From: Actinomycetota bacterium
Lineage (GTDB): Bacteria; Actinomycetota; Acidimicrobiia; IMCC26256; PALSA-555
Length of the DNA stretch: 64,000 nt
Assembly (NCBI GenBank): GCA_016870355.1
Contig: VGBR01000001.1
Location: 57,574 to 121,573, forward strand
Direction of reading: 5' to 3'
Shown: piece after piece, positions 1 through 64,000 of the stretch
Layout of the letters: each line of letters opens with the position of its first letter
Position numbering within the stretch: the first letter of the stretch is position 1
Translations under genes and position numbers: made by a program
The notes under the pieces: model-generated
What the model was told of the DNA's origin: nothing
Seen by the model: the letters and a program-made list of their open reading frames with translations, nothing else
Database searches by the model: none

Positions 1-89
1 ACGCTTTCCAAGCGTGCCGATTCGGCCGCTCTCGCATCCCTCCCGGAACGGTCGATCGTAGGTGGCAGGGATAGCCTCTTCCCGGCGGA

Positions 90-355
90 CCGTGCTAGGC
101 GGGGAGCTCGTGGTGCCCTGTACCCCCAATCCACGCACGGGGGGCTGAACTCCCACCCGAGGCCCGGACCGTCGCATGATCGGTCCCGGCGTCGCGTCGA
201 GGGCCGGGTCCTGCGCAACGGGATCCCGCGAACCGAGTCAGGTCCGGAAGGAAGCAGCTCTCAGCGGATCGTCCCGTGTGCCGCAGGCACACCTGGCCTG
301 AGTGGCGTCGGATCACCGCTCCGCGACGAGCCCGAGTCGACGGTGGGTGCACGGT
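90..355 (+). ncRNA. ffs: Signal recognition particle RNA, large (Alu-domain-containing) type
   Basis: The 5' end CCGTGCTAGGCGGGGAG...GGTGCCCTGTACCCCCAATCC resembles the Alu-domain start of large bacterial SRP RNAs. The S-domain core GTCAGGTCCGGAAGGAAGCAGC lies at 237-258 and is followed by GTGTGCCGCAGG. The 3' GCACGG (349-354) is complementary to the 5' CCGTGC (90-95). The position upstream of dnaX is typical. Ends are approximate. Confidence 0.8.
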
Positions 356-361
356 CCGCAC

Positions 362-1375
362 TCAGGCGGGCGCGCAGGACTCCGCGAGCTTGAGGACCAT
401 CAGCCATTCGCCCTCGCCGAGGGCCACCACCTGAGGGTCGGTCGCCCCGGTGCCCTCTGGGAGCTCCAGGTCGAACCCCTCAACGAGCTGCCACGTCGCA
501 CCGTCGTCGTCCGAGTCGTACACGACGAGCGCGCCGCCGGGAACCTGCTCGAACCCGTACAGGCGCAGTCGCCCGTCGTCGAGGGTGATCGGTCCGGTGG
601 TGCCCACTCGCGTCAGTGACAGCGGACCCGCCTCGGTGAAGGTGCGCCCGTCGGCGCTGTGCGCCACGAGCGTGGCACCACCGCCGAACACGTACATCAC
701 CCACGCGTCGCCGACGGCGAAGACGTCCGGGTCCACGAGACCGGTGCCGGTCAAGGCCGGGCCCTCCTGCACGAAGTGCTCCCCGTCGTCGGAGATCGCG
801 CTGTACACCGTGTGCTCCTCACCAGCATCGATATGCCCGTGGACGGGGCTGCCGAAGTAGTAGAGCCGGATGCGGCCGTCGGGCAGCACGACGAGGTTGG
901 GGTCGAGCACCTTGGTGTCCTCGGGGAGCCCTTCGATCGAGAAGTCGGCGGGCTCGAACGTGCGCCCGCCGTCGGTCGATCGCAGGAGCGCGGCCGTCTC
1001 CGGCGGCGTCGATGCGTCCACGAAGACCAGCAGCACATCGCCGTCCGCGGTCACCACCGCGTCCGGCACCGACGCGTGCTCGGCGACCGCATCGTCTGCG
1101 AGCGTCCACGCCAGGCCGTCACCGCTCGTCGCGCGCAGGACGCGGTGCTCGCGCGGTCCCATGCTGCAGGGTCCGGCGGCACCGGTCGGAGCCAGCGCGG
1201 GTGGGTCGGGCACGGGATCGAGCGCGGGAGCGCTGGTCGGGACGGTCGTGGGTGACGTCGCACGCTCGGAGTCCTCGTCAAACGCGACGACCGCTGCCGC
1301 GGTGGCGAAACCGCCGAGCGCAAGGGCCGCTCCGACCGCGACCACCCAGCGCGGGAGCACCACCGTGTGAGCCAT
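362..1375 (-). CDS. Membrane-anchored BNR/Asp-box repeat protein (sialidase-fold-like), function unknown
   Basis: 337-aa ORF with an N-terminal TM helix (WVVAVGAALALGGFATAAAVVAF). Asp-box-like motifs STDGGRTF, SADGRTF and SDDDGATW are present. GC3 is high. Confidence 0.6.
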   Translation of the reverse strand: MAHTVVLPRWVVAVGAALALGGFATAAAVVAFDEDSERATSPTTVPTSAPALDPVPDPPALAPTGAAGPCSMGPREHRVLRATSGDGLAWTLADDAVAEHASVPDAVVTADGDVLLVFVDASTPPETAALLRSTDGGRTFEPADFSIEGLPEDTKVLDPNLVVLPDGRIRLYYFGSPVHGHIDAGEEHTVYSAISDDGEHFVQEGPALTGTGLVDPDVFAVGDAWVMYVFGGGATLVAHSADGRTFTEAGPLSLTRVGTTGPITLDDGRLRLYGFEQVPGGALVVYDSDDDGATWQLVEGFDLELPEGTGATDPQVVALGEGEWLMVLKLAESCAPA

Positions 1376-1451
1376 TCGGGGAACGTACGGGTACTCGCCT
1401 GAACGAAACCTGAGAGTCTGGGAGCCGGCGCGGCGTGGGTACAGTCGGCGC

Positions 1452-3281
1452 GTGGCCTATGAGTCGCTGTATCGAAAGTACCGGCCGCAGCGCTTCGACG
1501 AGCTCGTCGGCCAGGAGCACGTCACGACGGCGTTGCGCAATGCGGTGCGCAACGAGCGTGTCGGCCATGCCTATCTGTTCTCCGGACCCCGCGGCACGGG
1601 CAAGACCACGACCGCGCGAGTGCTCGCGAAGGCGCTCAACTGCACGAACCGTGGGGCCGAAGGCGAGCCGTGCGGCGAGTGCGAGAACTGCTCAGCGATC
1701 GCGGCCGGCACCTTCCTCGATCTGTTCGAGCTCGACGCGGCCTCGAACCGCGGCATCGACAACATCCGCGACGTCATCGAGAGCTCGACGCTCGGCATGG
1801 GCGCCGGCGCCAAGACGAAGGTGTACGTGCTCGACGAGGTCCACATGCTCACGGATCCGGCGGCGAACGCGCTGCTGAAGACGCTCGAGGAGACGCCCGG
1901 ACACGTCGTGTTCGTGCTCGCGACGACGAATCCCGAGAAGGTGCTCCCCACCATCCGTTCGAGGACGCAGCACTTCGAGTTCACGCTGCTGTCGATCGAG
2001 CAGCTCATCACCCGGCTGGCCGATCTGTGCGCACGTGAGGGCGTCGAGGCGGATGCCGATGCGCTGGCGGTGATCGCGGCCGCGGGAGCAGGGTCGGCGC
2101 GCGACGCAGAGTCGCTGCTCGACCAGGCGCTCGCGCACGAGACCGGCGCCCTCGAGGCCGAGGCCGTGGCGGCGCTCTTCGGTGGCGCACCCTTCCCCTT
2201 GCGGGCTCGGATCCTCGAGTCGATCGCCGGCGAGGACGCGCCGGGCGCCCTCGTGGCGCTGGGCGAGCTGCTCGAAGCCGGTCACGACCCCCGTCGCGCG
2301 GCCGAAGACCTCCTCGGCAGCGCCCGTGATTCGTTCCTCCTCACCGCCGGGGCCGGACGCGTGCGCGTCGACGCCCCGGAGGACGAGCAGGAGCGGCTGC
2401 GCGGGCTCGGGCAGGCCCTCGGCAACGCCGCGCTCGTGCGCGTGATCGAGACGCTCGGGCAGGCGATCACCGACATGCGGGGTACCGAGGCTGCCGATCC
2501 GCGACTCGTCCTCGAGGTCGCGTTGGTTCGGCTGAGTCGCCGTGATGCGGGCCCGCCGTTGCAGACGGTCATCGAGCGCATCGAGCGACTCGAGCGCGGC
2601 ATTGGCCCCGCGGCGGCCGCGCCGACTGCACCAGCCGCGCCGCCCGCTGCCTCGACGCCGCGCGCCCCGCGCCGCACGCTCGGTGCCGTGCGCTCGCAGC
2701 AAGCCGCGGAGCCGACCGCGCCCGCTGACGCACCGTCGGACCCGGCACCAGAGCCTGGGCCACCACCCGAACCGGCACCACCGACGGAGCCGGCGGCATC
2801 GTCGGAGCCCACGCCACCGCTCGATCTCGACGACGTGATCGTCGCGTGGGGATCGATCCTCCCCGGCCTCCCGGTTGCGACTCGCACCGCGGTGCAGAAC
2901 GCACAGCCGCTGCGCGTCGACGGTGACATCGTCATCTTCGGGGTGCCGTCCGCAGTGATCGAAGCAGCCAGGCCGCGCTTCAAGAAGGAAGCCGACACGA
3001 TCCGCGACGCGCTCGCGCGCGATCTCGGCCGCACGGTGCGCTTCAAGCTCGAGTCCACCGACGCGTTCTCCCTCGGCGGCGGGTCGCCCGCGAGTCCGGC
3101 GCCTTCAGCCGAGCCCGAGCCCGGGCCGTTGCCGACCGACGACGAGATGGCCGACATGGTGGACATCGACCTGTCGTCCGCGCCCGACGCGTCGGCGGGT
3201 GCACCCTCGTCGGTCACCCGTCTGCAGCAACAGCTCGGCGCTACCGTCGTCGAAGAGCTTTCGCGCGACGCTGGAACCTGA
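1452..3281 (+). CDS. dnaX: DNA polymerase III subunit gamma/tau
   Basis: N-terminus YRKYRPQRFDELVGQEHV and Walker A GPRGTGKTT. Zinc module CGECENC. Pro/Ala-rich linker and a tau-like C-terminus. GTG start. Confidence 0.95.
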   Translation: MAYESLYRKYRPQRFDELVGQEHVTTALRNAVRNERVGHAYLFSGPRGTGKTTTARVLAKALNCTNRGAEGEPCGECENCSAIAAGTFLDLFELDAASNRGIDNIRDVIESSTLGMGAGAKTKVYVLDEVHMLTDPAANALLKTLEETPGHVVFVLATTNPEKVLPTIRSRTQHFEFTLLSIEQLITRLADLCAREGVEADADALAVIAAAGAGSARDAESLLDQALAHETGALEAEAVAALFGGAPFPLRARILESIAGEDAPGALVALGELLEAGHDPRRAAEDLLGSARDSFLLTAGAGRVRVDAPEDEQERLRGLGQALGNAALVRVIETLGQAITDMRGTEAADPRLVLEVALVRLSRRDAGPPLQTVIERIERLERGIGPAAAAPTAPAAPPAASTPRAPRRTLGAVRSQQAAEPTAPADAPSDPAPEPGPPPEPAPPTEPAASSEPTPPLDLDDVIVAWGSILPGLPVATRTAVQNAQPLRVDGDIVIFGVPSAVIEAARPRFKKEADTIRDALARDLGRTVRFKLESTDAFSLGGGSPASPAPSAEPEPGPLPTDDEMADMVDIDLSSAPDASAGAPSSVTRLQQQLGATVVEELSRDAGT

Positions 3282-3304
3282 CGCGAGCCACTCGGGAGAG
3301 CACC

Positions 3305-3661
3305 GTGGCCAAGCAGAAGCCGACCGGCGGTCAAGGCGCGCCGATGGACCAGATGATGCGCCAAGTGCAGAAGATGCAGGCCGACATGGCCGCGGCGCAG
3401 GCGGCCCTCGCCGACGAGACCGTCGAGGTGTCAGCCGGCGGCGGGATGGTGAAGGCCGTCGTCACTGGCACCGGCGAGATCCGCTCGGTCTCGATCGACG
3501 CCAAGGTCGTGGATCCCGACGACGTCGAGATGCTCGAAGATCTCGTCGTGTCGATCTGCAACGAGGCGCAACGCGCGGCGCAGACGCTCCAGAGCCAGCG
3601 CATGGGCGCGGTCGCCGGTGGTCTGGAGCTCCCCCCGGGTCTCGACGGCCTGCTCGGCTGA
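3305..3661 (+). CDS. ybaB: YbaB/EbfC family nucleoid-associated protein
   Basis: 118 aa. MQKMQADMAAAQAAL...VEVSAGGGMVKAVVTG is typical of the family. Canonical dnaX-ybaB-recR order. Confidence 0.9.
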   Translation: MAKQKPTGGQGAPMDQMMRQVQKMQADMAAAQAALADETVEVSAGGGMVKAVVTGTGEIRSVSIDAKVVDPDDVEMLEDLVVSICNEAQRAAQTLQSQRMGAVAGGLELPPGLDGLLG

Positions 3662-3692
3662 GCCGACGGACTTCTGAGCTGACGAGGCGACG

Positions 3693-4298
3693 TTGGCGAT
3701 CTTCGAAGGACCGGTCCAGGCACTCATCGATGAGCTCGGCCGACTCCCCGGAGTGGGCCCGAAGTCGGCGCAGCGCATCGCGTTCTACCTCTTGAAGGTC
3801 GCGCCCGAGGATGCGAACCGCCTTGCCACGGCGATCAGCGAGGCCAAGGCTCGCGTCACCTGGTGCCGTCGTTGCTACAACCTGGCCGAAGGTGAGCTGT
3901 GCACGTTCTGCCGAGACGACCGGCGCGATCCTTCGCTGCTGTGCGTCGTGCAAGAGGCACCCGACATCGTCGCCGTGGAGCGCACGCACGAGTTCCACGG
4001 GCGGTACCACGTGCTGCAAGGCGCGATCTCCCCGATCGAGGGCATCGGCCCGGAGCAGCTGCGTGTGAAGGAGCTGCTCCGACGGGTGGAGGAGGAAGGC
4101 GTGAAGGAGGTCATCCTCGCGACCAACCCGAACATCGAAGGTGAGACCACCGCGATGTACGTCGCCCGCGCGCTGAAGCCGCTCGGCGTGCGCATCACCC
4201 GCATCGCCAGCGGCCTCCCCGTCGGCGGTGACCTCGAGTACGCCGACGAGGTGACGCTCAGCCGCGCATTGGAAGGCCGCCGAGAAGTCGACGCGTAG
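3693..4298 (+). CDS. recR: Recombination protein RecR
   Basis: 201 aa. HhH motif [14 protein letters not shown], zinc finger CRRCYNL...CTFC, and a Toprim region [21 protein letters not shown] start. Confidence 0.95.
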
Positions 4299-4324
4299 GC
4301 GCGTCGCTTGGCGTCAACCTGGCG

Positions 4325-4690
4325 TCAGGGCGTGAGCGGTCGCGACGCACCGTTGGCTTCGCCGAGGACCGCGCCGTACACGAGGTACGGACCCCAGACG
4401 ACGACGCCTTCAGGCCCGACGTCCTTGTCGATCTCGCCGTAGCGCCGGATGTAGCGCGCGAAGCCGAGCCACAGCGCGCGCTGGCGCCACCCGGCGTCGG
4501 TGAGGGTCCACCCTGAGAAGAACGACACCACCCACGCCACGACCTGCACGCCCATGACGATGCCGACGTAGACGACGGGTTCGGTGAAGAAGAAGATCCC
4601 TGCGCCGACGCCGGTGGTCGACAGCGCGCCGGTGAGCGGCAGCAACGGCATCCAGCGCGTCACCAACCCCTGTTCGCGGGCGCGCTTCAC
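4325..4690 (-). CDS. Membrane protein fragment resembling a DUF2207 C-terminal region; same frame as 4733..4972
   Basis: 121-aa ORF with 2-3 TM helices and a W..GF.RYI......VWGPYLVYGAVLG pattern. It lies in the same reading frame as the upstream lipoprotein-like ORF, separated only by one TGA (4733-4735) and 14 sense codons. Confidence 0.5.
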   Translation of the reverse strand: MKRAREQGLVTRWMPLLPLTGALSTTGVGAGIFFFTEPVVYVGIVMGVQVVAWVVSFFSGWTLTDAGWRQRALWLGFARYIRRYGEIDKDVGPEGVVVWGPYLVYGAVLGEANGASRPLTP

Positions 4691-4732
4691 CGCGTCGCGT
4701 CGGAAGCCCGTCCACCAGCGCGTCGGTCCACC

Positions 4733-4972
4733 TCAGACCCGCCCCTCGATCACGCCCTCGGGGGTCGCGCGGCGACGGAGCTCGTCGAGCACGATCTGCT
4801 CGTAGCGCTGCTCGACGTGGATCCCTCCCGCCACGTCGAGTGTGATCGCGACCCGCACTCGATCGATCTGCGACTGCCGCCCGTCGACGTCGAACTCGAT
4901 CTCCGGACGGCAACCGACCGCGAGCAGCAGCAGGGCCACGCCGAGCGCGATTCGTCCCGCGAGTCCCCGCAC
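4733..4972 (-). CDS. Lipoprotein-signal N-terminal fragment (DUF2207 N-terminal-like), ends at an in-frame TGA
   Basis: The GTG at 4972 gives RGLAGRIALGVALLLLAVGC (lipobox-like LAVGC). The track's longer start at 5077 would overlap the thiolase gene. See the finding on the in-frame TGA. Confidence 0.4.
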   Translation of the reverse strand: MRGLAGRIALGVALLLLAVGCRPEIEFDVDGRQSQIDRVRVAITLDVAGGIHVEQRYEQIVLDELRRRATPEGVIEGRV

Positions 4973-5003
4973 GGGTGCTGTGACGTCGAGGTGGCGCAGC
5001 CGG

Positions 5004-6188
5004 TTACAGCGCGCGTACGACCGCAGCGTCGCCTTGGCCGCCGCCGCCGCACAGCGCGGCCGCGCCGAGCGCGCCACCGCGTCGGCGCAGCTCGTTGACG
5101 AGCGTGATCACCAAGCGAGCCCCCGACATGCCGATGGGGTGGCCGAGCGCGATCGCCCCGCCGTTGACGTTGACGACGTCATCGCTGATCCCGAGATCCT
5201 TCATGGATGCCAGGCCGACCGCCGCGAACGCCTCGTTCAGCTCGAACAGGTCGACCTTGGAGACCGGGGTGTCGACCTGTTCCAGCGCCCGCTTGATCGC
5301 GCGCGATGGCTGGGTGAGCAGGGAGGTGTCGGGCCCGGCCACCATCCCGAAGCTCACGAGCTCGGCCAGCGGGGTCGCGCCGAGCTCCTCCGCCTTCTCG
5401 GTGCTGGTGACGACGAGCGCCGCCGCACCATCGGAGATCTGCGAGGCGTTGCCGGCGGTGATCGCACCGTCCTTCTCGAAGGCTGGCTTCAGCGCACCCA
5501 GCGACTCCGGGGTGGTCTCGGGCCGTACGCCCTCGTCGCTCTCGATCACGATCGGGTCGCCCTTGCGCTGGGGGATCTCGGCCGGGGCGATCTCCTCGGC
5601 GAGGCGGCCCTCCTTCGCCGCGGCCGCGGCGCGCTCGTGGCTCTTCGCCGCGGCGTCGTCCATCAGCTCCCGCGTCAGCCCGCCGAACTCACCGACGTAG
5701 CGCTCGGTTCCGGAACCCATGTGCACCGCGTCGAACGCACACCACAGGCCGTCCTGGATGAGTGAGTCGACGACCTCCCCGTTGCCCATGCGATAACCCG
5801 CGCGTGCGTTGGGCAGCAGGTACGGCGAGTTCGTCATCGATTCCATGCCGCCGCACACCACGACCTCTGCGTCATCGGCCTGCACCATCTGGTCGGCGAG
5901 ATAGATCGCGTTGATGCCGGAGAGGCACACCTTGTTGATCGTGATCGCGGGAACGGTCATGGGGATCCCCGCCTTCGCGGCCGCTTGACGCGCGGTGATC
6001 TGACCCTGACCGGCCTGGAGCACCTGTCCCATGATCACGTAGTCGACCTGCTCGGGACCGACGCCGCCGCGCTCCAGCGCGGCCTTGATCGCCATCCCAC
6101 CGAGATCCATCGCGGTCAGCGACGAAAGCGCGCCCGAGAACTTGCCGATGGGCGTGCGAGCCGACGAGACGATCACAGAGCCGGGCAT
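5004..6188 (-). CDS. Acetyl-CoA C-acetyltransferase (thiolase II)
   Basis: 394 aa. SARTPIGKFSG, active-site region NKVCLSGINAI, and C-terminal NGGAIALGHPIG...GGGQG. Confidence 0.95.
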   Translation of the reverse strand: MPGSVIVSSARTPIGKFSGALSSLTAMDLGGMAIKAALERGGVGPEQVDYVIMGQVLQAGQGQITARQAAAKAGIPMTVPAITINKVCLSGINAIYLADQMVQADDAEVVVCGGMESMTNSPYLLPNARAGYRMGNGEVVDSLIQDGLWCAFDAVHMGSGTERYVGEFGGLTRELMDDAAAKSHERAAAAAKEGRLAEEIAPAEIPQRKGDPIVIESDEGVRPETTPESLGALKPAFEKDGAITAGNASQISDGAAALVVTSTEKAEELGATPLAELVSFGMVAGPDTSLLTQPSRAIKRALEQVDTPVSKVDLFELNEAFAAVGLASMKDLGISDDVVNVNGGAIALGHPIGMSGARLVITLVNELRRRGGALGAAALCGGGGQGDAAVVRAL

Positions 6189-6207
6189 CGAGTCTCCTGT
6201 TCCAAAT

Positions 6208-6256
6208 CCTGTCCGAGGTGTGTGCCAGTCCGAAGGTTCTTGCCTGTCGGAAGGTG
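6208..6256. promoter_or_regulatory. Three direct repeats in the thiolase/ccr divergent intergenic region (candidate operator)
   Basis: CCTGTCCGAGGTG (6208-6220), CCAGTCCGAAGGT (6225-6237) and CCTGTCGGAAGGTG (6243-6256), spaced about 17-18 bp apart. Confidence 0.25.
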
Positions 6257-6359
6257 GTTGCGATCGTAGTGAAGCGTGAGGCGCTTGGCTTCAGCGAGGT
6301 CCCGTTCATCGACGCGGTACGGCAGGCATGGCGGCGAGGCCGACGCGTAGCCTCCGGGC

Positions 6360-7706
6360 ATGGCTACCCAGATTGACGCGATCCGCACCGCGATCCTCGA
6401 AGGCGCTCCCGCCGAGGACATCGCCGCACTCCCGCTGCCCGAGTCGTATCGGGCCGCGGTCGTGCGGGCCGACGAGCAAGAGATGTTCGCCGGCCTGGCG
6501 TCCGACGAGAAGGACCCGCGCAAGTCGGTGCACGTCGACGACGTCGCGCTGCCCGAGCTCGCGCCCGACGAGGCCTACGTCGCGATCATGGCGTCGTCGA
6601 TCAACTTCAACACGGTGTGGACGTCGATCTTCGAGCCGCTCCCGACGTTCGGTTTCCTCCAGCGCTTGGCCAAGGAGAGCGAGTGGGCCAAGCGCCACGA
6701 CCAGCCGTTCCACCAGATCGGGTCGGACGCGTCCGGTGTGGTGCTGCGCGTCGGCTCCGCGGTGCGCAACTGGAAGCCCGGCGACCTGGTGACCGTGCAC
6801 AGCAACTACGTCGACGACCAGGACCCATCGGCGCACGACGATTCGATGTTGGCGACGAACCAGCGCATCTGGGGGTTCGAGTCCAACTATGGCGGTCTGG
6901 CCGAGATCGCCCTGGCCAAGGCGAACCAGCTGATGCCGAAGCCCGCGCACCTCACGTGGGAAGAAGCTGCAGTCAATCCACTGTGCAACTCCACGAGCTA
7001 CCGCATGATCGTCAGCCCGAACGGCTCAGGCATGCACCAGGGTCAGCGGGTCTTGGTGTGGGGCGCGGCGGGCGGCATCGGCGCGTACGCGGTCCAGTAC
7101 GTGCTCAACGGCGGGGGCATCCCGATCGGGGTGGTGTCGTCGCCGGACAAGGTCGAGCTGCTGCATGAGCTCGGGTGCGAGCACGTCATCGACCGCAAGG
7201 CCGAGGACTACAAGTTCTGGAAGGACGAGCACACCCAGGACCCCGGTGAATGGCGCCGCCTCGGCAAGAAGATCCGCGAGCTCTCCGGTGACGACCCCGA
7301 CATCGTGTTCGAGCACCCCGGTCGCTCGACGATGGGCGCGTCGGTGTTCGTCACCAAGCGGGGCGGGATGATCATCACCTGTGCCGCGACGAGCGGCTTC
7401 ACCATCGAGTACGACAACCGCTACCTCTGGATGATGTTGAAGACGCTCAAGGGCTGTCACTACGCGAACTACCGCGAGGCGTGGGAGGCCAACCGCCTGG
7501 TCTGCGACGGCAAGATCCACCCGGTGATGTCGAAGGTGTTCCCGTTCGACGAGACCGGTGAAGCCGCGTACCAGGTGCACCACAACCAGCACGAGGGCAA
7601 GCTCGGCATCCTTGCCCTCGCGCCCGAGGAAGGCTTGGGCGTGACTGACCCCGAGATGCGCGAGCGACTGCTCCCGAAGATCACGCTGTTCAGGAGACAC
7701 TCATGA
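6360..7706 (+). CDS. ccr: Crotonyl-CoA carboxylase/reductase
   Basis: 448 aa, collinear with Streptomyces CCR as I recall it. Shared motifs include LPLPESYRA..V..DE.EMFAGL, DPRKS.H.DDV, SSINFNTVWTSIFEP, RIWGFESNYGGLAEIALAK, YDNRYLWM and YREAWEANRL. Confidence 0.9.
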   Translation: MATQIDAIRTAILEGAPAEDIAALPLPESYRAAVVRADEQEMFAGLASDEKDPRKSVHVDDVALPELAPDEAYVAIMASSINFNTVWTSIFEPLPTFGFLQRLAKESEWAKRHDQPFHQIGSDASGVVLRVGSAVRNWKPGDLVTVHSNYVDDQDPSAHDDSMLATNQRIWGFESNYGGLAEIALAKANQLMPKPAHLTWEEAAVNPLCNSTSYRMIVSPNGSGMHQGQRVLVWGAAGGIGAYAVQYVLNGGGIPIGVVSSPDKVELLHELGCEHVIDRKAEDYKFWKDEHTQDPGEWRRLGKKIRELSGDDPDIVFEHPGRSTMGASVFVTKRGGMIITCAATSGFTIEYDNRYLWMMLKTLKGCHYANYREAWEANRLVCDGKIHPVMSKVFPFDETGEAAYQVHHNQHEGKLGILALAPEEGLGVTDPEMRERLLPKITLFRRHS

Positions 7707-8128
7707 GCGAGTCCTCCAAGAGTGAAGGCGTGCTCACCGAGATCGACCATGTCGCGATCGCGGTGAACGATCTCGACGCGGCCGTCACCTACTACCAGGA
7801 CACGTTCGGCTGCGAAGTCGCGCACAGAGAAGTGGTTGAGCGCGATGGGGTCGAAGAGGTGCTCCTGAAGGTGGCCGACTCCTATGTGCAGCTCTTGACT
7901 CCGATCCGCGACGACTCGCCGGTCGCGAAGTACCTGGAGAAGAAGGGTGAGGGCATCCACCATGTCGGCTATCGCGTCGCTGATTGCGCGACCGCCTTGG
8001 ATCGGGTGAAAGCGCAGGGCCACAAGGTGATCGACGAGGCCCCCCGCCCCGGCAGCCGGGGCACCACCGTGGCCTTCGTCCACCCAAAGACGGCCTACGG
8101 CACCCTCATCGAGCTCGTCGAGGAATAG
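7703..8128 (+). CDS. mce: Methylmalonyl-/ethylmalonyl-CoA epimerase (VOC family)
   Basis: 141 aa. IDHVAIAV.DLDAA...GEGIHHVGYRV is typical of the family. Its ATG overlaps the ccr stop (ATGA), indicating coupling. Confidence 0.85.
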   Translation: MSESSKSEGVLTEIDHVAIAVNDLDAAVTYYQDTFGCEVAHREVVERDGVEEVLLKVADSYVQLLTPIRDDSPVAKYLEKKGEGIHHVGYRVADCATALDRVKAQGHKVIDEAPRPGSRGTTVAFVHPKTAYGTLIELVEE

Positions 8129-8286
8129 CCCGAGCACATTTCTCTTCAACAGGTGCGCACTGACGCGCGCGCTCGAAAGGTAAAGGCTCGAGACTGCGAG
8201 TCAAGCGCGGGCATCCGAACTGCCGATCTCTCCTTTCGTAGATCGTCAGTGGGCACGTCTGGGCACATCTACATCTGGGTGGAAAA

Positions 8287-8817
8287 ATGGGTGGAGGGGC
8301 ACGCATGCAGCGTCGGCGTCGAATCGTGGTGGCAGCGCTTGCACTCACGCTCGTGCTGGGTGCGGCGGCGTGCAAGCCGAAGCCCGCGCCGGCGCCGCCT
8401 CCGCTTCCGCCGGTGCTCAACTGCTTCGACAGTGGGACCGGCGCACTGACGATCGCGCAGTGCCACATCAACTACGCGACGTATTCGATCGACCCGAATC
8501 CGTTCGCACAGACCGTGGCCGCCACCATCGCCGCCTCTGGCACCTGCGCCAACCTCGGCTCCAAGCACACGCCCGGCGCGACGCTGCTCGCCGTGTATGC
8601 GGGCGCCACGAGCGTGGGCGAGAACCTGTTCTGCTCGTGGACCTCGTCGGGCATCTGCCCGTCGAACGCTCAAGGCGCGACCAGCGCGCTCAACGGATGG
8701 CTGAACAGCCCCGGGCACAAGGCGAACATGGACGGCTTCGCCGGGGCATCGGTCGTCGGCGGGGCGGCGTGCAATGCGGGTGTGTACGTCGCGGTCGCTC
8801 AGTTCCACCGTCCGTGA
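8287..8817 (+). CDS. CAP/SCP-domain lipoprotein
   Basis: Signal plus lipobox [24 protein letters not shown]-like motifs GENLF and [11 protein letters not shown]. An alternative ATG at 8305 has the better GGAGGGG RBS. Confidence 0.75.
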
Positions 8818-8890
8818 CCCTGGACTGAGCCCGGCTCCGAGCGAGCCGACCAATCGCCCCACAGGTCCCTCCCACTACGCTCGTTCCCCC

Positions 8891-10558
8891 ATGGCTGTCG
8901 AGAAGTCCGAGATCGAAGGTTCTCAAGAGTCCGAGACCCAAGAGGAGACCGAGGAGCGCGCGCTCCGCGGTGACGAAGGTGCCGGCAACGTTCCGGCGCC
9001 GGTCCCACACCCGATCGAGGAGCGGCTCGAGCAGCTGGCCGAGCTCCGCGAGCAGGCGCTGCATGCCGGGAGTGAGGCAGCGGTCGCCCGTCAGCACGAG
9101 CGCGGCAAGCTCACCGCCCGCGAGCGCCTCGAGAAGCTGCTCGACGAGGGGTCGTTCGTCGAGCTCGACATGCTCGCCCGGCACCGGGCCCACGGTTTCG
9201 GGATCGAGCAGACCCGGCCGCTCACCGACGGTGTGGTCACCGGGTGGGGGACGATCGACGGCCGCAAGGTGTTCGTGTTCGCACAGGACTTCACGGTCTT
9301 CGGCGGCGCGCTCGGTGAGGTGTTCGCCGAGAAGATCCACAAGGTGATGGACCTCGCCGAGTCGGTCGGCGCGCCGATGATCGGGCTGAACGACGGCGCC
9401 GGCGCCCGCATCCAAGAGGGTGTGGTCTCGCTCGATGCCTACGGCGGCATCTTCTTCCGTAACGTGAAGGCATCCGGGGTCATCCCGCAGGTGAGCGTGA
9501 TCCTCGGGCCGTGCGCGGGTGGCGCGGTGTACTCGCCCGCCATCACCGACTTCGTGTTCATGGTGAAGGGCTCGTCGCACATGTTCATCACCGGCCCCGA
9601 CGTGGTGAAGACGGTGACCGGCGAAGACGTGAGCCAAGAAGAGCTCGGCGGTGCCATGACGCACGCCTCGAAGTCCGGCGTCGCGACGTTCGTGGCTGAC
9701 GACGAGGACACCGCACTCGACCAGGTGCGCTACCTGCTCTCGTTCCTGCCGTCGAACAACCTCGAAGAGCCGCCGTACTTCGAGCCGACCGATGACTCGG
9801 AACGACGCTGCGAGGACATCGTCGCCCTCATCCCCGACTCACCGAACCAGCCATACGACATCAAGGCGGTCATCAACCAGATCGTCGACGACGGCGACTT
9901 CTTCGAGGTGCACGCGCTCTGGGCGCAGAACATCGTGTGCGGCTTCGCACGGATCGATGGGCACGCAGTCGGCATCGTCGGTAACCAACCCCAAGTGTTG
10001 GCCGGCACGCTCGACATCGACGCGTCCGAGAAGGGTGCGCGCTTCGTGCGTCTGTGCGATGCGTTCAACGTTCCGCTGGTCACGTTCGTCGACGTGCCGG
10101 GCTTCCTCCCGGGCACCGACCAGGAGTACGGCGGCATCATCCGCCACGGCGCCAAGCTGCTCTACGCGTACTGCGAGGCGACCGTGCCGCGGGTGCAGAT
10201 CATCACACGCAAGGCGTACGGCGGCGCGTACGTGGTCATGAACTCCAAGTCGATTGGCGCGGACCTCGCGTTCGCCTGGCCGTCGGCCGAGGTCGCGGTG
10301 ATGGGTCCGCAGGGCGCGGTCAACATCATCTTCCGCAAGGAGATCGAGACCGCCGCCGATCCTGACGCTCGCCGCGCCGAGCTCATCGAGGAGTACACCG
10401 AACGGTTCGCGAACCCCTACATCGCGGCCGAGCGTGGCTACGTCGACGACGTGATCGACCCCCGCGACACCCGACGCGTGCTCGCTCGCTCCCTCGCCAT
10501 GCTGCGCACCAAGCGCGAGCAGCTTCCGCAGCGCAAGCACGGCAACTTGCCCCTGTGA
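8891..10558 (+). CDS. pccB: Acyl-CoA (propionyl-CoA) carboxylase carboxyltransferase beta subunit
   Basis: Carboxyltransferase motifs [47 protein letters not shown] and AYGGAYVVM. Start taken at ATG 8891 because the track start at 8774 overlaps the previous gene. Confidence 0.9.
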
Positions 10559-10779
10559 CACGGCCAATGCTCCGGGCGATCTCGCCGGACGCCTCCGAAG
10601 AAGAGGTCGCGGCGATCGTGGCGGCGATTGCGGCCTCGTCCGGCGGCGGTGCGGCACCAACGCCCGATCCCCACCTGGACGAATGGATGCGGGCCGCGCG
10701 GCTGGTGTCACGACGGGTGGGACGGGTGCGAGGACCGTGGCGGTTCTCGGGTCGAGTCGCGCGCCGCACTCGGCCCTGA
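10555..10779 (+). CDS. Acyl-CoA carboxylase epsilon subunit
   Basis: Small ORF whose GTG overlaps the pccB stop (GTGA). [15 protein letters not shown] is the typical epsilon-subunit signature. Confidence 0.7.
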
Positions 10780-10786
10780 TCCCGGG

Positions 10787-11899
10787 ATGACCCCGGACAA
10801 TCCGGAGCTCTTCACGGTCGGCGCCGACGAGGCCGTCGTCACTTTCTCCACCTCTCCGGGCGAGACCGTCACGACCCGCGTCGGTGGCCGCGAGTTCACG
10901 ACGACTGGTCCGCACCACATCGTGCGGGCCACCGACCTCGAGCCCGACACGGAGCACTCCCTTGCCGTTGATGGTGTGTCGCCGAGCGAGCGGCTCCCGT
11001 CGAACTTCCGAACCTTGGCCGAGCCTTCCGGGCGACTTCTTGCCACCGTGGCGACGGCCAACGACGTGCACTTCGGCGAAGCGGAGTGCGGCCACCTGGG
11101 TCCGCCGCACGATGACATCGGGCCGTTCTTCTCGACTGCACCAGGCGAGCCGCCGTATCCGGAGATCATGAACCGTGCGGTGGTGGCGGAGATGCGCGCC
11201 CTCGATCCTGATGCAGTGGTGGTGAAGGGCGATCTCACGAACGTCGGCTCCGAGCAGGAGTACGCCGCGTTCCTCGCGACGTACGGCGCGTTGGGTGAGC
11301 GAATGCACCACGTGCGCGGCAACCACGACGCGATGCAAGACCCGACGATGGCGATCGAGGACGCGCCGTACACGGTAGACCTGCGCGGCGTGACGCTCGC
11401 GGTGCTCGACACGGTGATCCCGGGCACCGACGGCGGACAACTGCCACGCGACCAGGTGCAATGGCTCGACGACCTCGCCGCGGACGCGACCGATCCGGTG
11501 CTCGTGTTCGGTCACCACTACGTGTGGGACCTGCGTGCTGAGACGCGCAATCCCCACACGTTTGGCATCAACCCCGACGACTCCGAAGCGCTCGCCGATG
11601 TCGTCCGGCGCCGGGAGGCCATCGCGGGCTACTTCGCCGGGCACACCCACCGGAACCGCATCCGCCGGTACCCCGAGGTGCGCTCAGTTCCCTTTGTCGA
11701 GGTCGCCTGCACCAAGGACTATCCCGGTGCTTGGGCCGAGTACCGCATCCACGAGGGGGGCTACACCCAGGTGGTGCGGAGAGTGACGGAACCGGCGGCC
11801 TTCGCCTGGGCCGAGACCACCCGAGGGATGTTCGGTGGGGTCTACACCGACTACGCCCTCGGCGACCTCCAGGAGCGCTGCTTCACCCAAGCCTTCTGA
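10787..11899 (+). CDS. Metallophosphoesterase
   Basis: Motifs ANDVHFGE, VVKGDLTN, VRGNHD, GHHY and GHTHRN. ATG 10787 chosen because the track start at 10628 overlaps the epsilon subunit. Confidence 0.8.
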   Translation: MTPDNPELFTVGADEAVVTFSTSPGETVTTRVGGREFTTTGPHHIVRATDLEPDTEHSLAVDGVSPSERLPSNFRTLAEPSGRLLATVATANDVHFGEAECGHLGPPHDDIGPFFSTAPGEPPYPEIMNRAVVAEMRALDPDAVVVKGDLTNVGSEQEYAAFLATYGALGERMHHVRGNHDAMQDPTMAIEDAPYTVDLRGVTLAVLDTVIPGTDGGQLPRDQVQWLDDLAADATDPVLVFGHHYVWDLRAETRNPHTFGINPDDSEALADVVRRREAIAGYFAGHTHRNRIRRYPEVRSVPFVEVACTKDYPGAWAEYRIHEGGYTQVVRRVTEPAAFAWAETTRGMFGGVYTDYALGDLQERCFTQAF

Positions 11900-12003
11900 C
11901 CAGGGCCTGGACGCGACGCGTCCCGAGAAGGGTCGGCGTAGAGAGTCCCGGCCCAGCCCAGCCAGGTGCCCCAACGCCCTCCTCGGGACGCGGTCCGGCG
12001 AAA

Positions 12004-12167
12004 GTATCCACCACCTTCCACAGGTTTTCCACTCCCATCTGGGAGTTCTCCACTCTCTAGGGGCAGTTCTCCACCGCGTCGGGCCTGTCTGTCCACAGGT
12101 GGGCCGGGTTCCCTCCACGCCCTCGCCGGCTCTTTCCCCAAGTTGTCCACCGCGGCCTGTGGAGAAC
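12004..12167 (+). promoter_or_regulatory. Array of nine DnaA-box-like TCCAC motifs (eight direct, one inverted)
   Basis: GTATCCACC 12004, CCTTCCACA 12014, TTTTCCACT 12025, GTTCTCCAC 12045, GTTCTCCAC 12066, CTGTCCACA 12089, CCCTCCACG 12111, TTGTCCACC 12143, and TGTGGAGAAC 12158 (inverted). Confidence 0.5.
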
Positions 12168-12238
12168 TCGGCCGCCGGAGCGCGGCGCCAGACCGCGCGC
12201 GAGACTGCCGCCATCTGGCGTGCCAACGGGGGGACCGA

Positions 12239-14056
12239 ATGGCCGGAATCACGAGCGACGACCTCGCCGCCGAGGTGGCGGGGCACACGGTCACCAGCCG
12301 CTTCCGCGACACCGTCCAAACCCATGGCGACCGCGTCGCTCTGCGTTGCAAGGACCCGAGCGCCGGCGACGACGCCTGGATCGAGCTGACCTGGCAGCAG
12401 TACGCCGACCAGGCCTGCCGACTGGCCGCTGCCCTTGCCGAGCTCGGAGTCGAGAAGGGGCAGCGCGTCGTCGTGATGATGCGCAACTGCATCGAGTTCC
12501 ACGTCGCCGACGTCGCCGTCATGCTCCTCGGCGCGACGCCCGTCTCCATCTACAACTCATCGGCGCCCGAGCAGGTCCAGTACCTCGCGGAGCATTGCGG
12601 TGCCGTCGTTGCGATCGTCGAGGACGTCGACTTCCTCGAGCGCGTGCTGAAGGTGCGCGACGAGCTCCCCGCGTTGCAGAACATCGTGGTCATCAACGAC
12701 GACGGCCGCGCGCCGGGTGACGTGCTGCACTGGCATGACCTCGTGCAGCGTGACCCGATCGATCTCGACGGCGCGGCGTCGGTCGCCGAGCCGAGCGACA
12801 TCGCGACGATCATCTACACGTCGGGCACCACGGGTCCGCCCAAGGGTGTCGTCCTCGATCACGCGAACGTCGTGTGGACGGTGGAGAGCCTGCTGCGGGT
12901 CTGGGACGACGTGCCGTACTTCAGTCGCCTCGTGTCGTACCTGCCGATGGCGCACATCGCCGAGCGGATGGTGTCGCACTACCAGGGCATCGTCGGCGTG
13001 TTCGAGGTCACGACGTGTCCCGAGCCGTCGCAGGTCGCGTCCTTCCTTCCGCACGTGCGACCGCAGATCATGTTCGCCGTCCCGCGCGTGTGGGAGAAGA
13101 TCCACGCCGGGGTGCTCGCGCTCGCCGGCGCCGATCCGAACCAACAGGCGATGCTCGATGCCGCGCTGCCGATCGGGGAGAAGGCGGCCGAACACCGCGC
13201 GCGCGATGAAGAGCTTCCTGCCGACCTTGCGGCTGAGTACGCCGAGAAAGCCAAGCCCGTCGGCGACTTCGTGCTCGGGCTGCTCGGACTCGATCAGGTG
13301 AAGGCCGCGATCAGCGGTGCCGCACCGATCCCCGTCGAGGTCTTGAAGTTCTTCCGCTCGCTTGGTCTGGAGATGTCGGAGATCTACGGGCTCTCGGAGA
13401 CATCCGGCCCGATGACGTGGGAGCCGTTCAAGGTGCACCTCGGCACCGTGGGTCCACCCATTCCGGGTGAGGAGGTTCGGCTCGCGGACGACGGCGAGGT
13501 GCTCGCCCGTGGCGGCAACATCTTCCGCGGCTACCTCAACGATCCGGAGCGGACGGCCGAGGCGCTCGATGACGACGGGTGGCTCCACACCGGTGACATC
13601 GGGGTGTTCGACGACGCCGGCTATCTCAAGATCGTCGACCGCAAGAAGGAGCTCATCATCACAGCGGGCGGCAAGAACATCTCGCCCGCGAACCTCGAGT
13701 CAGCGCTGAAGTCGTTCCCGCTGATCGGTCAGGTCGCGGTGATCGGCGACGGCCGTCCGTTCGTCTCCGCGTTGGTCGTGCTCGATCCCGACGTGGCGCC
13801 GACGTGGGCAGCGAAGCAAGGACTCTCAGGTACGTCGCTCGCCGAGCTCGCCGAGGATCCGACGGTGCTCGAGGAGATCGAACGCAACGTGAAGGAAGCG
13901 AACAAGCGCTTCTCGAACGTCGAGCAGATCAAGAAGCACACCGTCCTCGGCGCAGAGTGGCTCGCCGACTCCGACGAGCTCACCCCGACCATGAAGCTCA
14001 AGCGCCGCGGCGTGAACACCAAGTACGCCGAAGAGATCGAGGCCATGTACTCCTGA
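12239..14056 (+). CDS. Long-chain fatty-acid--CoA ligase (AMP-dependent synthetase)
   Basis: AMP-binding motif IIYTSGTTGPPKGV, YGLSETSGP, GWLHTGDIG and ITAGGKNISP. Start at ATG 12239 (MAGITSDDL). The upstream part of the track ORF covers the motif array and has non-coding composition. Confidence 0.9.
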   Translation: MAGITSDDLAAEVAGHTVTSRFRDTVQTHGDRVALRCKDPSAGDDAWIELTWQQYADQACRLAAALAELGVEKGQRVVVMMRNCIEFHVADVAVMLLGATPVSIYNSSAPEQVQYLAEHCGAVVAIVEDVDFLERVLKVRDELPALQNIVVINDDGRAPGDVLHWHDLVQRDPIDLDGAASVAEPSDIATIIYTSGTTGPPKGVVLDHANVVWTVESLLRVWDDVPYFSRLVSYLPMAHIAERMVSHYQGIVGVFEVTTCPEPSQVASFLPHVRPQIMFAVPRVWEKIHAGVLALAGADPNQQAMLDAALPIGEKAAEHRARDEELPADLAAEYAEKAKPVGDFVLGLLGLDQVKAAISGAAPIPVEVLKFFRSLGLEMSEIYGLSETSGPMTWEPFKVHLGTVGPPIPGEEVRLADDGEVLARGGNIFRGYLNDPERTAEALDDDGWLHTGDIGVFDDAGYLKIVDRKKELIITAGGKNISPANLESALKSFPLIGQVAVIGDGRPFVSALVVLDPDVAPTWAAKQGLSGTSLAELAEDPTVLEEIERNVKEANKRFSNVEQIKKHTVLGAEWLADSDELTPTMKLKRRGVNTKYAEEIEAMYS

Positions 14057-14070
14057 CGGAGGGCTGCGGA

Positions 14071-14718
14071 TCAACATCGTGCCGGCGGATCGGGTCCGGT
14101 CCAGCTCGCGGCGGGGACCAGCCGCTTCCTGGTGCCCAGGCCTTCGAAGCGCAGGTTCTTACGGTGCTTCGCGCGGTGGTCGGGCTTGCAGGCGAGGTTG
14201 AGGTTCGAAAGCCGAGTCTGGCCGCCCTCGGACCAGGGCTGGTTGTGGTCGGCCTCGAGGTTGGTGGTCGCGTCGCAGCCCTCACGCACGCAGTGCTGGT
14301 AGAGCTCGTGGAGTGCGGTCATGAGCACGGCGGGTGGGCGGCGGTCGAGGTGCACGACCTTGTGCACATCCACGCCGTCGGTGACGACGGCCTTGAGGAA
14401 CGCGTCTTGGGCCATGCGCAGCGCGACATGCACGGGAATCGATCCCGCGCCGACGATCTCGCAGATCTCACCGGGCTCGGTCCACCCGCGCAGCGCGTCC
14501 AGGTCGATCCGCACGATCACGGAGGTGTCGGGGCCACCGCCCTTGGCCGGCGGTCGCGCTCCGTCGGCCGCGTCGGCCATGGCGAGCAACCCATCGAAGG
14601 CGTAGGCACCAGCGCGCTCGTACTCCGCACCGATCTTGTGCACGTTGTCGAAGATCTCGTTGGCGTAGGGCTCGATCTGCTTCATGATGCGAGCGGTCAG
14701 GTCGAGGGGTCCGCGCAC
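14071..14718 (-). CDS. HNH endonuclease, DUF222/REP13E12-like C-terminal part
   Basis: HNH region CVREGCD...EADHNQPWSEGG.T.L.NL...C..DHRAKH. Preceded by IRIDLDAL.G...GEI.G.G.IP, typical of the DUF222 family. GTG start at 14718. Confidence 0.75.
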   Translation of the reverse strand: MRGPLDLTARIMKQIEPYANEIFDNVHKIGAEYERAGAYAFDGLLAMADAADGARPPAKGGGPDTSVIVRIDLDALRGWTEPGEICEIVGAGSIPVHVALRMAQDAFLKAVVTDGVDVHKVVHLDRRPPAVLMTALHELYQHCVREGCDATTNLEADHNQPWSEGGQTRLSNLNLACKPDHRAKHRKNLRFEGLGTRKRLVPAASWTGPDPPARC

Positions 14719-14960
14719 GTCGATGCGCCCAGCGCCCTCATCGTCTTCCCAGTGCCGAACTTCTCGGTGAGCTGACGGGCGCGGGCACCGTCGTGGACGT
14801 CGGGATCGAGCTCGGCCACGCCCACGCGGAGAAGCTCGAGCGCTTGGTCGACCGCTGCGGACACGGCACCTCCCCGAGGCCAGGTGGTCTCGAACTGCGG
14901 GGAAGTGCGACCATCAAGATAGCGAACGTACGTTCGTATTGCAAACAGTAAACGGCGCAA
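14697..14960 (-). pseudogene. N-terminal segment of the DUF222/HNH protein in a different frame (probable frameshift)
   Basis: High-GC3 frame encoding VSAAVDQALELLRVGVAELDPDV...ARQLTEKFG. It overlaps the HNH ORF by 22 nt in another frame. The flanking sequence at 14930-15000 has unusually low GC. Confidence 0.4.
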
Positions 14961-15021
14961 AGATCCTGGTCAGGAGCCTTTTTGAGAATTTGTTGAGAAG
15001 GCGCCCGCGGCGCGCCGGAGG

Positions 15022-17016
15022 TCAGCCCGTGCGGGCGAGCCTTCGGCGGTGCTCGATGGCGAGCTCGACGACGTCGGCGATGATCTCGGACGTCTTGTAG
15101 TCCTTCGGTGTGTACACCCGTGCCACGCCGGCCTGTTCGAGCACGGTCCGATCCGCGTCGGGAACGATCCCGCCGACCACGACCGGCACGTCGGTGCCGT
15201 TGTCGTGCATCAGCCGCACGGTCTCGGGCACGAGCGAGAGATGCGAGCCGGACAGGATCGAGAGCCCGACCACGTCGACGTCCTCGTCGCGCGCCGCCGA
15301 CGCGATCTGCGTCGGCGTGAGACGGATGCCCTGGTAGATCACCTCGAAGCCGGCATCGCGCGCCGCGACCGCGATCTGCTCCGCACCGCTCGAGTGCCCG
15401 TCGAGCCCGGGCTTGCCGACGAGCATCCGCAGCGGACCGCCGAGCTCGGCAGCCGCGGCCTTCACTCGCGCTTGCACAGCCACGAGGTCATCCGTCGGTG
15501 CGACGGCGACCCCGCCGATCCCCGTCGGGGCGCGGTACTCGCCGAACACCTCGCGCAACGCGTCGGACCACTCGCCGACGGTCCCACCTGCGCGTGCCAG
15601 CTCGATCGTCGCGGCCATCAGGTTCTCGTCCGTCGCGGCCGCGTCGCGCAGGCGGTGGAGAGCCTTGGCCGCGGCCTTCCCGTCGCGATCGCGTCGCCAC
15701 TGCTCGAGACCCTCGACCTGCGCGGCCTCCGCCGCCGGATCGACGACGAGGATGTGGTCGACGTCGTCGGTGACCAAGGGTGAGGCGGCCGTCTCCGTGA
15801 AGCAGTTCACGCCGATCACCTGGAGATCACCGGACTCGATCTTGCGGACCCGCTCGGCATGACTCTGCACGAGCCGGCCCTTCATCGCGTCGGTCATCTC
15901 GAACGCGCCGCCACCGTCGAGCACCCACGCCAGCTCGGCTTCGGCTGCGTCGGCGAGCTCCGCCGTCTTCGCCTCGATCACGTGCGAGCCGTCGAAGATG
16001 TCGCCGTACTCGAGGAGATCGGTCTCGAAGGCCAGCACCTGCTGCACCCGCAACGACCACTGCTGGTCCCATGGACGGGGAAGCCCGATCGCCTCGTTCC
16101 ACGTTGGCAGTTGGATCGCGCGCGCACGGGCATCCTTCGACAGCGTCACGCCGAGCGTCTCCAGCACGATGCGTTGCACGTTGTTCTCGGGCTGCTCCTC
16201 GGTGAGCCCGAGCGAGTTCACCTGCACGCCGTAGCGGAAGCGGCGCAGCTTCTCGTCGGTGACGCCGTAGCGCTCGGCCGTGAGTCGGTCCCACAACCGT
16301 GAGAAGGCCCGCATCTTGCACGTCTCCTCCACGAACCGGATGCCGGAGTTCACGAAGAACGAGATGCGGCCGACGACGTCGGGCATCTCGTCGTCCGGGA
16401 TCTGTCCCGACTCCCTCACCGCGTCGAGCACGCCGAGTGCCGTCGCGAGCGCGTACGCGATCTCTTGGACGGGTGTCGCGCCCGCCTCTTGCAGGTGGTA
16501 CGAGCACACGTTGATCGGGTTCCACTTCGGGACGTGCTTCACCATGTGACAGATCACGTCGACGGTGAGGCGGCGCGACGGCTCCGGACCGAAGATGTAG
16601 GTGCCTCGGCTCAGGTACTCCTTGACGATGTCGTTCTGGGTGGTGCCGGCGAGCGTGTTCGGATCGACGCCCTGCTCCTCGGCGAGCGCGAGGTACATAC
16701 CCAGCAACCACATGGCCGTGGCGTTGATCGTCATCGAGGTGTTCATCTCGTCGAGCGGGATGCCGTCGAAGAGGGTGCGCATCTCGCCGAGGTGCGGCAC
16801 CGGCACGCCAACCTTGCCGACCTCGCCCCTGGCCAGCACGTGATCGGGGTCGTATCCCGTCTGTGTGGGCAGGTCGAAGGCGACCGACAGTCCCGTCTGC
16901 CCCTTGGCCAGGTTGGTGCGGTACAGCTCGTTCGAGGCCTTCGCTGAGGAGTGCCCCGAGTACGTCCGCATCACCCACGGACGCTCACGCTCCGTCATGC
17001 CCACATTCTCCCGCAC
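15022..17016 (-). CDS. ecm: Ethylmalonyl-CoA mutase-like fused B12-dependent acyl-CoA mutase (MeaA/Ecm type)
   Basis: 664 aa. RPWVMRTYSGHSSAKASNELYRTNLAKGQTGLSVAFDLPTQTGYDPDH carries the MeaA-type AGHS-like signature. The C-terminal B12-binding domain has GLDGHSSGAEQIA. Proximity to ccr supports the call. Confidence 0.8.
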   Translation of the reverse strand: MRENVGMTERERPWVMRTYSGHSSAKASNELYRTNLAKGQTGLSVAFDLPTQTGYDPDHVLARGEVGKVGVPVPHLGEMRTLFDGIPLDEMNTSMTINATAMWLLGMYLALAEEQGVDPNTLAGTTQNDIVKEYLSRGTYIFGPEPSRRLTVDVICHMVKHVPKWNPINVCSYHLQEAGATPVQEIAYALATALGVLDAVRESGQIPDDEMPDVVGRISFFVNSGIRFVEETCKMRAFSRLWDRLTAERYGVTDEKLRRFRYGVQVNSLGLTEEQPENNVQRIVLETLGVTLSKDARARAIQLPTWNEAIGLPRPWDQQWSLRVQQVLAFETDLLEYGDIFDGSHVIEAKTAELADAAEAELAWVLDGGGAFEMTDAMKGRLVQSHAERVRKIESGDLQVIGVNCFTETAASPLVTDDVDHILVVDPAAEAAQVEGLEQWRRDRDGKAAAKALHRLRDAAATDENLMAATIELARAGGTVGEWSDALREVFGEYRAPTGIGGVAVAPTDDLVAVQARVKAAAAELGGPLRMLVGKPGLDGHSSGAEQIAVAARDAGFEVIYQGIRLTPTQIASAARDEDVDVVGLSILSGSHLSLVPETVRLMHDNGTDVPVVVGGIVPDADRTVLEQAGVARVYTPKDYKTSEIIADVVELAIEHRRRLARTG

Positions 17017-17049
17017 CTGGCCCGACGAGGCCGCAGCGGGACCGGTCCA

Positions 17050-17904
17050 CTACTTGGAGTAGTCGTAGAAGCCTTGGCCGGTCTTTCGGCCGAGACGGCC
17101 GTCGCCGACCATCTGCTCGAGCATCGGCGCGGGCACGTAGTTCGGGTCCTGGTACTCGTCGTGCAGTGCTTCGAGGATCGACAGGCTCGTGTCGAGCCCG
17201 ACGAGGTCGAGCAGCTCGAGCGGACCCATCGGGAAGTTGCAGCCACCCTTCATCGCCGCGTCGATGTCGTCACGCGTCGCGAGGCCGGCGTCGAGCGCCT
17301 TCACCGCGTTGTTGAGGTACGGGAACAGCAGTGAGTTCACGATGAAGCCGGCGCGGTCGATCACGTCGACCACGGTCTTGCCGCACGCCTCCGCGAACGT
17401 GCGTGCACCGCTCACCGTGGCGGAACCGGTCTTCTCCGCGCGGACGATCTCGACGAGAGGCATCACCGGCGCGGGGTTGAAGAAGTGGATGCCACAGACG
17501 CGCTCGGGGTTCTTCGTCGCGGCCGCGATGTCACCGACCGAGAGCGTGGACGTGTTCGTGGCGAGGATCTTGGCGTTCGCACACACGTCGTCGAGATCCG
17601 TGAAGAGCTGCTTCTTGACGGTGATGTCCTCGACGACGGACTCGAGCACGAGGTCGCAGCTCGACAGCTCGGAGAGGTCGGTGACTGCGCGCACGCGACC
17701 GCGGATCTCTGCGCTCGCAGCGTCGTCGAGCTTGCCCTTCTCAACCTGCTTCGCGAGTGACTTCTCGAGGCCCGCCACCATCGCGTCGACCGCCTCCTGT
17801 GTGCGGCTGCGCAGGGCGACATCCATCCCGGCCTTCGCGACGACTTCGGCGACGCCGGAGCTCATGATCCCGGACCCGACGAGTCCAACCTGCTTCACGG
17901 TCAT
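17050..17904 (-). CDS. hbd: 3-hydroxybutyryl-CoA dehydrogenase
   Basis: 284 aa. NAD fold VGLVGSGIMSSGVA, IHFFNPAP.M.LVE, and a C-terminal GRKTGQGFYDY. Confidence 0.9.
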   Translation of the reverse strand: MTVKQVGLVGSGIMSSGVAEVVAKAGMDVALRSRTQEAVDAMVAGLEKSLAKQVEKGKLDDAASAEIRGRVRAVTDLSELSSCDLVLESVVEDITVKKQLFTDLDDVCANAKILATNTSTLSVGDIAAATKNPERVCGIHFFNPAPVMPLVEIVRAEKTGSATVSGARTFAEACGKTVVDVIDRAGFIVNSLLFPYLNNAVKALDAGLATRDDIDAAMKGGCNFPMGPLELLDLVGLDTSLSILEALHDEYQDPNYVPAPMLEQMVGDGRLGRKTGQGFYDYSK

Positions 17905-17970
17905 TGGGTGGTACCTCCGACAGCTCTCTGGAGCCGGTGCCCGACCCGGGCTGGCGAGTGGGTACCCGAC

Positions 17971-17986
17971 GTTACCGCGCGGTAAC
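17971..17986. promoter_or_regulatory. Perfect 16-bp palindrome GTTACCGCGCGGTAAC upstream of hbd (candidate operator)
   Basis: Loop-less perfect palindrome 67 bp upstream of the hbd start codon, in the 102-bp gap after the J-domain gene. Confidence 0.3.
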
Positions 17987-18006
17987 CAAGGCCGCTCGGC
18001 TCGTGA

Positions 18007-18492
18007 TCAGGCGCCGCGCGATCGAAGCCGACGGAGGCGCCACGAGCCGATGCCCCACAGCAGGCCGCCGCAGACGACCAGCTTCACGACCACCAGCCAC
18101 AACGTGATGGTCTTCGCCGCGTCACCAGTGTCGAGTCCGGCCAGCACGACGCCTGCGGCGAGGCCGAGCAGGAGGAGGGCAATGCCCGTGGCGACAGCGG
18201 CCCGTGCTCGCCCGGGTGTGCGGAACACCGATGCGCGCTCGGGCGCCACGGATGCGACCGGAGCCGGGCTCGATCGCCGGTCGTACGCATCCCTGCGCTC
18301 AGGACGGGTCAGCACGTCATACGCGTGCGTGAGCTCCTTGAACTGCTCAGCGATCTCGGCGTTGCCAGGATGACGATCGGGGTGCAGCGCCTTCGCGTGC
18401 TCGCGGAACGCCGCTTCGATCTCCTCGGTCGTCGCCGAACGCGGCACGCCGAGCATCGAGTAGAGGTCGGCGTCGACCGACGCGGTGCTCAC
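18007..18492 (-). CDS. J-domain (DnaJ-like) membrane protein
   Basis: DLYSMLGVPRSATTEEIEAAFREHAKALHPDRH contains the HPD motif. Two C-terminal TM helices follow. GTG start at 18492, because the track's longer N-terminus overlaps the divergent gene. Confidence 0.75.
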   Translation of the reverse strand: MSTASVDADLYSMLGVPRSATTEEIEAAFREHAKALHPDRHPGNAEIAEQFKELTHAYDVLTRPERRDAYDRRSSPAPVASVAPERASVFRTPGRARAAVATGIALLLLGLAAGVVLAGLDTGDAAKTITLWLVVVKLVVCGGLLWGIGSWRLRRLRSRGA

Positions 18493-18535
18493 GCTCCGAG
18501 TATGGCTCGCAGCCTCACCGGTAGGCTCGCCGCGG

Positions 18536-19264
18536 ATGGCAAGAGAAGAGCAACCGTCGACGAAGTGGGTCGCGCCGAAGGCCGTCGGCACGCTCGCGCT
18601 CATCGGCGGTGGTGAGTGGAACGACGGCTGCAAGGATTTCGACCAGGAGCTGCTCAGTGCGTCCGGCGCGGACGAGGTGGTGGTGCTGCCATCCGCCGCC
18701 GCGTTCGAGCACCCAGAACGAGTTGTCGAGCGTGCCACGTCGTACTTCGAGGGACTTGGCGCGAAGGTGCGCGCCCCGATGGTGTTGCGCCGCGCCGATG
18801 CGGACGACACGAAGACGATCGATCTCGTGCGGAAAGCACGCATGATCTACATCGCCGACGGTTCACCCCTGCACCTGCGTTCGGTGCTCAAGTCGTCGGA
18901 GCTCTGGGCTGCGATGCTCGGTGCGTACCACCAAGGTGGTGTGCTGGCCGCGTCCGGCGCCGGGGCCACGCTCGTGTGCGATCCGATGGTGGATCCGCGC
19001 GGCGGCGCGTACACCGTCGGCCTCGGGGTCGTGTCGAACCTTGCGGTGTTCCCGTACCACGGGACCGCCGCCGATCACCTTCGTGAACGCTCGATCGACC
19101 TCTTGCCCCGCAATGCGACGCTCGTCGGCATCGACGACGAAACGGCGCTCATCCGTGACCCGCTCGGGGCGTGGCGCACCGCCGGACGTGGCGTGGTGTC
19201 GGTGTACAGCGGACGCGACTCGACAGAGTTCGCGTCAGGGAAGACGGTCGACGCGCTGCCCTAG
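18536..19264 (+). CDS. Peptidase S51 / cyanophycinase-like (type 1 glutamine amidotransferase-like) protein
   Basis: LALIGGGEW, VVVLPSAAAFE, IYIADGSP..L and ASGAGA are typical of the S51 family. Start at ATG 18536. Confidence 0.7.
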   Translation: MAREEQPSTKWVAPKAVGTLALIGGGEWNDGCKDFDQELLSASGADEVVVLPSAAAFEHPERVVERATSYFEGLGAKVRAPMVLRRADADDTKTIDLVRKARMIYIADGSPLHLRSVLKSSELWAAMLGAYHQGGVLAASGAGATLVCDPMVDPRGGAYTVGLGVVSNLAVFPYHGTAADHLRERSIDLLPRNATLVGIDDETALIRDPLGAWRTAGRGVVSVYSGRDSTEFASGKTVDALP

Positions 19265-20091
19265 CCCGGGGTCGAGGTTGACGTCGTCGGCGCGACGTCG
19301 GTCTCGGTCACTTCGCTGATCGTGACTTTGTCGATCACAATCGTGGCCTTCGGCTTCTGCTGCCCCGGGTCGGGGCTCTTCGAGCCGAGCTTGTTCATGC
19401 GCAAGATCGTCTCGAAGCCTTCGGTCACCTGACCAAGGATGGAGTACGAGAACTTTCCTTCAGCGTTGACCTGGCTGTTGAGCGCGTTGGCGCCCTTCTC
19501 CGTGATGACGACGAAGAACTGCGAGCCCGTCGTGCCCGGTCCCGAGTTGGCCATCGCGACCGTGCCCTGGAGGTAACCATCCGCGGGCGGCTCATCAGGG
19601 AGCGTGTAGCCCGGTCCTCCGGTGCCGTCAGCGTTCGGGTCCCCACCTTGCACGACGAAGTTCTTGCCGACGCGGTGGATCGAGATGCCGTCGAAGAACC
19701 CGCTGTTGGCGAGGAAGGCGAAGGAGTTGGTGGTCTCCGGCGCCTCGGAGGTCGCGAGCTGGATCGTGAATGAGCCACAGCTGGTCTCGACCAGCGCCTC
19801 GTAGGTCTTCGTCGTGTCGGTGATCGTCGGCTCAGGCGCGGTGAACTGAGTGTCCGACGGTGCTGGTGCTTCCTTGACGACGCGACACCCCGCGGCCTTC
19901 GCGGGATTCGTCTTCTTCTCGTCTTCCTCGGTGACCACGGTGTAGATGCCGAACGCGACCACGGGCACTGCGATGATCGCCAGCACGCGCACCCATCGAA
20001 AGGTGCGACGGCGGCGGGCCAACGTCTCCTCGTACTTACGACGCGCTTCGCGGTTGAGTCGTTGACGCTCGCGCTTGGCCTGCTTGGACAC
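19261..20091 (-). CDS. Membrane-anchored cyclophilin-type peptidyl-prolyl isomerase
   Basis: Basic N-terminus plus a TM helix (WVRVLAIIAVPVVAFGIYTVV). Cyclophilin core NSFAFLANSGFFDGISIHRV...FVVQGGDP...GTVAMANSGPGTTGSQFFVV. GTG start at 20091. The rest of the 439-aa track ORF is antisense to ask. Confidence 0.85.
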   Translation of the reverse strand: MSKQAKRERQRLNREARRKYEETLARRRRTFRWVRVLAIIAVPVVAFGIYTVVTEEDEKKTNPAKAAGCRVVKEAPAPSDTQFTAPEPTITDTTKTYEALVETSCGSFTIQLATSEAPETTNSFAFLANSGFFDGISIHRVGKNFVVQGGDPNADGTGGPGYTLPDEPPADGYLQGTVAMANSGPGTTGSQFFVVITEKGANALNSQVNAEGKFSYSILGQVTEGFETILRMNKLGSKSPDPGQQKPKATIVIDKVTISEVTETDVAPTTSTSTPG

Positions 20092-20169
20092 GGCGGAGGA
20101 GTCTAGGAGGACCGCCAATCCCACAATGGGCAGGGGGTTCTGAGAGGGTCGCCGGTACCATCGACGTCC

Positions 20170-21402
20170 GTGAGCCTCGTCGTGCAGAAGTACGGCGGCA
20201 CGTCCGTGGCCGATCCCGACCGCATCAAGGCCGTTGCCGAGCACATCGTGGCGACGCGCCGCGCCGGCAACGACGTGGTCGTCGTGGTGTCGGCGATGGG
20301 CAAGACCACAGATGAGCTCGAAGCGCTCGCGCACCAGGTGTCGTCGGCACCCGCGGCCCGCGAGATGGACATGCTCCTCACATCGGGAGAGCGCATCTCC
20401 ATCGCACTGCTCTGCATGGCGATCATCGATTGCGGCGAGCACGCCGTCAGCTACACGGGATCGCAGGCCGGCATCGTCACGGACACGACGCACCGCAAGG
20501 CGAAGATCGTCGACGTGCGGGCCGAGCGGCTGCGCGACGCGCTCGACGGCGGCGCGGTCGTCGTCGTCGCCGGCTTTCAAGGTGTGTCGACCGAGTCCGA
20601 CGTGACGACGCTGGGACGTGGCGGCTCCGATACCACCGCGGTCGCACTCGCGGCAGCACTTCAGGCCGAGTCGTGCGAGATCTACACCGACGTGACAGGG
20701 GTCTTCACAGCCGACCCGCGCCTGGTGCCGGACGCGCGGCGGCTCGACCGCCTGTCGTACGAAGAGATGCTCGACATGGCAGCGACGGGCTCACGTGTCC
20801 TCGCGTTGCGGTCGGTCGAGTTCGCTCGGAACCATGGAGTTCGGGTACACGTTCGGTCGAGCTTCACGTGGGAACCAGGCACGTGGGTCGTCGAGGAGGA
20901 CGAGGCGATGGAGCAGGCGATCATCTCGGGCGTCACGCACGACACGTCCGAGGCCAAGATCACGCTTTCGCACGTGCCTGACCGCCCAGGCGTGGCCGCG
21001 AAGGTGTTCCGCGCGCTCGCCGACGAGGCGGTCAACGTCGACATGATCGTGCAGAACGTCTCGATGGCCGATCACACCGACATCTCGTTCACATTGCCCA
21101 AGGAAGATCTGTCCCGTGCCAAGAAGGTGATGGAGCAGCTCGTGGAGGACGTCGGTGCAAGTGGGTTCACGCCCGACGAGGGCATCGGCCGGGTGTCGCT
21201 CGTCGGAGCGGGGATGAAGACCCACCCTGGCGTGGCCGCAACAATGTTCGAGGTGCTCGCGCACGAAGGTGTCAACATCGAGATGATCTCGACGTCATCG
21301 ATCCGCATCTCCTGCGTGGTGCAGGAAGCCGACGTCGAGAAGGCGGTCCGTGCGTTGCACGCCGCGTTCGAGCTGGACCAACCGTCAAAGGCCCAAGCAT
21401 GA
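20170..21402 (+). CDS. lysC: Aspartate kinase
   Basis: [26 protein letters not shown] and two C-terminal ACT domains. An internal in-frame ATG at 20908 is preceded by GAGGAGGA, giving a possible beta subunit. Confidence 0.95.
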
Positions 21403-22430
21403 GCGACATCCGAGTGGGAGTGGTGGGCGCGACGGGCGTCGTCGGCACTGAGATGCTCCGTGTGCTCGAGGACCGATCGTTCCCCGTCGCCGAGCTCAGG
21501 GCCTACGCGTCGCCGCGCTCCGAGGGTCGGCTCCTCCCGTTCGCCGGCGGCGAGGTCACCTGCGAGGTGCTGCGAGACGGGTGCTTCGATGGTCTCGATC
21601 TCGTGGTCGTCGACGTCGACGATCCGCTGGCGCTGGAGTGGGCACCGCGCGCTGCCGCTGCCGGCGCCAAGGTGGTCGACAACTCAGCCGCGTTCCGAAT
21701 GGAGCCTGACGTTCCGCTCGTCGTCGCCGAGATCAACCCGGAAGACCTGCAAGACCTCCCGAGGGGGATCACGTCGTGCCCGAATTGCACGACGATGGTG
21801 CTCGTGACCGCGCTGGCGCCGCTGCACCGCGCCGCGGAGATCGACCGGATGGTGGTGTCCACGTACCAGTCGGTATCGGGTGCCGGTCAGCCCGGCGTCG
21901 ACGAGCTCGCGGGTCAGTGGACGAAGGGTGCCGGACGCGAAGACGTGCTCAGCCGAGCCGGCGCTCTCGACGGCGCGGTCGAGCCCGGTGACGTGTGGAG
22001 CAAGCCGATCGCCGGCAACGTGATCCCGCTCGCCGGGTCGCTCGGCGACGACGGACTGACGTCCGAGGAACGCAAGCTGCGCGACGAGAGCCGCAAGATC
22101 TTGCATGCGCCCGAGATGCGCGTGCGTGGCACCTGCGTGCGTGTGCCGGTGTATGTGGGTCACGCGATGAGCGCGAACGTGCAGTTCAAGCAGTCCATGT
22201 CACGCGCCGACGCAGCCGCGATCCTCAGCGATGCACCGGGCGTGTCGCTGGTCGACGGACCCGACGGCGCGCCCACCCCGCTCGAGAGCGCGGGCATCGA
22301 CCCGGTGCTCGTCGGGCGAATCCGTGACGACGACACCCAACCCAACACGATCGACATCTGGGTCGCCGGCGACAACCTCCGCAAGGGGGCCGCGCTCAAC
22401 GCAGTACAGCTCGCGGAGCTGCTCCTCTAG
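21399..22430 (+). CDS. asd: Aspartate-semialdehyde dehydrogenase
   Basis: [11 protein letters not shown], active-site SCPNCTT, and C-terminal [13 protein letters not shown]. Its ATG overlaps the ask stop (ATGA). Confidence 0.95.
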
Positions 22431-22433
22431 ATC

Positions 22434-22510
<77 letters not shown>

Positions 22511-22525
22511 CTGGGGTGGACGAGT

Positions 22526-22912
22526 CTACTGAGTAGACCCCACGGTCACTCCGAGGATGCGCTTGGCCGCGCGACGCAGCGTTGACGCATCCACCGGCTT
22601 CACGAGCTCGGCGTCGGCCGACGCGCGCTTGGCGAGGAAGCGGTCGGCCTCACGATCGAGCAGCAGAAGGATCGGCACGTGGGAAAGACGGTCGGCTGAA
22701 GCCTCGAGGTGGAGGTCGATCGCCACGGCGATGCCACCCATGTTGCCGATCTGAAGATCGAGGATGACGAGATCCGGCTCCCGTGCCTTCACCAGATCGC
22801 GTACGTCCTGTCCACGAGTCGCCTCGATGACGTCCTGACCCGGCGCGACGAACGCCGACTTCACCTGGTCGCGCACCCATGGTCCGTCGGACGCCACGAG
22901 GATCGTGCTCAT
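22526..22912 (-). CDS. Single-domain response regulator (receiver only)
   Basis: 128 aa. [15 protein letters not shown] carries the phospho-acceptor Asp context, and KP is conserved near the C-terminus. No output domain. Confidence 0.8.
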
Positions 22913-22923
22913 CGGTCGAGAAG

Positions 22924-24045
22924 TTATCCGACGAGGTAGAAGGACACCGCGTCGAGCGCGGCAATGTCGACCACATCGTGCGCGAGCGCCGGTACGTATG
23001 CAACGACTCCCGCACCGATGCGCTCACCCGCTCGCGCGAGCTCGCCCCGCTCGTGCCTCGCGAGCTGGACGTAGTCGGCGAGGTTCTCGTAGCGGGCCGA
23101 GAGCCGGTCGCCGGCATCACCGTCGGTCTGAGCCAGCTCCTTGGCGCGTCGGCGGAGCTGCTCGGGATCGTCGGTGACGCCGAAGTCCGGGTGCACACGG
23201 TTCACCACGAGCGCGGCGACGTGGAGCTCGCTCTCACGCAGGCGAGCGGCGAAGAACTCGGCCTCGTCGACTGCGTCACGTCGAGGTGACGTCACGAGCA
23301 CGAACGACGTGTCGGCTTCGCTGAGCAGCTCGAGCACGCGCCCCGCGCGGTCACGGAAACCCTGCTCCATCCCTTCGAACGCGCGGAAGAACGCGACGAT
23401 GTCGTCGATCACCTCGGTGCCGATGACCTTCGCGACCGTCTTCAGGAACGCCTGCGCCGCGAAGCTCGCCAGCTTCATCGATCGGCGCGTCGGCATCATG
23501 AGGAAGCGGAAGATCCGGTTGTTCAGCAATCGGGTCAGCCGCTCGGGCGCATCGAGGAAGTCGAGCGCGTGTCGTGTGGGCGGAGTGTCCACGATGATGA
23601 GGTCGTAGCCGCCCTCCTCGTGCAGCTCGTGCAGCTTCTCCATCGCCATGTACTCCTGCGTGCCCGACAGCGCGCCGGCGATGTTCCGGTAGAAGCGGTT
23701 GTCGAGGATGCGCTCGGCCTGCTCCTTGCTGTGCGCGTGCTTGTGCACGAGCGAGTCGAAGGTCGCTTCGGTGTCGAGCATGAGCGCCGAGAGCCGACCA
23801 TCACCCTTGGCAACGCCCGCGGGATCCCAACGCGATCGAGGGATCTCCTGCGCGGTGTCGCCGAGCTCACTGAGTCCGAGTGTGTCAGCAAGACGCTTGG
23901 CAGGATCGATCGTCACGACCACTGCGTTGCGTCCACGTCGCGCGGCGGCGAGGGCGAGCACGGCCGACGTCGTCGTCTTCCCGACGCCGCCGGTGCCGCA
24001 GCAGATGACGACGTGACCGGAATCGACGAGCTTGCTGATCGTCAC
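22924..24045 (-). CDS. ArsA-family ATPase (second of pair)
   Basis: P-loop VVICCGTGGVGKTT and DTPPTRHALDFL. Its GTG at 24045 overlaps the upstream stop (GTGA). This pairing resembles the conserved actinobacterial ArsA-like pair near whiB. Confidence 0.85.
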   Translation of the reverse strand: MTISKLVDSGHVVICCGTGGVGKTTTSAVLALAAARRGRNAVVVTIDPAKRLADTLGLSELGDTAQEIPRSRWDPAGVAKGDGRLSALMLDTEATFDSLVHKHAHSKEQAERILDNRFYRNIAGALSGTQEYMAMEKLHELHEEGGYDLIIVDTPPTRHALDFLDAPERLTRLLNNRIFRFLMMPTRRSMKLASFAAQAFLKTVAKVIGTEVIDDIVAFFRAFEGMEQGFRDRAGRVLELLSEADTSFVLVTSPRRDAVDEAEFFAARLRESELHVAALVVNRVHPDFGVTDDPEQLRRRAKELAQTDGDAGDRLSARYENLADYVQLARHERGELARAGERIGAGVVAYVPALAHDVVDIAALDAVSFYLVG

Positions 24046-24983
24046 AGCGCTGATCCCGGAAGGTTCACGATCTCGTCGGTCAACGTGGTGGCCAGGCGGT
24101 CGATCGCGGCCGGGCCGATCGTGTCGAACACGAACGGAAGGCACAGCTGGGGGAGCGGGAAGAGCGAACGCAGGCGCTCGCACTGCGCGCCGGCGAGCTC
24201 ATGGCGCTCGTGTCGGAACGATGCCGCCGCATCGAGCGCGCGCTGCTCCGCTGGTGAACCGATCCCTGCCGCCGCCGCATCCTGCGCAGTAATCGCGCCG
24301 ACGAGCGCGAGGTCGTCCGGCACTCCGTTGATGACGACAGGCGCGAGCTTGATGCCGACGCGATCCTCGAGTGCGAACGCCGTCTCGACGAGCTCGTTGA
24401 CCGGCGTCTCCTCGGGAAGTGTGACGAGCATCACGCGGCAGCGGGCGGGGTCGGAGAGGAGAGCGATGACGTCTTCGGCTTGCTTGCGGACTGGACCGAC
24501 CCGCACGGCATCGATCATTCCCCGTGCCGAGAGCAAGAACGTGATGGCGTGCCCGGCGGCGGGTGCGTCGATGAGGATCAGGTCGGCTGCTCGCGATTGC
24601 TCGAGCTGCTTGACCTTGCCGAGCACAAGGATGTCCTTCATCCCAGGCACGGCCGTAGCGACGACATCGAGTGCACCCGACTTCACGAGCTGCTTCGACA
24701 CCCTTCGCAGTCCTCGATCCTCGAGGTACTCGAGCAGCGCTTCGTCGGGTGTGAGCGTGCGAGCGCGCAACCCCGGGCTCACTTCTTGCTCTTCGTAGGT
24801 GAGGGGCGGACAGCCGAGCGCGGCACTCAGCCCCGATTTGCCTTCGACCTCCACGATCAGCACGCTCATGCCAGCGCGCGCGGCAGCAGTGCCGAGCGCG
24901 GCGGTCACAGTGGTCTTTCCGACGCCACCCTTGCCCGCAACGATCGCCACTCTGGAGGTGGAGCAGAAGTCGTGGAGCTCCAT
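24042..24983 (-). CDS. ArsA-family ATPase (first of pair)
   Basis: P-loop VAIVAGKGGVGKTT and DAPAAGHAITFL. Confidence 0.85.
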   Translation of the reverse strand: MELHDFCSTSRVAIVAGKGGVGKTTVTAALGTAAARAGMSVLIVEVEGKSGLSAALGCPPLTYEEQEVSPGLRARTLTPDEALLEYLEDRGLRRVSKQLVKSGALDVVATAVPGMKDILVLGKVKQLEQSRAADLILIDAPAAGHAITFLLSARGMIDAVRVGPVRKQAEDVIALLSDPARCRVMLVTLPEETPVNELVETAFALEDRVGIKLAPVVINGVPDDLALVGAITAQDAAAAGIGSPAEQRALDAAASFRHERHELAGAQCERLRSLFPLPQLCLPFVFDTIGPAAIDRLATTLTDEIVNLPGSAL

Positions 24984-25019
24984 CGCCCAAATGCTACGAG
25001 GCGTCTGTCGAGATCTCGC

Positions 25020-26345
25020 ATGGGACGGGTGGCCGCGTATCTGTTGCTCACGCTGGGTGTGATCGGCGTGATCAGTCCGTCAGCTGGTGCGCAGAGCAGC
25101 GGTCGCAACGGGATCGTCGTCGTACAGGTCAAGGGTCTGCTCGACGTGCCGAACGTGTCCCTGCTGCGCGAGACGATCAAGCAGGTCAACGAAGACGAGC
25201 GGACCTTGTTGCTGATCCAGCTCGACTCGCGCGGCGCGATCGAAGACGTGACGCCGGTCGTTCGTGCGATGAGCCGATCCAGCGTTCCTATCGTCACGTG
25301 GATCGGGCCGTCTGGTGCAGAGGCAACGGGTGGTGCCGCGTTCGTGGCCGAGGCTGGCGCAAAGGTGTTCATCTCATCGAGCTCGACGTTCGGCCCGCAC
25401 CTTCCGGCGCGACTGGACGAGGGCGTTGCCGGGTACTTGCCACCGCTCGCGCGGCTCCTAGAACGCGAGCTTTCGGCCGACGCCGCAGTTCGATCCGGGC
25501 GTGTCGACGGGCAACGCCCGACGATCGGCGAGACGATCGTGAGGCTCGACGGCAAGACGATCGAGACCGCCGCTGGCGAGATCGAGCTCAACACCGCGCG
25601 CGTGATCGGTGAGGGACGCGATCGTCGACGTCAACCCAATCAAGAGGTTTCGTTCGTCACGTTGGATGCGGGTGGTCAGGTGCAACACGCGCTGATCAGC
25701 CCGTCGGTCGCCTACTTCTTCCTTGTGATCGGACTGTCGCTCATCGTCTTCGAGTTCTTCGCCGCCAGCGTCGGGTTCGCAGCGCTCGTGGGCGCGTTCA
25801 TGGTCCTCGGTGGGCTCTACGGCGCTTCGCACTTGCCCGTGCGTTGGTGGGCCGTCGGCTTGCTCGTGCTCTCGGCGTTCGGGTTCGCGGTGGATGCGCA
25901 GGTTGGGCGACTCGGGTTCTGGAGCGGTGTCGGCGGGCTCACGCTCCTGGTCGGCTCGTTCCTGCTCGTCAGCGGCACGGGCCTCTCGCCGCCGTGGTGG
26001 ACGATCGTGATCGTCGCCGGACTCGCCATCCTCATGTACGTGATGGCGATCCCGGCCTTCATCCGCGCCCGCTTCTCGACGCCGACGGTCGGTCGCGAGG
26101 CGATGGTCGGCGAGATGGGCGTCGCCGAAGTTGCAGTCGCACCCAATGGGGTGGTGGTCGTGCGGGATGCCCGCTGGCGGGCCCGCACCAACCGTGCCAC
26201 CCCGATCGAGGCGGGCGACCCTGTCCGGGTCATCGCCGTCGAGGGGCTGGTGCTCGAGGTGGAGCCCGAGACGGGCGGCGCCCGTGACTACCGGGAGCGG
26301 GGACGCCGCAAGAAGAAGGACTCGGGGACCAAAGAAGCCGGCTGA
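25020..26345 (+). CDS. NfeD-family membrane-bound serine protease (ClpP-class)
   Basis: Signal peptide MGRVAAYLLLTLGVIGVISPSAGA. A ClpP-like N-terminal domain, multiple TM helices and a C-terminal OB-like NfeD domain (VVVVRDARWRART...GDPVRV..VEGL.L.V). Start at ATG 25020. Confidence 0.8.
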   Translation: MGRVAAYLLLTLGVIGVISPSAGAQSSGRNGIVVVQVKGLLDVPNVSLLRETIKQVNEDERTLLLIQLDSRGAIEDVTPVVRAMSRSSVPIVTWIGPSGAEATGGAAFVAEAGAKVFISSSSTFGPHLPARLDEGVAGYLPPLARLLERELSADAAVRSGRVDGQRPTIGETIVRLDGKTIETAAGEIELNTARVIGEGRDRRRQPNQEVSFVTLDAGGQVQHALISPSVAYFFLVIGLSLIVFEFFAASVGFAALVGAFMVLGGLYGASHLPVRWWAVGLLVLSAFGFAVDAQVGRLGFWSGVGGLTLLVGSFLLVSGTGLSPPWWTIVIVAGLAILMYVMAIPAFIRARFSTPTVGREAMVGEMGVAEVAVAPNGVVVVRDARWRARTNRATPIEAGDPVRVIAVEGLVLEVEPETGGARDYRERGRRKKKDSGTKEAG

Positions 26346-26415
26346 CCTCTTTACGGTGGCGGAGGCCGGGGGTAGTTTCCCGCGCCGACCAGTCGAGCGG
26401 GCATCCGGGGGGATC

Positions 26416-26697
26416 GTGACCGTTCGCACCGCTGACATCTGGCAGCGGCACGCTGCGTGCCGTGGCCCCGAGTCCGTGCTCTTCTTCGCGCCGACGCTGC
26501 CTGAGGCTCGTCCGGAGCGTGAGGAGCGTGAGGCGCGGGCCAAGGCGATCTGTCGAGGCTGCCGCGTGCAGCTCGATTGCCTCGACTACGCCGTCGGAAT
26601 CCGCGAGCCGCACGGCATCTGGGGTGGTCTCAACGAGACCGAACGCCGGCTGCTGTGGGATCCCGAAGGTGTGTCAGAGGAGCTCGCTCAGGCCTGA
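26416..26697 (+). CDS. WhiB-family transcriptional regulator
   Basis: Four Cys in the WhiB pattern (AAC..., ICRGCRVQLDC), then GIWGG and a basic tail. GTG start at 26416 after GGGGGGA. Confidence 0.85.
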   Translation: MTVRTADIWQRHAACRGPESVLFFAPTLPEARPEREEREARAKAICRGCRVQLDCLDYAVGIREPHGIWGGLNETERRLLWDPEGVSEELAQA

Positions 26698-28476
26698 TCG
26701 CGGCCCGGGAACGCGGTCGTCGCCTCGGCGTCGGGTGATCCCTTCACGATCGAGCCACTTGGCGATCGGCAAGACGTACTTGCGCGTCGACCCCAGCAGG
26801 TCCCGGATGTCGGCGACGGTGAGGCGACCTCGCTCACGGAACGCATCGATGACTACATGTCGCGCCTGATCGAGCGCGGTTGCGGTGAACACGACGTGGT
26901 CGACGTCGACGAGCGTGCCTTCGCGCACGAGCGCGCGCACCACACCTTGATCGACACCGACATCCGCCGGTGCAGGCGGTGAGAACGGCTCGGCTTCGAG
27001 CGCGGCGATCAGCCGTTCTGCATCGGGCGAATCCGCCACACCGCCACCGTGTGACTGCGATCGCACCCGGCCGCGTTCGACGACGAGATCCTCCGCGTCA
27101 GCGAGCGCGGCACGGAGCTGGTCTGTGGTGATTCTCAACTCGTTCGCGACCGTGCCGAGCTCGATCCCACCTTCATGAGGACGAGCGTCGTGATGGTCCT
27201 GCACGCGTTCGCGGGTGGTCGACCGCAGGAGCTCCAAGTGCGCGGATGAGATCACCCAATGATCGAGTCGTACGGCATCTCCCGCCGCTACGAGCGCGTT
27301 GATGATCTCCGCGGCTGCGTCCGCGGACGTTCCAGTCAGTTGCGGGACATCGATGATCGGTAGCCACAAGTGCGACGACAGCACCCGCGCACCCAGCGGA
27401 AGTCGCAGGCGGTGCACCGCGTCCCGCGCGCGTGCGGCGGGCTCGACGTCGAGCACCTCGGCTCCAGCGACGGTGCACTTGCGTCCGCTGTCGCGCACGA
27501 CGAAGCGATCGCCTGGCGCGAGCGGCACCGGCTCGTCGAGGCGCACTCGGGCGAGCTGGCCGTCGTCGTCCAGCACGCGCAGCCACGCCTTGTGCTCCCC
27601 AGAGCCGACGTAGACCTGGAACCTCCCGCGTCGCCGCATCTGCTCACCCGGCAGCTGAGTGATCGCCACGTCAACAACGCGCGGGGTGACCCATTGCGAT
27701 GGCCGCACTACCGCGTCACCACGAGTGAGGTCACGGTGCTCGATTCCTGCGAGGTTCAACGCGACGCGCGCCCCGGGACTCACCGTCGTGACCTGCTCGC
27801 CGGCGCTCTCGATTCCCCGCACGCGGGAGCGGTGGCGCCCCGCGATCACCTCGTCATCGACGCTGAGCATTCCGCCGATGAGAGTGCCCGTCACGACGGT
27901 TCCGGCGCCCCGCACGGTGAACACTCGGTCGATCCACAGCCGCGGTCGACCGACGTCGGCCACCGCCGGCGCCTCGTTGAGCACCCGGTCGAGCGTCGTT
28001 CGCACGTCTTCGATGCCGCGACCGGACAGCGAGTCACACACGATCACGGGCGCACCTTCGAGAGATGAGCCAGTGAGATGGTCGTCGACTTCGAGCGCGG
28101 CGAGCTCGAGGGTCTCGTCGTCGACCAGATCAGCCTTTGTCAGCGCGACCATCCCGTGGCGCACGTCGAGCAGCTCGAGGATCCGCAAGTGCTCCTCGCT
28201 CTGCGGTTTCCAGCATTCGCTCGCGTCGACGACGAGCAGGGCCACGTCGACCGCGCCGACGCCAGCGAGCATGTTCTTGATGAAGCGCACGTGACCGGGC
28301 ACGTCGACGAAGCCAATCTCCGCGCCCGATGGCAGCGTCGTGAACGCGAAGCCCAGATCGATCGTGAGTCCCCGCGCCTTCTCCTCCGGGAAGCGGTCGG
28401 GATCCGTGCCGGTGAGCGCAAGCACCAACGACGACTTGCCGTGATCGACGTGCCCAGCCGTCGCAACGACCCTCAT
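26674..28476 (-). CDS. selB: Selenocysteine-specific translation elongation factor SelB
   Basis: 600 aa. GTPase N-terminus VATAGHVDHGKSSLVLALTG.DPDR..EEK.RGLTIDLGF, followed by EF-Tu-like domains and a winged-helix C-terminal extension. Located downstream of selA. Confidence 0.9.
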   Translation of the reverse strand: MRVVATAGHVDHGKSSLVLALTGTDPDRFPEEKARGLTIDLGFAFTTLPSGAEIGFVDVPGHVRFIKNMLAGVGAVDVALLVVDASECWKPQSEEHLRILELLDVRHGMVALTKADLVDDETLELAALEVDDHLTGSSLEGAPVIVCDSLSGRGIEDVRTTLDRVLNEAPAVADVGRPRLWIDRVFTVRGAGTVVTGTLIGGMLSVDDEVIAGRHRSRVRGIESAGEQVTTVSPGARVALNLAGIEHRDLTRGDAVVRPSQWVTPRVVDVAITQLPGEQMRRRGRFQVYVGSGEHKAWLRVLDDDGQLARVRLDEPVPLAPGDRFVVRDSGRKCTVAGAEVLDVEPAARARDAVHRLRLPLGARVLSSHLWLPIIDVPQLTGTSADAAAEIINALVAAGDAVRLDHWVISSAHLELLRSTTRERVQDHHDARPHEGGIELGTVANELRITTDQLRAALADAEDLVVERGRVRSQSHGGGVADSPDAERLIAALEAEPFSPPAPADVGVDQGVVRALVREGTLVDVDHVVFTATALDQARHVVIDAFRERGRLTVADIRDLLGSTRKYVLPIAKWLDREGITRRRGDDRVPGPRSGLSELL

Positions 28477-28496
28477 CGCGGCATCCCTCAGGGGAA

Positions 28497-28541
28497 TTCG
28501 GCACGCTGGTTGTTGCTATGCAACATCGAGCGTGCCGAGAA
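28497..28541. repeat. Hairpin repeat copy 1 (TTCGGCACGCTG...AGCGTGCCGAGAA), spans the selA stop codon and selA-selB junction
   Basis: Left arm at 28497-28508, right arm at 28529-28541. The inner loop is itself palindromic (TGTTGC TA TGCAACA). The right arm is identical to those at 30839-30851 and 50168-50180. Confidence 0.7.
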
Positions 28542-29859
28542 CCCCGCGCAGGGCGTCGATCAGCCGGTCGTCGTCGGTCGGGTCGACGGTGCGAAGATCG
28601 GCGACGACCGTGTCGCGTTCGGCGCGCCCAACAATCTGGTGATCACGCAAGGCTGCGAGCGCGCGGTCGACGGACGACACCTCGATCGCTACCCCGACCG
28701 ACGGGATCGTGAGCCCAGGGAGCGAGCCGCCACCCGCGACGGCTTCCGTGTCGACGACCTTGGCGCGCGGCACTGCGGTTGCGATCTGCTCGGCCCGGGC
28801 GCGCAGCTCGTCGAGCGATGCCATCGCCATGCGCCACAGCGGGATCGACCTGGCGTCGCCCGCGAGGTACGCGAACGCGACGTGCTGGAGCGCGGCGAGC
28901 GTCATCTTGTCGGCACGCAGTGCCCGCGCGAGCGGGTGGCGGGCAATCGTCTCGATGAGCTCGGCCTTCCCGACGATCACACCCGCCTGCGGTCCGCCGA
29001 GCAGCTTGTCGCCCGAGAACGTGACGACCGCCGCGCCTGCGTCGAGCGCCTGACGGACGCCGGGTTCGTCGTGCAGCCAGGTCGGGCGGTGCGGGAGCCA
29101 CGGTGTGGTGTCGTCGAGGAGCCCGGAGCCAGCGTCGACCATGACCGGCGGGCCAAGTGCGGCGAGCTCGTCGACGGGCGCTGCCTCGGTGAAGCCGATC
29201 ATCCGGTAGTTCGATGCGTGCACCTTCAGCACCAGCGCCGTCTCGTCGCGTAGCCGTGCCGCGTAGTCGCTCACACGCGTGCGGTTGGTGGTTCCCACCT
29301 CGATCAACACGCAGCCCGATTCCGCCATGATCTCCGGCACGCGGAAGCCGCCACCGATCTCGACCAGCTCGCCACGAGAAACCACGACCTCACGACCGCG
29401 GGCCAGCGCACCGAGGCACAGCAGCACCGCAGCCGCGTTGTTGTTCACGACGAGCCCGGCCTCCGCGCCGCATGCCTGCGCCAGCAGGGCGCCGGCGTGA
29501 TCGTGGCGGGATCCGCGCTCGCCCTCCGGCAGTCGGTACTCAAGGTTCGAGTACCCACTCGCGACATCGCGCACGGCGTCCAGTGCGTCGAGCGAGAGGG
29601 GCGCGCGCCCCAAGTTCGTGTGCACGATGACCCCGGTCGCGTTCACGACGGGTTGGAGCAATGCGCGCCGTCGTGCCTCAACCCGATTTCGGGCGTCGGC
29701 GATGACCGTGCCCTCGTCGACGGTCTCTCCGGACACCGCTCGATCGCGCGCTGCGTCCACCGCATCGCGTGCACATTGCGCGAGAAGGTCGTGCGGCAAG
29801 CCGGCGATCGCGCTGAGTACACGGTCGACGCCCGGCAGCGCGCGACGAGGGTCGTTCAC
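28516..29859 (-). CDS. selA: L-seryl-tRNA(Sec) selenium transferase SelA
   Basis: 447 aa. N-terminus LPGVDRVL, NNNAAAVLL, and PLP-lysine region FSGDKLLGGPQAG. Confidence 0.9.
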   Translation of the reverse strand: MNDPRRALPGVDRVLSAIAGLPHDLLAQCARDAVDAARDRAVSGETVDEGTVIADARNRVEARRRALLQPVVNATGVIVHTNLGRAPLSLDALDAVRDVASGYSNLEYRLPEGERGSRHDHAGALLAQACGAEAGLVVNNNAAAVLLCLGALARGREVVVSRGELVEIGGGFRVPEIMAESGCVLIEVGTTNRTRVSDYAARLRDETALVLKVHASNYRMIGFTEAAPVDELAALGPPVMVDAGSGLLDDTTPWLPHRPTWLHDEPGVRQALDAGAAVVTFSGDKLLGGPQAGVIVGKAELIETIARHPLARALRADKMTLAALQHVAFAYLAGDARSIPLWRMAMASLDELRARAEQIATAVPRAKVVDTEAVAGGGSLPGLTIPSVGVAIEVSSVDRALAALRDHQIVGRAERDTVVADLRTVDPTDDDRLIDALRGVLGTLDVA

Positions 29860-29963
29860 GCGTGCAAGCGTAGGTCGGGGTCGGCAGAGGCCGACCGGGC
29901 GACTCCTACAATGTGAGGGTGAAGCACCCTGGCAGCGCCGCGTGGATCGCGCGGGGGTGATCG

Positions 29964-30803
29964 GTGCCTGATCTCACACCGGGCGTGCCGAGCGCGCTCT
30001 CACCGCTGGTTCGGCGCATCGTCGCTCGCAATCCCGGTCCGTTCACCGGGCCCGGCACGAACACCTACCTCGTCGGCATCGATGAAGTCGCGGTGATCGA
30101 TCCCGGGCCGGACGACAAGGCTCACGTCGACGCGATCATCGGCGCGTCGATGAAGGAGCGCGTGCGGTGGGTGCTGCTCACGCACACGCACCCCGATCAC
30201 TGGCCGGCGACGAAGCGGCTCGTGAAGGCGACCAAGGCCGAGCTGCTGATGTTCGGCAAGCGCGACAAGGACGTCGACCTGACACCGGCGCGAGTTCTCG
30301 AAGAAGGCGACACGATCGAGGGCAGCGAGTTCGGGCTCGAGGTGTTGCACGCACCCGGTCACCATCCGCAGCACGTCTGCTATCTGCTCGAGGAGGAGCG
30401 CGTGCTGTTCACGGGTGACACGGTGCTCGAAGGGATGTACTCGGTGGTCAACCCGTCCCGCGGCGGCGACATGGCCGTGTACGTCAAGACGTTGGAGCGG
30501 CTCCGTCGGCTGCGACTCAGCCGGATCGCCCCCGGCCACGGTGACGTGATCGAGGAGCCGAAGGTGCGACTCGACGACTACCTCTCACACCGTCGTCAGC
30601 GCGAGTCGCAGATTCTCCGGCTGCTGAAGAAGAAGGACGGCGCCAAGGTGAAGGATCTCGTCGCCGACATCTACGGCAGCGACGAGCTCCCGCCCGAGCT
30701 GATCGAAGCCGCGGGATGGCAAGTGCATGCCCACCTCGTGAAGCTGAAAGCCGAAGGCAAGGTCACCGGCACGACGGCGAAGGCAACCTGGACCGCCGTC
30801 TGA
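29964..30803 (+). CDS. MBL-fold metallo-hydrolase
   Basis: THTHPDH metal motif, HAPGHHP, and a C-terminal winged-helix-like tail. GTG start. Confidence 0.8.
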   Translation: MPDLTPGVPSALSPLVRRIVARNPGPFTGPGTNTYLVGIDEVAVIDPGPDDKAHVDAIIGASMKERVRWVLLTHTHPDHWPATKRLVKATKAELLMFGKRDKDVDLTPARVLEEGDTIEGSEFGLEVLHAPGHHPQHVCYLLEEERVLFTGDTVLEGMYSVVNPSRGGDMAVYVKTLERLRRLRLSRIAPGHGDVIEEPKVRLDDYLSHRRQRESQILRLLKKKDGAKVKDLVADIYGSDELPPELIEAAGWQVHAHLVKLKAEGKVTGTTAKATWTAV

Positions 30804-30806
30804 CAG

Positions 30807-30851
30807 TTCGGCACGTGCAACGACCTGGGGAGTCGCTCAGCGTGCCGAGAA
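30807..30851. repeat. Hairpin repeat copy 2 (TTCGGCACG...CAGCGTGCCGAGAA) between convergent MBL and mrp genes
   Basis: Left arm at 30807-30815, right arm at 30838-30851. The right arm can alternatively pair with the downstream CTCGG (CCGAGAATCCTCGG). Confidence 0.65.
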
Positions 30852-30859
30852 TCCTCGGG

Positions 30860-32167
30860 TTAGGTCTTCGCGGCGGCTTGGTCGGCGAGTTCGAGGATTC
30901 TTGCTGTGCAGCCGGCCATCTCGATTGGTGGCGCGAGGTCGTCGACGAGCTGGGCGGCGAGCTCGTGGAAAGCGACGCCGGCGGGGCTGTCGGGTGCGCT
31001 GAGCGCGATCGGCCTCCCGGTGTCGCTGCCCTCGGAGAGCGACGGCTCGAGGGGGATCTGCGCGACCAGCGGCGCGCTGATCTCGTCAGCCAGAGCCTTC
31101 CCGCCACCCTCACCGAAGACCGCGAACCGCTCGCCCGAGGGCGCGACGAACTCACTCATGTTCTCGACGACGCCGACGACCTTGAGGTACGAGCGGCGAG
31201 CCATGTCGGCAACTCGCACCGCGACGCGCTGCGCCGCGACCGCCGGCGTCGTGACCACGAGCAGCTCCGACTGGGGAAGCATCCGCGCGAGGCCCATCTG
31301 GATGTCACCCGTGCCGGGTGGCAGGTCGATGAGCAAGTAGTCCATCTCGCCCCAGCGCACGTCGTTGAGGAACTGCTCGACCGCCTTGGTGAGGATGAGG
31401 CCGCGCCACATGAGCGCGGTGCCTTCGTCGTCGACGAGGAATCCCATCGACACGACCTTGAGAAGTCCGGCAGGACCGTTGGTGTCGAGCGTGTTCGGCA
31501 CCTCGACCGTGTTCGGGTGGATCTTCCCCTCCGCTCCGCCGAGGCGGCCTTCGACACCGAGCATGCGCGGGACGCTGAAGCCCCAGATGTCAGCGTCGAG
31601 CACGCCGACGGTGAGCCCGCGCGATGCGAGCGCCGCCGCGAGGTTCACCGTCACCGACGACTTGCCTACACCGCCCTTGCCGCTCGCGACCGCGAGGACT
31701 CGCGTGGTCGCGAGCACCTCAGTCGGTTCCGCGTCCTCGCGTGCTTGCCACCGGGCGCGCTGCATCGCGGTCGCCTTCTGCTCTTGGGTCATCTCGCCGT
31801 ACTCGACGTCGACCTCGGTGACGCCGGGAAGCCCGCGCACCTTCGACTGCACCTCAGACTTGATCTGACCGCGCAGCGGGCACCCCGCGGTGGTGAGCGC
31901 GACCTTGACCTTCACCTTCCCGTCGGGTGACACCTCCACGTCGTCGACCATGCCGAGCTCGACGATGCTGAGGTGCAGCTCGGGATCGATGACGCCCGCG
32001 AGCATCCGCCGGACGTCGTCGGGCGACGGGGCGGGGCCGGCAAGAGGTGCATGGATCGCGGCGCCGCTGTCGTCCTCCATGGGCCAGCTCTCTCCGCTCC
32101 GGGATACCCGGAGCGGCCCTTCGGGTCGTTCGCCGGCGGCGGGATCAGGCGTCTGCATGACAGTCAC
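30860..32167 (-). CDS. apbC: Mrp/ApbC-family Fe-S cluster carrier ATPase with N-terminal DUF59/MIP18 domain
   Basis: DUF59 region VIDPELHLSIVELGMV, P-loop ASGKGGVGKSS, and a CxxC-less ParA/Mrp core. Start uncertain (32167 or ATG 32080). Confidence 0.85.
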   Translation of the reverse strand: MTVMQTPDPAAGERPEGPLRVSRSGESWPMEDDSGAAIHAPLAGPAPSPDDVRRMLAGVIDPELHLSIVELGMVDDVEVSPDGKVKVKVALTTAGCPLRGQIKSEVQSKVRGLPGVTEVDVEYGEMTQEQKATAMQRARWQAREDAEPTEVLATTRVLAVASGKGGVGKSSVTVNLAAALASRGLTVGVLDADIWGFSVPRMLGVEGRLGGAEGKIHPNTVEVPNTLDTNGPAGLLKVVSMGFLVDDEGTALMWRGLILTKAVEQFLNDVRWGEMDYLLIDLPPGTGDIQMGLARMLPQSELLVVTTPAVAAQRVAVRVADMARRSYLKVVGVVENMSEFVAPSGERFAVFGEGGGKALADEISAPLVAQIPLEPSLSEGSDTGRPIALSAPDSPAGVAFHELAAQLVDDLAPPIEMAGCTARILELADQAAAKT

Positions 32168-32187
32168 GACAATAAAACCAGTCGATC

Positions 32188-32216
32188 TTGAAAATATGCC
32201 CCTCCCGGGCTACCGT
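32188..32216 (+). promoter_or_regulatory. Candidate sigma-70-type promoter for the ArsR/SufR-like gene
   Basis: TTGAAA (32188-32193), a 17-nt spacer, then TACCGT (32211-32216), in the only AT-rich stretch of the divergent intergenic region. Confidence 0.3.
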
Positions 32217-32278
32217 CAATCGGCAGTGAGCGAACGTCCGCGGGCCGGGTATCCCGGCACGCAGAGAGCGAACCAGTA

Positions 32279-32950
32279 GTGATGGATCTGAACGTGTTGA
32301 AGGCGCTCGCCGACGACACCCGATACGCGGTCTACCGAGAGCTGGCGTCATCGACGGCCGCGCTTTCGGCGCAGGACTTGGCCGATCGGCTCGGTGTTCA
32401 CGCCAACACCGTGCGTCTGCACCTCGAGCGACTGCGCGACGCCGGTCTCGTCGATGCCGAAGCGGTGCACCGCGGCACGGTCGGGCGACCGCAGCACCTC
32501 TACTTCCTCGCCGCGGGCGCGCCGGGGCTCGGGTTCGACCCGCCCGCGCACGCGTTGCTCGCCGGCTTGCTCGCCGCGTTGGGTGAGCGTGTCGGCGCCG
32601 ACGCCGATGACGCGGCCGACACCGGGCATGCGTGGGGGGTTGAGGCGGGTCGACGCACACGCTCGCGGTCGTGCGTGAAGGCGCTCGAGTCCGAGCTGCA
32701 TCGCCTCGGCTTCGAGCCGGGGGTCGAGCAGGGCGACGGCACGTCCGAAGGCGGCACCCGCATCGAGTTCCTGCACTGCCCGTTCCGCGAGCTCGCCGAG
32801 GCGTACCCGGAGCTCGTGTGCAACCTCCACCGCGGGCTCTGCGAAGGCGTGGTCGACCAGGTGGGCGGGGGAACAGTCGAGGAGTTCGCGACGTTGTATG
32901 ACCCCGAACCGTGCCATGTCACGGTTGCGGTCGGGTACCCTGACGAATAA
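32279..32950 (+). CDS. ArsR-family HTH regulator with Cys-containing C-terminal domain (SufR-like)
   Basis: wHTH region LKALADDTRYAVYRELA...LADRLGVHANTVRLHLERLRDAGLV. The C-terminal half has four Cys (HCPF, VCNLHRGLCEGV, PEPCHV). It sits between mrp and erpA. Confidence 0.7.
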   Translation: MMDLNVLKALADDTRYAVYRELASSTAALSAQDLADRLGVHANTVRLHLERLRDAGLVDAEAVHRGTVGRPQHLYFLAAGAPGLGFDPPAHALLAGLLAALGERVGADADDAADTGHAWGVEAGRRTRSRSCVKALESELHRLGFEPGVEQGDGTSEGGTRIEFLHCPFRELAEAYPELVCNLHRGLCEGVVDQVGGGTVEEFATLYDPEPCHVTVAVGYPDE

Positions 32951-32973
32951 CCGCACGGAGGCAAGGGAAGATC

Positions 32974-33330
32974 ATGTCGACGTTCACCGTTACCGACGCC
33001 AGCCAGACGTTCCAGGTGAGCGACGCGGCCGCGGCAAAGGTCAAGGCGCTCATCGAGGCTGAGGATGAGAGCGACGGCCTCGTGCTCCGGGTTGCTGTCC
33101 GCCCCGGCGGGTGCTCCGGCTTCAGCTACGAGATGTTCTTCGACACCGACGTTGCCGCCGACGACCTCCAGACCGAGCGCGACGGCATCAAGGTGGTCAT
33201 CGACCCCGCGAGTCAGCAGATGCTCAAGGGTGCGCAGCTCGATTACAAGGACGGTCTCCAGGGCGCCGGGTTCTCCATCAGCAACCCGAACGCTCAGCGC
33301 AGCTGCGGCTGCGGCCAATCCTTCTCGTAG
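32974..33330 (+). CDS. erpA: HesB/IscA/ErpA-family Fe-S cluster insertion protein
   Basis: 118 aa. LRVAVRPGGCSGFSY and C-terminal CGCGQSFS. Confidence 0.9.
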   Translation: MSTFTVTDASQTFQVSDAAAAKVKALIEAEDESDGLVLRVAVRPGGCSGFSYEMFFDTDVAADDLQTERDGIKVVIDPASQQMLKGAQLDYKDGLQGAGFSISNPNAQRSCGCGQSFS

Positions 33331-33459
33331 ATCCACGCCGCACACCGCTCTCAACTGTCGCGGAATGCCGCCAATCTCGCCGCGTTCGGGTTACGCTTTC
33401 TTGCGCGTTCGAAAGGTGACGCGAGCCTGACGCGCCACGCTGGTTGAAGGGAGCGATCC

Positions 33460-34068
33460 ATGTCATCCACCTGGCCGCCCAACCCACCTCTAGGTGGTGG
33501 GCCCCCGAGCACTCCGAGTCCGTCGCCGACACCGTGGCCGGGCCGAAGGCCCACTCCGAGTCCGCCGACGCCACCGTCGCCGCGGCCTTGGGAGCCAGTT
33601 GCGCCGGCAGCGCCACCCGCTCCGCCGAGCCCACCGTCACCGGCCCCTGCGCCGGCGGCGTCCAAGCCGGCGAAGAAGAAGGCCACCAAGAAGAAGGCAG
33701 CCAAGAAGAAGGCAGCCAAGAAGGCTGCGAAGAAGAAGAAGGCGCCGCCGAAGCACAAGGCCGCGGCGAAGAAGCGTCCTGCGAAGAGGAAGGCCGCGAA
33801 GCGCAAGGCGCCGGCACGCCGGAAGGCCGTCAAGCGCAAGGCCACCAAGAAGCGCGCGACCAAGCGTCGGGCGACCAAGAAGCGGGCGACCAAGAAGCGG
33901 GCGACCAAGAAGCGGGCGACCAAGAAGCGGGCGACGAAGAAGCGCGCAACCAAGAAGCGTCCCGCGAAGCGCCGCGCGACGAAGAAGCGTCCGGCTCGCA
34001 AGACCGCCAAGCGGCGTCCGGCCAAGCGCACGGCAGCGAAGCGCAAGGCGACTCGCAAGCGCCGCTGA
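33460..34068 (+). CDS. Intrinsically disordered Pro-rich / Lys-Arg-Ala-repeat basic protein (histone H1-like tail composition)
   Basis: 202 aa. The N-terminal 65 aa are Pro/Ser/Thr-rich. The rest consists of AKKK/KKRAT repeats. In this frame the third codon positions are almost all G/C (GCG ACC AAG AAG CGG). GAAGGGAG RBS 6 nt upstream of the ATG. A hairpin terminator follows. Confidence 0.65.
33841..33960 (+). repeat. Eight tandem copies of a 15-bp coding repeat (GCGACCAAGAAGCGG = ATKKR)
   Basis: Units start at 33841, 33856, 33871, 33886, 33901, 33916, 33931 and 33946. The four central copies are identical. Confidence 0.85.
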
Positions 34069-34087
34069 CGCACCAAGAAGGAGCTGA

Positions 34088-34112
34088 GGGGCCCGCCGCA
34101 AGGCGGGCCTCT
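34088..34112 (+). terminator. Hairpin terminator after the basic-protein gene
   Basis: GGGCCCGCC GCAA GGCGGGCC followed by TCTTC. Confidence 0.5.
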
Positions 34113-34195
34113 TCGCGTCGGCGGCGCGTAGGCGGCGGCTTTGCCGACCGCCGGAGCATGGAGTCGTCGCCTGCGACGGCGACCAATGGAGGCGC

Positions 34196-35056
34196 TTAGG
34201 TGAGCGCGTCGAGGAGGTGGATCATCTCCTGCTGACCGAACGCGCCATCGAGACGGCCGGCGATCGTCCCGCTGGCGTCGACGGTGAACATCCACGGTTC
34301 GGTGGGGAGACCCCACGCTTCGACCGTCGGCACGAGATCCGTCGTGCGGTTGTTCTGGTAGATCTCGACGTGCACGAACTTCGTGTCGGGGTAGCGGTCG
34401 CGGATCGACAGCATCGTGTCGAGGACCGGTCCGCAGTACTCCGACTGGCAGCGTGCCGGTGTGCCGAAGAGCACCGCGACCGGAACTCCGGAGCCGATCA
34501 GGTCAGTGAGCGACTCGTCGTGCAGATCACAGCGCGGCTGCCGCGTGCAGATCGGCTTCACATCGAGCGAGTCAGCGAGCGTGGGGGACGGTGCGCGAGA
34601 CGCAGCGTGGCCGGGCAACGGCGCGAGCGGTGCCGCGTTCACCTGGATCGCGAACTCGATGTCTCGCTTCTCCACGCGCGCGAAGCCGTTCCACACACCC
34701 GCGACATCGAGCACCGGCGTTGCCTCGTAGATGCCCCGGCCTTCGGGGATCCCCTTCTTGTAGAAGATCGTCGGCTCAAGGGTGACGTCGGTGCGGCCGG
34801 CCACCTCGGGTGAGACGAACCCGACGCGAACAGGAGGTCCCGAGACGTACCCCTTGCTCGAGCCCAGTCCGAAGATCACCCGTTGCGGATCGGGCGACAC
34901 ATAGAGGTCACTCGAAAGCACGAGTGCGCCTAGCTGCTTCCCGAGCTCGTGCTCTTCGCCCTCGTGCGCGAACGCAACCTCAGGGAGTGCGGATGCGACC
35001 ACGAGCCCACCGGACGCCGCGAGGAACGCGCGTCGAGAGATCTGCGAGTGATCCAT
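34196..35056 (-). CDS. Tat-signal thioredoxin-fold-like secreted protein
   Basis: The ATG at 35056 gives [17 protein letters not shown], a twin-arginine signal. [19 protein letters not shown] is a Cys pair in a thioredoxin-like context. The upstream part of the track ORF overlaps the divergent gene. Confidence 0.7.
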
Positions 35057-35078
35057 CCCCCTATCCTGCCAATCGGCC

Positions 35079-36809
35079 ATGGCGAAGTCGGATCGGGTCA
35101 CCTTCACCTGCAACGGCGCACCGGTTGACGTCGAGATCCACCCTGACGAGTCGCTGCTCTCGGTTCTGCGGGAGCGACTCGGAATCATCTCAGTGAAGGA
35201 CGGCTGCGCCCCGCAGGGTCAATGCGGGTGCTGCACCGTGCTCGTAGACGGTTCACCCAGAGTCGCGTGCGTCACCGCGGCAAGTCGCGTTGAGGGCCGA
35301 ACGATCACGACGATCGAGGGTGTCGATCCGTCGATTCGCTCGCAGCTGGTGGACGCGTTCGTCGCGACGGGCGCATCGCAATGCGGCTTCTGCACGCCGG
35401 GCATCCTCGTGCGGGCGACGGGCTTGCTCGGAAACGGCCGGACCGACCGCGCCGCGGTCGACCGTGCACTGGCAGCGCACCTCTGCCGGTGCACTGGCTG
35501 GTGCACGATTCGCGAAGCCATCAATGCGGCAGCAACCGCGATGCCCATGGATGCATCAGCTCGGCGTGACCTCGATGCGGCCGCGCGACGGGCGGAGCTC
35601 GAAGGGGGAGTTGCACAGCGCGTCGGCGCCGATGTTCCGATCGGCGATGGTGGGTTCGCTGACGACACCGGGCCGCGTGACGCATTGGTCGCCGTCCCCG
35701 CGATTTGCTCCGACGCACCGACGACAGACGCGGCCGGCCTGAGCTGGGTGATCGCTGACACGCTCGATGCCGCGCGCGCTCAGGCCGGAAAGGTGCAGGG
35801 TCGGCGCACGACCGTCGAGCCGGCCCCGCCGCTCACGTCCGCGCCGTGCCCGGATGGCGGCGTGCGCCTCGCGACCGGATGGCTGGAACCCGCGTACCTC
35901 GAGCCCGACGCATCGTGGTGTGCGCCCGGCGGTGAGCCTGCGTCACCGCTCGCGAACGGCGGTGCGTTCGGTGGCAAGGAGACGTCAGTCGTCGCCACCG
36001 CGGCCCGAGAGCTCGCCGATCAGTTCGGCCGTCCGGTGCGAACGGTCCTCGCGCGAGAGGACGTCGTGCGCTTGGGACCGAAGCGGCCGCCGATCGCCGC
36101 CACGGCGGTGCTGCGCGACGGGCGAGTCGACATCAATGGAACGGTCGCCGGCGCACTCGAACGGTTCACCGCCCCGCTCGCACTCGCGTACCGACTCGAT
36201 CTCACCGAGTCGTGGACGGAGCAGATCGCTCCGGGGCCGCCCGTCGGAGCACACGCGCGCGCGACCGGACTCGCAGAACGAACGATCCTCGTCGAGGGCG
36301 CAATCGACGCGGCCGGCGTCGCTCGCGCCGACCTCGTCACCGACGACCGCCTCGCCAACGTGCTGCTCGACGCCTGCGCACTCGTCGACGGCGGTGCCGC
36401 GGCGGGCGCGCGCGTTCACGTCGATCCGAATACCGGCGCATTGCAACGCGTCGATGTGCGAGTGGCTGCTGGCGATCCACTCGACGAGGTCGTGCTGCGC
36501 TCCTACGCGATCGGCGGCGCGCACATGGCACTCGGCTGGGTGCTGAGCGAGGGACTGACCGTTGATCCCGCAACCGGTGAGGTCCTCGACCTGACCATCC
36601 GATCGTTCGGTGTGCTGCGGGCGAAGGACACGCCGCCGATCGAGATCACGATCGTGGACGACCCGGCACCCGCGCGGCCGCGCAGCTCAGACGCCGTCTT
36701 CGCGGCGGTTGCCGCAGCGACCTGGAACGCCATCACCACCGCAGAGGGCGAGCGTCCGGAGAGCTTTCCGGCTCGTGGGGTACGCGCGGCTCGGCGACTG
36801 CGCACCTGA
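35079..36809 (+). CDS. Fusion of a 2Fe-2S (CoxS/XdhC-small-subunit type) domain with a shortened xanthine dehydrogenase-family molybdopterin-subunit-like region
   Basis: The N-terminal ~155 aa carry both 2Fe-2S motifs (CAPQGQCGCCTV, QCGFCTPG...LCRCTGW). Downstream are GGAFGGKE and a C-terminal IGGAHMALGW...DTPPIEI, resembling XDH/CoxL segments. That portion is only ~420 aa. Confidence 0.75.
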   Translation: MAKSDRVTFTCNGAPVDVEIHPDESLLSVLRERLGIISVKDGCAPQGQCGCCTVLVDGSPRVACVTAASRVEGRTITTIEGVDPSIRSQLVDAFVATGASQCGFCTPGILVRATGLLGNGRTDRAAVDRALAAHLCRCTGWCTIREAINAAATAMPMDASARRDLDAAARRAELEGGVAQRVGADVPIGDGGFADDTGPRDALVAVPAICSDAPTTDAAGLSWVIADTLDAARAQAGKVQGRRTTVEPAPPLTSAPCPDGGVRLATGWLEPAYLEPDASWCAPGGEPASPLANGGAFGGKETSVVATAARELADQFGRPVRTVLAREDVVRLGPKRPPIAATAVLRDGRVDINGTVAGALERFTAPLALAYRLDLTESWTEQIAPGPPVGAHARATGLAERTILVEGAIDAAGVARADLVTDDRLANVLLDACALVDGGAAAGARVHVDPNTGALQRVDVRVAAGDPLDEVVLRSYAIGGAHMALGWVLSEGLTVDPATGEVLDLTIRSFGVLRAKDTPPIEITIVDDPAPARPRSSDAVFAAVAAATWNAITTAEGERPESFPARGVRAARRLRT

Positions 36810-36840
36810 CCGTGCTCGCTCGCCGGATAACGTCGATCTC

Positions 36841-36984
36841 GTGATCGGCGGAATCATCTTCGTCGTGGCGATGGTGATTGTGGTGCCCGTCGGCGTGATG
36901 TTCGCCGGCGCGGCGTGGAGCGCCGTCCTCGGCTGGAGCGCGTCGTGCGACTTCGCATCGCCGAAGAGCGACGAGAGCGAGTAG
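36841..36984 (+). CDS. Possible small hydrophobic peptide (47 aa)
   Basis: A GTG start gives IGGIIFVVAMVIVVPVGVMFAGAAWSAVLGW with one or two TM helices. No strong RBS. Confidence 0.25.
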   Translation: MIGGIIFVVAMVIVVPVGVMFAGAAWSAVLGWSASCDFASPKSDESE

Positions 36985-36997
36985 CCCTGGATTCGCC

Positions 36998-37086
36998 CCG
37001 GGGTGGCTTTGCCGCCCCGGAAGCAACAGCGTCTCGGTGTGAGTCGCGTCGGGAGGGGCAGGCGGGGAGGGCCTGCCCTCCCCGCC
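36998..37086 (+). repeat. Bipartite hairpin repeat, copy A (bidirectional-terminator position)
   Basis: Module 1 is CCGGGGTGGC TTT GCCGCCCCGG (36998-37020). A 30-nt spacer follows. Module 2 is GGGAGGGGCAGGCGGGGAGGGCCTGCCCTCCCCGCC (37051-37086). The reverse complement occurs at 40862-40950. Confidence 0.75.
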
Positions 37087-37087
37087 A

Positions 37088-37774
37088 TCAGTGCAGCGTG
37101 CGCGTCTGTCCGAAGCGGTAGCCGACAGAGCGCACGGTCTGGATCAGGTTGGCGTGCTCTTCACCGAGCTTGGCGCGCAGGCGTCGTACGTGGACGTCGA
37201 CCGTGCGTGCACCGCCGTAGTACTCGTAGCCCCACACGCGTGACAGCAGCTGCTCGCGGGTGAACACCTTCTGCGGGTGCGTCGCGAGGAACTTCAGCAG
37301 CTCGTACTCCATGAACGTGAGGTCGAGCGGCCTGCCTGACAACGCGGCCTGGTAGGTCTCGAGGTTCAGCACCAGGTCGCCGTACTCGACGATCTCGGGG
37401 TGCGTGCCGCGGCCGGTGCGCCACAACAGGTGACGCAAGCGCGCTTCGAGCTCCTTGGGGTGGAACGGCGACAGGCAGAACTCATCGAACAGGTCTTCAC
37501 GCAGCTCCAGCTCGCCGAGCTGCGCGCCCGTCACGAGGAGCAGCACCGGTGCCAGCACACCGTCGCGCTTGCGCAGCGACCGGCACATCGAGAACGCGCC
37601 CTCGGGATCGTCGTCGGCCACGATCAGCGCGCCGCCCCACCCGTCCGCCGGCTCTTGCGCCGCGGCAACCGACGCGTTCGCGACGGCCTTCCACGGGTGA
37701 CCGGACAGGTCGAGCGTCTGGGCTAGCAGCGGTGGCGGGGGGTCCGGGTAGACCAGCAGCGCTGCGTTCGTCAT
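37088..37774 (-). CDS. glnR: OmpR/PhoB-type orphan response regulator with atypical receiver (GlnR-like)
   Basis: C-terminal winged helix LT.MEYELLKFLATHP..VFTREQLL..VWGYEYYGG.RTVDVHVRRLRAKLG. The receiver domain is degenerate and no kinase gene is adjacent. It lies 4 nt downstream of the glnA2 stop. ATG 37774 preferred over TTG 37792. Confidence 0.7.
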   Translation of the reverse strand: MTNAALLVYPDPPPPLLAQTLDLSGHPWKAVANASVAAAQEPADGWGGALIVADDDPEGAFSMCRSLRKRDGVLAPVLLLVTGAQLGELELREDLFDEFCLSPFHPKELEARLRHLLWRTGRGTHPEIVEYGDLVLNLETYQAALSGRPLDLTFMEYELLKFLATHPQKVFTREQLLSRVWGYEYYGGARTVDVHVRRLRAKLGEEHANLIQTVRSVGYRFGQTRTLH

Positions 37775-37778
37775 CGGG

Positions 37779-39104
37779 TCACAACGACCCAAGGTAGCGG
37801 TCGATCTCCCAGGGCGTCACTTGGGTTCGGTACTCGGCCCATTCGTCGCGCTTGTTGCGGATGAAGTAGCCGAAGACGTGCTCGCCGAGTGCCTCCGCGA
37901 CCAGATCGGAGCCCTCCATCACGTCGATCGCCTCGCCGAGTGATTGCGGCAGCGCCGCGATCCCTTCGGCCGCGCGCTCCTCGGGCGTGAGCTCGAAGAT
38001 GTTGTTCGTGGCTTCTGGCGCGAGGTCGTACCCCTCTTCCACACCCTTGAGCCCGGCGGCGAGGATCACCGAGAACGCGAGGTACGGGTTGCACGCGGGG
38101 TCTGGCGAGCGAAACTCGATGCGCGTCGAGCTCTTCTTGCCCTTCTTGTGCAGCGGAACGCGCACGAGCGCGGAACGGTTGTTGCGTGCCCAGCACACGT
38201 AGACCGGCGCTTCGTAGCGATGGCTCAAACGCTTGTACGAGTTGACCCATTGGTTCGTGACCGCGGTGATCTCGCGTGCGTGCATGAGCAGGCCGGCGAT
38301 GAAGTGCTTGCCGACCTTCGACAGGCCGTACTCGTCGCCGGGATCGTGGAACGCGTTGACATCGCCCTCGAACAACGACAGGTGCGTGTGCATCCCCGAG
38401 CCGAACTCGCCACCGAGCGGCTTGGGCATGAACGTGGCGTGCACACCGAGATCGTGCGCGACCTTGCGCACGATGTGGCGGAAGGTCATCACGTTGTCGG
38501 CCATCGTGAGCGCGTCGGTGTAGCGAAGGTCGATCTCGTGCTGGCTCGGACCAAGCTCGTGGTGGCTGTACTCGACGGGGATGCCCATTGCCTCGAGGTT
38601 GAGGATCGTGTTCTTGCGCAGGTTCGACACGCTGTCGCCGTGCGTGAGATCGAAGAACCCGGCTTGGTCGAGCGGCTCGGGCTCGTGCGCGTTCTGGAAG
38701 TAGAAGAACTCCATCTCGGGCCCGGCATAGAACGTGAAGCCGCGCTCACGCGCCCGTTCGAGGTTGCGCTTGAGCACGAAGCGCGGGTCGCCGTCGAACG
38801 GCTCCGTGGTGATGTGGTGCACGTCGCAGAAGATCCGCGCCGTGGGGGCGTCCTCGTCGTGCCACGGGACGATCTCGAAGGTGCTGGCGTCCGGCATCAG
38901 GAGCATGTCGGACTCCTGGACCCGGCTGTAGCCCTCGATCGCCGACCCGTCGAAGGTCATGCCTTCCTCGAGCGCCACCTCGATCTCGGCTGGCGTGACC
39001 TCGAAGCTCTTGAGGAACCCGAGGACGTCGGTGAACCAGAGCCGCACGAAGCGGACCCCGCGCTCCTCGACGGTCCGCAGCACGTAGTCCGACTGCGCCT
39101 GCAT
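37779..39104 (-). CDS. glnA: Glutamine synthetase, GlnA2-like type I
   Basis: 441 aa from ATG 39104, with a GAGGAGGTG RBS upstream. VRFVRLWFTDVLG, FDGSAIEG, and catalytic-domain motifs GSGMHTHLSLF, NSYKRL and RIEFRSPD. Confidence 0.9.
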   Translation of the reverse strand: MQAQSDYVLRTVEERGVRFVRLWFTDVLGFLKSFEVTPAEIEVALEEGMTFDGSAIEGYSRVQESDMLLMPDASTFEIVPWHDEDAPTARIFCDVHHITTEPFDGDPRFVLKRNLERARERGFTFYAGPEMEFFYFQNAHEPEPLDQAGFFDLTHGDSVSNLRKNTILNLEAMGIPVEYSHHELGPSQHEIDLRYTDALTMADNVMTFRHIVRKVAHDLGVHATFMPKPLGGEFGSGMHTHLSLFEGDVNAFHDPGDEYGLSKVGKHFIAGLLMHAREITAVTNQWVNSYKRLSHRYEAPVYVCWARNNRSALVRVPLHKKGKKSSTRIEFRSPDPACNPYLAFSVILAAGLKGVEEGYDLAPEATNNIFELTPEERAAEGIAALPQSLGEAIDVMEGSDLVAEALGEHVFGYFIRNKRDEWAEYRTQVTPWEIDRYLGSL

Positions 39105-39328
39105 AGGGTCCACCTCCTCTGGTCGCCCTCGCAAGCTTCGGGCTCCCGCAGTGCAGCGGTCGGCGAGGCCGCCGCTGTACTGCCAGTGTGACAGGTGAGG
39201 CCAATCGTTCTGCGAGCCGAAATGCAGGCCAGAGCGAGCGGCCGCGCCTGCAGGGGTGTTGCGGCGCAACGAGCGTTCGCCGAATTGGAGGGGAGCGGTC
39301 CGGCGCGAAGCGCCGAGAGCGGGGAGGC

Positions 39329-39379
39329 GTTCACACGCCGTTCACAGTCGGGCAACGGGAGGGAAACCGCCGATGTGAC
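39329..39379 (+). promoter_or_regulatory. GlnR/PhoP-box-like direct repeats upstream of glnA1
   Basis: GTTCAC (39329) and GTTCAC (39340) lie 11 nt apart. They are followed by GCAAC (39352), GAAAC (39363) and GTGAC (39375) at 6-7 nt spacings. This resembles the gTnAc-n6-GaAAc GlnR sites and 11-nt GTTCACC PHO repeat units described in Streptomyces. Confidence 0.4.
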
Positions 39380-39425
39380 AGGCTCCTTCGCGTTCAGATC
39401 CGAGAGAGGAAAGAAGGGACCACCA

Positions 39426-40861
<1,436 letters not shown>

Positions 40862-40862
<1 letters not shown>

Positions 40863-40950
40863 GGCGGGAGGGCAGGCCCTCCCCGCCTGCCCCTCCCGGC
40901 GTCCAGTCGGGTGGTGGCGAGGTAGTTGAGGGGCGGCAAAGCCGCCCCTC
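40862..40950 (-). repeat. Bipartite hairpin repeat, copy B (inverted relative to copy A)
   Basis: Module 2 lies at 40861-40898 and module 1, GAGGGGCGGC AAA GCCGCCCCTC, at 40928-40950. The spacer length is close to copy A's (29 vs 30 nt) but its sequence is unrelated. Outer stem bases differ from copy A in a compensatory way. Confidence 0.75.
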
Positions 40951-40986
40951 TTCGAACCTGTGGCTTCGTGTTCGGCGAAGAGCTGA

Positions 40987-41565
40987 CTACTTCGTGGGGG
41001 CGTTCTTTGCTGCTTGTTTCGCCAACTTGGTCAAGGCCTTTTGGTCGGCCTTCGGTGGTTCGGTGGGCGTGGAGCCTGGTTGCCACTGGATCGCGATGAG
41101 CATCTTCTTGGTCTGAATGACGATCGTGCCGGTCGTGAGGTTCAGGTAGGCATCCTTGCCGACGCCATTCACATCGACGAGCTCGTACTCACTCAGCTGG
41201 TCGACGGCGCGCTGGTCGCTGAACGCCCCTTTGGGGGTGTCCTGGGTCTGTGAGAACAATGGGAAGAGCTGCGCGACGGTCACGATCCCGCCGGGCGGCT
41301 CGAGGACGTTGCCCACGTGGAAGTCACAGAGCGAGAACGTCTCGTCGAAGACGGGCTCGGCGACGGGACCACCGAATGCCTTCTCGACCTGCGCGACGGA
41401 CACCAAGGTGCACGGCTGATCAATCTCACGCTTCGCGGCGGCGGCCGCACTGATGGCTGACGCCGAGGTCGTGACGGCCAACACCACGGTTACCAAGAGC
41501 AGCGAGCGACGCACGGGACCTCCAAGAGCGGGGCACCAATGTAACCGTCGGACCCTCGGATCCAC
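40987..41565 (-). CDS. Secreted hypothetical protein
   Basis: 192-aa ORF with a signal peptide (RRSLLLVTVVLAVTTSASAISAA) and two Cys. No family recognised with confidence. Confidence 0.55.
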   Translation of the reverse strand: MDPRVRRLHWCPALGGPVRRSLLLVTVVLAVTTSASAISAAAAAKREIDQPCTLVSVAQVEKAFGGPVAEPVFDETFSLCDFHVGNVLEPPGGIVTVAQLFPLFSQTQDTPKGAFSDQRAVDQLSEYELVDVNGVGKDAYLNLTTGTIVIQTKKMLIAIQWQPGSTPTEPPKADQKALTKLAKQAAKNAPTK

Positions 41566-41583
41566 CGCGCGCGGTTCGAGCGG

Positions 41584-44364
41584 TCACTCGTCGTTGCCGT
41601 AGAACACCCGCTCTACGACGCGACGCGCCTGGCGCGTCAAGCGGCGGTATTCCTCGCGCAGCTCCATCTCGGGGCGATGCGTGTAGCCGAGCAGTCGCGC
41701 GATGCGCGCCGCGGGAGGTCCCGTAGGCAGGGCATCTCCCGGCGTGCCCACCACGAGATAGCGAGCGTTCCGCGCTCGCTCGCAGAACCGATATGCCTCC
41801 GACAACACCTGCACATCGCCAGCGTCGAGGATCGCCGCCGCGCCCAGGCGGTCGAGTGCCTGCATGGTCGAAGCAGCCCGGATCTCGGGCCGCGTCGCGC
41901 CGTGTTGGAGTTGGAGCAGCTGCACAGTGAACTCCACATCGGTGAGCGCGCCCTTCCCGAGCTTGAGATGGAACTCGGGATCCTCGCCGGGAGGGATGCG
42001 CTCGCGCTCCACACGAGCCTTGATGCGCCGGACCTCCCGTGCGTCGTCCTCCGGGAATGGGTCGCGATACACGAACGGTTCGACGAGATCGATGAAGCGC
42101 GCGGCGAGATCCATGTCACCGGCGACGGGTCGCGCGCGTAGCAGTGATTGAAGCTCCCAAGGCAGCACCCACTGCTCGTAGTACTGACGGAAGCCATCGA
42201 GCGATCGGGCGAGGACGCCGTGCTTCCCTTCGGGGCGGAGGTTGGCGTCGATGCGGAAGGCCTGTCCTTCGGCGGTCGTTGCGCCGATCTCGGCCATGAG
42301 TGCAGTGGCGATCGCCTCAGCAGTAGCGAAGTCGTCCGAGCTCGAGCCGTCGTAGACGAAGAGCACGTCGATGTCGGACGCGTACGAGAGCTCGCTGCCT
42401 CCCAGCCGACCCATGCCCATGACGGCGAACGGCAATGCCGGTTCCAATGCCTGGAGGCTTGCTTGCACACACGCGTCGGCAAGGTCGGCCAGCTCACGCG
42501 CGGCAGTCTCAATCGGCGAGAGACCGACGAGGTCACGCGAGGCGATGCGAAGCAGCTCGCGCCGCTTGAATCGACGCAGGCCCGACCGGCGCGCCTCGGC
42601 GTCCGCGCGCCAGCCGAGCGTCTCGAGCGCGGTGCCCGTCAGCTCGTCGGGATCGCGCGGTCGCCCCAACCAGTCGTCATCACCGAGCAGCTCAACGACC
42701 TCGGGTTGGCGCAGCAACGCGTCACCGATGAGACGGCTCGATCCGATGATCCGGCAGACGCGCTCTGCTGCGCCCGGATGTTCACGGAAGGTAAGAGCGA
42801 GCGCACGTGCTTGCGTCGGTCCCTCCGCGAGCCGCCGCAGCTGGAGCAATCCCAGATCGGGATCAGGCGACTCCGAGAGCCAATCGAGCACGACCGGGAG
42901 AAGCTGCTGCATCACGCGCGACCGGCGGGTCAGGCCTTGGGTGAGGTCTCGCAAGGCGGCCCGCGTGTGCGCGGCGTCTCCGAACCCGAAGGCCGCCAAT
43001 CGTTCCACGGCCGCTTCGGAGGGCAGCGGGCCGGCTCCGGCCAACGCGTCGAGGATCGGCGCGAAGAACAACCGCTCATGGATCGACCGAACGGTGGTCT
43101 GGTGTGTGCGGTGGTCAACCTCGAACAGCTCGACCGCGCTCTGGCGTGGCGAATCTCGATAGCCGAGGACACGAGCGAGCCGCTGCCGGCTGGTGTCATC
43201 GGTTGGCAAGGTGTGCGTCTGCTGCTCGTCCCAGAGCTGAAGTCGGTGCTCGACCGTGCGCAGGTACACGTACGCATCCGAGAGCCGGTGCGCGTCAGCA
43301 GGCTCGATGTAGCCCGCGGCCGCGAGCTGGCGGAGGGCGTCGAGCGTGGTTGCCGAACGGATGGCGCCGTCGTGGCGCCCATGCACGCGCTGGAGCAGCT
43401 GCACCGCGAACTCGATGTCGCGGATGCCACCCGGTCCGCGCTTGAGCTCGCGTTCGTCGATGCCTTTGCGCCGCAGCTCTGCTTCGGAGCGCGCCTTCAT
43501 GGCTCGCGCTTCACGCACTGCGTCGGGGTCCAGCACGTCCGGCCACACGAACGGCTGCGCCATCTGGAGGTGTCGGTCTCCGAGCTCGCGGTCGCCGGCC
43601 ACGACCCGCGCTTTGATGAGCGCCTGGAACTCCCACGGGCGCGCCCAGCGCGAGTACCAGGTCTCGTAGCTCTCGAGGTTGCGCGAGATCGCGCCCGCAG
43701 CGCCCTCGGGTCGGAGGTCGGCATCGGTTCGGAACACAAGGCCGTCAGCGGTGGGGGTGGACATCGTGCTGAGCACGGAGCGCGCCACGCGCTCGGCCTC
43801 AGTGAGCGCGCCGTCGTGAACGAACAGGACGTCGACGTCGCTCGCGTAGTTGAGTTCGACACCGCCGAGCTTGCCCATGCCGATGATTGCGAACGGCGCA
43901 GTCGGTGCGGCGATGTGCAGCGCTTCACCGAGGCACACCTCGGCCAGTGCCGCGAGCTCGCGACCAACCGCGGGCATGTCGGCGATCCCGAGGAGGTCGC
44001 GCACAGCGATGCGGAGGTACTCCCTTCGCTTCCAGTAGCGCAGGCGTCGTGCGGGATCCTCCTCGGACGGCATGGTCGCCAAAGATTCCGCGTAGCTCTC
44101 GACCTCGCGCTCGGAGCTCACCGCGTCACCCTGCAAGGCCTCCAACAGCGACGCGTCCGCGACGACCGCAGTGGTCAACGAGCGGGACGCACACCCGATC
44201 GCGATGAGACCGTCGCGAAGGACCGCGTTGGTCTCCAACAAGGCGATGACGTCGGGGTGTGCGTCGACGACGCGCTCGAGTACCGCTCGTGCGACGACGG
44301 CATCGGGCGACTGCTCGAGCGCGGACTCGAGTGCCGGAGTGTCGAGCACCGACGTCGTCGCCAC
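41584..44364 (-). CDS. glnE: Bifunctional glutamine synthetase adenylyltransferase/adenylyl-removing enzyme GlnE
   Basis: Two nucleotidyltransferase halves (GMGKLGGVELNYASDVDVLFV and GMGRLGGSELSYASDIDVLFV). GTG start at 44364 preferred. The track's first 75 codons have non-coding composition and would overlap the divergent glycine-rich gene. Confidence 0.9.
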   Translation of the reverse strand: MATTSVLDTPALESALEQSPDAVVARAVLERVVDAHPDVIALLETNAVLRDGLIAIGCASRSLTTAVVADASLLEALQGDAVSSEREVESYAESLATMPSEEDPARRLRYWKRREYLRIAVRDLLGIADMPAVGRELAALAEVCLGEALHIAAPTAPFAIIGMGKLGGVELNYASDVDVLFVHDGALTEAERVARSVLSTMSTPTADGLVFRTDADLRPEGAAGAISRNLESYETWYSRWARPWEFQALIKARVVAGDRELGDRHLQMAQPFVWPDVLDPDAVREARAMKARSEAELRRKGIDERELKRGPGGIRDIEFAVQLLQRVHGRHDGAIRSATTLDALRQLAAAGYIEPADAHRLSDAYVYLRTVEHRLQLWDEQQTHTLPTDDTSRQRLARVLGYRDSPRQSAVELFEVDHRTHQTTVRSIHERLFFAPILDALAGAGPLPSEAAVERLAAFGFGDAAHTRAALRDLTQGLTRRSRVMQQLLPVVLDWLSESPDPDLGLLQLRRLAEGPTQARALALTFREHPGAAERVCRIIGSSRLIGDALLRQPEVVELLGDDDWLGRPRDPDELTGTALETLGWRADAEARRSGLRRFKRRELLRIASRDLVGLSPIETAARELADLADACVQASLQALEPALPFAVMGMGRLGGSELSYASDIDVLFVYDGSSSDDFATAEAIATALMAEIGATTAEGQAFRIDANLRPEGKHGVLARSLDGFRQYYEQWVLPWELQSLLRARPVAGDMDLAARFIDLVEPFVYRDPFPEDDAREVRRIKARVERERIPPGEDPEFHLKLGKGALTDVEFTVQLLQLQHGATRPEIRAASTMQALDRLGAAAILDAGDVQVLSEAYRFCERARNARYLVVGTPGDALPTGPPAARIARLLGYTHRPEMELREEYRRLTRQARRVVERVFYGNDE

Positions 44365-44412
44365 CGATCCAGTGTCGCATCGACGCGAGCCCGCTTCGGC
44401 TGGAGACCTTCC

Positions 44413-45338
44413 GTGCGGGCTCGGGCGGCGGCGCTGCTGTGTTCGGTGATCCTGATCGCGGGTGCACTCGCGCTCAGTGGTGGGAGCCAGATCGGCGCCG
44501 TGCCGGTGAACACTCCGTTCTTGGCCAACGGCACGTATCCGGTGCCGGCCGACGTCTGCTCGATCTCGGTCGTGGCCATCGGCGCGCAAGGCGGCGCGTG
44601 CGCGCCTGATGGCCCGAACGGAGATGGCGCGTCGTGGCCACCGTGAGCGTGACGCCCGGCGAGACGCTCACGGTCGTCGTCGGGACCGCCGGCGGCGCCG
44701 GGGTCGGCAACGTGCCCGGAACGGCCGGGGTGCCTGGCGGAGGCGCAGGCGGAAGCGGAGTGTTCGCGGGCGGTGGCGGCGGTGGTCTGTCGAGCGTGTC
44801 GCGTGGCGCAACCGCGCTGGTCGTCGCGGCGGGAGGCGGCGGCGGTGGCGGCGGTGGCCAAACCGGCAGCGCGAAGGGCGACGGCGGCGCGGGCGGTCAG
44901 ACGGGCGACGATGGCCTCGACGGTGATGGCACCGCGCCACCGGGCGGTGGCACGCTCGGCGCCGGAGGGTTGTCTGGCGGCAACGGCGGGACGGGCGGCG
45001 GCCCCGGTGGCGCGGGTGGGACCGGTGTCACAGGAACGGCCGGAACTGGCGGCACCAGCGGAACCTCGGCGAACAACCAGGCCGGCGGGGGTGGTGGCGG
45101 CGGCGCAACCGGTGGCGGTGGCGGCGGAGGGTCTGCGACTCCCGGTGGCTCCAACGGCGGCGGCGGTGGCGGCGGTTCCAGCACGGGTCCGGCTGGCGCG
45201 GTGTTCACGACCGGGATCGTCGGCCAGATGACGAACGACGGTCTGGTCAACATCACGGCAGACGCCGCTGCGGGAACATGTCCCGCGTCGACGCCGGCCA
45301 CGCCGGTCGAGGCCGACCCCGCTTCGCTCACCGGCTGA
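44413..45338 (+). pseudogene. Secreted glycine-rich protein, reading frame interrupted near 44630
   Basis: The GTG at 44413 gives the signal peptide RARAAALLCSVILIAGALALSGG, then NGTYPVPADVCSISVVAIGAQGG, ending at TGA 44644. The sequence continues logically in the -1 frame from 44634 (ATVSVTPGETLTVVVGTAGG... then long poly-Gly tracts). Inserting one G in TCGTGGCC (to TCGGTGGCC) would fuse the two parts. Confidence 0.6.
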
Positions 45339-45376
45339 CCGACAGCGAGCACCGGGGCCGCTCGTATCCTGGTGAC

Positions 45377-47086
45377 GTGGCTCGACTTCGCGTGGGTGCC
45401 GCGCAGCTCAACCTTGTCGTCGGTGATCTCGACGGCAACGTGGCGCGCATCCTCGAGGCCTACGACCACGGCGAACGTGAGGGGTGCGACGTCATCGCGT
45501 TTCCCGAGCTCGCGATCACCGGGTATCCACCGGAAGACCTCCTGCTCCGCCCCGCGTTTGTGGCACAGGCGGTCGAAGCGGTCGACAAGGTCGCGGCTCG
45601 CACGGGCCGGGCGGCGGCGATCGTCGGCTTCCCGCAGCCCGACAGCGACCTCTACAACGCGGCCGCCGTCTGCGCGGGCGGGTCGGTGCTCGGCGTGTAC
45701 CGCAAGCACTTGCTCCCGAACTACGCCGTCTTCGACGAGGAGCGCTACTTCGAGCCTTGGAAGGAAGACGGGCCGCTCTTCGTGATCGGTGGTGTGCGCG
45801 TCGCCGTCACGATCTGCGAAGACGCCTGGAGCCCATCGGGGCCGATCCTCACTCAGACCAATGCCGGTGCCGAGCTCGTCATCAACATCAATGCGTCGCC
45901 GTACTACGCCGGCCGATGGCGCGAGCGCGAGACGATGCTGGCGACACGGGCCGCGGACGCTTCCGTGCCGCTCGTGTACCTCAATCTCGTCGGCGGCCAG
46001 GACGAGCTCGTCTTCGACGGAACCTCGATGGTGTTCGACGAGGGTGGCCATCTCCTCGCACGCGGGAAGCAGCTCGAAGAGGACTTCCTCATCGTCGACC
46101 TGGAGGTGCGCCCGGCGTTCCGTCGGCGCGCGCTCGATCCGCGCGGTCGCATCCGCGGGGCGCGCCTGCCCGAGATCGCGGTGAGCGACGCACAGATCTC
46201 TGATCGTGCAGTCACACCACGGATGGAATCAACCCTCGAACCGGTGCACGAGGTGTACGAGGCGCTCGTGCTCGGCACGCGCGACTACGTGCGCAAGAAC
46301 GGCTTCACCGACGTGCTCATCGGGCTGTCGGGTGGCATCGACTCCTCGCTCGTCGCGGCCATCGCCGCGGACGCGCTCGGCCCCGAGCACGTGACCGGCG
46401 TGCTCATGCCGTCGCGCTTCTCGAGCCAGGGGAGTGTCACTGACTCGGAGACGCTCGTCGAGAACCTCGGGATCAAGTCGCTCAAGATCCCGATCGAAGC
46501 GGCCCACACCGCGTTCCTCGACATGCTCGCGGAGCCATTCGCTGGCACGGACACCGGCACCGCCGAGGAGAACCTGCAAGCGCGCATCCGAGGCACCGTG
46601 CTCATGACGCTTTCGAACAAGTTCGGCTCGATGGTGTTGACGACGGGCAACAAGAGCGAGCTCGCGACGGGCTACGCCACGTTGTATGGCGACATGGCCG
46701 GCGGGTACGCCGTCCTCAAGGACGTGCCGAAGACGCTCGTGTACGCGCTCTCGCGCGATCGCAACGACCGCGCGGGGAAAGCACTGATCCCGGAGTCGGT
46801 GCTCGACAAGCCGCCGAGCGCAGAGCTCCGTCCCGACCAGAAGGACTCTGATTCGCTGCCGCCGTACGATGTGCTCGACCCGATCATCGAGGGCTACGTC
46901 GAACAGGACCAGTCAGTGGCTGACCTGTTGGCGGCCGGGCACAACTCGGAGACCGTGCGCCGCGTCGCATCGCTGATTGATCGCAACGAGTACAAGCGCC
47001 GCCAAGCGCCACCCGGTGTGCGCGTGTCACCCAAGGCATTCGGCAAGGACCGCAGGCTCCCCATCACGAATCGCTGGCCCGGCTAG
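45377..47086 (+). CDS. nadE: Glutamine-dependent NAD+ synthetase
   Basis: N-terminal CN-hydrolase domain (RVGAAQLN..VGDL, ICEDAW) plus a synthetase domain (GLSGGIDSS, TGNKSELA.GY.TLYGD). GTG start at 45377. Confidence 0.9.
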   Translation: MARLRVGAAQLNLVVGDLDGNVARILEAYDHGEREGCDVIAFPELAITGYPPEDLLLRPAFVAQAVEAVDKVAARTGRAAAIVGFPQPDSDLYNAAAVCAGGSVLGVYRKHLLPNYAVFDEERYFEPWKEDGPLFVIGGVRVAVTICEDAWSPSGPILTQTNAGAELVININASPYYAGRWRERETMLATRAADASVPLVYLNLVGGQDELVFDGTSMVFDEGGHLLARGKQLEEDFLIVDLEVRPAFRRRALDPRGRIRGARLPEIAVSDAQISDRAVTPRMESTLEPVHEVYEALVLGTRDYVRKNGFTDVLIGLSGGIDSSLVAAIAADALGPEHVTGVLMPSRFSSQGSVTDSETLVENLGIKSLKIPIEAAHTAFLDMLAEPFAGTDTGTAEENLQARIRGTVLMTLSNKFGSMVLTTGNKSELATGYATLYGDMAGGYAVLKDVPKTLVYALSRDRNDRAGKALIPESVLDKPPSAELRPDQKDSDSLPPYDVLDPIIEGYVEQDQSVADLLAAGHNSETVRRVASLIDRNEYKRRQAPPGVRVSPKAFGKDRRLPITNRWPG

Positions 47087-47089
47087 CGC

Positions 47090-47983
47090 GTGCGCAAGTA
47101 CCTCCCGGAGGCGGCGCTCGTCCTCGCCGCATTCTTCTTCGGTGTCACGTTCCCGCTCGTCGCCAACGCGCTCGACGACGCGGAGCCGTTCGCGTACCTG
47201 TTGATCCGGTTCGCCATCGCCGTGCTGGTGCTCGGTCCGTTCGCGCTGGTGATCGCTCGACGTGGCAGCGTGGCGGAGCGCCGCCTGCTCACCCGCGTCG
47301 GACTGCTTGCGGGCGTGTTGCTGGTGGGTGGTTACGCGACGCAGACGATCGGACTCGAGACCGCGTCGCCGTCGACGTCTGCCTTCATCACCGGTCTGTA
47401 CGTCGTGTTCACGCCGCTCGTCGAGGGTGCGCTGCATCGCAAGTCGCCACCGAAGGGGGTGCTCGTCGGCATCGCACTCGCGACGGTTGGGCTGTACATG
47501 CTGACTGGCGCCGACTTCGAGTTCGGCGCCGGCGAGCTCTGGACACTGGCGTGCGCGGTGCTCTTCGCGATCTGGATCGTCTACCAGGGCGAGTACGCGA
47601 AGCAGGTGCATCCGATCCCTTTCACGACTGTCCAGATGATCGTGGTCGTGGTGCTCTGCGTGCCTGGCACCGCGGCGCAGGGCGTCGGCGATCTCACCGG
47701 GCTCGCAGTGTTCGCGGCCGCGTTCACCGGCATCGCGTGCTCGTCGGTCGCGCTCTCGCTCCAGGTGTACGGACAGCGACACATCGCCGCGAGCCGCGCC
47801 GCGCTCATCCTGCTGACCGAACCCGTCTTCGCGGCGATCGCGGGTTACGTGGACGGCGAGCGCCTCGGGAGCGTCGAGCTCGGAGGTGCGGCGGTCATCC
47901 TGCTCGGCATCACCATCGCCGAGCTCGGACCCGGCCGCGAGCAGATCCCCCGTCCCGAGCTCGTTGAGCCGCACCCGTTCTGA
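47090..47983 (+). CDS. DMT-superfamily (EamA-like) transporter
   Basis: 297 aa with about ten TM helices and two EamA-like halves. GTG start 4 nt after the nadE stop. Confidence 0.85.
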   Translation: MRKYLPEAALVLAAFFFGVTFPLVANALDDAEPFAYLLIRFAIAVLVLGPFALVIARRGSVAERRLLTRVGLLAGVLLVGGYATQTIGLETASPSTSAFITGLYVVFTPLVEGALHRKSPPKGVLVGIALATVGLYMLTGADFEFGAGELWTLACAVLFAIWIVYQGEYAKQVHPIPFTTVQMIVVVVLCVPGTAAQGVGDLTGLAVFAAAFTGIACSSVALSLQVYGQRHIAASRAALILLTEPVFAAIAGYVDGERLGSVELGGAAVILLGITIAELGPGREQIPRPELVEPHPF

Positions 47984-48098
47984 TCTCCTCGATGTGTCGC
48001 TCGCTGCGAGTCGGGATACCCGACTCGCGGGCGTTCGCTCCTGGGCGAGCGCCTCCGCTTCGCTTTGGCGCCGCGCGCGACACGAGTAGCCTGGATTC

Positions 48099-48572
48099 GT
48101 GGCGACGGCAGGGCTCACGATCGACGACACCGCGCGGTTTCTCAGCCACGCGACGTGGTTGGAACGACGGCTCTTCGAGGTGCTCGGCGGTTGGGTCTCC
48201 GACACCACGGACCCGGCGATCAAGCTGGCCCTCGCCCGTCACTCTCGGCTGCACGCCGAGCACGGGGCCGTGCTCGAGCCGCTTCGGCCCGACACCCGGG
48301 ACCACGATGTCGCGCAACGGGCCCCCCTCGACGCCAGGTGGCGCACCCTTGTGTCGAAGATGCTGGCCGCATCCACCACGGCCGCAAGATTGGAGCGACT
48401 CATCGAGGTGCTCACCGGCGCGATCACTTGCTACGAGCAGGCCAGGGGCGCCATGCGGGCCGTGCGGGACGCCCCCGTGCAGCGGGCGCTGGCTGTCGTG
48501 CTGGCCGACGAGCAGGCCGAGGTGGCCGAGCTCGAAGCGCTCCGCAGAATCGATGCAGGAACCGGCCGCTAG
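48099..48572 (+). CDS. Hypothetical protein (helical, no family recognised)
   Basis: 157-aa ORF with high GC3 in this frame. The longer antisense ORF 47910..48620 has poorer composition. Confidence 0.5.
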   Translation: MATAGLTIDDTARFLSHATWLERRLFEVLGGWVSDTTDPAIKLALARHSRLHAEHGAVLEPLRPDTRDHDVAQRAPLDARWRTLVSKMLAASTTAARLERLIEVLTGAITCYEQARGAMRAVRDAPVQRALAVVLADEQAEVAELEALRRIDAGTGR

Positions 48573-48760
48573 CGCCGATACCATGACAGGCCCCCCAACG
48601 GGGGACGAACCCACGAACACACCTGTGGAAGGCCTCGCTTGACGAGGTCGTTATGGTACGGAGAGCGGCCGCCCCCCGACCGCCGTGACCAGGGAAGATC
48701 CACCGCCGTCGGGCGGTTGTCCACAAGCTGTACCCGCCGCTGAGACCCCGAAAGGCATTT

Positions 48761-49702
48761 GTGGCCAAGGAGCGCGTCGAGCGGGACGAGGAAGATCTCG
48801 TCCGGCTCTATCTGACTGACATCGGGCAGTACCCACTGCTCACCAAGGACGACGAGGTTCGCCTCGCCCAGCAGATCGAGCGGGGGAACGCTGGGCGTGA
48901 GGAGTTCGAGCGCACGCCGGCCAAGAAGCTCACACCGGCGAAGAAGCGCGAGCTCCGCAAGATCGCTCGTGAGGGCGAGACGGCCCAGCGCACGTTCGTG
49001 CAGTCGAACCTGCGGCTGGTGGTCTCGATCGCCAAGAAGTACCAGGCGTCTGGCCTGCCGCTGCTCGACCTGATCCAAGAGGGCAACCTCGGCCTGATGC
49101 ACGCGGTCGAGAAGTTCGACTGGCGCAAGGGCTTCAAGTTCTCGACGTACGCGACGTGGTGGATCCGTCAGGCCATCACGCGAGGCATCGCCAACACCGG
49201 TCGCACGATCCGCTTGCCGGTGCACGCGGGCGACACGTTGGCGCGCCTCCAGAAGGCGCGGTCACGACTGGAGCTCAAGCTCGGTCGCCCGGCCACGCTC
49301 GCCGAGCTCGCGATCGAAGTCGAGATGCCCGAGGACAAGGTCACCGAGGCGTTGCGCTTCGCGGCCGAGCCGCTGTCGCTGTCGGAGCCGCTGCGTGAAG
49401 ACGGCGACGCCGAGCTCGGCGACATCGTCGAGGATCGCTCGGCAGAGTCGCCGTTCGAGGTGGCGGCCACCGCGCTGCTGCCCGACGAGATCGAGAAGCT
49501 GCTCGCTCCGCTCGACGAGCGCGAGCGTCATATCCTCGCGTTGCGATTCGGACTTGATCGCGGCGAGCCGCGCACGCTCGAAGAGGTTGGTGAGTACTTC
49601 AACCTCACGCGCGAGCGCATCCGTCAGATCGAAGCGCGTGCGATGAGCAAGCTTCGTCACCCGTCCGCCGACACCGGCGCCCGCGACCTGCTGGCGGTCT
49701 AA
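48761..49702 (+). CDS. RNA polymerase sigma-70 family factor, group 1/2 (SigB/HrdB-like, short N-terminus)
   Basis: Regions 1.2 to 4.2 are present: LYLTDIGQYPLLT, NLRLVVSIAKKY, LIQEGNLGLM.AVEKFD..KG.KFSTYATWWIRQAI, and TLEEVG..F.LTRERIRQIE. Confidence 0.9.
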   Translation: MAKERVERDEEDLVRLYLTDIGQYPLLTKDDEVRLAQQIERGNAGREEFERTPAKKLTPAKKRELRKIAREGETAQRTFVQSNLRLVVSIAKKYQASGLPLLDLIQEGNLGLMHAVEKFDWRKGFKFSTYATWWIRQAITRGIANTGRTIRLPVHAGDTLARLQKARSRLELKLGRPATLAELAIEVEMPEDKVTEALRFAAEPLSLSEPLREDGDAELGDIVEDRSAESPFEVAATALLPDEIEKLLAPLDERERHILALRFGLDRGEPRTLEEVGEYFNLTRERIRQIEARAMSKLRHPSADTGARDLLAV

Positions 49703-49727
49703 CCACCACAGGTCCGGGTCAGGTTGA

Positions 49728-49751
49728 GAAGCCCCGCTTCGGCGGGGCTTC
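49728..49751 (+). terminator. Hairpin terminator after the sigma factor gene
   Basis: GAAGCCCCGC TTCG GCGGGGCTTC, a perfect 10-bp stem 26 nt after the stop. Confidence 0.6.
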
Positions 49752-49827
49752 GTCGCGATCGGCTGTCCACGCGTCTGTTTCGGCGTGATGATGGTCGCGG
49801 TGGGGACCGAGTCTCCGGCGCTCGTGG

Positions 49828-50125
49828 GTGTACCTGGCGGTGATGACGCTGACGCCGCTCGGCACGACCGGGAGGTGGGCCGCAATCGTCGACAATGTTG
49901 GCGGTCCGAGCCTCGTCGAGTACGACCTCGACACCGACACGACCGTGCGTCCGCTCGCTGAGCTGGGCTGACTTCGGCGTGAACATCGCCGGTGGGAGCG
50001 CCGACGGTCAGCACGTGTTGCTGCTCGTGCCGAACGGGAGCGGCGGCTTCGACCTCTCTCGCTGGTCCGAAGGCGACGCCGTCGCGACCTTCGTCGCTGA
50101 GGACATCGTCGCCGCCGACTGGTGA
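49828..50125 (+). pseudogene. Short frameshifted ORF remnant (unknown family)
   Basis: A high-GC3 frame encodes ...AAIVDNVGGPSLVEYDLDTDTTVRPLAELG and stops at TGA 49969. Coding signal then continues in another frame (DFGVNIAGGSADGQHVLLLVPNGSGGFDLSRW...), ending at 50125. Confidence 0.3.
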
Positions 50126-50133
50126 CACCCACA

Positions 50134-50180
50134 TTCTCGGCACGCTGAACAGCAAATACGTGTCTTCAGCGTGCCGAGAA
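50134..50180. repeat. Hairpin repeat copy 3 (TTCTCGGCACGCTGAA-N15-TTCAGCGTGCCGAGAA) immediately 3' of tRNA-Sec
   Basis: Perfect 16-bp inverted repeat with a 15-nt loop. It ends 11 nt from the 3' end of selC on the minus strand, so it likely acts as its terminator. Confidence 0.75.
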
Positions 50181-50191
50181 CGGGGGTTGCG

Positions 50192-50284
50192 TGGCGGAGG
50201 CGGCAGGAATCGAACCCACCGGACAGGTCAACCCGTCCCACTCGTTTTGAAGACGAGGGGGGCCACCAGGCCCCGTTCACCTCC
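50192..50284 (-). tRNA. selC: tRNA-Sec (anticodon UCA)
   Basis: Reverse complement is GGAGGTGAAC GGGGCC TGGT GGCCCC C CTCGT CTTCAAA ACGAG T GGGACGGG TTGA CCTGTCC GGTGGG TTCGATT CCTGC CGCCTCC G CCA. It has a 6-bp D stem with a 4-nt loop, a long variable arm and anticodon TCA, all hallmarks of bacterial tRNA-Sec. 93 nt. Confidence 0.9.
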
Positions 50285-50298
50285 GGCGCGAGTCTCGC

Positions 50299-51132
50299 CT
50301 ACTTGGGAGGTGACGCGTCAGCGGGCGCCGGCGCGGCTGGCGGCTCCGGCATCGCGTCCGCGCGACGACGATCTTCCGCGCGCCACCACAAGCCGACGAG
50401 CGCGCCGAACGCGAAGCCATTGAGGTGCGCGGCCCACGCCACACCGGAGCTCAGGCCGACGAGCAACAAGTTCTGTGCAAGCCACACGACCAGCAACCAC
50501 AACGCCATGACCTTTCGTAGGAACACTGGCGCGATGACGATCACGGTCTTGATTCGCGTCGATGGCCAGAGCACGAAGTACGCGCCCATGACTGCCGCGA
50601 TCGCGCCGGACGCGCCGATGATCGGGATCGTCGAGCTCGGCGAGATCGCAACGTGTGCCGCGGTCGCGACGATGCCGCCGACCAGGTAGAGCAGCAGGTA
50701 GCGCAGCCAACGAGCTCGCTGTTCGACGTTGTTCCCGAAGACCCAGAGGAACAGCACGTTCCCGAACAGATGGGCGATGGAGCCATGCAAGAACACCGAC
50801 GTGAGCACAGCCGCGTACACCGACTTGCCTGACGAATGCGCGGGACCCGGCGCGTCACCGCACGCGGTGAAGTCGTTGTTGCCTTCGCCGAACGTCTGGT
50901 TGTACTCGCCTTCGGTGAGTGGTCGTCCCTCGACGAGCTCGCACGGGATCGCCGCGTTGTCGACCACGAAGCGCAGATCTTCCTCGTCGAGCTCTTCGAC
51001 GATGCCGCCCCAGTAGAGCTCAGGCGTCCCGGTCGGCTGCACCGCGAAGTACACGACTACGCACGCGACGATGAGCAGCAGCGTGACGATCGGAAGCCGG
51101 CGGACCGGGTTGTGATCCGAGATCGGGATCAT
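50299..51132 (-). CDS. Rhomboid-family intramembrane serine protease
   Basis: Six TM helices. H..H region FLHGSIAHLFGNVLFLWVFG and catalytic-Ser region GASGAIAAVMGAY. Its ATG at 51132 overlaps the upstream stop (ATGA). Confidence 0.85.
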   Translation of the reverse strand: MIPISDHNPVRRLPIVTLLLIVACVVVYFAVQPTGTPELYWGGIVEELDEEDLRFVVDNAAIPCELVEGRPLTEGEYNQTFGEGNNDFTACGDAPGPAHSSGKSVYAAVLTSVFLHGSIAHLFGNVLFLWVFGNNVEQRARWLRYLLLYLVGGIVATAAHVAISPSSTIPIIGASGAIAAVMGAYFVLWPSTRIKTVIVIAPVFLRKVMALWLLVVWLAQNLLLVGLSSGVAWAAHLNGFAFGALVGLWWRAEDRRRADAMPEPPAAPAPADASPPK

Positions 51133-51755
51133 CGGTCGCCTCCCGCGTCGGGCGGCGGCGCGCCCTGCTTCGGGGCGGTCCAGTGCGTCCACTGCTCGCC
51201 GTCCCACCAGCGGAGCTGCTCGGGCGCCCATGGGTCGGCGTGCCAACCGGATGGCGTAAGCGAACCACCGCTGTGCTGCGCGGACCAGGTCCCCGCTTCG
51301 ACGGCACGCGTCCGAGCCTCGGGGATCGCGCGGTTCAGCACGTCGACGAGCTCAGCGCGGCGGTTCGTGCCGATCGCCACCCAGTACCGCTTCCCGAAGT
51401 CCAAGCCGCGCACGCCGACGGAATCGTCGGTCCAGAACGGGTTGGCGCCGAGGTACCGGCGGTTGAACGCCCGCCACGGCCACGTGTTGCCGGCTTGCCC
51501 GAGCGTCGAGAGCTCTAGTGCGCTCAGCCGCACCGTTCGCTTGCCGACGGTCAGGTGGTCAGGACCGACGACCACCCGCGTCCTGGCGAAGCGGACCACG
51601 TTCCAGAGCCAGGCGAGTGCGGCGATCCCACCCACGATCGGGGCCACCGCGAGGAAGGACGCGACCACGACGGCAGGCAACCACCGCCAGTCGCGTCGCG
51701 TGGCGGCAAGGCGCTCCTCGAAGAGGATCTCAGTTGACGTGGTCGGTTCGGTCAC
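51129..51755 (-). CDS. Membrane protein with C-terminal DUF2510-like motif
   Basis: 208 aa with two N-terminal TM helices. The C-terminal GWHADPWAPEQLRWWDGEQWT matches the GW..DP....RYWDG..WT repeat. Confidence 0.65.
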   Translation of the reverse strand: MTEPTTSTEILFEERLAATRRDWRWLPAVVVASFLAVAPIVGGIAALAWLWNVVRFARTRVVVGPDHLTVGKRTVRLSALELSTLGQAGNTWPWRAFNRRYLGANPFWTDDSVGVRGLDFGKRYWVAIGTNRRAELVDVLNRAIPEARTRAVEAGTWSAQHSGGSLTPSGWHADPWAPEQLRWWDGEQWTHWTAPKQGAPPPDAGGDR

Positions 51756-51807
51756 GTGAGGCGTACGGTACGCTCTGGCCGGAAGTCACCGACTGTTGGG
51801 GAGCGTC

Positions 51808-51885
51808 ATGAAGAAGCTGCTCTTCCTCCTTGTGCTGGTGCTCATCGGCGTCGCGGTCGCCCGAAAGCTCCGAGACACCGCCTGA
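51808..51885 (+). CDS. Possible 25-aa hydrophobic peptide (resembles the N-terminal part of actinobacterial DLW-39-type small proteins)
   Basis: An ATG preceded by GGGGAG encodes MKKLLFLLVLVLIGVAVARKLRDTA. A strong hairpin follows. Below the ORF-track size cutoff. Confidence 0.35.
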   Translation: MKKLLFLLVLVLIGVAVARKLRDTA

Positions 51886-51907
51886 CGATCCAGCTCGTTC
51901 GAAGTCC

Positions 51908-51937
51908 GGGCCCGCCTGCCTCGAGCAGGTCGGGCCC
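51908..51937 (+). terminator. Hairpin terminator
   Basis: GGGCCCGCCTGC CTCGA GCAGGTCGGGCCC, about 12 bp of stem with one bulge. Confidence 0.45.
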
Positions 51938-51944
51938 AGGCCCA

Positions 51945-52133
51945 CACCGCCGGGGCGAAGGTCGGCTCCGAGAGCCAGGCGACCCCATCGAGTGCGGCCT
52001 GCGCGATCTCAGACGCGAGCGGCTCGACGCGCCTCGGTGACCATGCGCCGTGCCGCGCGAACGGCCCGACGAACGGAATCGTGCCTCCCATCCCCATGAT
52101 CACCGGGGCGGTGCCGAAGCCGGACTCGAGGGC
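51945..52133 (-). pseudogene. Possible degenerate remnant of an M20-peptidase C-terminus
   Basis: Minus-frame translation ALESGFGTAPVIMGMGGTIPFVGPF...AWSPRRVEPL resembles the GGSIPF...HSPNE end of M20 dipeptidases. Only about 60 residues, with no start codon and catalytic residues altered. Confidence 0.25.
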
Positions 52134-52149
52134 CCGTGGCGGGCCTTGA

Positions 52150-53130
52150 CTAGTTGCCCAGCTCGGTCGCGTAACGCGTCGCGAAGAGCGCGGGAGCGCC
52201 GCCGGTGTGCCAGAAGAGCACGGTGTCGCGTGACGTGAACCGCTCGTCGCGCACTGCCGCGATGAGCCCGGCCATCGCCTTCCCCGTGTACACCGGATCG
52301 AGCACGAGCCCTTCGAGGCGCGCGGCGAGCCGGATCGCCTGGAGCCCGTCATCGGTGCACACCCCGTAACCGGCGCCGAAACGGTCATGGTCGATGTGTG
52401 CTCGGGCTGGAGGTGCGTTGCGGTTGGTGCGCGTCGCGCCTTCTGCTGCCAACCGTGGCACGACGTCGTCGAGATCCGGTCGGGTGCCCACGTCGACGCC
52501 GAGCACCTGCACGTCGTCGCCGAAGCCGGCCAGCAGGCCCGCGTGTGTGCCGCCGGAACCGTCGGCTACGACGACCCAGTCGATCTCGTTGCCGCCGGGC
52601 TGCGCGCGGAGCTCGTCGGTCGCATCGGCGTACGCGCACACACCAGTCACGGACGCTCCGCCGATCGGCATCACGAACGGACGATGGCCGTCGCCCACGA
52701 GCGCCTTGCCGAGCGCGTCGATCGCGTCTTCGAGCTCGTAGTAGTCGCACGGCCCAACGAAGTGCATCCCCGCGCCCAGCACCGCGTCGAGCAGCAGATT
52801 TCCACCTGGTGACGCACCCGCCGATGCGGGCGGATCGGTCGCCACCGCGACGTGACAAGCGAGACCCATACGGTTCGCGGCGGCAACCGTCATGCGCACG
52901 TGGTTGCTCTGCGCGCCGCCTCCGGTGACGAGCGTGTCGCAACCAGCCGCCAAAGCCTCGGCACACAGGTGCTCGAGCTTGCGCGCCTTGTTCCCGCCGA
53001 GTGCGAGACCGGTGCAGTCGTCACGCTTGACGAGCAGGCGTGGTCCGCCGAGTGCCTCGGTAAGGCGATCCATCGGCTCGAGCGGGGTGGGGAGATGAGC
53101 GAGCGCGACCCGGCGAACCTGGTCCGTCAC
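52150..53130 (-). CDS. PLP-dependent D-cysteine desulfhydrase / ACC deaminase family enzyme
   Basis: LPTPLEPMDRL...LLVKRDDCTGLALGGNKARKLEHL. Its GTG at 53130 overlaps the upstream stop (GTGA). Confidence 0.85.
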   Translation of the reverse strand: MTDQVRRVALAHLPTPLEPMDRLTEALGGPRLLVKRDDCTGLALGGNKARKLEHLCAEALAAGCDTLVTGGGAQSNHVRMTVAAANRMGLACHVAVATDPPASAGASPGGNLLLDAVLGAGMHFVGPCDYYELEDAIDALGKALVGDGHRPFVMPIGGASVTGVCAYADATDELRAQPGGNEIDWVVVADGSGGTHAGLLAGFGDDVQVLGVDVGTRPDLDDVVPRLAAEGATRTNRNAPPARAHIDHDRFGAGYGVCTDDGLQAIRLAARLEGLVLDPVYTGKAMAGLIAAVRDERFTSRDTVLFWHTGGAPALFATRYATELGN

Positions 53131-53996
53131 GCGGCTTGCCGCTCCTTCTTCCGCAAGAGCCACCACACCACAGCGCCCGCGCCCGCCGCCGCCACGACAC
53201 CGGTCACGGCAAGCGCGGGCTTGGGCGGCACCGGCACCCGGTCGCGCAGGCGGACCGGCCGGACGAAGTGCCGGACGGGCCATTCTTCGTCGCGAGCGAT
53301 GCGCGCGAGCTCGCGATCGGGGTTCACGACCACCGGGTTGCCGACGGCCCGCAACATCGGTTCATCCGTGACGGAGTCGCTGTACGCGAAGGACCCGGTG
53401 AGGTCGATGCCTTCGCGCGCCGCGAGCTCCTGGATCGCCTCGGCCTTGTGCGGGCCGTAGCCGTAGTACGAGAGCTCTCCGGTGTACGCGCCGGTGTCAT
53501 CGACCTCGGCGCGCGTGGCGATCACCTCGTCCACACCGAGGAAGTCGCCGAGTGGAGCGACGACTTCTTCGGGGGCGGACGACACGATCACGACCCTGCG
53601 ACCTGCGGCCTGGTGCTCGGCGATCAGCTCGAGGGCCTCGGCGAAGATGATCGGGGTCACCACTTCTTCAAGGGCTTCCCGCACGATGGTCGCCACGTGG
53701 TCACGGTTCCAACCGCGGATCATGTCGAGCATCGCGACCCGCAGCTTTTCCATCTTCCCTTCGTCGGCGCCCACCAACATGAACACGACCTGCGCATACG
53801 CGCTCTGCACGATGGCGCGCTTCGAGAGCAGCCCCTCCCGGTAGAACGGTCGGCCGAACGCGAGCACCGAGCTCTTGGCGATGATCGTCTTGTCGAGATC
53901 AAAGAACGCGGCAGTCGCCATGGGCACCAGGCTAGGGGCGTCGTGTGGCTTCGCCTCCGACGCCACGGCGGAGACGGAGCTTGCGGAGTCGACCAT
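53127..53996 (-). CDS. HAD-IB family hydrolase (SerB-like) with C-terminal TM anchor
   Basis: FFDLDKTII contains the DxD motif. Also IVSSAPEE and YSDS.TDEPML. Start at ATG 53996 or 53921. The longer track N-terminus is non-coding-like. Confidence 0.8.
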   Translation of the reverse strand: MVDSASSVSAVASEAKPHDAPSLVPMATAAFFDLDKTIIAKSSVLAFGRPFYREGLLSKRAIVQSAYAQVVFMLVGADEGKMEKLRVAMLDMIRGWNRDHVATIVREALEEVVTPIIFAEALELIAEHQAAGRRVVIVSSAPEEVVAPLGDFLGVDEVIATRAEVDDTGAYTGELSYYGYGPHKAEAIQELAAREGIDLTGSFAYSDSVTDEPMLRAVGNPVVVNPDRELARIARDEEWPVRHFVRPVRLRDRVPVPPKPALAVTGVVAAAGAGAVVWWLLRKKERQAA

Positions 53997-54121
53997 GGGG
54001 GCGCGTACCTCTTGACACGTCTGACGGTTCGCCGTACGTTCGCCATTCTTCGCTTCCCAAGCCTTCCTCGGCTGTCCCGGTCGCGCACGCGTCCGGTCGA
54101 CCCCAGGAAGGTGAGGCGCCG

Positions 54122-54832
54122 GTGCTGCTCGCACTGTGGTCTCCGAAAGGTGGTTCTGGCACGTCGGTGATGGTCGCCGCGTGCGCGCTCGTGCTCGCCC
54201 GCGACGCCAACGGCGCGCGCATCGCCGATGTGACCGGCGATCAACCTGCGATCTTCGGGTTGGCGGCCGATCCCGATACCGGCATCGTCGACTGGCTCGC
54301 GACCGGACCGGAAGCACCGGTCGACGCGCTCGAGCGTCTCGCTGTCACCGTCGCGCCCGGTGTGTCACTCGTGCCGCGCGGGAGCACCGACCGATCGCTC
54401 GCGCCGTTGCCCGCCGCCGAATCGGGGGCCGCGCTCGCGGTGACACTGCGCGACGGTCCTGTGCCCACCATCGTCGACGCGGGCGCCGCGTCGGCACCTG
54501 CTGCGCGTGCACTGGTCGAGGTGGCCGACGCATCGGTCGTCGTGCTGCGCGGCTGCTACCTCGCGCTACGACGAGCGGTGCACTCACCGCTGTTGTCTCG
54601 CGCGGCCGGGATCGTGCTCATGGAGGAGCAAGGACGGTCGCTCGGGCCGTCGGAAGTTCGCGACGTCGTCGACCGCCCGGTGCTCGCACGCGTGCCAGTG
54701 CGTTCACCCATCGCGCGTGCTGTCGATGCCGGCGTCCTCGCCGCCCGACTTCCGGACGCGCTCTCACGCGCCGCGGCTCGATTGCTCACGCGGGTAGGTG
54801 TGCGTTTGGAGCGCCACGGGGAGGCTGCGTGA
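54122..54832 (+). CDS. CpaE/TadZ-like (Ssd-type) ParA/MinD-family protein with degenerate Walker A
   Basis: LLALWSPKGGSGTSVMVAA. First gene of the tad operon. GTG at 54122 preceded by GGAAGGTGAGG. Confidence 0.7.
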   Translation: MLLALWSPKGGSGTSVMVAACALVLARDANGARIADVTGDQPAIFGLAADPDTGIVDWLATGPEAPVDALERLAVTVAPGVSLVPRGSTDRSLAPLPAAESGAALAVTLRDGPVPTIVDAGAASAPAARALVEVADASVVVLRGCYLALRRAVHSPLLSRAAGIVLMEEQGRSLGPSEVRDVVDRPVLARVPVRSPIARAVDAGVLAARLPDALSRAAARLLTRVGVRLERHGEAA

Positions 54833-56019
54833 GCACGGAGCTCAAGCAGCGAGTTCACGAGCGCTTGCTTCGCGCGCCGGAGATCGGCGAGCTCGCTCGG
54901 CGCGACGGTCAGCCCGCGGTTCGAGCGCGCCTGGCCGAGCTGCTGCGCGAAGAGGATCCGCTGCTGCCGACGCCTCGCTTCGAGCTGCTGCTCTCCGAGC
55001 TCACCGACGAGGTCGCGGGGCTTGGTCCGTTGGAGCCGCTCCTCGCCGCGCCCGACGTGACCGAGGTGATGATCAACGGACCGGGACGCACCTACATCGA
55101 GCGGAATGGTCGTCTCGAGCCGATCGATCTCGCACTCGACGCCGCGGGCATCGTGCGCCTCGTCGAACGAGTGGTCGCGCCACTCGGACTTCGGCTCGAT
55201 CGGTCGTCGCCCATGGTCGACGCGCGCTTGCCTGATGGTTCGCGCCTGCACGCGGTGCTTCCGCCGTTGGCGCTCGACGGCCCGTGCGTCACGATCCGCC
55301 GCTTCGGCACGAGAGTCGTCGGGCTCGACTCGTTCGGCCTCGATCCGCGCGCCGCCGCCTTCCTGCGATGGGCCGTCGAAGTCGGCTGGAACCTGGTCGT
55401 CGCGGGTGGCACCAGCGCAGGGAAGACGGCCCTGCTGAACGCGCTGTCGAGCTCGGTGCCCCACCATGAGCGGGTCGTGACGATCGAAGAGACCGCGGAG
55501 CTGCGACTCGCGCAACCGCACGTCGTCCGACTCGAGGCGCGTCCACCAAACGCCGAAGGTGCGGGCGCGGTGCCAGTGCGCGCGCTCGTGCGCGCCGCGC
55601 TGCGCATGCGGCCGGACCGGATCGTGGTCGGCGAAGTGCGAGGCGGTGAGGCCTTTGACATGCTCCAAGCGCTCAACACGGGACACGACGGCTCGCTGTC
55701 CACGGTGCACGCGAACAGCGCCGCTGACGCGCTCACTCGACTGGAGACGCTCGTACTCCTGGCGGGCACCGGGTTGCCACTCGACGCGGTGCGGTCTCAG
55801 GTCGCGTCCGCGCTCGACGGCGTCGTGTTCGTCGCGCGGCGATCGGCCGGAATGCGGCGTGTCGAGCAGATCGCCGAAGTCGTTCCTTCACCCGACGGCG
55901 TGATCGTGCGCTCGCTCTTTGCCTGCAGGGGCGACGGGCTGGAACCGGTTGCCTCGCCAGCGCGATCCCCACGGCGACCCGATGCTCCACCACCTGATCC
56001 CTTGTGGTTCGTTGCATGA
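54829..56019 (+). CDS. cpaF: CpaF/TadA-family type IV pilus secretion ATPase
   Basis: VTEVMINGP...YIER.G, Walker A GGTSAGKTALLNAL, and Asp/His boxes TIEETAEL and VGEVRG.EA.DML.A.NTGH.GS..T.HAN. Its GTG overlaps the previous stop (GTGA). Confidence 0.9.
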   Translation: MSTELKQRVHERLLRAPEIGELARRDGQPAVRARLAELLREEDPLLPTPRFELLLSELTDEVAGLGPLEPLLAAPDVTEVMINGPGRTYIERNGRLEPIDLALDAAGIVRLVERVVAPLGLRLDRSSPMVDARLPDGSRLHAVLPPLALDGPCVTIRRFGTRVVGLDSFGLDPRAAAFLRWAVEVGWNLVVAGGTSAGKTALLNALSSSVPHHERVVTIEETAELRLAQPHVVRLEARPPNAEGAGAVPVRALVRAALRMRPDRIVVGEVRGGEAFDMLQALNTGHDGSLSTVHANSAADALTRLETLVLLAGTGLPLDAVRSQVASALDGVVFVARRSAGMRRVEQIAEVVPSPDGVIVRSLFACRGDGLEPVASPARSPRRPDAPPPDPLWFVA

Positions 56020-56029
56020 GGGCTGACCC

Positions 56030-56902
56030 GTGACCGCCCTCCTGGTCCTCGTGGTTGGCACGTTCGCAGCGGCCGCGCTGTTGCGCGCCTCTCATCGCAT
56101 CGAGGCCGGCGTTCAGGCACGGCGCCTTGCCCGGCCGAGTCGTTGGCGCCTTCCCACGCGCATTCGCAGCCGTCTCGAGGACGCACTGAACGACGCCGGA
56201 CTTCGCGTGGAACCCGAAGCTGCCTGCGAGCTGTGGCTGGCGACGCTTGTCGGCGTCGCGATCGTCGGCTTCGCGCTCTCACCGGTGATGGGTCTGCTCG
56301 GAGCGCTCGGCGTGCTCGCCGGAGGCCCGGTCGCGCTCCACCTGCAACGCGGTCGCGCGCGGCGCCGCCTCGTTGCCGCGCTCCCCGGCGCCCTGGAACA
56401 GATCGCGGCGGGTCTACGCGGTGGCGCGAGTGTCAGCGAGGCCATGGGCGCGGTCGCGGATGGCGGTGGTCCGCTGGCACCCGATCTGACGCGCGTCTGT
56501 GCCCGCTCCGCGCTCGGACCCGGATTGGCCGGCGCGCTCGCGCGCTGGTCGGCCGAGCGCGAGCTGGTCTCGGTCGGCGCTACCTGTGGTGCGCTTGCGG
56601 TCGCGTCCTCGGTCGGCGGTCCGGCGGCGCGCGCCATCGACGGACTCGCGAGCTCGCTCCGTGACCGGCTGGGCGCGGTCGCGGAGGCGCGAGCGCTCTC
56701 AGCCCAGGCGCGCGTCTCCGCCATCGTCGTCGGCGCCGCGCCGCTCGCATATCTCGCGCTGAATGCACTCGTCGACCCGGGCTCGCTCGATGTGTTGCTC
56801 GACTCCGGTGCCGGCCGGGTGTGCCTCGTGCTCGGGCTCACGTTCGAGGTTGCCGGCGTGCTCCTCATCCGACGGATCGTGCGCGGCGAGGACGCTGAAT
56901 GA
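56030..56902 (+). CDS. tadB: TadB-like type II secretion system F-family membrane protein
   Basis: 290 aa with TM helices at both ends and a T2SSF-like central region. Position follows cpaF. Confidence 0.8.
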   Translation: MTALLVLVVGTFAAAALLRASHRIEAGVQARRLARPSRWRLPTRIRSRLEDALNDAGLRVEPEAACELWLATLVGVAIVGFALSPVMGLLGALGVLAGGPVALHLQRGRARRRLVAALPGALEQIAAGLRGGASVSEAMGAVADGGGPLAPDLTRVCARSALGPGLAGALARWSAERELVSVGATCGALAVASSVGGPAARAIDGLASSLRDRLGAVAEARALSAQARVSAIVVGAAPLAYLALNALVDPGSLDVLLDSGAGRVCLVLGLTFEVAGVLLIRRIVRGEDAE

Positions 56903-57564
56903 TGGACGGGGTCTCGCTGATGCTCGGTGTCGGTTGGGGAGTGATGTTCGCCACGCCGGTCGCGCGGCTCGCTCGACGCACCACGGTCGTGAATCGCTTG
57001 GGGACGCGTCTCCCAGCGGTCACGCCTCGACGACGGGTGCACCTTCCGTCGCTCGGACGATGGCTCGGCCCAGTGCACCGGGTCGCCAGCGCGGTGTTCG
57101 AGCGAAGAAGCAGGACGCGTCGTGACGAGGAGCTGACCCGAGATCTGCCGGTCACGATCGATCTCCTTGCCGTCGCGGTCGGTGCTGGCTGCACGCCCTA
57201 CCTCGCGGTCGACGTCGCGACGCAGTGGGCGCCCGCCGCGCTCGCCGCGTGTCTCGACGAAGTTCGGCGCGAGTGCGCGCTTGGTGTCGCCTTCGCCCCT
57301 GCCCTGGATCGAATGGCGCACTCACACCCGCCACTTCGAGCGCTCGCGGACGCGCTCCTTGCGTCCGAGCGCTACGGCGCGCCGGTCGGTGACGCGCTCG
57401 CGCGTCTCGCGGTCGAGGAGCGTGCCGCGCTCCGTCGCCGTGCCGAAGCACAAGCACGCACCGTGCCGGTGCGCATGCTGTTCCCCCTCGTCTTCCTCGT
57501 CCTGCCGGCGTTCGCACTGCTCTCGGTGGTGCCTGTCCTGATCGCCGGTCTCTCCACCAGCTGA
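56899..57564 (+). CDS. tadC: TadC-like type II secretion system F-family membrane protein
   Basis: 221 aa. T2SSF-like core ending in PVRMLFPLVFLVLPAFALLSVVPVL. Overlaps the tadB stop (ATGA). Confidence 0.8.
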   Translation: MMDGVSLMLGVGWGVMFATPVARLARRTTVVNRLGTRLPAVTPRRRVHLPSLGRWLGPVHRVASAVFERRSRTRRDEELTRDLPVTIDLLAVAVGAGCTPYLAVDVATQWAPAALAACLDEVRRECALGVAFAPALDRMAHSHPPLRALADALLASERYGAPVGDALARLAVEERAALRRRAEAQARTVPVRMLFPLVFLVLPAFALLSVVPVLIAGLSTS

Positions 57565-57579
57565 ACCGGGAGGTTCTCC

Positions 57580-57759
57580 ATGAAGGTGCTCCATGTCGTT
57601 CGCCGCGCGCTTCGGCTCGACGACGAGGCAGGTCAGACGACTGCCGAGTACGCCCTCGTCATCCTCGGTTGCGCCGTGGTCGCCGGAGGGCTCGCGCTCT
57701 GGGCTCAGGGCGGCGCGATCGAGGACCTGTTCAACGACGTGATCGGCAAGATCCTCTGA
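57580..57759 (+). CDS. flp: Flp-family type IVb pilin (DUF4244-like)
   Basis: 59-aa ORF missing from the track. MKVLHVVRRALRLDDEAGQTTAEYALVILGCAVVAGGLAL carries the G/xxxxEY prepilin processing motif followed by a hydrophobic helix. RBS GGGAGG. Confidence 0.75.
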   Translation: MKVLHVVRRALRLDDEAGQTTAEYALVILGCAVVAGGLALWAQGGAIEDLFNDVIGKIL

Positions 57760-58127
57760 TGCCTTGGCCGCGGCGGGGCGAACGTGGTCAAGCCACCGTT
57801 GAGCTCGCGCTTGTGCTGCCGATCCTCGCCCTTGCCATCCTCGCGGTGCTCCAAGTCGCGCTCGTCGTACGCGACCACATCGCGGTGGTGCATGCGGCAA
57901 GAGAGGCGGCCAGGGCGGCGAGCGTCGATCCCGATCCGACTCGCGCCCGAGTAGCCGCCCTGCGCATGCTGCCGGGCGCGGAGGTGCGCGTCGGCAATCG
58001 GGGCCGCGTCGGTGAACCCATCGCGGTCGTCGTGACCTATGAGTCGGTGACCGACCTTCCGCTCGTCGGCTCGCTCTTCCCCGACCCGACGCTCAAGTCC
58101 CGCGTGGTCATGCGGATCGAGAAGTGA
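57759..58127 (+). CDS. TadE-like pseudopilin
   Basis: ERGQATVELALVLPILALAILAVLQVALV is a TadE N-terminal motif. Its ATG overlaps the flp stop (TGATG). Confidence 0.75.
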   Translation: MPWPRRGERGQATVELALVLPILALAILAVLQVALVVRDHIAVVHAAREAARAASVDPDPTRARVAALRMLPGAEVRVGNRGRVGEPIAVVVTYESVTDLPLVGSLFPDPTLKSRVVMRIEK

Positions 58128-58483
58128 CGTCGGTGCATCAACGCCGCGGTGAACGGGCGAGCATGTCGATCCTCATGGTTGGCGTGCTCGCCGTCGCCGT
58201 TGCCGCGGCGATGGCCGCGGCGCGCATGGGCGTGGCCGCGATCGCAGCAGCGCGCGCCGATGCGGCTGCAGATGCCGCAGCGCTGGCCGCCGCCGACATG
58301 CTGGCGCTCGGCCGAGGCCCGGAGGCTGCGGTCGTGGCCGCGCGCGCCACCGCGCGCGCGAACGGTGCTCACCTCGAGGACTGCTCGTGCCGCGGCCGAA
58401 CCGTCACCGTGCGGGTGACCGTCGAGGTCGCGGGTCTGGCCGACGCGCACAGTCGTGCCCGCGCCGAGATCGGTGGATCGTCG
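58124..58483 (+). CDS. Second TadE-like (Rv3654c-type) protein; 3' end undefined
   Basis: RGERASMSILMVGVLAVAVAAAMAAA...ADAAADAAALAAAD...NGA.LEDC.C....V.V.V.V resembles the last gene of actinobacterial tad loci. The frame has no stop codon until 59767. The end given here is the base before the terminator hairpin. Confidence 0.5.
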
Positions 58484-58508
58484 TCCAGGGAGGCGAACCC
58501 TCCCTGGA
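58484..58508. terminator. Bidirectional hairpin terminator between the tad operon and the LCP gene
   Basis: TCCAGGGAGG CGAA CCCTCCCTGGA, a perfect 10-11 bp stem. The LCP stop codon lies 6 nt away. Confidence 0.55.
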
Positions 58509-58513
58509 CGCGG

Positions 58514-59410
58514 TCAGCCCTGGACGATGCCGTCGTCGCGGAAGTCGGCGAACAGCTCGGCCGCGCCCGATCCGACGTTGAGGTTGGACCCTGCACCGGT
58601 GCCCACCGGGATGGTGATGTTCCTGATGGTCGCCGGGTCGATCGTCAGTGCGAGTCGCCCCAACCGCCAGAGCCCCACCATGTCGATGTTCATCATGTGC
58701 ACGTGGCGCGCCAGCACCGCGGTGAGGTGGAGGGCGCCGGCGTCACCAACGTTCTGAGCGCGGAACGTCGCGAGTGCAGAGATGATGATGTGGGCCTGGT
58801 TCGCGGTTCGCGTGATGTCGCCGTCGACCCAGTCCTTGCGGTCACGCGAGTAGCGGAGCACCTCATCGCCAGTGAGGTGCGTCGGCCCCGGCGTGAAGAA
58901 CGCACCGGAATCGGCGTCGCTGAACTCGTACGGCACGTTGACGTCGATGCCGCCGACAGCGTCGACCATCGCGCTGAGGTTGAAGAAGTTCGTCGTGATC
59001 GCGTACCGGATCTCGATGCCCATCATCTGGTTGAGCTGGTCGGCGATGCCGGGGAGCCCGTTCAGCGAGTGATACGCGTTGATCTTGTCGCCCGACGGCG
59101 CGGTGGTGTCGCGCGGCACGTTGAGGATCGTCGCCTGCCGCAGCGCGGGGTTCACGCCAATCACGTGGATGGCGTCACCGAGGCCGTTCACATCGTTGGT
59201 GCGGCCGTCGTTGCCGATCGCGAGGAAGAAGAAGGGCTCGGTGGGCGAGCCGCTGTACTGCGCGTCGCCGAGCTGCGTGAGGGTGAACCAGGTCGCGCCC
59301 CGGGCGGGCACTGGCTTCCCGATGATGAGCCACCCCGCCGAGAGCAGCGCCGCGACGAGCACACCGCACAGCGGAATGACCAGGAGCAGGCGGGTCAGCG
59401 GTCGTCGCAT
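58514..59410 (-). CDS. LCP (LytR-CpsA-Psr) family cell-envelope phosphotransferase
   Basis: N-terminal TM helix, then FFLAIGND.R...........D.I.V.GVNP......ILN.PRDT and TTNFFNLSAMVDAVGGIDV. ATG 59410 shares 1 nt with the upstream stop. Confidence 0.85.
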   Translation of the reverse strand: MRRPLTRLLLVIPLCGVLVAALLSAGWLIIGKPVPARGATWFTLTQLGDAQYSGSPTEPFFFLAIGNDGRTNDVNGLGDAIHVIGVNPALRQATILNVPRDTTAPSGDKINAYHSLNGLPGIADQLNQMMGIEIRYAITTNFFNLSAMVDAVGGIDVNVPYEFSDADSGAFFTPGPTHLTGDEVLRYSRDRKDWVDGDITRTANQAHIIISALATFRAQNVGDAGALHLTAVLARHVHMMNIDMVGLWRLGRLALTIDPATIRNITIPVGTGAGSNLNVGSGAAELFADFRDDGIVQG

Positions 59411-60210
59411 CAGCCCGCCACCGTCGTCGACGTCGTGGGCGCCGCGGTGGAAGCGGTGGGGCCGAGGCCCGCCCCGCTGCGTTCGACGTGGAGTGTCCAT
59501 CCTGTGACCTTCCAGGTGCCATCGGGCTGCGGGGCGAAGACCATCGATCCGAATCGGGTGATGGTGATGGCGCCCGCCTTGGCCTCGATCTCGATGCCGA
59601 GCTGGACGATCGCGGTGACGAGCATGACCTTGCCGTCGGTCTCGGCGAGCGCGTACAGGTCCATCGTCGGCGACGTCACGCGCACACGGCCCGTGGCCTT
59701 CGGGAGACCCTCGTCGAGGAGCACGTCGCGATCGGGGGTTCCGACGATCCGCGCGATCGCAGCCTGATCGAAGACCGCGGCGAGGTCGGCGTCATTGACG
59801 ACTGCACCCTTGCGGGCCGGCTTGACTGTCGCGATGTCGACGTAGGTCTCGAGCGATCCGTGGATCGCGTCCGCGACGTCGCGGGGGAAGTCGTTGAGCG
59901 TCTTGTAGGCGTTCGTGCTGTCGAAGGCGATCGGGTTCACCGCCAGCTCGACACTCGTCGAAGTGTCGACCTCCGGCGCGTCCTTGCCGCCCTTGGAGTC
60001 CATCGCGATCATCACGCCGACACCGATCAGTGCGGCCGCGACAACCACCGAGAGGATCAAGAGGATCGGACCGCGCCCCGTCTCACTCGTCGCGTTCTGC
60101 TCGTAGGCGCGACGCGCCGCGCGAGCCGCCGGGTCGACCGGTGGGGGAGGCGGGGCCGTGGAGACGGCGACGCGCGCGCGTCGTCGCGGCGGCGGAGGGG
60201 GGACCGACAT
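59410..60210 (-). CDS. Membrane-anchored hypothetical protein
   Basis: 266 aa. Pro-rich cytoplasmic N-terminus, one TM helix (ILLILSVVVAAALIGVGVMIA) and an extracytoplasmic domain. Translationally linked to the LCP gene. Confidence 0.6.
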   Translation of the reverse strand: MSVPPPPPRRRARVAVSTAPPPPPVDPAARAARRAYEQNATSETGRGPILLILSVVVAAALIGVGVMIAMDSKGGKDAPEVDTSTSVELAVNPIAFDSTNAYKTLNDFPRDVADAIHGSLETYVDIATVKPARKGAVVNDADLAAVFDQAAIARIVGTPDRDVLLDEGLPKATGRVRVTSPTMDLYALAETDGKVMLVTAIVQLGIEIEAKAGAITITRFGSMVFAPQPDGTWKVTGWTLHVERSGAGLGPTASTAAPTTSTTVAG

Positions 60211-60309
60211 CGCGACTCCAGCCTATGGCACACCCTGGCGAGTTTCGGAACTTTGCGACGGCGACACGGATTGACGCCTACGGTGGTGGCCGTGGCACTG
60301 AAAGGCGCA

Positions 60310-60642
60310 ATGAAGCGGTTCACGGCGTCGGTGCACGATCTCGACCGCGCCAGCATCACCGAGTTCTGCGACGGCTGTGGGCTCACTCCGACCACCGAGG
60401 TGGTTGCTCGCGAGCAGGTGCGAGTGGGCGGAGAGGTGCGATCGGTGCGGGTCGTGCCCCGGGCTGGCGCGCCCGCGCTCGAAGTCACCATCACCGACGG
60501 CCGCGGCTCGGTCACCGCGGTGTTCCTGGGTCGGCGCAAGATCGGCGGCGTGACACCCGGGCGCCGCATCTCAGTCGAAGGCGTCCCTGGTCAGGTCGGG
60601 GCGCGACTGCTGCTCTACAACCCTCTCTACACACTGCACTGA
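60310..60642 (+). CDS. OB-fold domain protein (conserved actinobacterial neighbour of trkA genes)
   Basis: 110 aa from ATG 60310. VGGEVRSVRVVPRAGAPALEVTITDG.GS.TAVFLGRR.I.G..PG. The rest of the track ORFs here are antisense artefacts. Confidence 0.7.
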   Translation: MKRFTASVHDLDRASITEFCDGCGLTPTTEVVAREQVRVGGEVRSVRVVPRAGAPALEVTITDGRGSVTAVFLGRRKIGGVTPGRRISVEGVPGQVGARLLLYNPLYTLH

Positions 60643-60662
60643 CGGGGCGCGCCCCGCAGCTC

Positions 60663-61325
60663 CTAGGCGCCGGTGAGGATCGTTCGGACTTGGTCCTCGG
60701 AATCTGGCGTCACCATCGCAAGCACCTCGTCGCCAGCTTCGAAGACGGTGTCACCGCGGGGCATCACGACGTGCTCGGCGCGCACGATGGCCACGAACGT
60801 GGCGTCGCGTGGCACCTCGATCTCGGAGATCGCCTTGTCGATGACCGGCGCGTCGTCGGCGAGCGTGACCTCCACCAGTCGGGCCTGACCGCCGTCGAAC
60901 TGGAGGATGCGGACGAGACGTCCGACCGTCACGGCCTCCTCGACCAGCGCGGTGATGAGGTGCGGGGTGGACACCGAGAGGTCGACGCCCCAGTTCTCGT
61001 TGAAGAGCCACTCGTTCTTCGGGTGGTTGACCCGCGCGATCACGCGCGGCACCGCGAACTCGGTCTTGGCCAGCAACGAGACGACCAGGTTGTCCTCGTC
61101 GTCGCCGGTCGCGGCCACGATCACGTCGCAACGATCGAGCCCGGCTTCGCGCAGCGACGACACCTCGCACGCGTCCGCGATCACCCACTCGACGCCCTCG
61201 GCAGTGACCGCCCGGTCGCGAACGGCGGGCTGCTGCTCGATGAGCATCACCTCATGGCCCGCCGCGCGCAGGTCATCGGCGATGTACAGCCCGACGGCTC
61301 CGGCCCCGGCGATCGCTACTCGCAT
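60663..61325 (-). CDS. trkA: TrkA-family potassium uptake protein
   Basis: 220 aa. Rossmann motif MRVAIAGAGAVG plus a C-terminal RCK/TrkA-C domain. Confidence 0.9.
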   Translation of the reverse strand: MRVAIAGAGAVGLYIADDLRAAGHEVMLIEQQPAVRDRAVTAEGVEWVIADACEVSSLREAGLDRCDVIVAATGDDEDNLVVSLLAKTEFAVPRVIARVNHPKNEWLFNENWGVDLSVSTPHLITALVEEAVTVGRLVRILQFDGGQARLVEVTLADDAPVIDKAISEIEVPRDATFVAIVRAEHVVMPRGDTVFEAGDEVLAMVTPDSEDQVRTILTGA

Positions 61326-61987
61326 CAGGCCTCCGGTCCTTCCTCGAGGCGGGCGCGCAGCTCGTCGAGCGCGCTCACGTCGACGACGAAGTGCAGCACG
61401 TCGTCTTCCTGACCCACCAGGTTCGTGCCGACCACCTGAGCGCCGCCGAAGCGTGAGACCGCGGTGAGCCAGAAGCGCTCAGGCTCGTTCAGCGCGGACA
61501 GCTTCTTGCCACACCAGGTCGCGGGGATCGTGAACTCGGCCAAGCAGACCTTGCCGCTCGGATCCATCCACTCGTGCGTCTGCTGGTCCGCGGGCAGCAG
61601 TCGGCGCAGCACTTGGTCGGTCGTCCATTGCACGGTCGCGACCGTCGGGATGCCGAGCCGTTGGTAGATGAGCGCGCGGCGAGGGTCGTAGATGCGTGCC
61701 ACCACGTGCTCGATGCCGAAGTTCTCGCGAGCGATGCGCGCCGCGAGGATGTTGGAGTTGTCGCCGCTGGTCACTGCGGCAACGGCACCGGCCCGCTCGA
61801 TCCCGGCTTCCAGCAGGTGATCGCGGTCGAAGCCGAAGCCGACGACCTTCTGCCCGGTGAAGCTCGACGAAAGCCGCCGGAAGGCGGTGGCGTTCTTGTC
61901 GATGATCGCGACGGTGTGACCGGCCTTCTCGAGGTTGCCGGCCAGCTCACTGCCCACCCGGCCACAACCCACCACCACGACGTGCAC
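61325..61987 (-). CDS. trkA: TrkA-family potassium uptake protein
   Basis: 220 aa. VVVVGCGRVG plus a TrkA-C domain. Its stop shares 1 nt with the downstream trkA start. Confidence 0.9.
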   Translation of the reverse strand: MHVVVVGCGRVGSELAGNLEKAGHTVAIIDKNATAFRRLSSSFTGQKVVGFGFDRDHLLEAGIERAGAVAAVTSGDNSNILAARIARENFGIEHVVARIYDPRRALIYQRLGIPTVATVQWTTDQVLRRLLPADQQTHEWMDPSGKVCLAEFTIPATWCGKKLSALNEPERFWLTAVSRFGGAQVVGTNLVGQEDDVLHFVVDVSALDELRARLEEGPEA

Positions 61988-62016
61988 GTTTCGCCTCCAG
62001 ATGCGATACGTCTGCG

Positions 62017-63936
62017 ATGCTATCGACGCTCTCTCGGGCGGGTCGGACCGGGCGCGCGGTTGCGGAGGTCGTGGTGGCGCAGGGTGTCCTGAAGCGATTC
62101 TTCCTCGGGCGGCCGCTCGCGACCTCTGAGCAAGAGCACCAGCGGATCCCGAAGGTCATCGCGCTGGCGGTCTTCTCGTCGGATGCCATCTCGTCGACGG
62201 CGTACGCGACCGAGGAGATCCTCTTCGCGATCGTGGTCGCGGGCAGCGCCAGCCTCACGCTGGGGCTCGACGCGCTGATCCCGATCGCGATCGCCGTCGC
62301 CGCCCTCTTGGCGATCGTCGCGTTCACGCACCGCCAGACGATCTTCGCCTACCCGAGCGGTGGCGGCAGCTACGTCGTGAGCCGGGAGAACCTCGGCGAG
62401 GACCCATCGTTGGTCGCGGGTGCGTCCCTGCTCGTCGACTACATCCTCACGGTTGCGGTGTCGATCTCGGCCGGGGTCGCGGCCATCATCTCGATCCCCG
62501 AGTTCCACGACCTCGCCGACTCCCGGGTCGAGCTCGGGCTCGTGCTCATCCTCTTGATCACGCTGGCCAACCTGCGCGGGCTCAAGGAGTCAGGCCGCCT
62601 GTTCGCGGCGCCCACGTACATCTATATCGGCATGCTCGCCGGGCTCATCGCCTACGGGCTCTACCGGACGTTCGTCGCCGACGACATCGGGACGATCCCC
62701 TTCGATCGCCACGCCTTCGAGGCTGCCGGCGGTCATCTCCCCGGCGGTGAGCTCGGCATCCTCCTGATCCTCAAGGGCTTCTCGTCCGGTGCGGTCGCGC
62801 TCACCGGTGTGGAGGCGATCTCCAACGGCGTCCCCGCGTTCTGGCGGCCTGAGTCGAAGAACGCGGCGAAGACGTTGACCGCAATGGCGCTCATCCTCGG
62901 GACGCTCTTCCTCGGTGTCTCGGTCCTCGCGCAGCACCTCCACCCGTACCCGAGCCACGAGAAGACGGCGATCGCGCAGATGGGTCTCGCGGTGTTCGGG
63001 AACGGCGCGATCTTCTTTGCGCTCCAGATCGCCACGGCGTTGATCCTCACGCTGGCCGCGAACACCGCCTACGCCGACTTCCCGCGCTTGACGTCGATCA
63101 TCGCTCGCGACGGTTACTTGCCACGACAGCTCAGCAATCGTGGCGACCGCCTCGTGTTCTCGAACGGGGTGATCGTGCTCGCGGGCTCGGCTGCGGTGCT
63201 GCTCGTCGCGTTCGGTGGCAAGACCAACGCGCTGATCCCGCTCTACGCAGTCGGGGTGTTCACGTCGTTCACGCTGTCGCAGTCCGGCATGGTTCGTCAC
63301 CACCAGAAGGAGGGAGAAGAGGGTTGGCGCCGCCACATTGCCGTCAACCTGGTCGGTGCGACGGCGACCGGCGCAGTCACGCTCATCGTCGGCTACTCGA
63401 AGTTCGGGGATGGCGCGTGGGTGTCGATCGTGGTGATCGGTCTCATCGTCCTCTTGTTCAAGGGCATCAAGGGCCACTACCGCAGAGTCGGCGACTCGTT
63501 GCGCGTCGCTCCCGGTTACCGACCTCGCCCCTGGAACAACACGGTGATCGTGCTGGTCGGTCGTGTGCACACCGGCGTGCTGAACGCGATCTCGTATGCG
63601 AAGTCACTCAACCCGAGCCATCTCATCGCCTTGAGCGTTGTGAGCGATGAGGAAGAGGACGAGTTCATCCGCGAGCAATGGGCCCAGTTCAACATCGACG
63701 TCCCGCTCGAGACCGTCTACAACCCGTACCGAGAGATGACCCGTCCGGTGCTCGAGTTCATCGACGAGATCGACGCGCAGTGGACCAACGACGTGATCAC
63801 GGTGGTCATCCCGGAGTTCGTGGTCCGCCGGTGGTGGGAGCACCTCCTCCACAACCAGAGCGCACTGTTCCTGAAGGGGCGCCTGCTGTTCCGCAAGGGC
63901 ACCGTCGTGACGTCGGTCCCGTACCACGTCGACTGA
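62017..63936 (+). CDS. APC-superfamily amino acid/cation permease with cytoplasmic C-terminal extension
   Basis: LKRFFLGRPL.....H.R.PK..ALAVFSSDAISSTAYATEEIL is a typical N-terminus. About 12 TM helices and a ~170-aa soluble tail. Exact start uncertain. Confidence 0.85.
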   Translation: MLSTLSRAGRTGRAVAEVVVAQGVLKRFFLGRPLATSEQEHQRIPKVIALAVFSSDAISSTAYATEEILFAIVVAGSASLTLGLDALIPIAIAVAALLAIVAFTHRQTIFAYPSGGGSYVVSRENLGEDPSLVAGASLLVDYILTVAVSISAGVAAIISIPEFHDLADSRVELGLVLILLITLANLRGLKESGRLFAAPTYIYIGMLAGLIAYGLYRTFVADDIGTIPFDRHAFEAAGGHLPGGELGILLILKGFSSGAVALTGVEAISNGVPAFWRPESKNAAKTLTAMALILGTLFLGVSVLAQHLHPYPSHEKTAIAQMGLAVFGNGAIFFALQIATALILTLAANTAYADFPRLTSIIARDGYLPRQLSNRGDRLVFSNGVIVLAGSAAVLLVAFGGKTNALIPLYAVGVFTSFTLSQSGMVRHHQKEGEEGWRRHIAVNLVGATATGAVTLIVGYSKFGDGAWVSIVVIGLIVLLFKGIKGHYRRVGDSLRVAPGYRPRPWNNTVIVLVGRVHTGVLNAISYAKSLNPSHLIALSVVSDEEEDEFIREQWAQFNIDVPLETVYNPYREMTRPVLEFIDEIDAQWTNDVITVVIPEFVVRRWWEHLLHNQSALFLKGRLLFRKGTVVTSVPYHVD

Positions 63937-64000
63937 GCGCGGCTCCGGGGCGGAGCGGAGGCGCTCGCCAGGGAGCGAACCAGAGCGAATGAAGGCCTCT

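Follow-up and report, generated by a model that had tools for sequence, protein, structure and literature searches.

What is a dense array of TCCAC motifs for, when it lies between a metallophosphoesterase gene and an acyl-CoA ligase gene? The array is found in a 339-bp gap (11900-12238) of the window, the 64,000-nt stretch of an actinobacterial contig that was analysed here. An earlier note on this DNA had listed nine TCCAC motifs, eight on one strand and one inverted, and all nine are found where it placed them. The cores start at 12007, 12017, 12028, 12049, 12070, 12092, 12114 and 12146 on the + strand; the inverted core lies at 12159-12163 on the - strand. The whole 64-kb window has 148 copies of TCCAC/GTGGA, which gives 0.37 expected per 160 bp against the nine observed within 12007-12163. 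The Poisson probability of nine or more is 2.6e-10 (~2e-7 once corrected for window positions), and the biggest TCCAC cluster in 300 shuffles had six copies. Core-to-core spacings are 10, 11, 21, 21, 22, 22 and 32 bp, followed by 13 bp to the inverted copy. The 10, 11, 21, 22 and 32 bp of the note stand; its 20 and 23 bp are wrong, because the units had been quoted in shifting registers, and should read 21 and 22 bp. The helical phasing that it proposed is borne out: the eight same-strand cores fall in phase at 10.7 bp (Rayleigh R = 0.97), a value reached in the 10-11 bp range by none of 1000 random placements. Chance is excluded as the origin of the cluster and of its phasing.

The array 9-mers were scored against TTNTCCACA. 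The + strand carries box 1 (GTATCCACC, 12004..12012), box 2 (CCTTCCACA, 12014..12022, of the TCCACAGG type), box 3 (TTTTCCACT, 12025..12033), box 4 (TTCTCCACT, 12046..12054; a lineage-specific extra box, 21 bp from box 3), box 5 (TTCTCCACC, 12067..12075; 21 bp from box 4), box 6 (CTGTCCACA, 12089..12097; 22 bp from box 5), box 7 (CCCTCCACG, 12111..12119; the weakest box, 22 bp from box 6) and box 8 (TTGTCCACC, 12143..12151; 32 bp from box 7). Box 8 is the head-to-head partner of box R (TTCTCCACA, 12158..12166, - strand), an inverted consensus DnaA-type 9-mer separated from it by a 6-bp gap. The 9-bp DnaA box consensus is TT[A/G]TCCACA; the high-affinity box is TTATCCACA in E. coli and B. subtilis, and TTGTCCACA in M. 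tuberculosis and S. coelicolor (PMC4285127, Table 1). The likeness to DnaA boxes claimed in the note is therefore real: the array comprises one perfect box (box R) and five one-mismatch boxes within 140 bp. The entire 64-kb window has 18 sites with no more than one mismatch, and only two perfect matches to TT[A/C/G]TCCACA. Position 9 of the direct boxes is preferentially C and their flanking G's are conserved (gGTTnTCCACCg); an extended TCCACAGG is common to box 2 and box R.

What the note had missed is that the array forms one module of a larger non-coding unit, itself conserved. A pattern scan of metagenome contigs gave more than 119 contigs with the unit; it stands at the same place, with an unchanging gene neighbourhood, in more than 100 contigs of Acidimicrobiia type. 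The usual gene order is carboxyltransferase, metallophosphoesterase, unit, ligase, mutase. Ten of the closest Acidimicrobiia genomes have at least five boxes at the equivalent place. The unit consists of a structured hairpin, a fixed three-box block, zero to six extra TTnTCCAC boxes in ~10.6-bp steps, and one inverted box. There is one copy per locus. A dispersed repeat or mobile element was ruled out on the basis of this copy number and the constant gene order. The note had named two sequence results that would refute its reading, a lack of conservation in relatives and a dispersed repeat; the array is conserved, and GTTCTCCAC is no dispersed repeat.

Box R is the best-conserved site. It is a perfect TT[A/G/C]TCCACA in 80 of 103 related units (TTATCCACA in 34, TTGTCCACA in 25 and TTCTCCACA in 21), and it varies only at position 3, the position which differs between E. 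coli/B. subtilis and M. tuberculosis/S. coelicolor. In 58 of 95 units, box R follows the last direct box at 13 bp. Boxes 2, 3 and R make up a minimal core of 35 bp, arranged direct-N2-direct-N6-inverted (TTCTCCACA-N2-TTTTCCACC-N6-TGTGGAGAA), and the middle box of this three-box core is TTTTCCAC[C/T/G]. Many lineages have an array reduced to a single good box; elsewhere boxes have been multiplied independently and in either orientation. There are at least nine TCCACA boxes in lineage L152, and lineage L119 has five inverted boxes at 11/11/23/11 bp.

Among 119 unique units, direct boxes are 10-11 bp (n = 80) or 21-22 bp (n = 72) apart, and the range 13-19 bp is almost empty. Distances from box 3 to box R fall at 11-13, 22-24, 32-36, 45-46, 54-55 and 66-67 bp, which corresponds to steps of ~10.6 bp. 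The spacing remains quantised across more than 100 lineages, even where the spacer sequences are unrelated. Steps of ~10.6 bp are a property of B-DNA and not of RNA. Converging boxes are non-complementary at position 3 (e.g. TTC versus TTA, TTG versus TTC), which indicates that boxes are conserved as individual sites rather than as an RNA stem.

The hairpin (11912..11995; no strand assigned) lies directly upstream of the array and is an inverted repeat, a candidate small RNA or terminator. Its P1 arms (11917-11932 and 11977-11992) enclose a conserved GUAGAGAG (11938-11945) opposite CCCCAACG (11969-11976), and a variable terminal hairpin, P2. The fold has z = -2.8. There are 102 unique instances of the hairpin. 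P1 hardly varies and contains a single covarying pair (GC 9, AU 8, UA 1); P2 differs in sequence, yet folds into a hairpin in each of 26 diverse copies. P2 was seen by folding each sequence individually, as MAFFT with RNAalifold gave P1 only. The - strand is the better fold in 87 of 92 copies. Counts of G.U versus A.C by strand are mixed in P1 and show no preference in P2; only the conserved central segment (GUAGAGAA/CCCCAAC) favours the - strand. Between the end of the hairpin and box 3 there are always 32-34 nt. Rfam, run on the whole window at gathering score, gave no match to the hairpin or the array, and a search of 11850-12300 with E up to 10 gave chance-level matches only (E >= 0.8), none of them on the hairpin. 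Of 89 copies, 10 have a U-rich tail after the stem-loop on the - strand and 1 has such a tail on the + strand, and the terminator scan of 11700-12400 found no terminator. An integron attC-like hairpin (RYYYAAC ... GTTRRRY) was rejected because the two motifs are in the wrong order. A small ORF was likewise rejected; there is a conserved in-frame TAG, and length changes in P2 are not multiples of three. The hairpin is a new and well-populated candidate RNA motif, absent from Rfam and with covariation support.

To the right of the unit lies a FadD11-like long-chain fatty-acid-CoA ligase gene (12239..14056, + strand, ATG at 12239), with Pfam AMP-binding and AMP-binding_C_3 domains. It scores 545 bits against the NCBIfam FadD11 model, which is below the cut-off. 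The exact protein is present on public lake-metagenome contigs. The ligase gene is the usual but dispensable neighbour of the unit. At least five diverged lineages keep the unit at a locus with no ligase, and identity of the flanking proteins in such lineages is as low as 61-81%; the unit is therefore not merely a ligase operator, as one suggestion of the note would have it. In one of these lineages, L162, two genes converge on the unit with their 3' ends on either side of it. The gene which replaces the ligase in some lineages appears by eye to encode a membrane GGDEF-type protein and not a regulator. A conserved GCGC-GAGACT motif precedes the ligase gene; its GAGACT (12201..12206, + strand) is possibly the -10 element of the ligase promoter. 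The motif reads GCGC-TACATAT in other lineages and is conserved only in ligase-bearing loci. Nothing relevant was found in the literature on DnaA boxes linked to acyl-CoA ligase genes in Actinobacteria.

Do the boxes belong to DnaA, to another protein, or to an RNA? It is possible, though unlikely, that the array is the operator of a different protein, such as an OmpR/PhoB-type response regulator, which controls the ligase and/or the hairpin transcript, and that the likeness to DnaA boxes is coincidental. OmpR/PhoB-type regulators bind 11-bp direct repeats head-to-tail, and OmpR-family operators (PHO boxes) are known to us to show direct repeats at both 10-11 and 21-22 bp. The Streptomyces PhoP PHO-box arrays, as far as we know them, resemble the array in having 11-bp direct repeat units and extension units in helical phase; they differ in that the unit is of the GTTCACC type, compared with TTnTCCAC here, and in having no inverted consensus site. 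The C at position 9, the conserved flanking G's and the extended motif common to box R and box 2 also favour such an operator. In related Acidimicrobiales the same ligase gene is under an ordinary TetR-type palindrome, which suggests that it is normally controlled by a transcription factor. Against this, the best-conserved site is an exact DnaA consensus in 80 of 103 units, and an inverted terminal site is atypical for OmpR-type operators. Among the actinobacterial motifs known to us (PHO-box, MtrA, CRP, LexA and others), none matches TCCAC except that of DnaA. The MtrA motif is GTCACAGCG (PMC4285127). No gene for a DNA-binding regulator was found within 10 kb either side of the site, so a nearby-encoded pathway-specific regulator was rejected. 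The promoters of the surrounding lipid-metabolism genes have no other TCCAC clusters, which likewise argues against a pathway-specific regulator, as does the persistence of the unit without the ligase against a regulator of that gene. Action in RNA is highly improbable. Here, a long 5' leader or non-coding RNA would carry UCCAC (GUGGA) repeats which bind an RNA-binding protein, or pair alternately with the inverted copy, and so control the ligase, with the hairpin as sensor or terminator. In its favour, eight of the nine copies share the strand of the gene that follows, boxes 4 and 5 each find a perfect complement of 10-11 nt in the inverted copy, and the hairpin is a genuine structured element. 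The ligase start codon stands directly 3' of box R in some lineages (GTGGATAACGTG), so in those lineages the promoter must lie upstream of the boxes. However, RNA imposes no rule that would keep spacing quantised between unrelated spacers, boxes have multiplied in either orientation, the unit is kept where that strand has no downstream gene, and there is no Rfam match. The lack of covariation at position 3, together with spacing that tracks the helical repeat of DNA, led to rejection of a stem between inverted and direct copies.

If DnaA does bind here, the site might be a replication origin, or the relocated origin component that the note considered, firing or assisting initiation away from dnaA. 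This is scarcely credible. The cluster of DnaA-type boxes does hold a fixed syntenic position independent of its neighbours. The cumulative GC skew also has its minimum at 13-18 kb, where genes on both strands shift sign (permutation p ~0.03), but the skew is a weak signal, taken from no more than 64 kb. In known Actinobacteria the origin is linked to dnaA/dnaN; no DnaA-type signature peptide (Walker-A GxGKTHL, domain-IV DHTTV-type) turned up when the window and 1.57 Mb of related loci were pattern-scanned in six frames. The gap has no AT-rich element (its lowest-GC 25-mer is 48% GC, versus 28% elsewhere in the window) and no DnaA-trios (TA(A/G) runs). The lack of dnaA, of an AT-rich unwinding element and of DnaA-trios nearby argues that the site is not an origin. 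Flanking genes converge on it instead of pointing away. Known actinobacterial origins have 13-19 boxes, whereas many lineages keep only one good box here.

Of the readings offered in the note, the best is a regulatory or datA/DBC-like DnaA-box cluster, to which the DARS type can be added; the array is phased, conserved and DnaA-box-like. On balance, the array is probably a DNA-level cluster of DnaA boxes, in which DnaA would bind the consensus box, spread along the phased weaker boxes, and control the hairpin and ligase promoters. From sequence, we infer DnaA as the binder, as well as the promoters and the regulatory outcome. Several DnaA-type boxes are clustered here beyond chance and conserved in relatives. 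Counting against DnaA, the box preference of the host lineage is assumed from other phyla, and most direct boxes have C and not A at position 9. Position 7 of box 1 is A in only 54% of relatives and position 8 of box 3 is C in only 69%; many lineages have credible DnaA sites in box R and box 2 only.

Boxes 1 and 3 are constrained more in the manner of core promoter elements than of DnaA boxes, which also escaped the note. Conservation of boxes and putative promoter elements was measured in 105 units, aligned without bias. The two most conserved blocks, TTTTCCA (95-99%, in box 3) and CA.T.T, stand 17 bp apart. They contain a putative leftward promoter, TGGAAA-N17-gATAcT. Its -35-like hexamer, TGGAAA (TTTCCA on the + strand; 12026..12031, - strand), lies inside box 3; 17 bp away from it, the -10-like hexamer, GATACT (AGTATC on the + strand; 12003..12008, - strand), overlaps box 1. 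The A at -11 is conserved in 100% of the units and the T at -7 in 97%. Counting against the promoter, T is found at the first position of the -10-like hexamer (-12) in no lineage and on neither strand, and a consensus promoter scan of 11700-12400 found nothing; the window copy, at 8/12, is under the scan threshold. The bases of the -10-like hexamer could also serve the + strand as cAgTaT.

Under the DnaA reading, box R (- strand) would be occupied first. It faces the weak TTnTCCAC boxes, which form a same-strand series on one face of the helix. Rising levels of active DnaA would then fill these phased weak boxes in a cooperative manner, the nearest box head-to-head and the others head-to-tail. 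The putative leftward promoter overlaps boxes 1-3 and is predicted to start at the foot of the conserved hairpin, so that transcription of the hairpin RNA (~90 nt) would depend on DnaA occupancy. In loci with the ligase, the putative rightward promoter of that gene, ~40 bp past box R, would be influenced too. With as many as nine sites, the cluster would also sequester DnaA. The unit probably couples replication status to local transcription, and the array may titrate or recycle DnaA; the geometry of its three-box core is DARS1-like.

DARS1 and DARS2 of E. coli are DnaA-reactivating sequences, the core of which promotes release of ADP from ADP-DnaA (PMC6868365). DARS1, read from NC_000913.3, is TAATACACA-N3-TTATCCACA-N5-AGTGGATAA, 35 bp. 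Like the unit described here, it lies outside oriC in a promoter-containing gap (between bioD and uvrB; the promoters of the present unit are putative), and its three DnaA boxes of 9 bp are two direct ones followed by an inverted one. The 35-bp span is identical, with gaps of 2 and 6 bp here versus 3 and 5 bp in DARS1. Both have one consensus box with imperfect flanking boxes, and an opposed pair 5-6 bp apart (PMC6868365). The unit shares the three-box core geometry of DARS elements, in which an opposed pair stands ~5 bp apart and a third box in the same direction lies ~3 bp away. In DARS elements the consensus box is box II, the middle one with both neighbours, whereas here it is outer and inverted. 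The unit also differs from DARS1 in the one to six further phased boxes added in many lineages, in the structured hairpin which is always attached, and in having no known IHF or Fis sites. To our knowledge, IHF and Fis are absent from Actinobacteria. DARS elements have so far been described from E. coli and relatives. It is rather unlikely, in our estimate, that the hairpin-plus-box unit is an autonomous DARS/datA-type replication-control locus of a deep actinobacterial lineage, which changes or titrates the nucleotide state of DnaA and is coupled to transcription of a new and conserved hairpin RNA, with the small RNA promoter embedded in the boxes. If true, this would be the first case of a DARS-like element outside proteobacteria as well as of a small RNA gene controlled by DnaA, and it would lie inside a lipid-metabolism cluster.

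The unit can also be compared with datA, the B. subtilis DBCs and S. coelicolor D78. These are non-origin chromosomal clusters of several DnaA boxes with a conserved position, as is the unit. The clusters of S. coelicolor and B. subtilis repress untimely initiation (PMC5742627), and the S. coelicolor box type is the TTGTCCACA found here in relatives (PMC4285127). They are defined by deletion phenotypes, whereas the unit is known from its sequence. We know of no description of one-face phasing, a single convergent consensus box or an attached hairpin for datA, the DBCs or D78.

Regulation of non-replication genes by DnaA is established (PMC13438810). In DnaA-regulated promoters (E. coli dnaA, nrdAB and uvrB P3; P. 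aeruginosa gidA), as here, boxes lie in or just upstream of core promoter elements, which are putative in the present case; the consensus box would lie ~45-55 bp upstream of two putative divergent starts. The unit differs in that its promoters are predicted ones, in having up to nine phased boxes, far more than the known cases, and in that the regulated product would be a structured small RNA.

Detailed knowledge of how chromosomal sites other than the origin control the initiator DnaA is limited to E. coli (datA, DARS1/2); in B. subtilis and Streptomyces the work is partial. The unit is a candidate site of this kind, conserved in more than 100 uncultured actinobacterial lineages. Its architecture is unusually clean: one consensus box, a phased weak array, a DARS1-sized three-box core and a rigidly attached structured element. 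Short synthetic DNA together with recombinant DnaA would allow a direct test of how general DARS/datA-type control is. Should the promoter model hold, replication status would be tied to small-RNA expression and fatty-acid activation.

An isolated TTGTCCACA at 48717-48725, which the note had reported upstream of a sigma factor gene, is real. It is no excess over chance, lying within expectation for one site, and stands 37 nt before the GTG of a sigma-70-family gene.

The nine TCCAC boxes lie in an intergenic gap (11900-12238) flanked on the left by a calcineurin-type metallophosphoesterase gene (10628-11899, + strand) and on the right by an AMP-binding acyl-CoA ligase gene (12239-14056, + strand). 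The FadD11 model is the best fit for the ligase, with a score under the model's cut-off. Lake-metagenome contigs (258 and 306 kb) encode an identical ligase protein; the closest genomes are those of uncultured Acidimicrobiia. The window also encodes dnaX-ybaB-recR, adjoined by the large SRP RNA (90-354), as well as ask-asd and a selenocysteine tRNA (50196-50284, - strand).

The array is real. Each of the nine cores described in the earlier note is found between 12007 and 12163: eight are direct (+ strand; 12007, 12017, 12028, 12049, 12070, 12092, 12114 and 12146) and one is inverted (- strand; 12159-12163). This is far beyond chance; 0.37 cores are expected per 160 bp (Poisson P(>=9) = 2.6e-10), and the biggest cluster in 300 shuffles has six. 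The possibility of a common dispersed repeat was checked in the window: TCCAC is not enriched overall, since its 148 occurrences on both strands do not exceed those in shuffles. Helical phasing is borne out, as a period of 10.7 bp fits the eight same-strand cores (R = 0.97) and was matched by 0 of 1000 random placements. So is the resemblance to the DnaA box. Compared with TTNTCCACA, five 9-mers of the array have a single mismatch and one, TTCTCCACA on the - strand (12158-12166), has none; the array thus contains six of the 18 sites with at most one mismatch in the 64-kb window. An isolated perfect TTGTCCACA, which had also been reported, is present at 48717-48725, 37 nt ahead of a sigma-70-family gene that starts at a GTG (48762); with 0.36 expected in 64 kb, a single occurrence fits chance.

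Orthologous intergenic regions were compared, with 80 loci encoding relatives of the ligase as the first conservation set. Where these relatives are at least 69% identical, five to eight TCCAC cores are kept at the corresponding place; more distant Acidimicrobiia retain two or three, and the remaining loci none. The regions upstream of ligase relatives also revealed a second conserved element directly upstream of the boxes, a hairpin with near-invariant arms. A wider search of metagenome contigs from soils and lakes used the hairpin 3' arm as its pattern. Among the matches listed, more than 119 contigs carry this pattern, and the same box block comes after the hairpin in nearly all of them. 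The shared gene order is carboxyltransferase, metallophosphoesterase, hairpin-box unit, ligase and then opposite-strand genes (methylmalonyl-CoA-mutase-like and 3-hydroxyacyl-CoA dehydrogenase). In a profile search the hairpin is single-copy per locus, with no second copy in the window.

Read on the + strand, the unit consists of (a) the hairpin (11912-11995), (b) about ten variable nucleotides, (c) a fixed block of boxes 1-3 (cAGTATCCACCat, tcTCCACAGG and TTTTCCACc) with steps of 10 and 11 bp, (d) zero to six extra gTT(C/T/G)TCCAC(C/A) boxes and (e) one inverted box. Ligase-bearing loci alone have (f) a conserved GCGC-TACATAT or GCGC-GAGACT about 30-40 bp beyond the inverted box, followed by the start codon. 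Of 94 units scored, 85 have box 3 at 32-34 nt from the hairpin end. Spacing was measured over 119 unique units among the matches listed. Between direct boxes, a step of 10 or 11 bp occurs 80 times and one of 21 or 22 bp 72 times; a single case falls between 13 and 19 bp. The last direct box is 13 bp from the inverted box in 58 of 95 units, and 11-12 bp in 29. Box 3 and the inverted box are 11-13, 22-24, 32-36, 45-46, 54-55 or 66-67 bp apart (131 bp in the window), in steps of about 10.6 bp. Where boxes are 21-22 bp apart, the spacers have no sequence in common; what is conserved is therefore the spacing itself. Such a constraint belongs to double-stranded DNA, with every site on one helix face. 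Judged by conservation, the array is functional and acts at the DNA level.

An operator of the ligase gene, one of the readings offered earlier, is insufficient to explain the array. Hairpin and boxes are intact and the ligase is missing at L097/L182/L114, L185, L186, L100/L102, L152 and L162. To the right of the unit, such loci have a membrane GGDEF-like gene (identified by eye) which ends towards it; at L162 the 3' end of a mutase gene places the unit between two convergent gene ends. Flanking proteins of ligase-less loci are only 61-81% identical to one another, a divergence equal to that from ligase-bearing loci; the unit has therefore long been maintained without the ligase. Conversely, Microthrixaceae, Iamia and other Acidimicrobiales have the ligase and lack the unit. 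At L019-L028, L039, L055 and L059 a TetR-type palindrome, TTGACCGnnCGGTCAA, takes its place; it lies about 100-200 nt before the start of the ligase gene, which shares it with a divergently oriented thiolase gene. Since the unit is kept without the ligase and the ligase occurs without the unit, the unit is autonomous. In five soil loci (L183, L191, L193, L199 and L103) the ligase frame appears to begin at a GTG directly past the inverted box (GTGGATAACGTGACG), which leaves no space for a promoter between box and gene in those lineages.

The simplest identity for the binder of the array would be DnaA. Of 103 units, 80 have one of three sequences as the inverted box: TTATCCACA (34 units), TTGTCCACA (25) or TTCTCCACA (21). 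These types are high-affinity DnaA boxes of E. coli/B. subtilis and M. tuberculosis/S. coelicolor (PMC4285127, Table 1), and in the 80 matching units the box varies only at the position which differs between the DnaA boxes of those species. DnaA probably binds the window's inverted box. The commonest direct boxes (TTTTCCACC/T, GTATCCACC and TTCTCCACC) each have one or two mismatches to the DnaA box, typically C at position 9, and are therefore predicted to be weaker sites. Boxes have multiplied independently across lineages, in either orientation: L152 has at least nine TCCACA boxes, L119 has five inverted boxes spaced by 11/11/23/11 bp, and L185 and L188 have six boxes each. oriC tolerates shifts of a box by a whole helical turn, not by part of a turn (PMC4285127).

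The minimal unit (direct-N2-direct-N6-inverted(consensus), 35 bp) resembles E. coli DARS1, a DnaA-reactivating site outside oriC, in its three-box geometry and 35-bp span. The DARS1 core reads TTATCCACT-N5-TGTGGATAA-N3-TGTGTATTA in NC_000913.3, or direct-N3-direct(consensus)-N5-inverted (35 bp) on the other strand. This is consistent with the published description, in which boxes I and II are opposed and 5 bp apart and box III is oriented as box II (PMC6868365). The two differ in that the consensus box is inverted and terminal in the unit, whereas it is in the middle in DARS1. Clusters resembling datA are reported to restrain initiation in B. subtilis and S. coelicolor (PMC5742627). Literature searches turned up no paper that connects DnaA boxes with genes for acyl-CoA ligases or with Acidimicrobiia.

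The structured hairpin (11912-11995) has more than 100 unique metagenome instances and no Rfam match. Stem P1 (CCCGAGGAG / CUCCUCGGG, plus extensions) is near-invariant, with a single covarying position (GC 9, AU 8, GU 2, UA 1); covariation in the 3' arm, which was preset by the search pattern, is not judgeable. Stem P2 covaries: its sequence and its length (about 14-60 nt) change, yet all 26 of the diverse copies folded have a terminal hairpin there (mean z = -1.5). Between P1 and P2, GUAGAGAA lies opposite CCCCAACG. On the + strand this segment has three A.C oppositions, giving an internal loop; on the - strand the same positions form G.U pairs in an almost unbroken helix, and accordingly 87 of 92 copies fold better as the - strand. 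Of 89 copies, 10 have a U-rich tail after the hairpin on the - strand, compared with one on the + strand. The palindrome GGACGCGACGCGTCC (11908-11924) overlaps the hairpin 5' base, and GGACGCG occurs again at the 3' base (11987-11993), which allows for alternative pairings; only some lineages conserve the left copy.

Column conservation was taken from an unbiased alignment of 105 units. After the hairpin, conservation peaks in the columns CA.T.T (A 100%, T 97%) and TTTTCCA (95-99%). Two DnaA-box positions are weaker, namely position 7 in box 1 (A in 54% only) and position 8 in box 3 (C in 69% only). Read on the - strand, the two conserved blocks give TGGAAA-N17-gATAcT, a sigma-70-like layout with a predicted start 3-4 nt from the hairpin base. 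The chances that this is a leftward promoter for the hairpin seem roughly even; a start at the hairpin base would explain the fixed hairpin-box distance. Alternatively, the conserved A and T could belong to a + strand cAgTaT, followed 6 nt downstream by a conserved A. In the 105 units the first -10 position is never T on either strand, and in a consensus promoter scan the window copy of TGGAAA-N17-gATAcT is under threshold.

In the full model, DnaA occupancy of the phased boxes would govern the ligase promoter as well as transcription of the hairpin; titration or DARS-like effects on DnaA would be an additional or alternative output. From these comparisons we consider the model somewhat probable. 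Binding of the array by a different regulator is unlikely: to our knowledge, DnaA's is the only actinobacterial regulator motif that matches TCCAC. The MtrA motif, GTCACAGCG, is unlike it (PMC4285127). Repeats that act at the RNA level would be improbable, given spacing quantised at about 10.6 bp on one helix face and converging boxes which are not complementary at position 3 (TTG vs TTC in the window, TTC vs TTA in many soil lineages). Converging boxes are kept as individual sites, not as halves of an RNA stem.

The earlier suggestion of a relocated origin component fares worst, and is highly improbable. Six-frame scans find no DnaA signature peptide (Walker-A GxGKTHL, domain-IV DHTTV-type) in the window or, by pattern, in 1.57 Mb of related loci. 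The gap has no low-GC unwinding stretch (its lowest-GC 25-mer is 48% GC, vs 28% elsewhere in the window) and no TA(A/G) trios; the flanking genes converge on the site, and many lineages retain a single good box. The cumulative GC-skew minimum is near the array, at 13-18 kb (13000-18000), and the skew sign changes across this interval for genes on both strands; being weak and from 64 kb only (permutation p ~0.03), it is not counted as origin support.

Elsewhere in the window, GTGGAaaaatggGTGGA (8279-8295) holds two GTGGA cores at a distance of 12 bp and resembles boxes 3 to 1 as read on the - strand; it lies just upstream of a 170-aa ORF (ATG at about 8305) with no Pfam hit on record. A Cheo/LexA-type palindrome, CGAACGTACGTTCG (14923-14936), lies upstream of two - strand genes, a 55-aa gene (14697-14864) and an HNH-domain gene (14071-14685), and its position suggests SOS control of the pair.

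Follow-up and report, generated by a model that had tools for sequence, protein, structure and literature searches.

Hairpins beside selenocysteine genes are probably members of a 47-nt palindromic repeat family dispersed in high-GC Acidimicrobiia

The three hairpins of the window (the whole 64-kb stretch of DNA analysed here) are probably copies of a dispersed 47-nt palindromic repeat of high-GC Acidimicrobiia, which resembles REP/REPIN and TRIT elements and whose proximity to the genes of the selenocysteine (Sec) machinery is incidental. A preliminary description of this DNA had reported three hairpin copies and named the genes around them (selA/selB, MBL-fold/mrp and tRNA-Sec); positions, sequences and gene context are all confirmed (Table 1). 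It was also right that their common 13-mer, AGCGTGCCGAGAA, exceeds chance. This occurs exactly four times in the window, in the right arm of copy 1, in that of copy 2 and in both arms of copy 3, against about 0.002 exact matches expected of a 13-mer in 64 kb (both strands). Do the hairpins have a loop of variable length (15-22 nt), as was also claimed? They do not. In register, all three are 47 nt long, TCGGCACG-N23-AGCGTGCCGAGAA, with the outermost left positions substituted in copy 1 (AATT) and copy 2 (AGTT) relative to the consensus TTCT, and 104 of 120 matches of a relaxed scan share the same 25-nt arm spacing. With the length fixed, the argument from a variable loop to a hairpin rather than a fixed-spacing protein operator fails. 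Stable folds are obtained for copies 1 and 3, between -36 and -42 kcal/mol with z from -4.8 to -9.0: copy 1 at -36.5 and -38.7 kcal/mol, and copy 3, which has a symmetric, full outer stem (16 bp, perfect) and an inner part that pairs poorly, at -38 to -42 kcal/mol (z -7.7 and -9.0). The inner stem is weakened in copy 2, a degenerate member with z values of -1.1 and -2.4. The preliminary description had proposed building a covariance model; the one made here (R1), from 104 family members, recovers the window copies at 30-52 bits. The next best match in the window reaches only 13.4 bits (E 0.09), and thus there are exactly three copies and no fourth. A hairpin at 11917-11992 carries arm-like sequence in inside-out order, and the model excludes it from the family.

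Table 1. Positions of the repeat copies and of neighbouring features in the window (CM, covariance model score)
Feature	Coordinates	Strand	Remarks
selB	26674-28476	-	Separated from selA by copy 1
Copy 1, 47-nt palindromic element	28495-28541	-	CM 51.6 bits (-), 45.4 bits (+)
selA	28516-29859	-	PF03841, 7.5e-117; 3' end remodelled by copy 1
MBL-fold gene	29964-30803	+	
Copy 2, degenerate family member	30805-30851	+	CM 47.3 bits (+), 30.1 bits (-)
mrp/ApbC	30860-32167	-	
GC hairpin GAAGCCCCGCTTCGGCGGGGCTTC	49729-49752	+	Ordinary hairpin 3' of sigma-factor gene
Copy 3, family member	50134-50180	+	CM 48.5 and 46.2 bits
tRNA-Sec	50193-50285	-	Convergent with upstream + strand ORF across copy 3

The anatomy of the family was derived from 104 distinct 47-nt copies. 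The element starts with TTCTCGGCACG (TTCTCGG...) and has an almost invariant outer stem of 13 bp, TTCTCGGCACG(C/T)T ... AGCGTGCCGAGAA (per-position pair counts), followed by a conserved mismatch at positions 14/34, either C.C or G.G, an inner stem of 8 bp and a loop of 3 nt. The inner stem is variable in sequence, partly genome-specific, and covaries strongly: 256 cells are changed on both sides compared with 106 +/- 9 in shuffles (none of 500 reaches the observed value), and the covariation score is 0.276 in register versus at most 0.111 in slid registers. The boundaries of the element are sharp. An extension of the palindrome into the C-rich and G-rich flanks was considered and excluded, as the flanks pair no more than chance (0.83 contiguous pairs vs 0.75 +/- 0.11 in shuffles).

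How widespread is this element? Across 185,579 species genomes, the matches listed in a scan come from more than 117 loci. The carriers are almost all Acidimicrobiia-type MAGs of 67-73% GC, at least 12 loci come from a single MAG and an identical 44-nt span is found in 131 of 158 matches. Canonical copies are also present in contigs of 67-71% GC labelled Bifidobacterium breve, Alphaproteobacteria and Acidobacteriota. The relaxed scan gave 120 matches, against none in reversed sequence. Copies are almost always single; three lie within 4 kb in locus L075. A scan of viral contigs for the element returned zero matches. Rfam has no match on the elements (window at the gathering threshold, four element-rich loci at an E-value threshold), a literature search with both arm sequences yielded only chance matches in human primers, and one on palindromic repeats of Acidimicrobiia nothing relevant by title or abstract. 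The family therefore appears to be undescribed so far.

The copies are strongly tied to gene ends. Seventy-five of the 104 (72%) start at most 45 nt from a gene 3' end, compared with 6.8% of random positions, and the distance from stop to element has a median of 13 nt downstream, mostly 1-32 nt. Gene ends lie on both sides of 17 of 104 copies (0.3% of random positions), and one copy is often common to two convergent genes. Copy 2 is such a case, sitting in the 56-nt gap of the convergent MBL and mrp genes, 1 nt past the MBL stop and 8 nt before that of mrp; copy 3 begins 8 nt past the stop of a possible 76-codon ORF. A few copies are found in 5' or divergent regions (L011, L021, L023) or 26-68 nt upstream of tRNA genes, where a function confined to 3' ends would not place them. 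The direction of the neighbouring gene has no bearing on how a copy is oriented, with sense-strand G.U versus A.C at 57 to 57 and C.C versus G.G at 23 to 23. Element orientation relative to local GC skew showed a weak trend (49 to 27; p 0.012 in a binomial test, 0.05 in a t-test), which is unconfirmed.

Could a dimeric or tetrameric protein, for example a transcription factor, bind the element as double-stranded DNA, or could this be a nucleoid or gyrase-type site? The element would then consist of two half-sites of 11-13 bp at a fixed centre-to-centre distance of 33-34 bp, about three helical turns. The strictly fixed spacing of two invariant half-sites suits this geometry, contrary to the premise of the preliminary description, but strong covariation of the inner stem is not expected of an ordinary dimeric-protein operator: the spacer covaries as a stem, for which double-stranded binding has no need. 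Most copies also lie at gene 3' ends and few at promoters, and copies, with at least 12 loci in one MAG and probably tens or more per genome, stand beside unrelated genes. Such a site is quite improbable.

In an RNA-level alternative, the element would be a host-selected, factor-assisted bidirectional terminator or RNA-processing module, in which a dsRNA-binding protein (or RNase III) recognises the outer stem and ends or cuts transcripts just past stops, sequence conservation reflecting protein recognition and not mobility. The fixed length, with about 21 pairs, fits this idea, as about 21 bp is near the minimum substrate of RNase III. So does an outer stem that stays invariant between MAGs with orthologous proteins of only 67-94% identity and unalignable intergenic DNA. 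The tight placement after stops and the sharing of single copies by convergent gene pairs point the same way, but no strand specificity relative to the adjacent gene's transcript was found over the family copies, the G.U and A.C counts being equal. On either side, the last 20 nt read towards the element are rich in C and poor in G (C/G 1.5-1.7), which also favours this role. A rut-like site in the C-rich upstream flank was rejected: the bias spans about 20 nt only and fades to about 1.1-1.2 further out, too short to be an argument for Rho. There is also no U-tract 3' of the element, where the flank is G-rich and none of the 20 tabulated positions has T in more than 19 of 77 copies; a consensus terminator scan of 26000-33000 did not call copies 1 and 2. 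Strong termination would moreover be harmful at copy 1, 19 nt before selB, and at the L044 copy, 26 nt before a tRNA. The same proposal has been made for TRIT by Gardner et al. (PMC3152330), and yet TRITs overlapped only 2-4% of mapped M. tuberculosis transcript 3' ends (bioRxiv 10.1101/2022.06.01.494293). Finally, relatives lack the element at the same gene ends. Taken as a whole, we consider an RNA module of this type unlikely.

Comparison with relatives shows that copies are gained and lost between related genomes. Copy 2 is missing from the syntenic locus L035, which has a copy where the window has none. In three related MAGs (L033, L068, L114) a family member directly follows the orthologous sigma gene, where the window has an ordinary hairpin.

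What, then, of the Sec genes? The preliminary description had left open whether their association with the hairpins is coincidence, co-regulation or co-mobility. Hairpins that co-regulate selA, selB and selC or mark a mobile Sec cassette could account for copy 1 on the selA-selB junction and copy 3 at 11-12 nt from the 3' end of tRNA-Sec, and two of three window copies touching Sec genes has an a priori chance of roughly 0.01, a rough, post hoc estimate. Copy 2, however, touches no Sec gene, no copy was found in 80 orthologous selA loci (462 kb), and none of the 117 element-bearing loci listed has selA, selB or tRNA-Sec. The 90 genes abutting copies represent 111 unrelated Pfam families of diverse housekeeping genes, and neither a sel gene nor a transposase occurs in the 25 commonest of these families (a list without single-member families). 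The selA-selB block is indeed an indel relative to L035, which is otherwise syntenic with the window and in which the block would sit between the MBL gene and whiB, but its boundaries (about 26655 and 29949) do not match the copy positions: copy 1 falls within the block, and copy 2 outside it, beyond the MBL gene. This also disposes of the suggestion that copies 1 and 2 bracket selA plus the MBL gene as a mobile unit, the indel being selA-selB. A Sec-linked element is thus scarcely credible. As a widespread family follows the stop codons of all kinds of genes, in many genomes, the adjacency of window copies to selA/selB and tRNA-Sec is most likely a coincidence, the option that is now favoured, while co-regulation and co-mobility fall with the copies beside unrelated genes and the absence from orthologous selA loci. 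A bacterial SECIS element would be a hairpin directly 3' of an in-frame UGA in a selenoprotein reading frame, and this reading was likewise rejected: the loop of copy 1 holds the true TAG stop of selA (28516-28518), convergent genes flank the intergenic copies 2 and 3, and family members follow the stops of unrelated genes.

In orthologous loci selA and selB overlap or abut in 12 of the 15 junctions read, with no copy in any, and hence copy 1 is a lineage-specific insertion that now supplies the last eight codons of SelA (GVLGTLDVA*), encoded by its first arm, together with the stop. It probably lies within a selA-selB operon, as the selB ATG (28476) follows so closely that there is no space for a promoter.

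How does the family compare with known systems? TRIT, the Tuberculosis Rho-independent terminator motif of Mycobacterium (Gardner et al. 2011, PMC3152330), is restricted to that genus according to the same source. Like the 47-nt family, TRITs are actinobacterial hairpins conserved in sequence and structure and devoid of a U-tract (PMC3152330). Both are palindromic, which makes them bidirectional for the most part, both number around 100 dispersed copies tied tightly to gene termini, and in both sequence conservation suggests a binding factor. TRITs, however, overlap the coding sequence, in which they begin at about -8 relative to the stop, and the 47-nt copies begin a median of 13 nt past it, copy 1, which overlaps the end of selA, being an exception. 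The fixed 47 nt, the invariant outer and variable inner stem and the internal mismatch also set the family apart from TRIT, which was compared by description only. The REP/REPIN elements of Proteobacteria, mobilised by RAYT Y1 (HUH) transposases whose genes typically have inverted copies on both sides, are similarly short imperfect palindromes, extragenic, dispersed and present in many copies. They too occur after stops and inside operons in either orientation, their presence varies between related genomes, and compensatory changes keep the hairpin; as in a REPIN, two conserved inverted arms surround a less conserved centre of fixed length. Unlike REPs, the 47-nt element has no GTAG or CGTC tag at the stem foot, which Di Nocera et al. 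reportedly used as a REP criterion in 2013. Its copies are almost always single, not in BIME-like clusters, and different genera share one arm sequence, while REP sequences usually vary from species to species. No transposase, RAYT or other, occurs among the 25 commonest families of the genes beside copies or among the 10 genes between element pairs, a comparison of low power, and in the approximately 0.8 Mb covered around copies there was no sign of a mobilising gene. A target-site duplication could not be defined. Intrinsic terminators are, like these elements, stable GC-rich hairpins shortly after stops that can serve convergent genes, but the family has no 3' U-tract and is conserved in sequence as well as in structure. 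The preliminary interpretation stands in part: a REP-like hairpin family is supported by the location at gene 3' ends and by the covarying inner stem, and the variable-loop argument and the Sec link are not supported.

For the dispersed repeat preferred here, it seems reasonable to assume that spread takes place on DNA, through insertion, gene conversion between copies or both, and that copies persist just past stop codons, where they would do little harm. Once transcribed, the hairpin (about -35 to -42 kcal/mol) would probably be no strict terminator, but a 3'-end barrier or stabiliser or a partial attenuator lacking a U-tract. The identity of the outer stem across genera counts against a dispersed repeat, as it fits a host-selected site better than a selfish element. 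This invariance implies recognition by some conserved protein, putatively a host factor or a transposase. A dedicated, Acidimicrobiia-wide protein might read the hairpin, given its invariant 13-bp outer stem, its fixed 47 nt, its genome-specific inner stems and a C.C/G.G mismatch 13 bp from the foot. It would be either an as yet unrecognised single-strand transposase (a REPIN/RAYT analogue in Actinobacteria) or a sequence-specific factor for 3'-end formation or processing, like the one postulated for TRIT but never found, a tentative idea that we hold to be doubtful.

The 47-nt repeat adds a new family to a known kind of element and has no link to Sec. The analysis removes a false lead: nothing found here speaks for hairpins as a means of co-regulation or co-mobility of the selenocysteine machinery. 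Model R1 can be used to mask or annotate these repeats in Acidimicrobiia MAGs, to flag probable mislabelled bins, such as the 67-71% GC contigs mentioned above, and to account for unusual gene ends, the C-terminus of SelA encoded by copy 1 being one. TRIT was the first actinobacterial example of a hairpin at gene ends that is conserved in sequence and lacks a U-tract; the family is a second, and it revives a question: how are 3' ends formed in high-GC Actinobacteria, poor as they are in canonical terminators, and is there a protein that reads such hairpins?

Three hairpin copies had been reported in the window, and a check of the sequence found them present, gene setting included (see the table). 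The 13-mer AGCGTGCCGAGAA occurs there exactly four times, once each in copies 1 and 2 and in both arms of copy 3, against a chance expectation for exact matches of ~0.002 (an arithmetic estimate). The variable loop of 15–22 nt given in the preliminary description is wrong: all three copies are in register as TCGGCACG-N23-AGCGTGCCGAGAA, 47 nt long with a fixed N23 between the arms, and their sole departures from the consensus are substitutions in the outermost left positions, where AATT (copy 1) and AGTT (copy 2) replace TTCT. Folding energies of copies 1 and 3 are −36 to −42 kcal/mol, and copy 2 is a decayed hairpin by folding analysis. The gene setting was checked by ORF listing, Pfam, ARAGORN and Rfam. 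The window sequence is also contained in the 305,784-nt metagenome contig ena:ERZ27247963:k141_659604. Genes called independently on that contig are consistent with this setting, with the addition of whiB beside selB, convergent with it and with a 3' overlap of ~24 nt.

Copies of the element and neighbouring genes (window positions)
Feature	Position	Strand	Source
whiB	26416-26697	+	gene call on the metagenome contig
selB	26674-28476	-	ORF listing/Pfam
Copy 1	28495-28541		
selA	28516-29859	-	ORF listing/Pfam
MBL-fold hydrolase	29964-30803	+	ORF listing/Pfam
Copy 2	30805-30851		
mrp/ApbC	30860-32167	-	ORF listing/Pfam
sigma-70 family gene	48761-49702	+	ORF listing/Pfam
Copy 3	50134-50180		
tRNA-Sec	50193-50285	-	ARAGORN/Rfam
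rhomboid	50299-51246	-	ORF listing/Pfam

How is the element built? Tabulation of 104 distinct copies gave an outer stem of TTCTCGGCACG (positions 1–11) paired with CGTGCCGAGAA (37–47), with essentially no variation. At 12/36, 42 copies have C-G and 57 have T.G or C.A; the pair at 13/35 is T-A. A mismatch is conserved at 14/34, where 39 copies have C.C, 38 have G.G and only 23 form a Watson–Crick pair. The inner stem (15–22 with 26–33) varies in sequence and keeps its pairing, with several pair types per column, and the loop is 3 nt, most commonly CAG or CTG. Covariation is strong: 256 cells are changed on both sides compared with 106 ± 9 in shuffles, none of 500 reaching 256, and the score is 0.276 in the true register versus at most 0.111 in slid registers. 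The two asymmetric positions are associated (concordant in 37, discordant in 10), which gives the element an orientation. The inner stem tends to be characteristic of a genome, as with CGACAACnGTTGTCG in PFL8 and ACCGCGCCnGGCGCGGT in MFD05841, and GTTGCnnnGCAAC is common to VAR_35 and CWP5-2. As flank pairing is not above chance, the boundary is sharp at 47 nt. Both flanks, read towards the element, are C-rich (C/G 1.5–1.7 over ~20 nt). No U-tract follows it in the flank composition of the family copies, and a consensus terminator scan of window 26000–33000 calls neither copy 1 nor copy 2. One element-bearing locus, L073, has a variant pair TTCTCGGTACG...CGTACCAAGAA (6181–6227 and 6242–6288, 61 nt apart) whose core carries compensatory changes on the two arms, C-G to T-A, as well as a canonical copy (7183–7230) with an arm spacing of 26 nt.

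Elsewhere in the window (GC content 68%), a bacterial large SRP RNA (90–354, + strand, 164 bits) and a nitrogen-assimilation cluster of two glutamine synthetase genes and glnE (37779–40862 and 41584–44589) are ordinary housekeeping context. A possible, unannotated 76-codon ORF (49895–50125, + strand), with a coding-like GC3 of 0.84, stops 8 nt before copy 3. Within whiB, the 17-nt palindrome CGGCACGCGGCGTGCCG (26446–26462) includes the family core and scores 12.5 bits (E 0.18) with R1, a covariance model of the element built from 104 family members; it probably resembles the core by chance. The long hairpin at 11917–11992, 17 nt past a gene stop (11898–11900), was rejected as a family member for its inside-out arms and lack of an R1 score; CGCGTCCCGAGAAGGG and CCCTCCTCGGGACGCG, which form its arms, agree with the family arm in 10/11 bases and stand around a 44-nt spacer.

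How far does the family extend? A scan of 185,579 species genomes with the pattern TCGGCACG-N18-30-AGCGTGCCGAGAA found at least 117 loci. The exact 44-nt span is seen in 131 of the 158 pattern matches listed, the window's four included; among these, other spans are mostly single matches in records named as unrelated taxa and are taken to be chance matches. A relaxed scan gave 120 matches, 104 with a 25-nt arm spacing, versus 0 in reversed sequences. Carriers among the matches listed are named Acidimicrobiia, Iamia or Actinomycetota, with a few doubtful labels (Bifidobacterium breve, Bifidobacteriaceae, Alphaproteobacteria, Acidobacteriota), and GC is 67–73% in all carrier groups checked. The doubtfully labelled MAG records (L007, L041, L045, L049, L053 and L109 from CAMDCC; L022, L051 and L072 from CAZCUD; L017; L021) hold canonical copies at a GC of 67–71%. 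By eye, L021, labelled Acidobacteriota, looks orthologous to L023 and L011, both from Acidimicrobiia. For the records under these four names, the label or the binning looks wrong. A single MAG (accession prefix CAVYOL) has at least 12 loci, and in L075 three copies fall within 4 kb. The window's sigma factor shares 94% protein identity with its counterparts in L033 and L114, and window 26440–35500 has a syntenic counterpart in L035; judging from sequence, the window is related to these element-carrying MAGs.

Is the element tied to the Sec genes beside which it was noticed? The suggested association with selA/selB and tRNA-Sec is unsupported in the wider set, where the abutting genes are diverse: 90 genes in 111 Pfam families, most commonly acyl-CoA dehydrogenases, AMP-binding enzymes, SAM synthetase and an orthologous sigma factor. 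The 25 commonest of these families include no sel gene or transposase, and PHROGs gave no transposase among the abutting genes. Where two copies flank genes, these have housekeeping functions (ThiF/MoeB, Sir2 and 2-oxoacid dehydrogenase components, for example), and no selA, selB or tRNA-Sec lies in the 117 element loci listed. The element is also absent, by pattern and covariance model, from 80 metagenomic SelA loci (49–84% identity, 462 kb; best covariance-model match 16.4 bits), a test of limited power, as their lineages may lack the family altogether.

Where do the copies sit? Gene ends were taken from a crude GC3-based gene call with a 45-nt limit, and random positions in the same loci served as control. 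A stop codon is found no more than 45 nt away, on one side or both, for 75/104 copies (72%) versus 6.8% of random positions, and on both sides for 17/104 versus 0.3%; the stop-to-element distance has a median of 13 nt (range 1–32). Copies show no preferred orientation with respect to the adjacent gene: on its sense strand, G.U versus A.C is 57 to 57 and C.C versus G.G 23 to 23. An exception in placement is an orthologous copy found 17 nt before a start codon in L011 (332–378), L021 (6626–6672) and L023 (5632–5678), the site in the last two lying between divergent genes. Four copies stand 26–68 nt upstream of tRNA 5' ends: Ser in L044 (4428–4474), Leu in L057 (5279–5325) and L063 (1437–1483), and Pro in L113 (2540–2586). 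The L044 copy leaves the tRNA almost no space for a promoter, which hints at transcription through the hairpin.

Orthologous sites differ in whether they hold a copy. In 12 of 15 orthologous junctions read, the stop of selA and the start of selB overlap or adjoin each other (ATGA, for example, or TGA then GTG within a few nt). The junction in the window differs: SelA ends in ...DALRGVLGTLDVA*, and both its TAG stop and 8 of its last 9 codons come from the element. Copy 1 is thus a derived insertion into a pair of genes that are normally coupled. It is followed by a Shine-Dalgarno-like GAGGGA and then the selB ATG, 19 nt past the element. In L035, from the syntenic Acidimicrobiia MAG MFD05502.bin.2.24, the MBL and mrp genes are still convergent, but with another gene and no element in between, and a copy is present where the window has none. 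The element directly follows the sigma gene in L033, L068 and L114; at that place the window has an ordinary GC hairpin (GAAGCCCCGCTTCGGCGGGGCTTC, 49729–49752), with copy 3 a further 431 nt on. These post-sigma copies share a gene position and differ widely in their inner stems, the L068 copy being similar to others in its genome, which suggests within-genome homogenisation or recurrent insertion. Between the MBL gene and whiB, the selAB block is likewise an indel (window 26655–29949 versus L035 5456–6372), the order being MBL, ~0.9 kb, whiB in that MAG and MBL, selA, selB, whiB in the window. Its ends do not coincide with element copies, and its presence in only one of the two fits a Sec trait that is gained or lost patchily.

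Rfam holds no family matching the element, and its sequence was not found in the literature searched. Compared by description, the nearest known analogue appears to be TRIT, the Tuberculosis Rho-independent terminator motif, a palindrome with 147 copies in M. tuberculosis, mostly bidirectional, tightly linked to gene termini and reported as confined to Mycobacterium, for which a factor binding double-stranded RNA was proposed (PMC3152330). In later Term-seq work few mapped transcript 3' ends overlap TRITs (bioRxiv 10.1101/2022.06.01.494293). Relative to the stop codon TRIT lies at about −8, whereas the element has a median of +13. The REP-like reading of the hairpins was right in kind: the general biology of REP/REPIN is common to the element, but their tag sequence and clustering are not found in it.

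What could such an element do? It is a bounded, oriented, hairpin-forming repeat, gained and lost, that sits after stop codons in either orientation. We infer that it would spread at the DNA level, via a transposase or gene conversion, and survive at tolerated sites. Its orientation is weakly associated with local GC skew (49 to 27, p 0.012, for copies sampled from loci), which would fit single-strand transposition. In RNA it would probably form a strong 3' hairpin, blocking exonucleases or partly attenuating read-through; a strict terminator is unlikely, since after copy 1 there is no space for a promoter of selB. The outer stem is invariant across MAGs with orthologous proteins that are 67–94% identical and intergenic DNA that cannot be aligned, which argues for a putative conserved protein partner. 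We regard the 47-nt element as a new family within a known class of dispersed palindromes.
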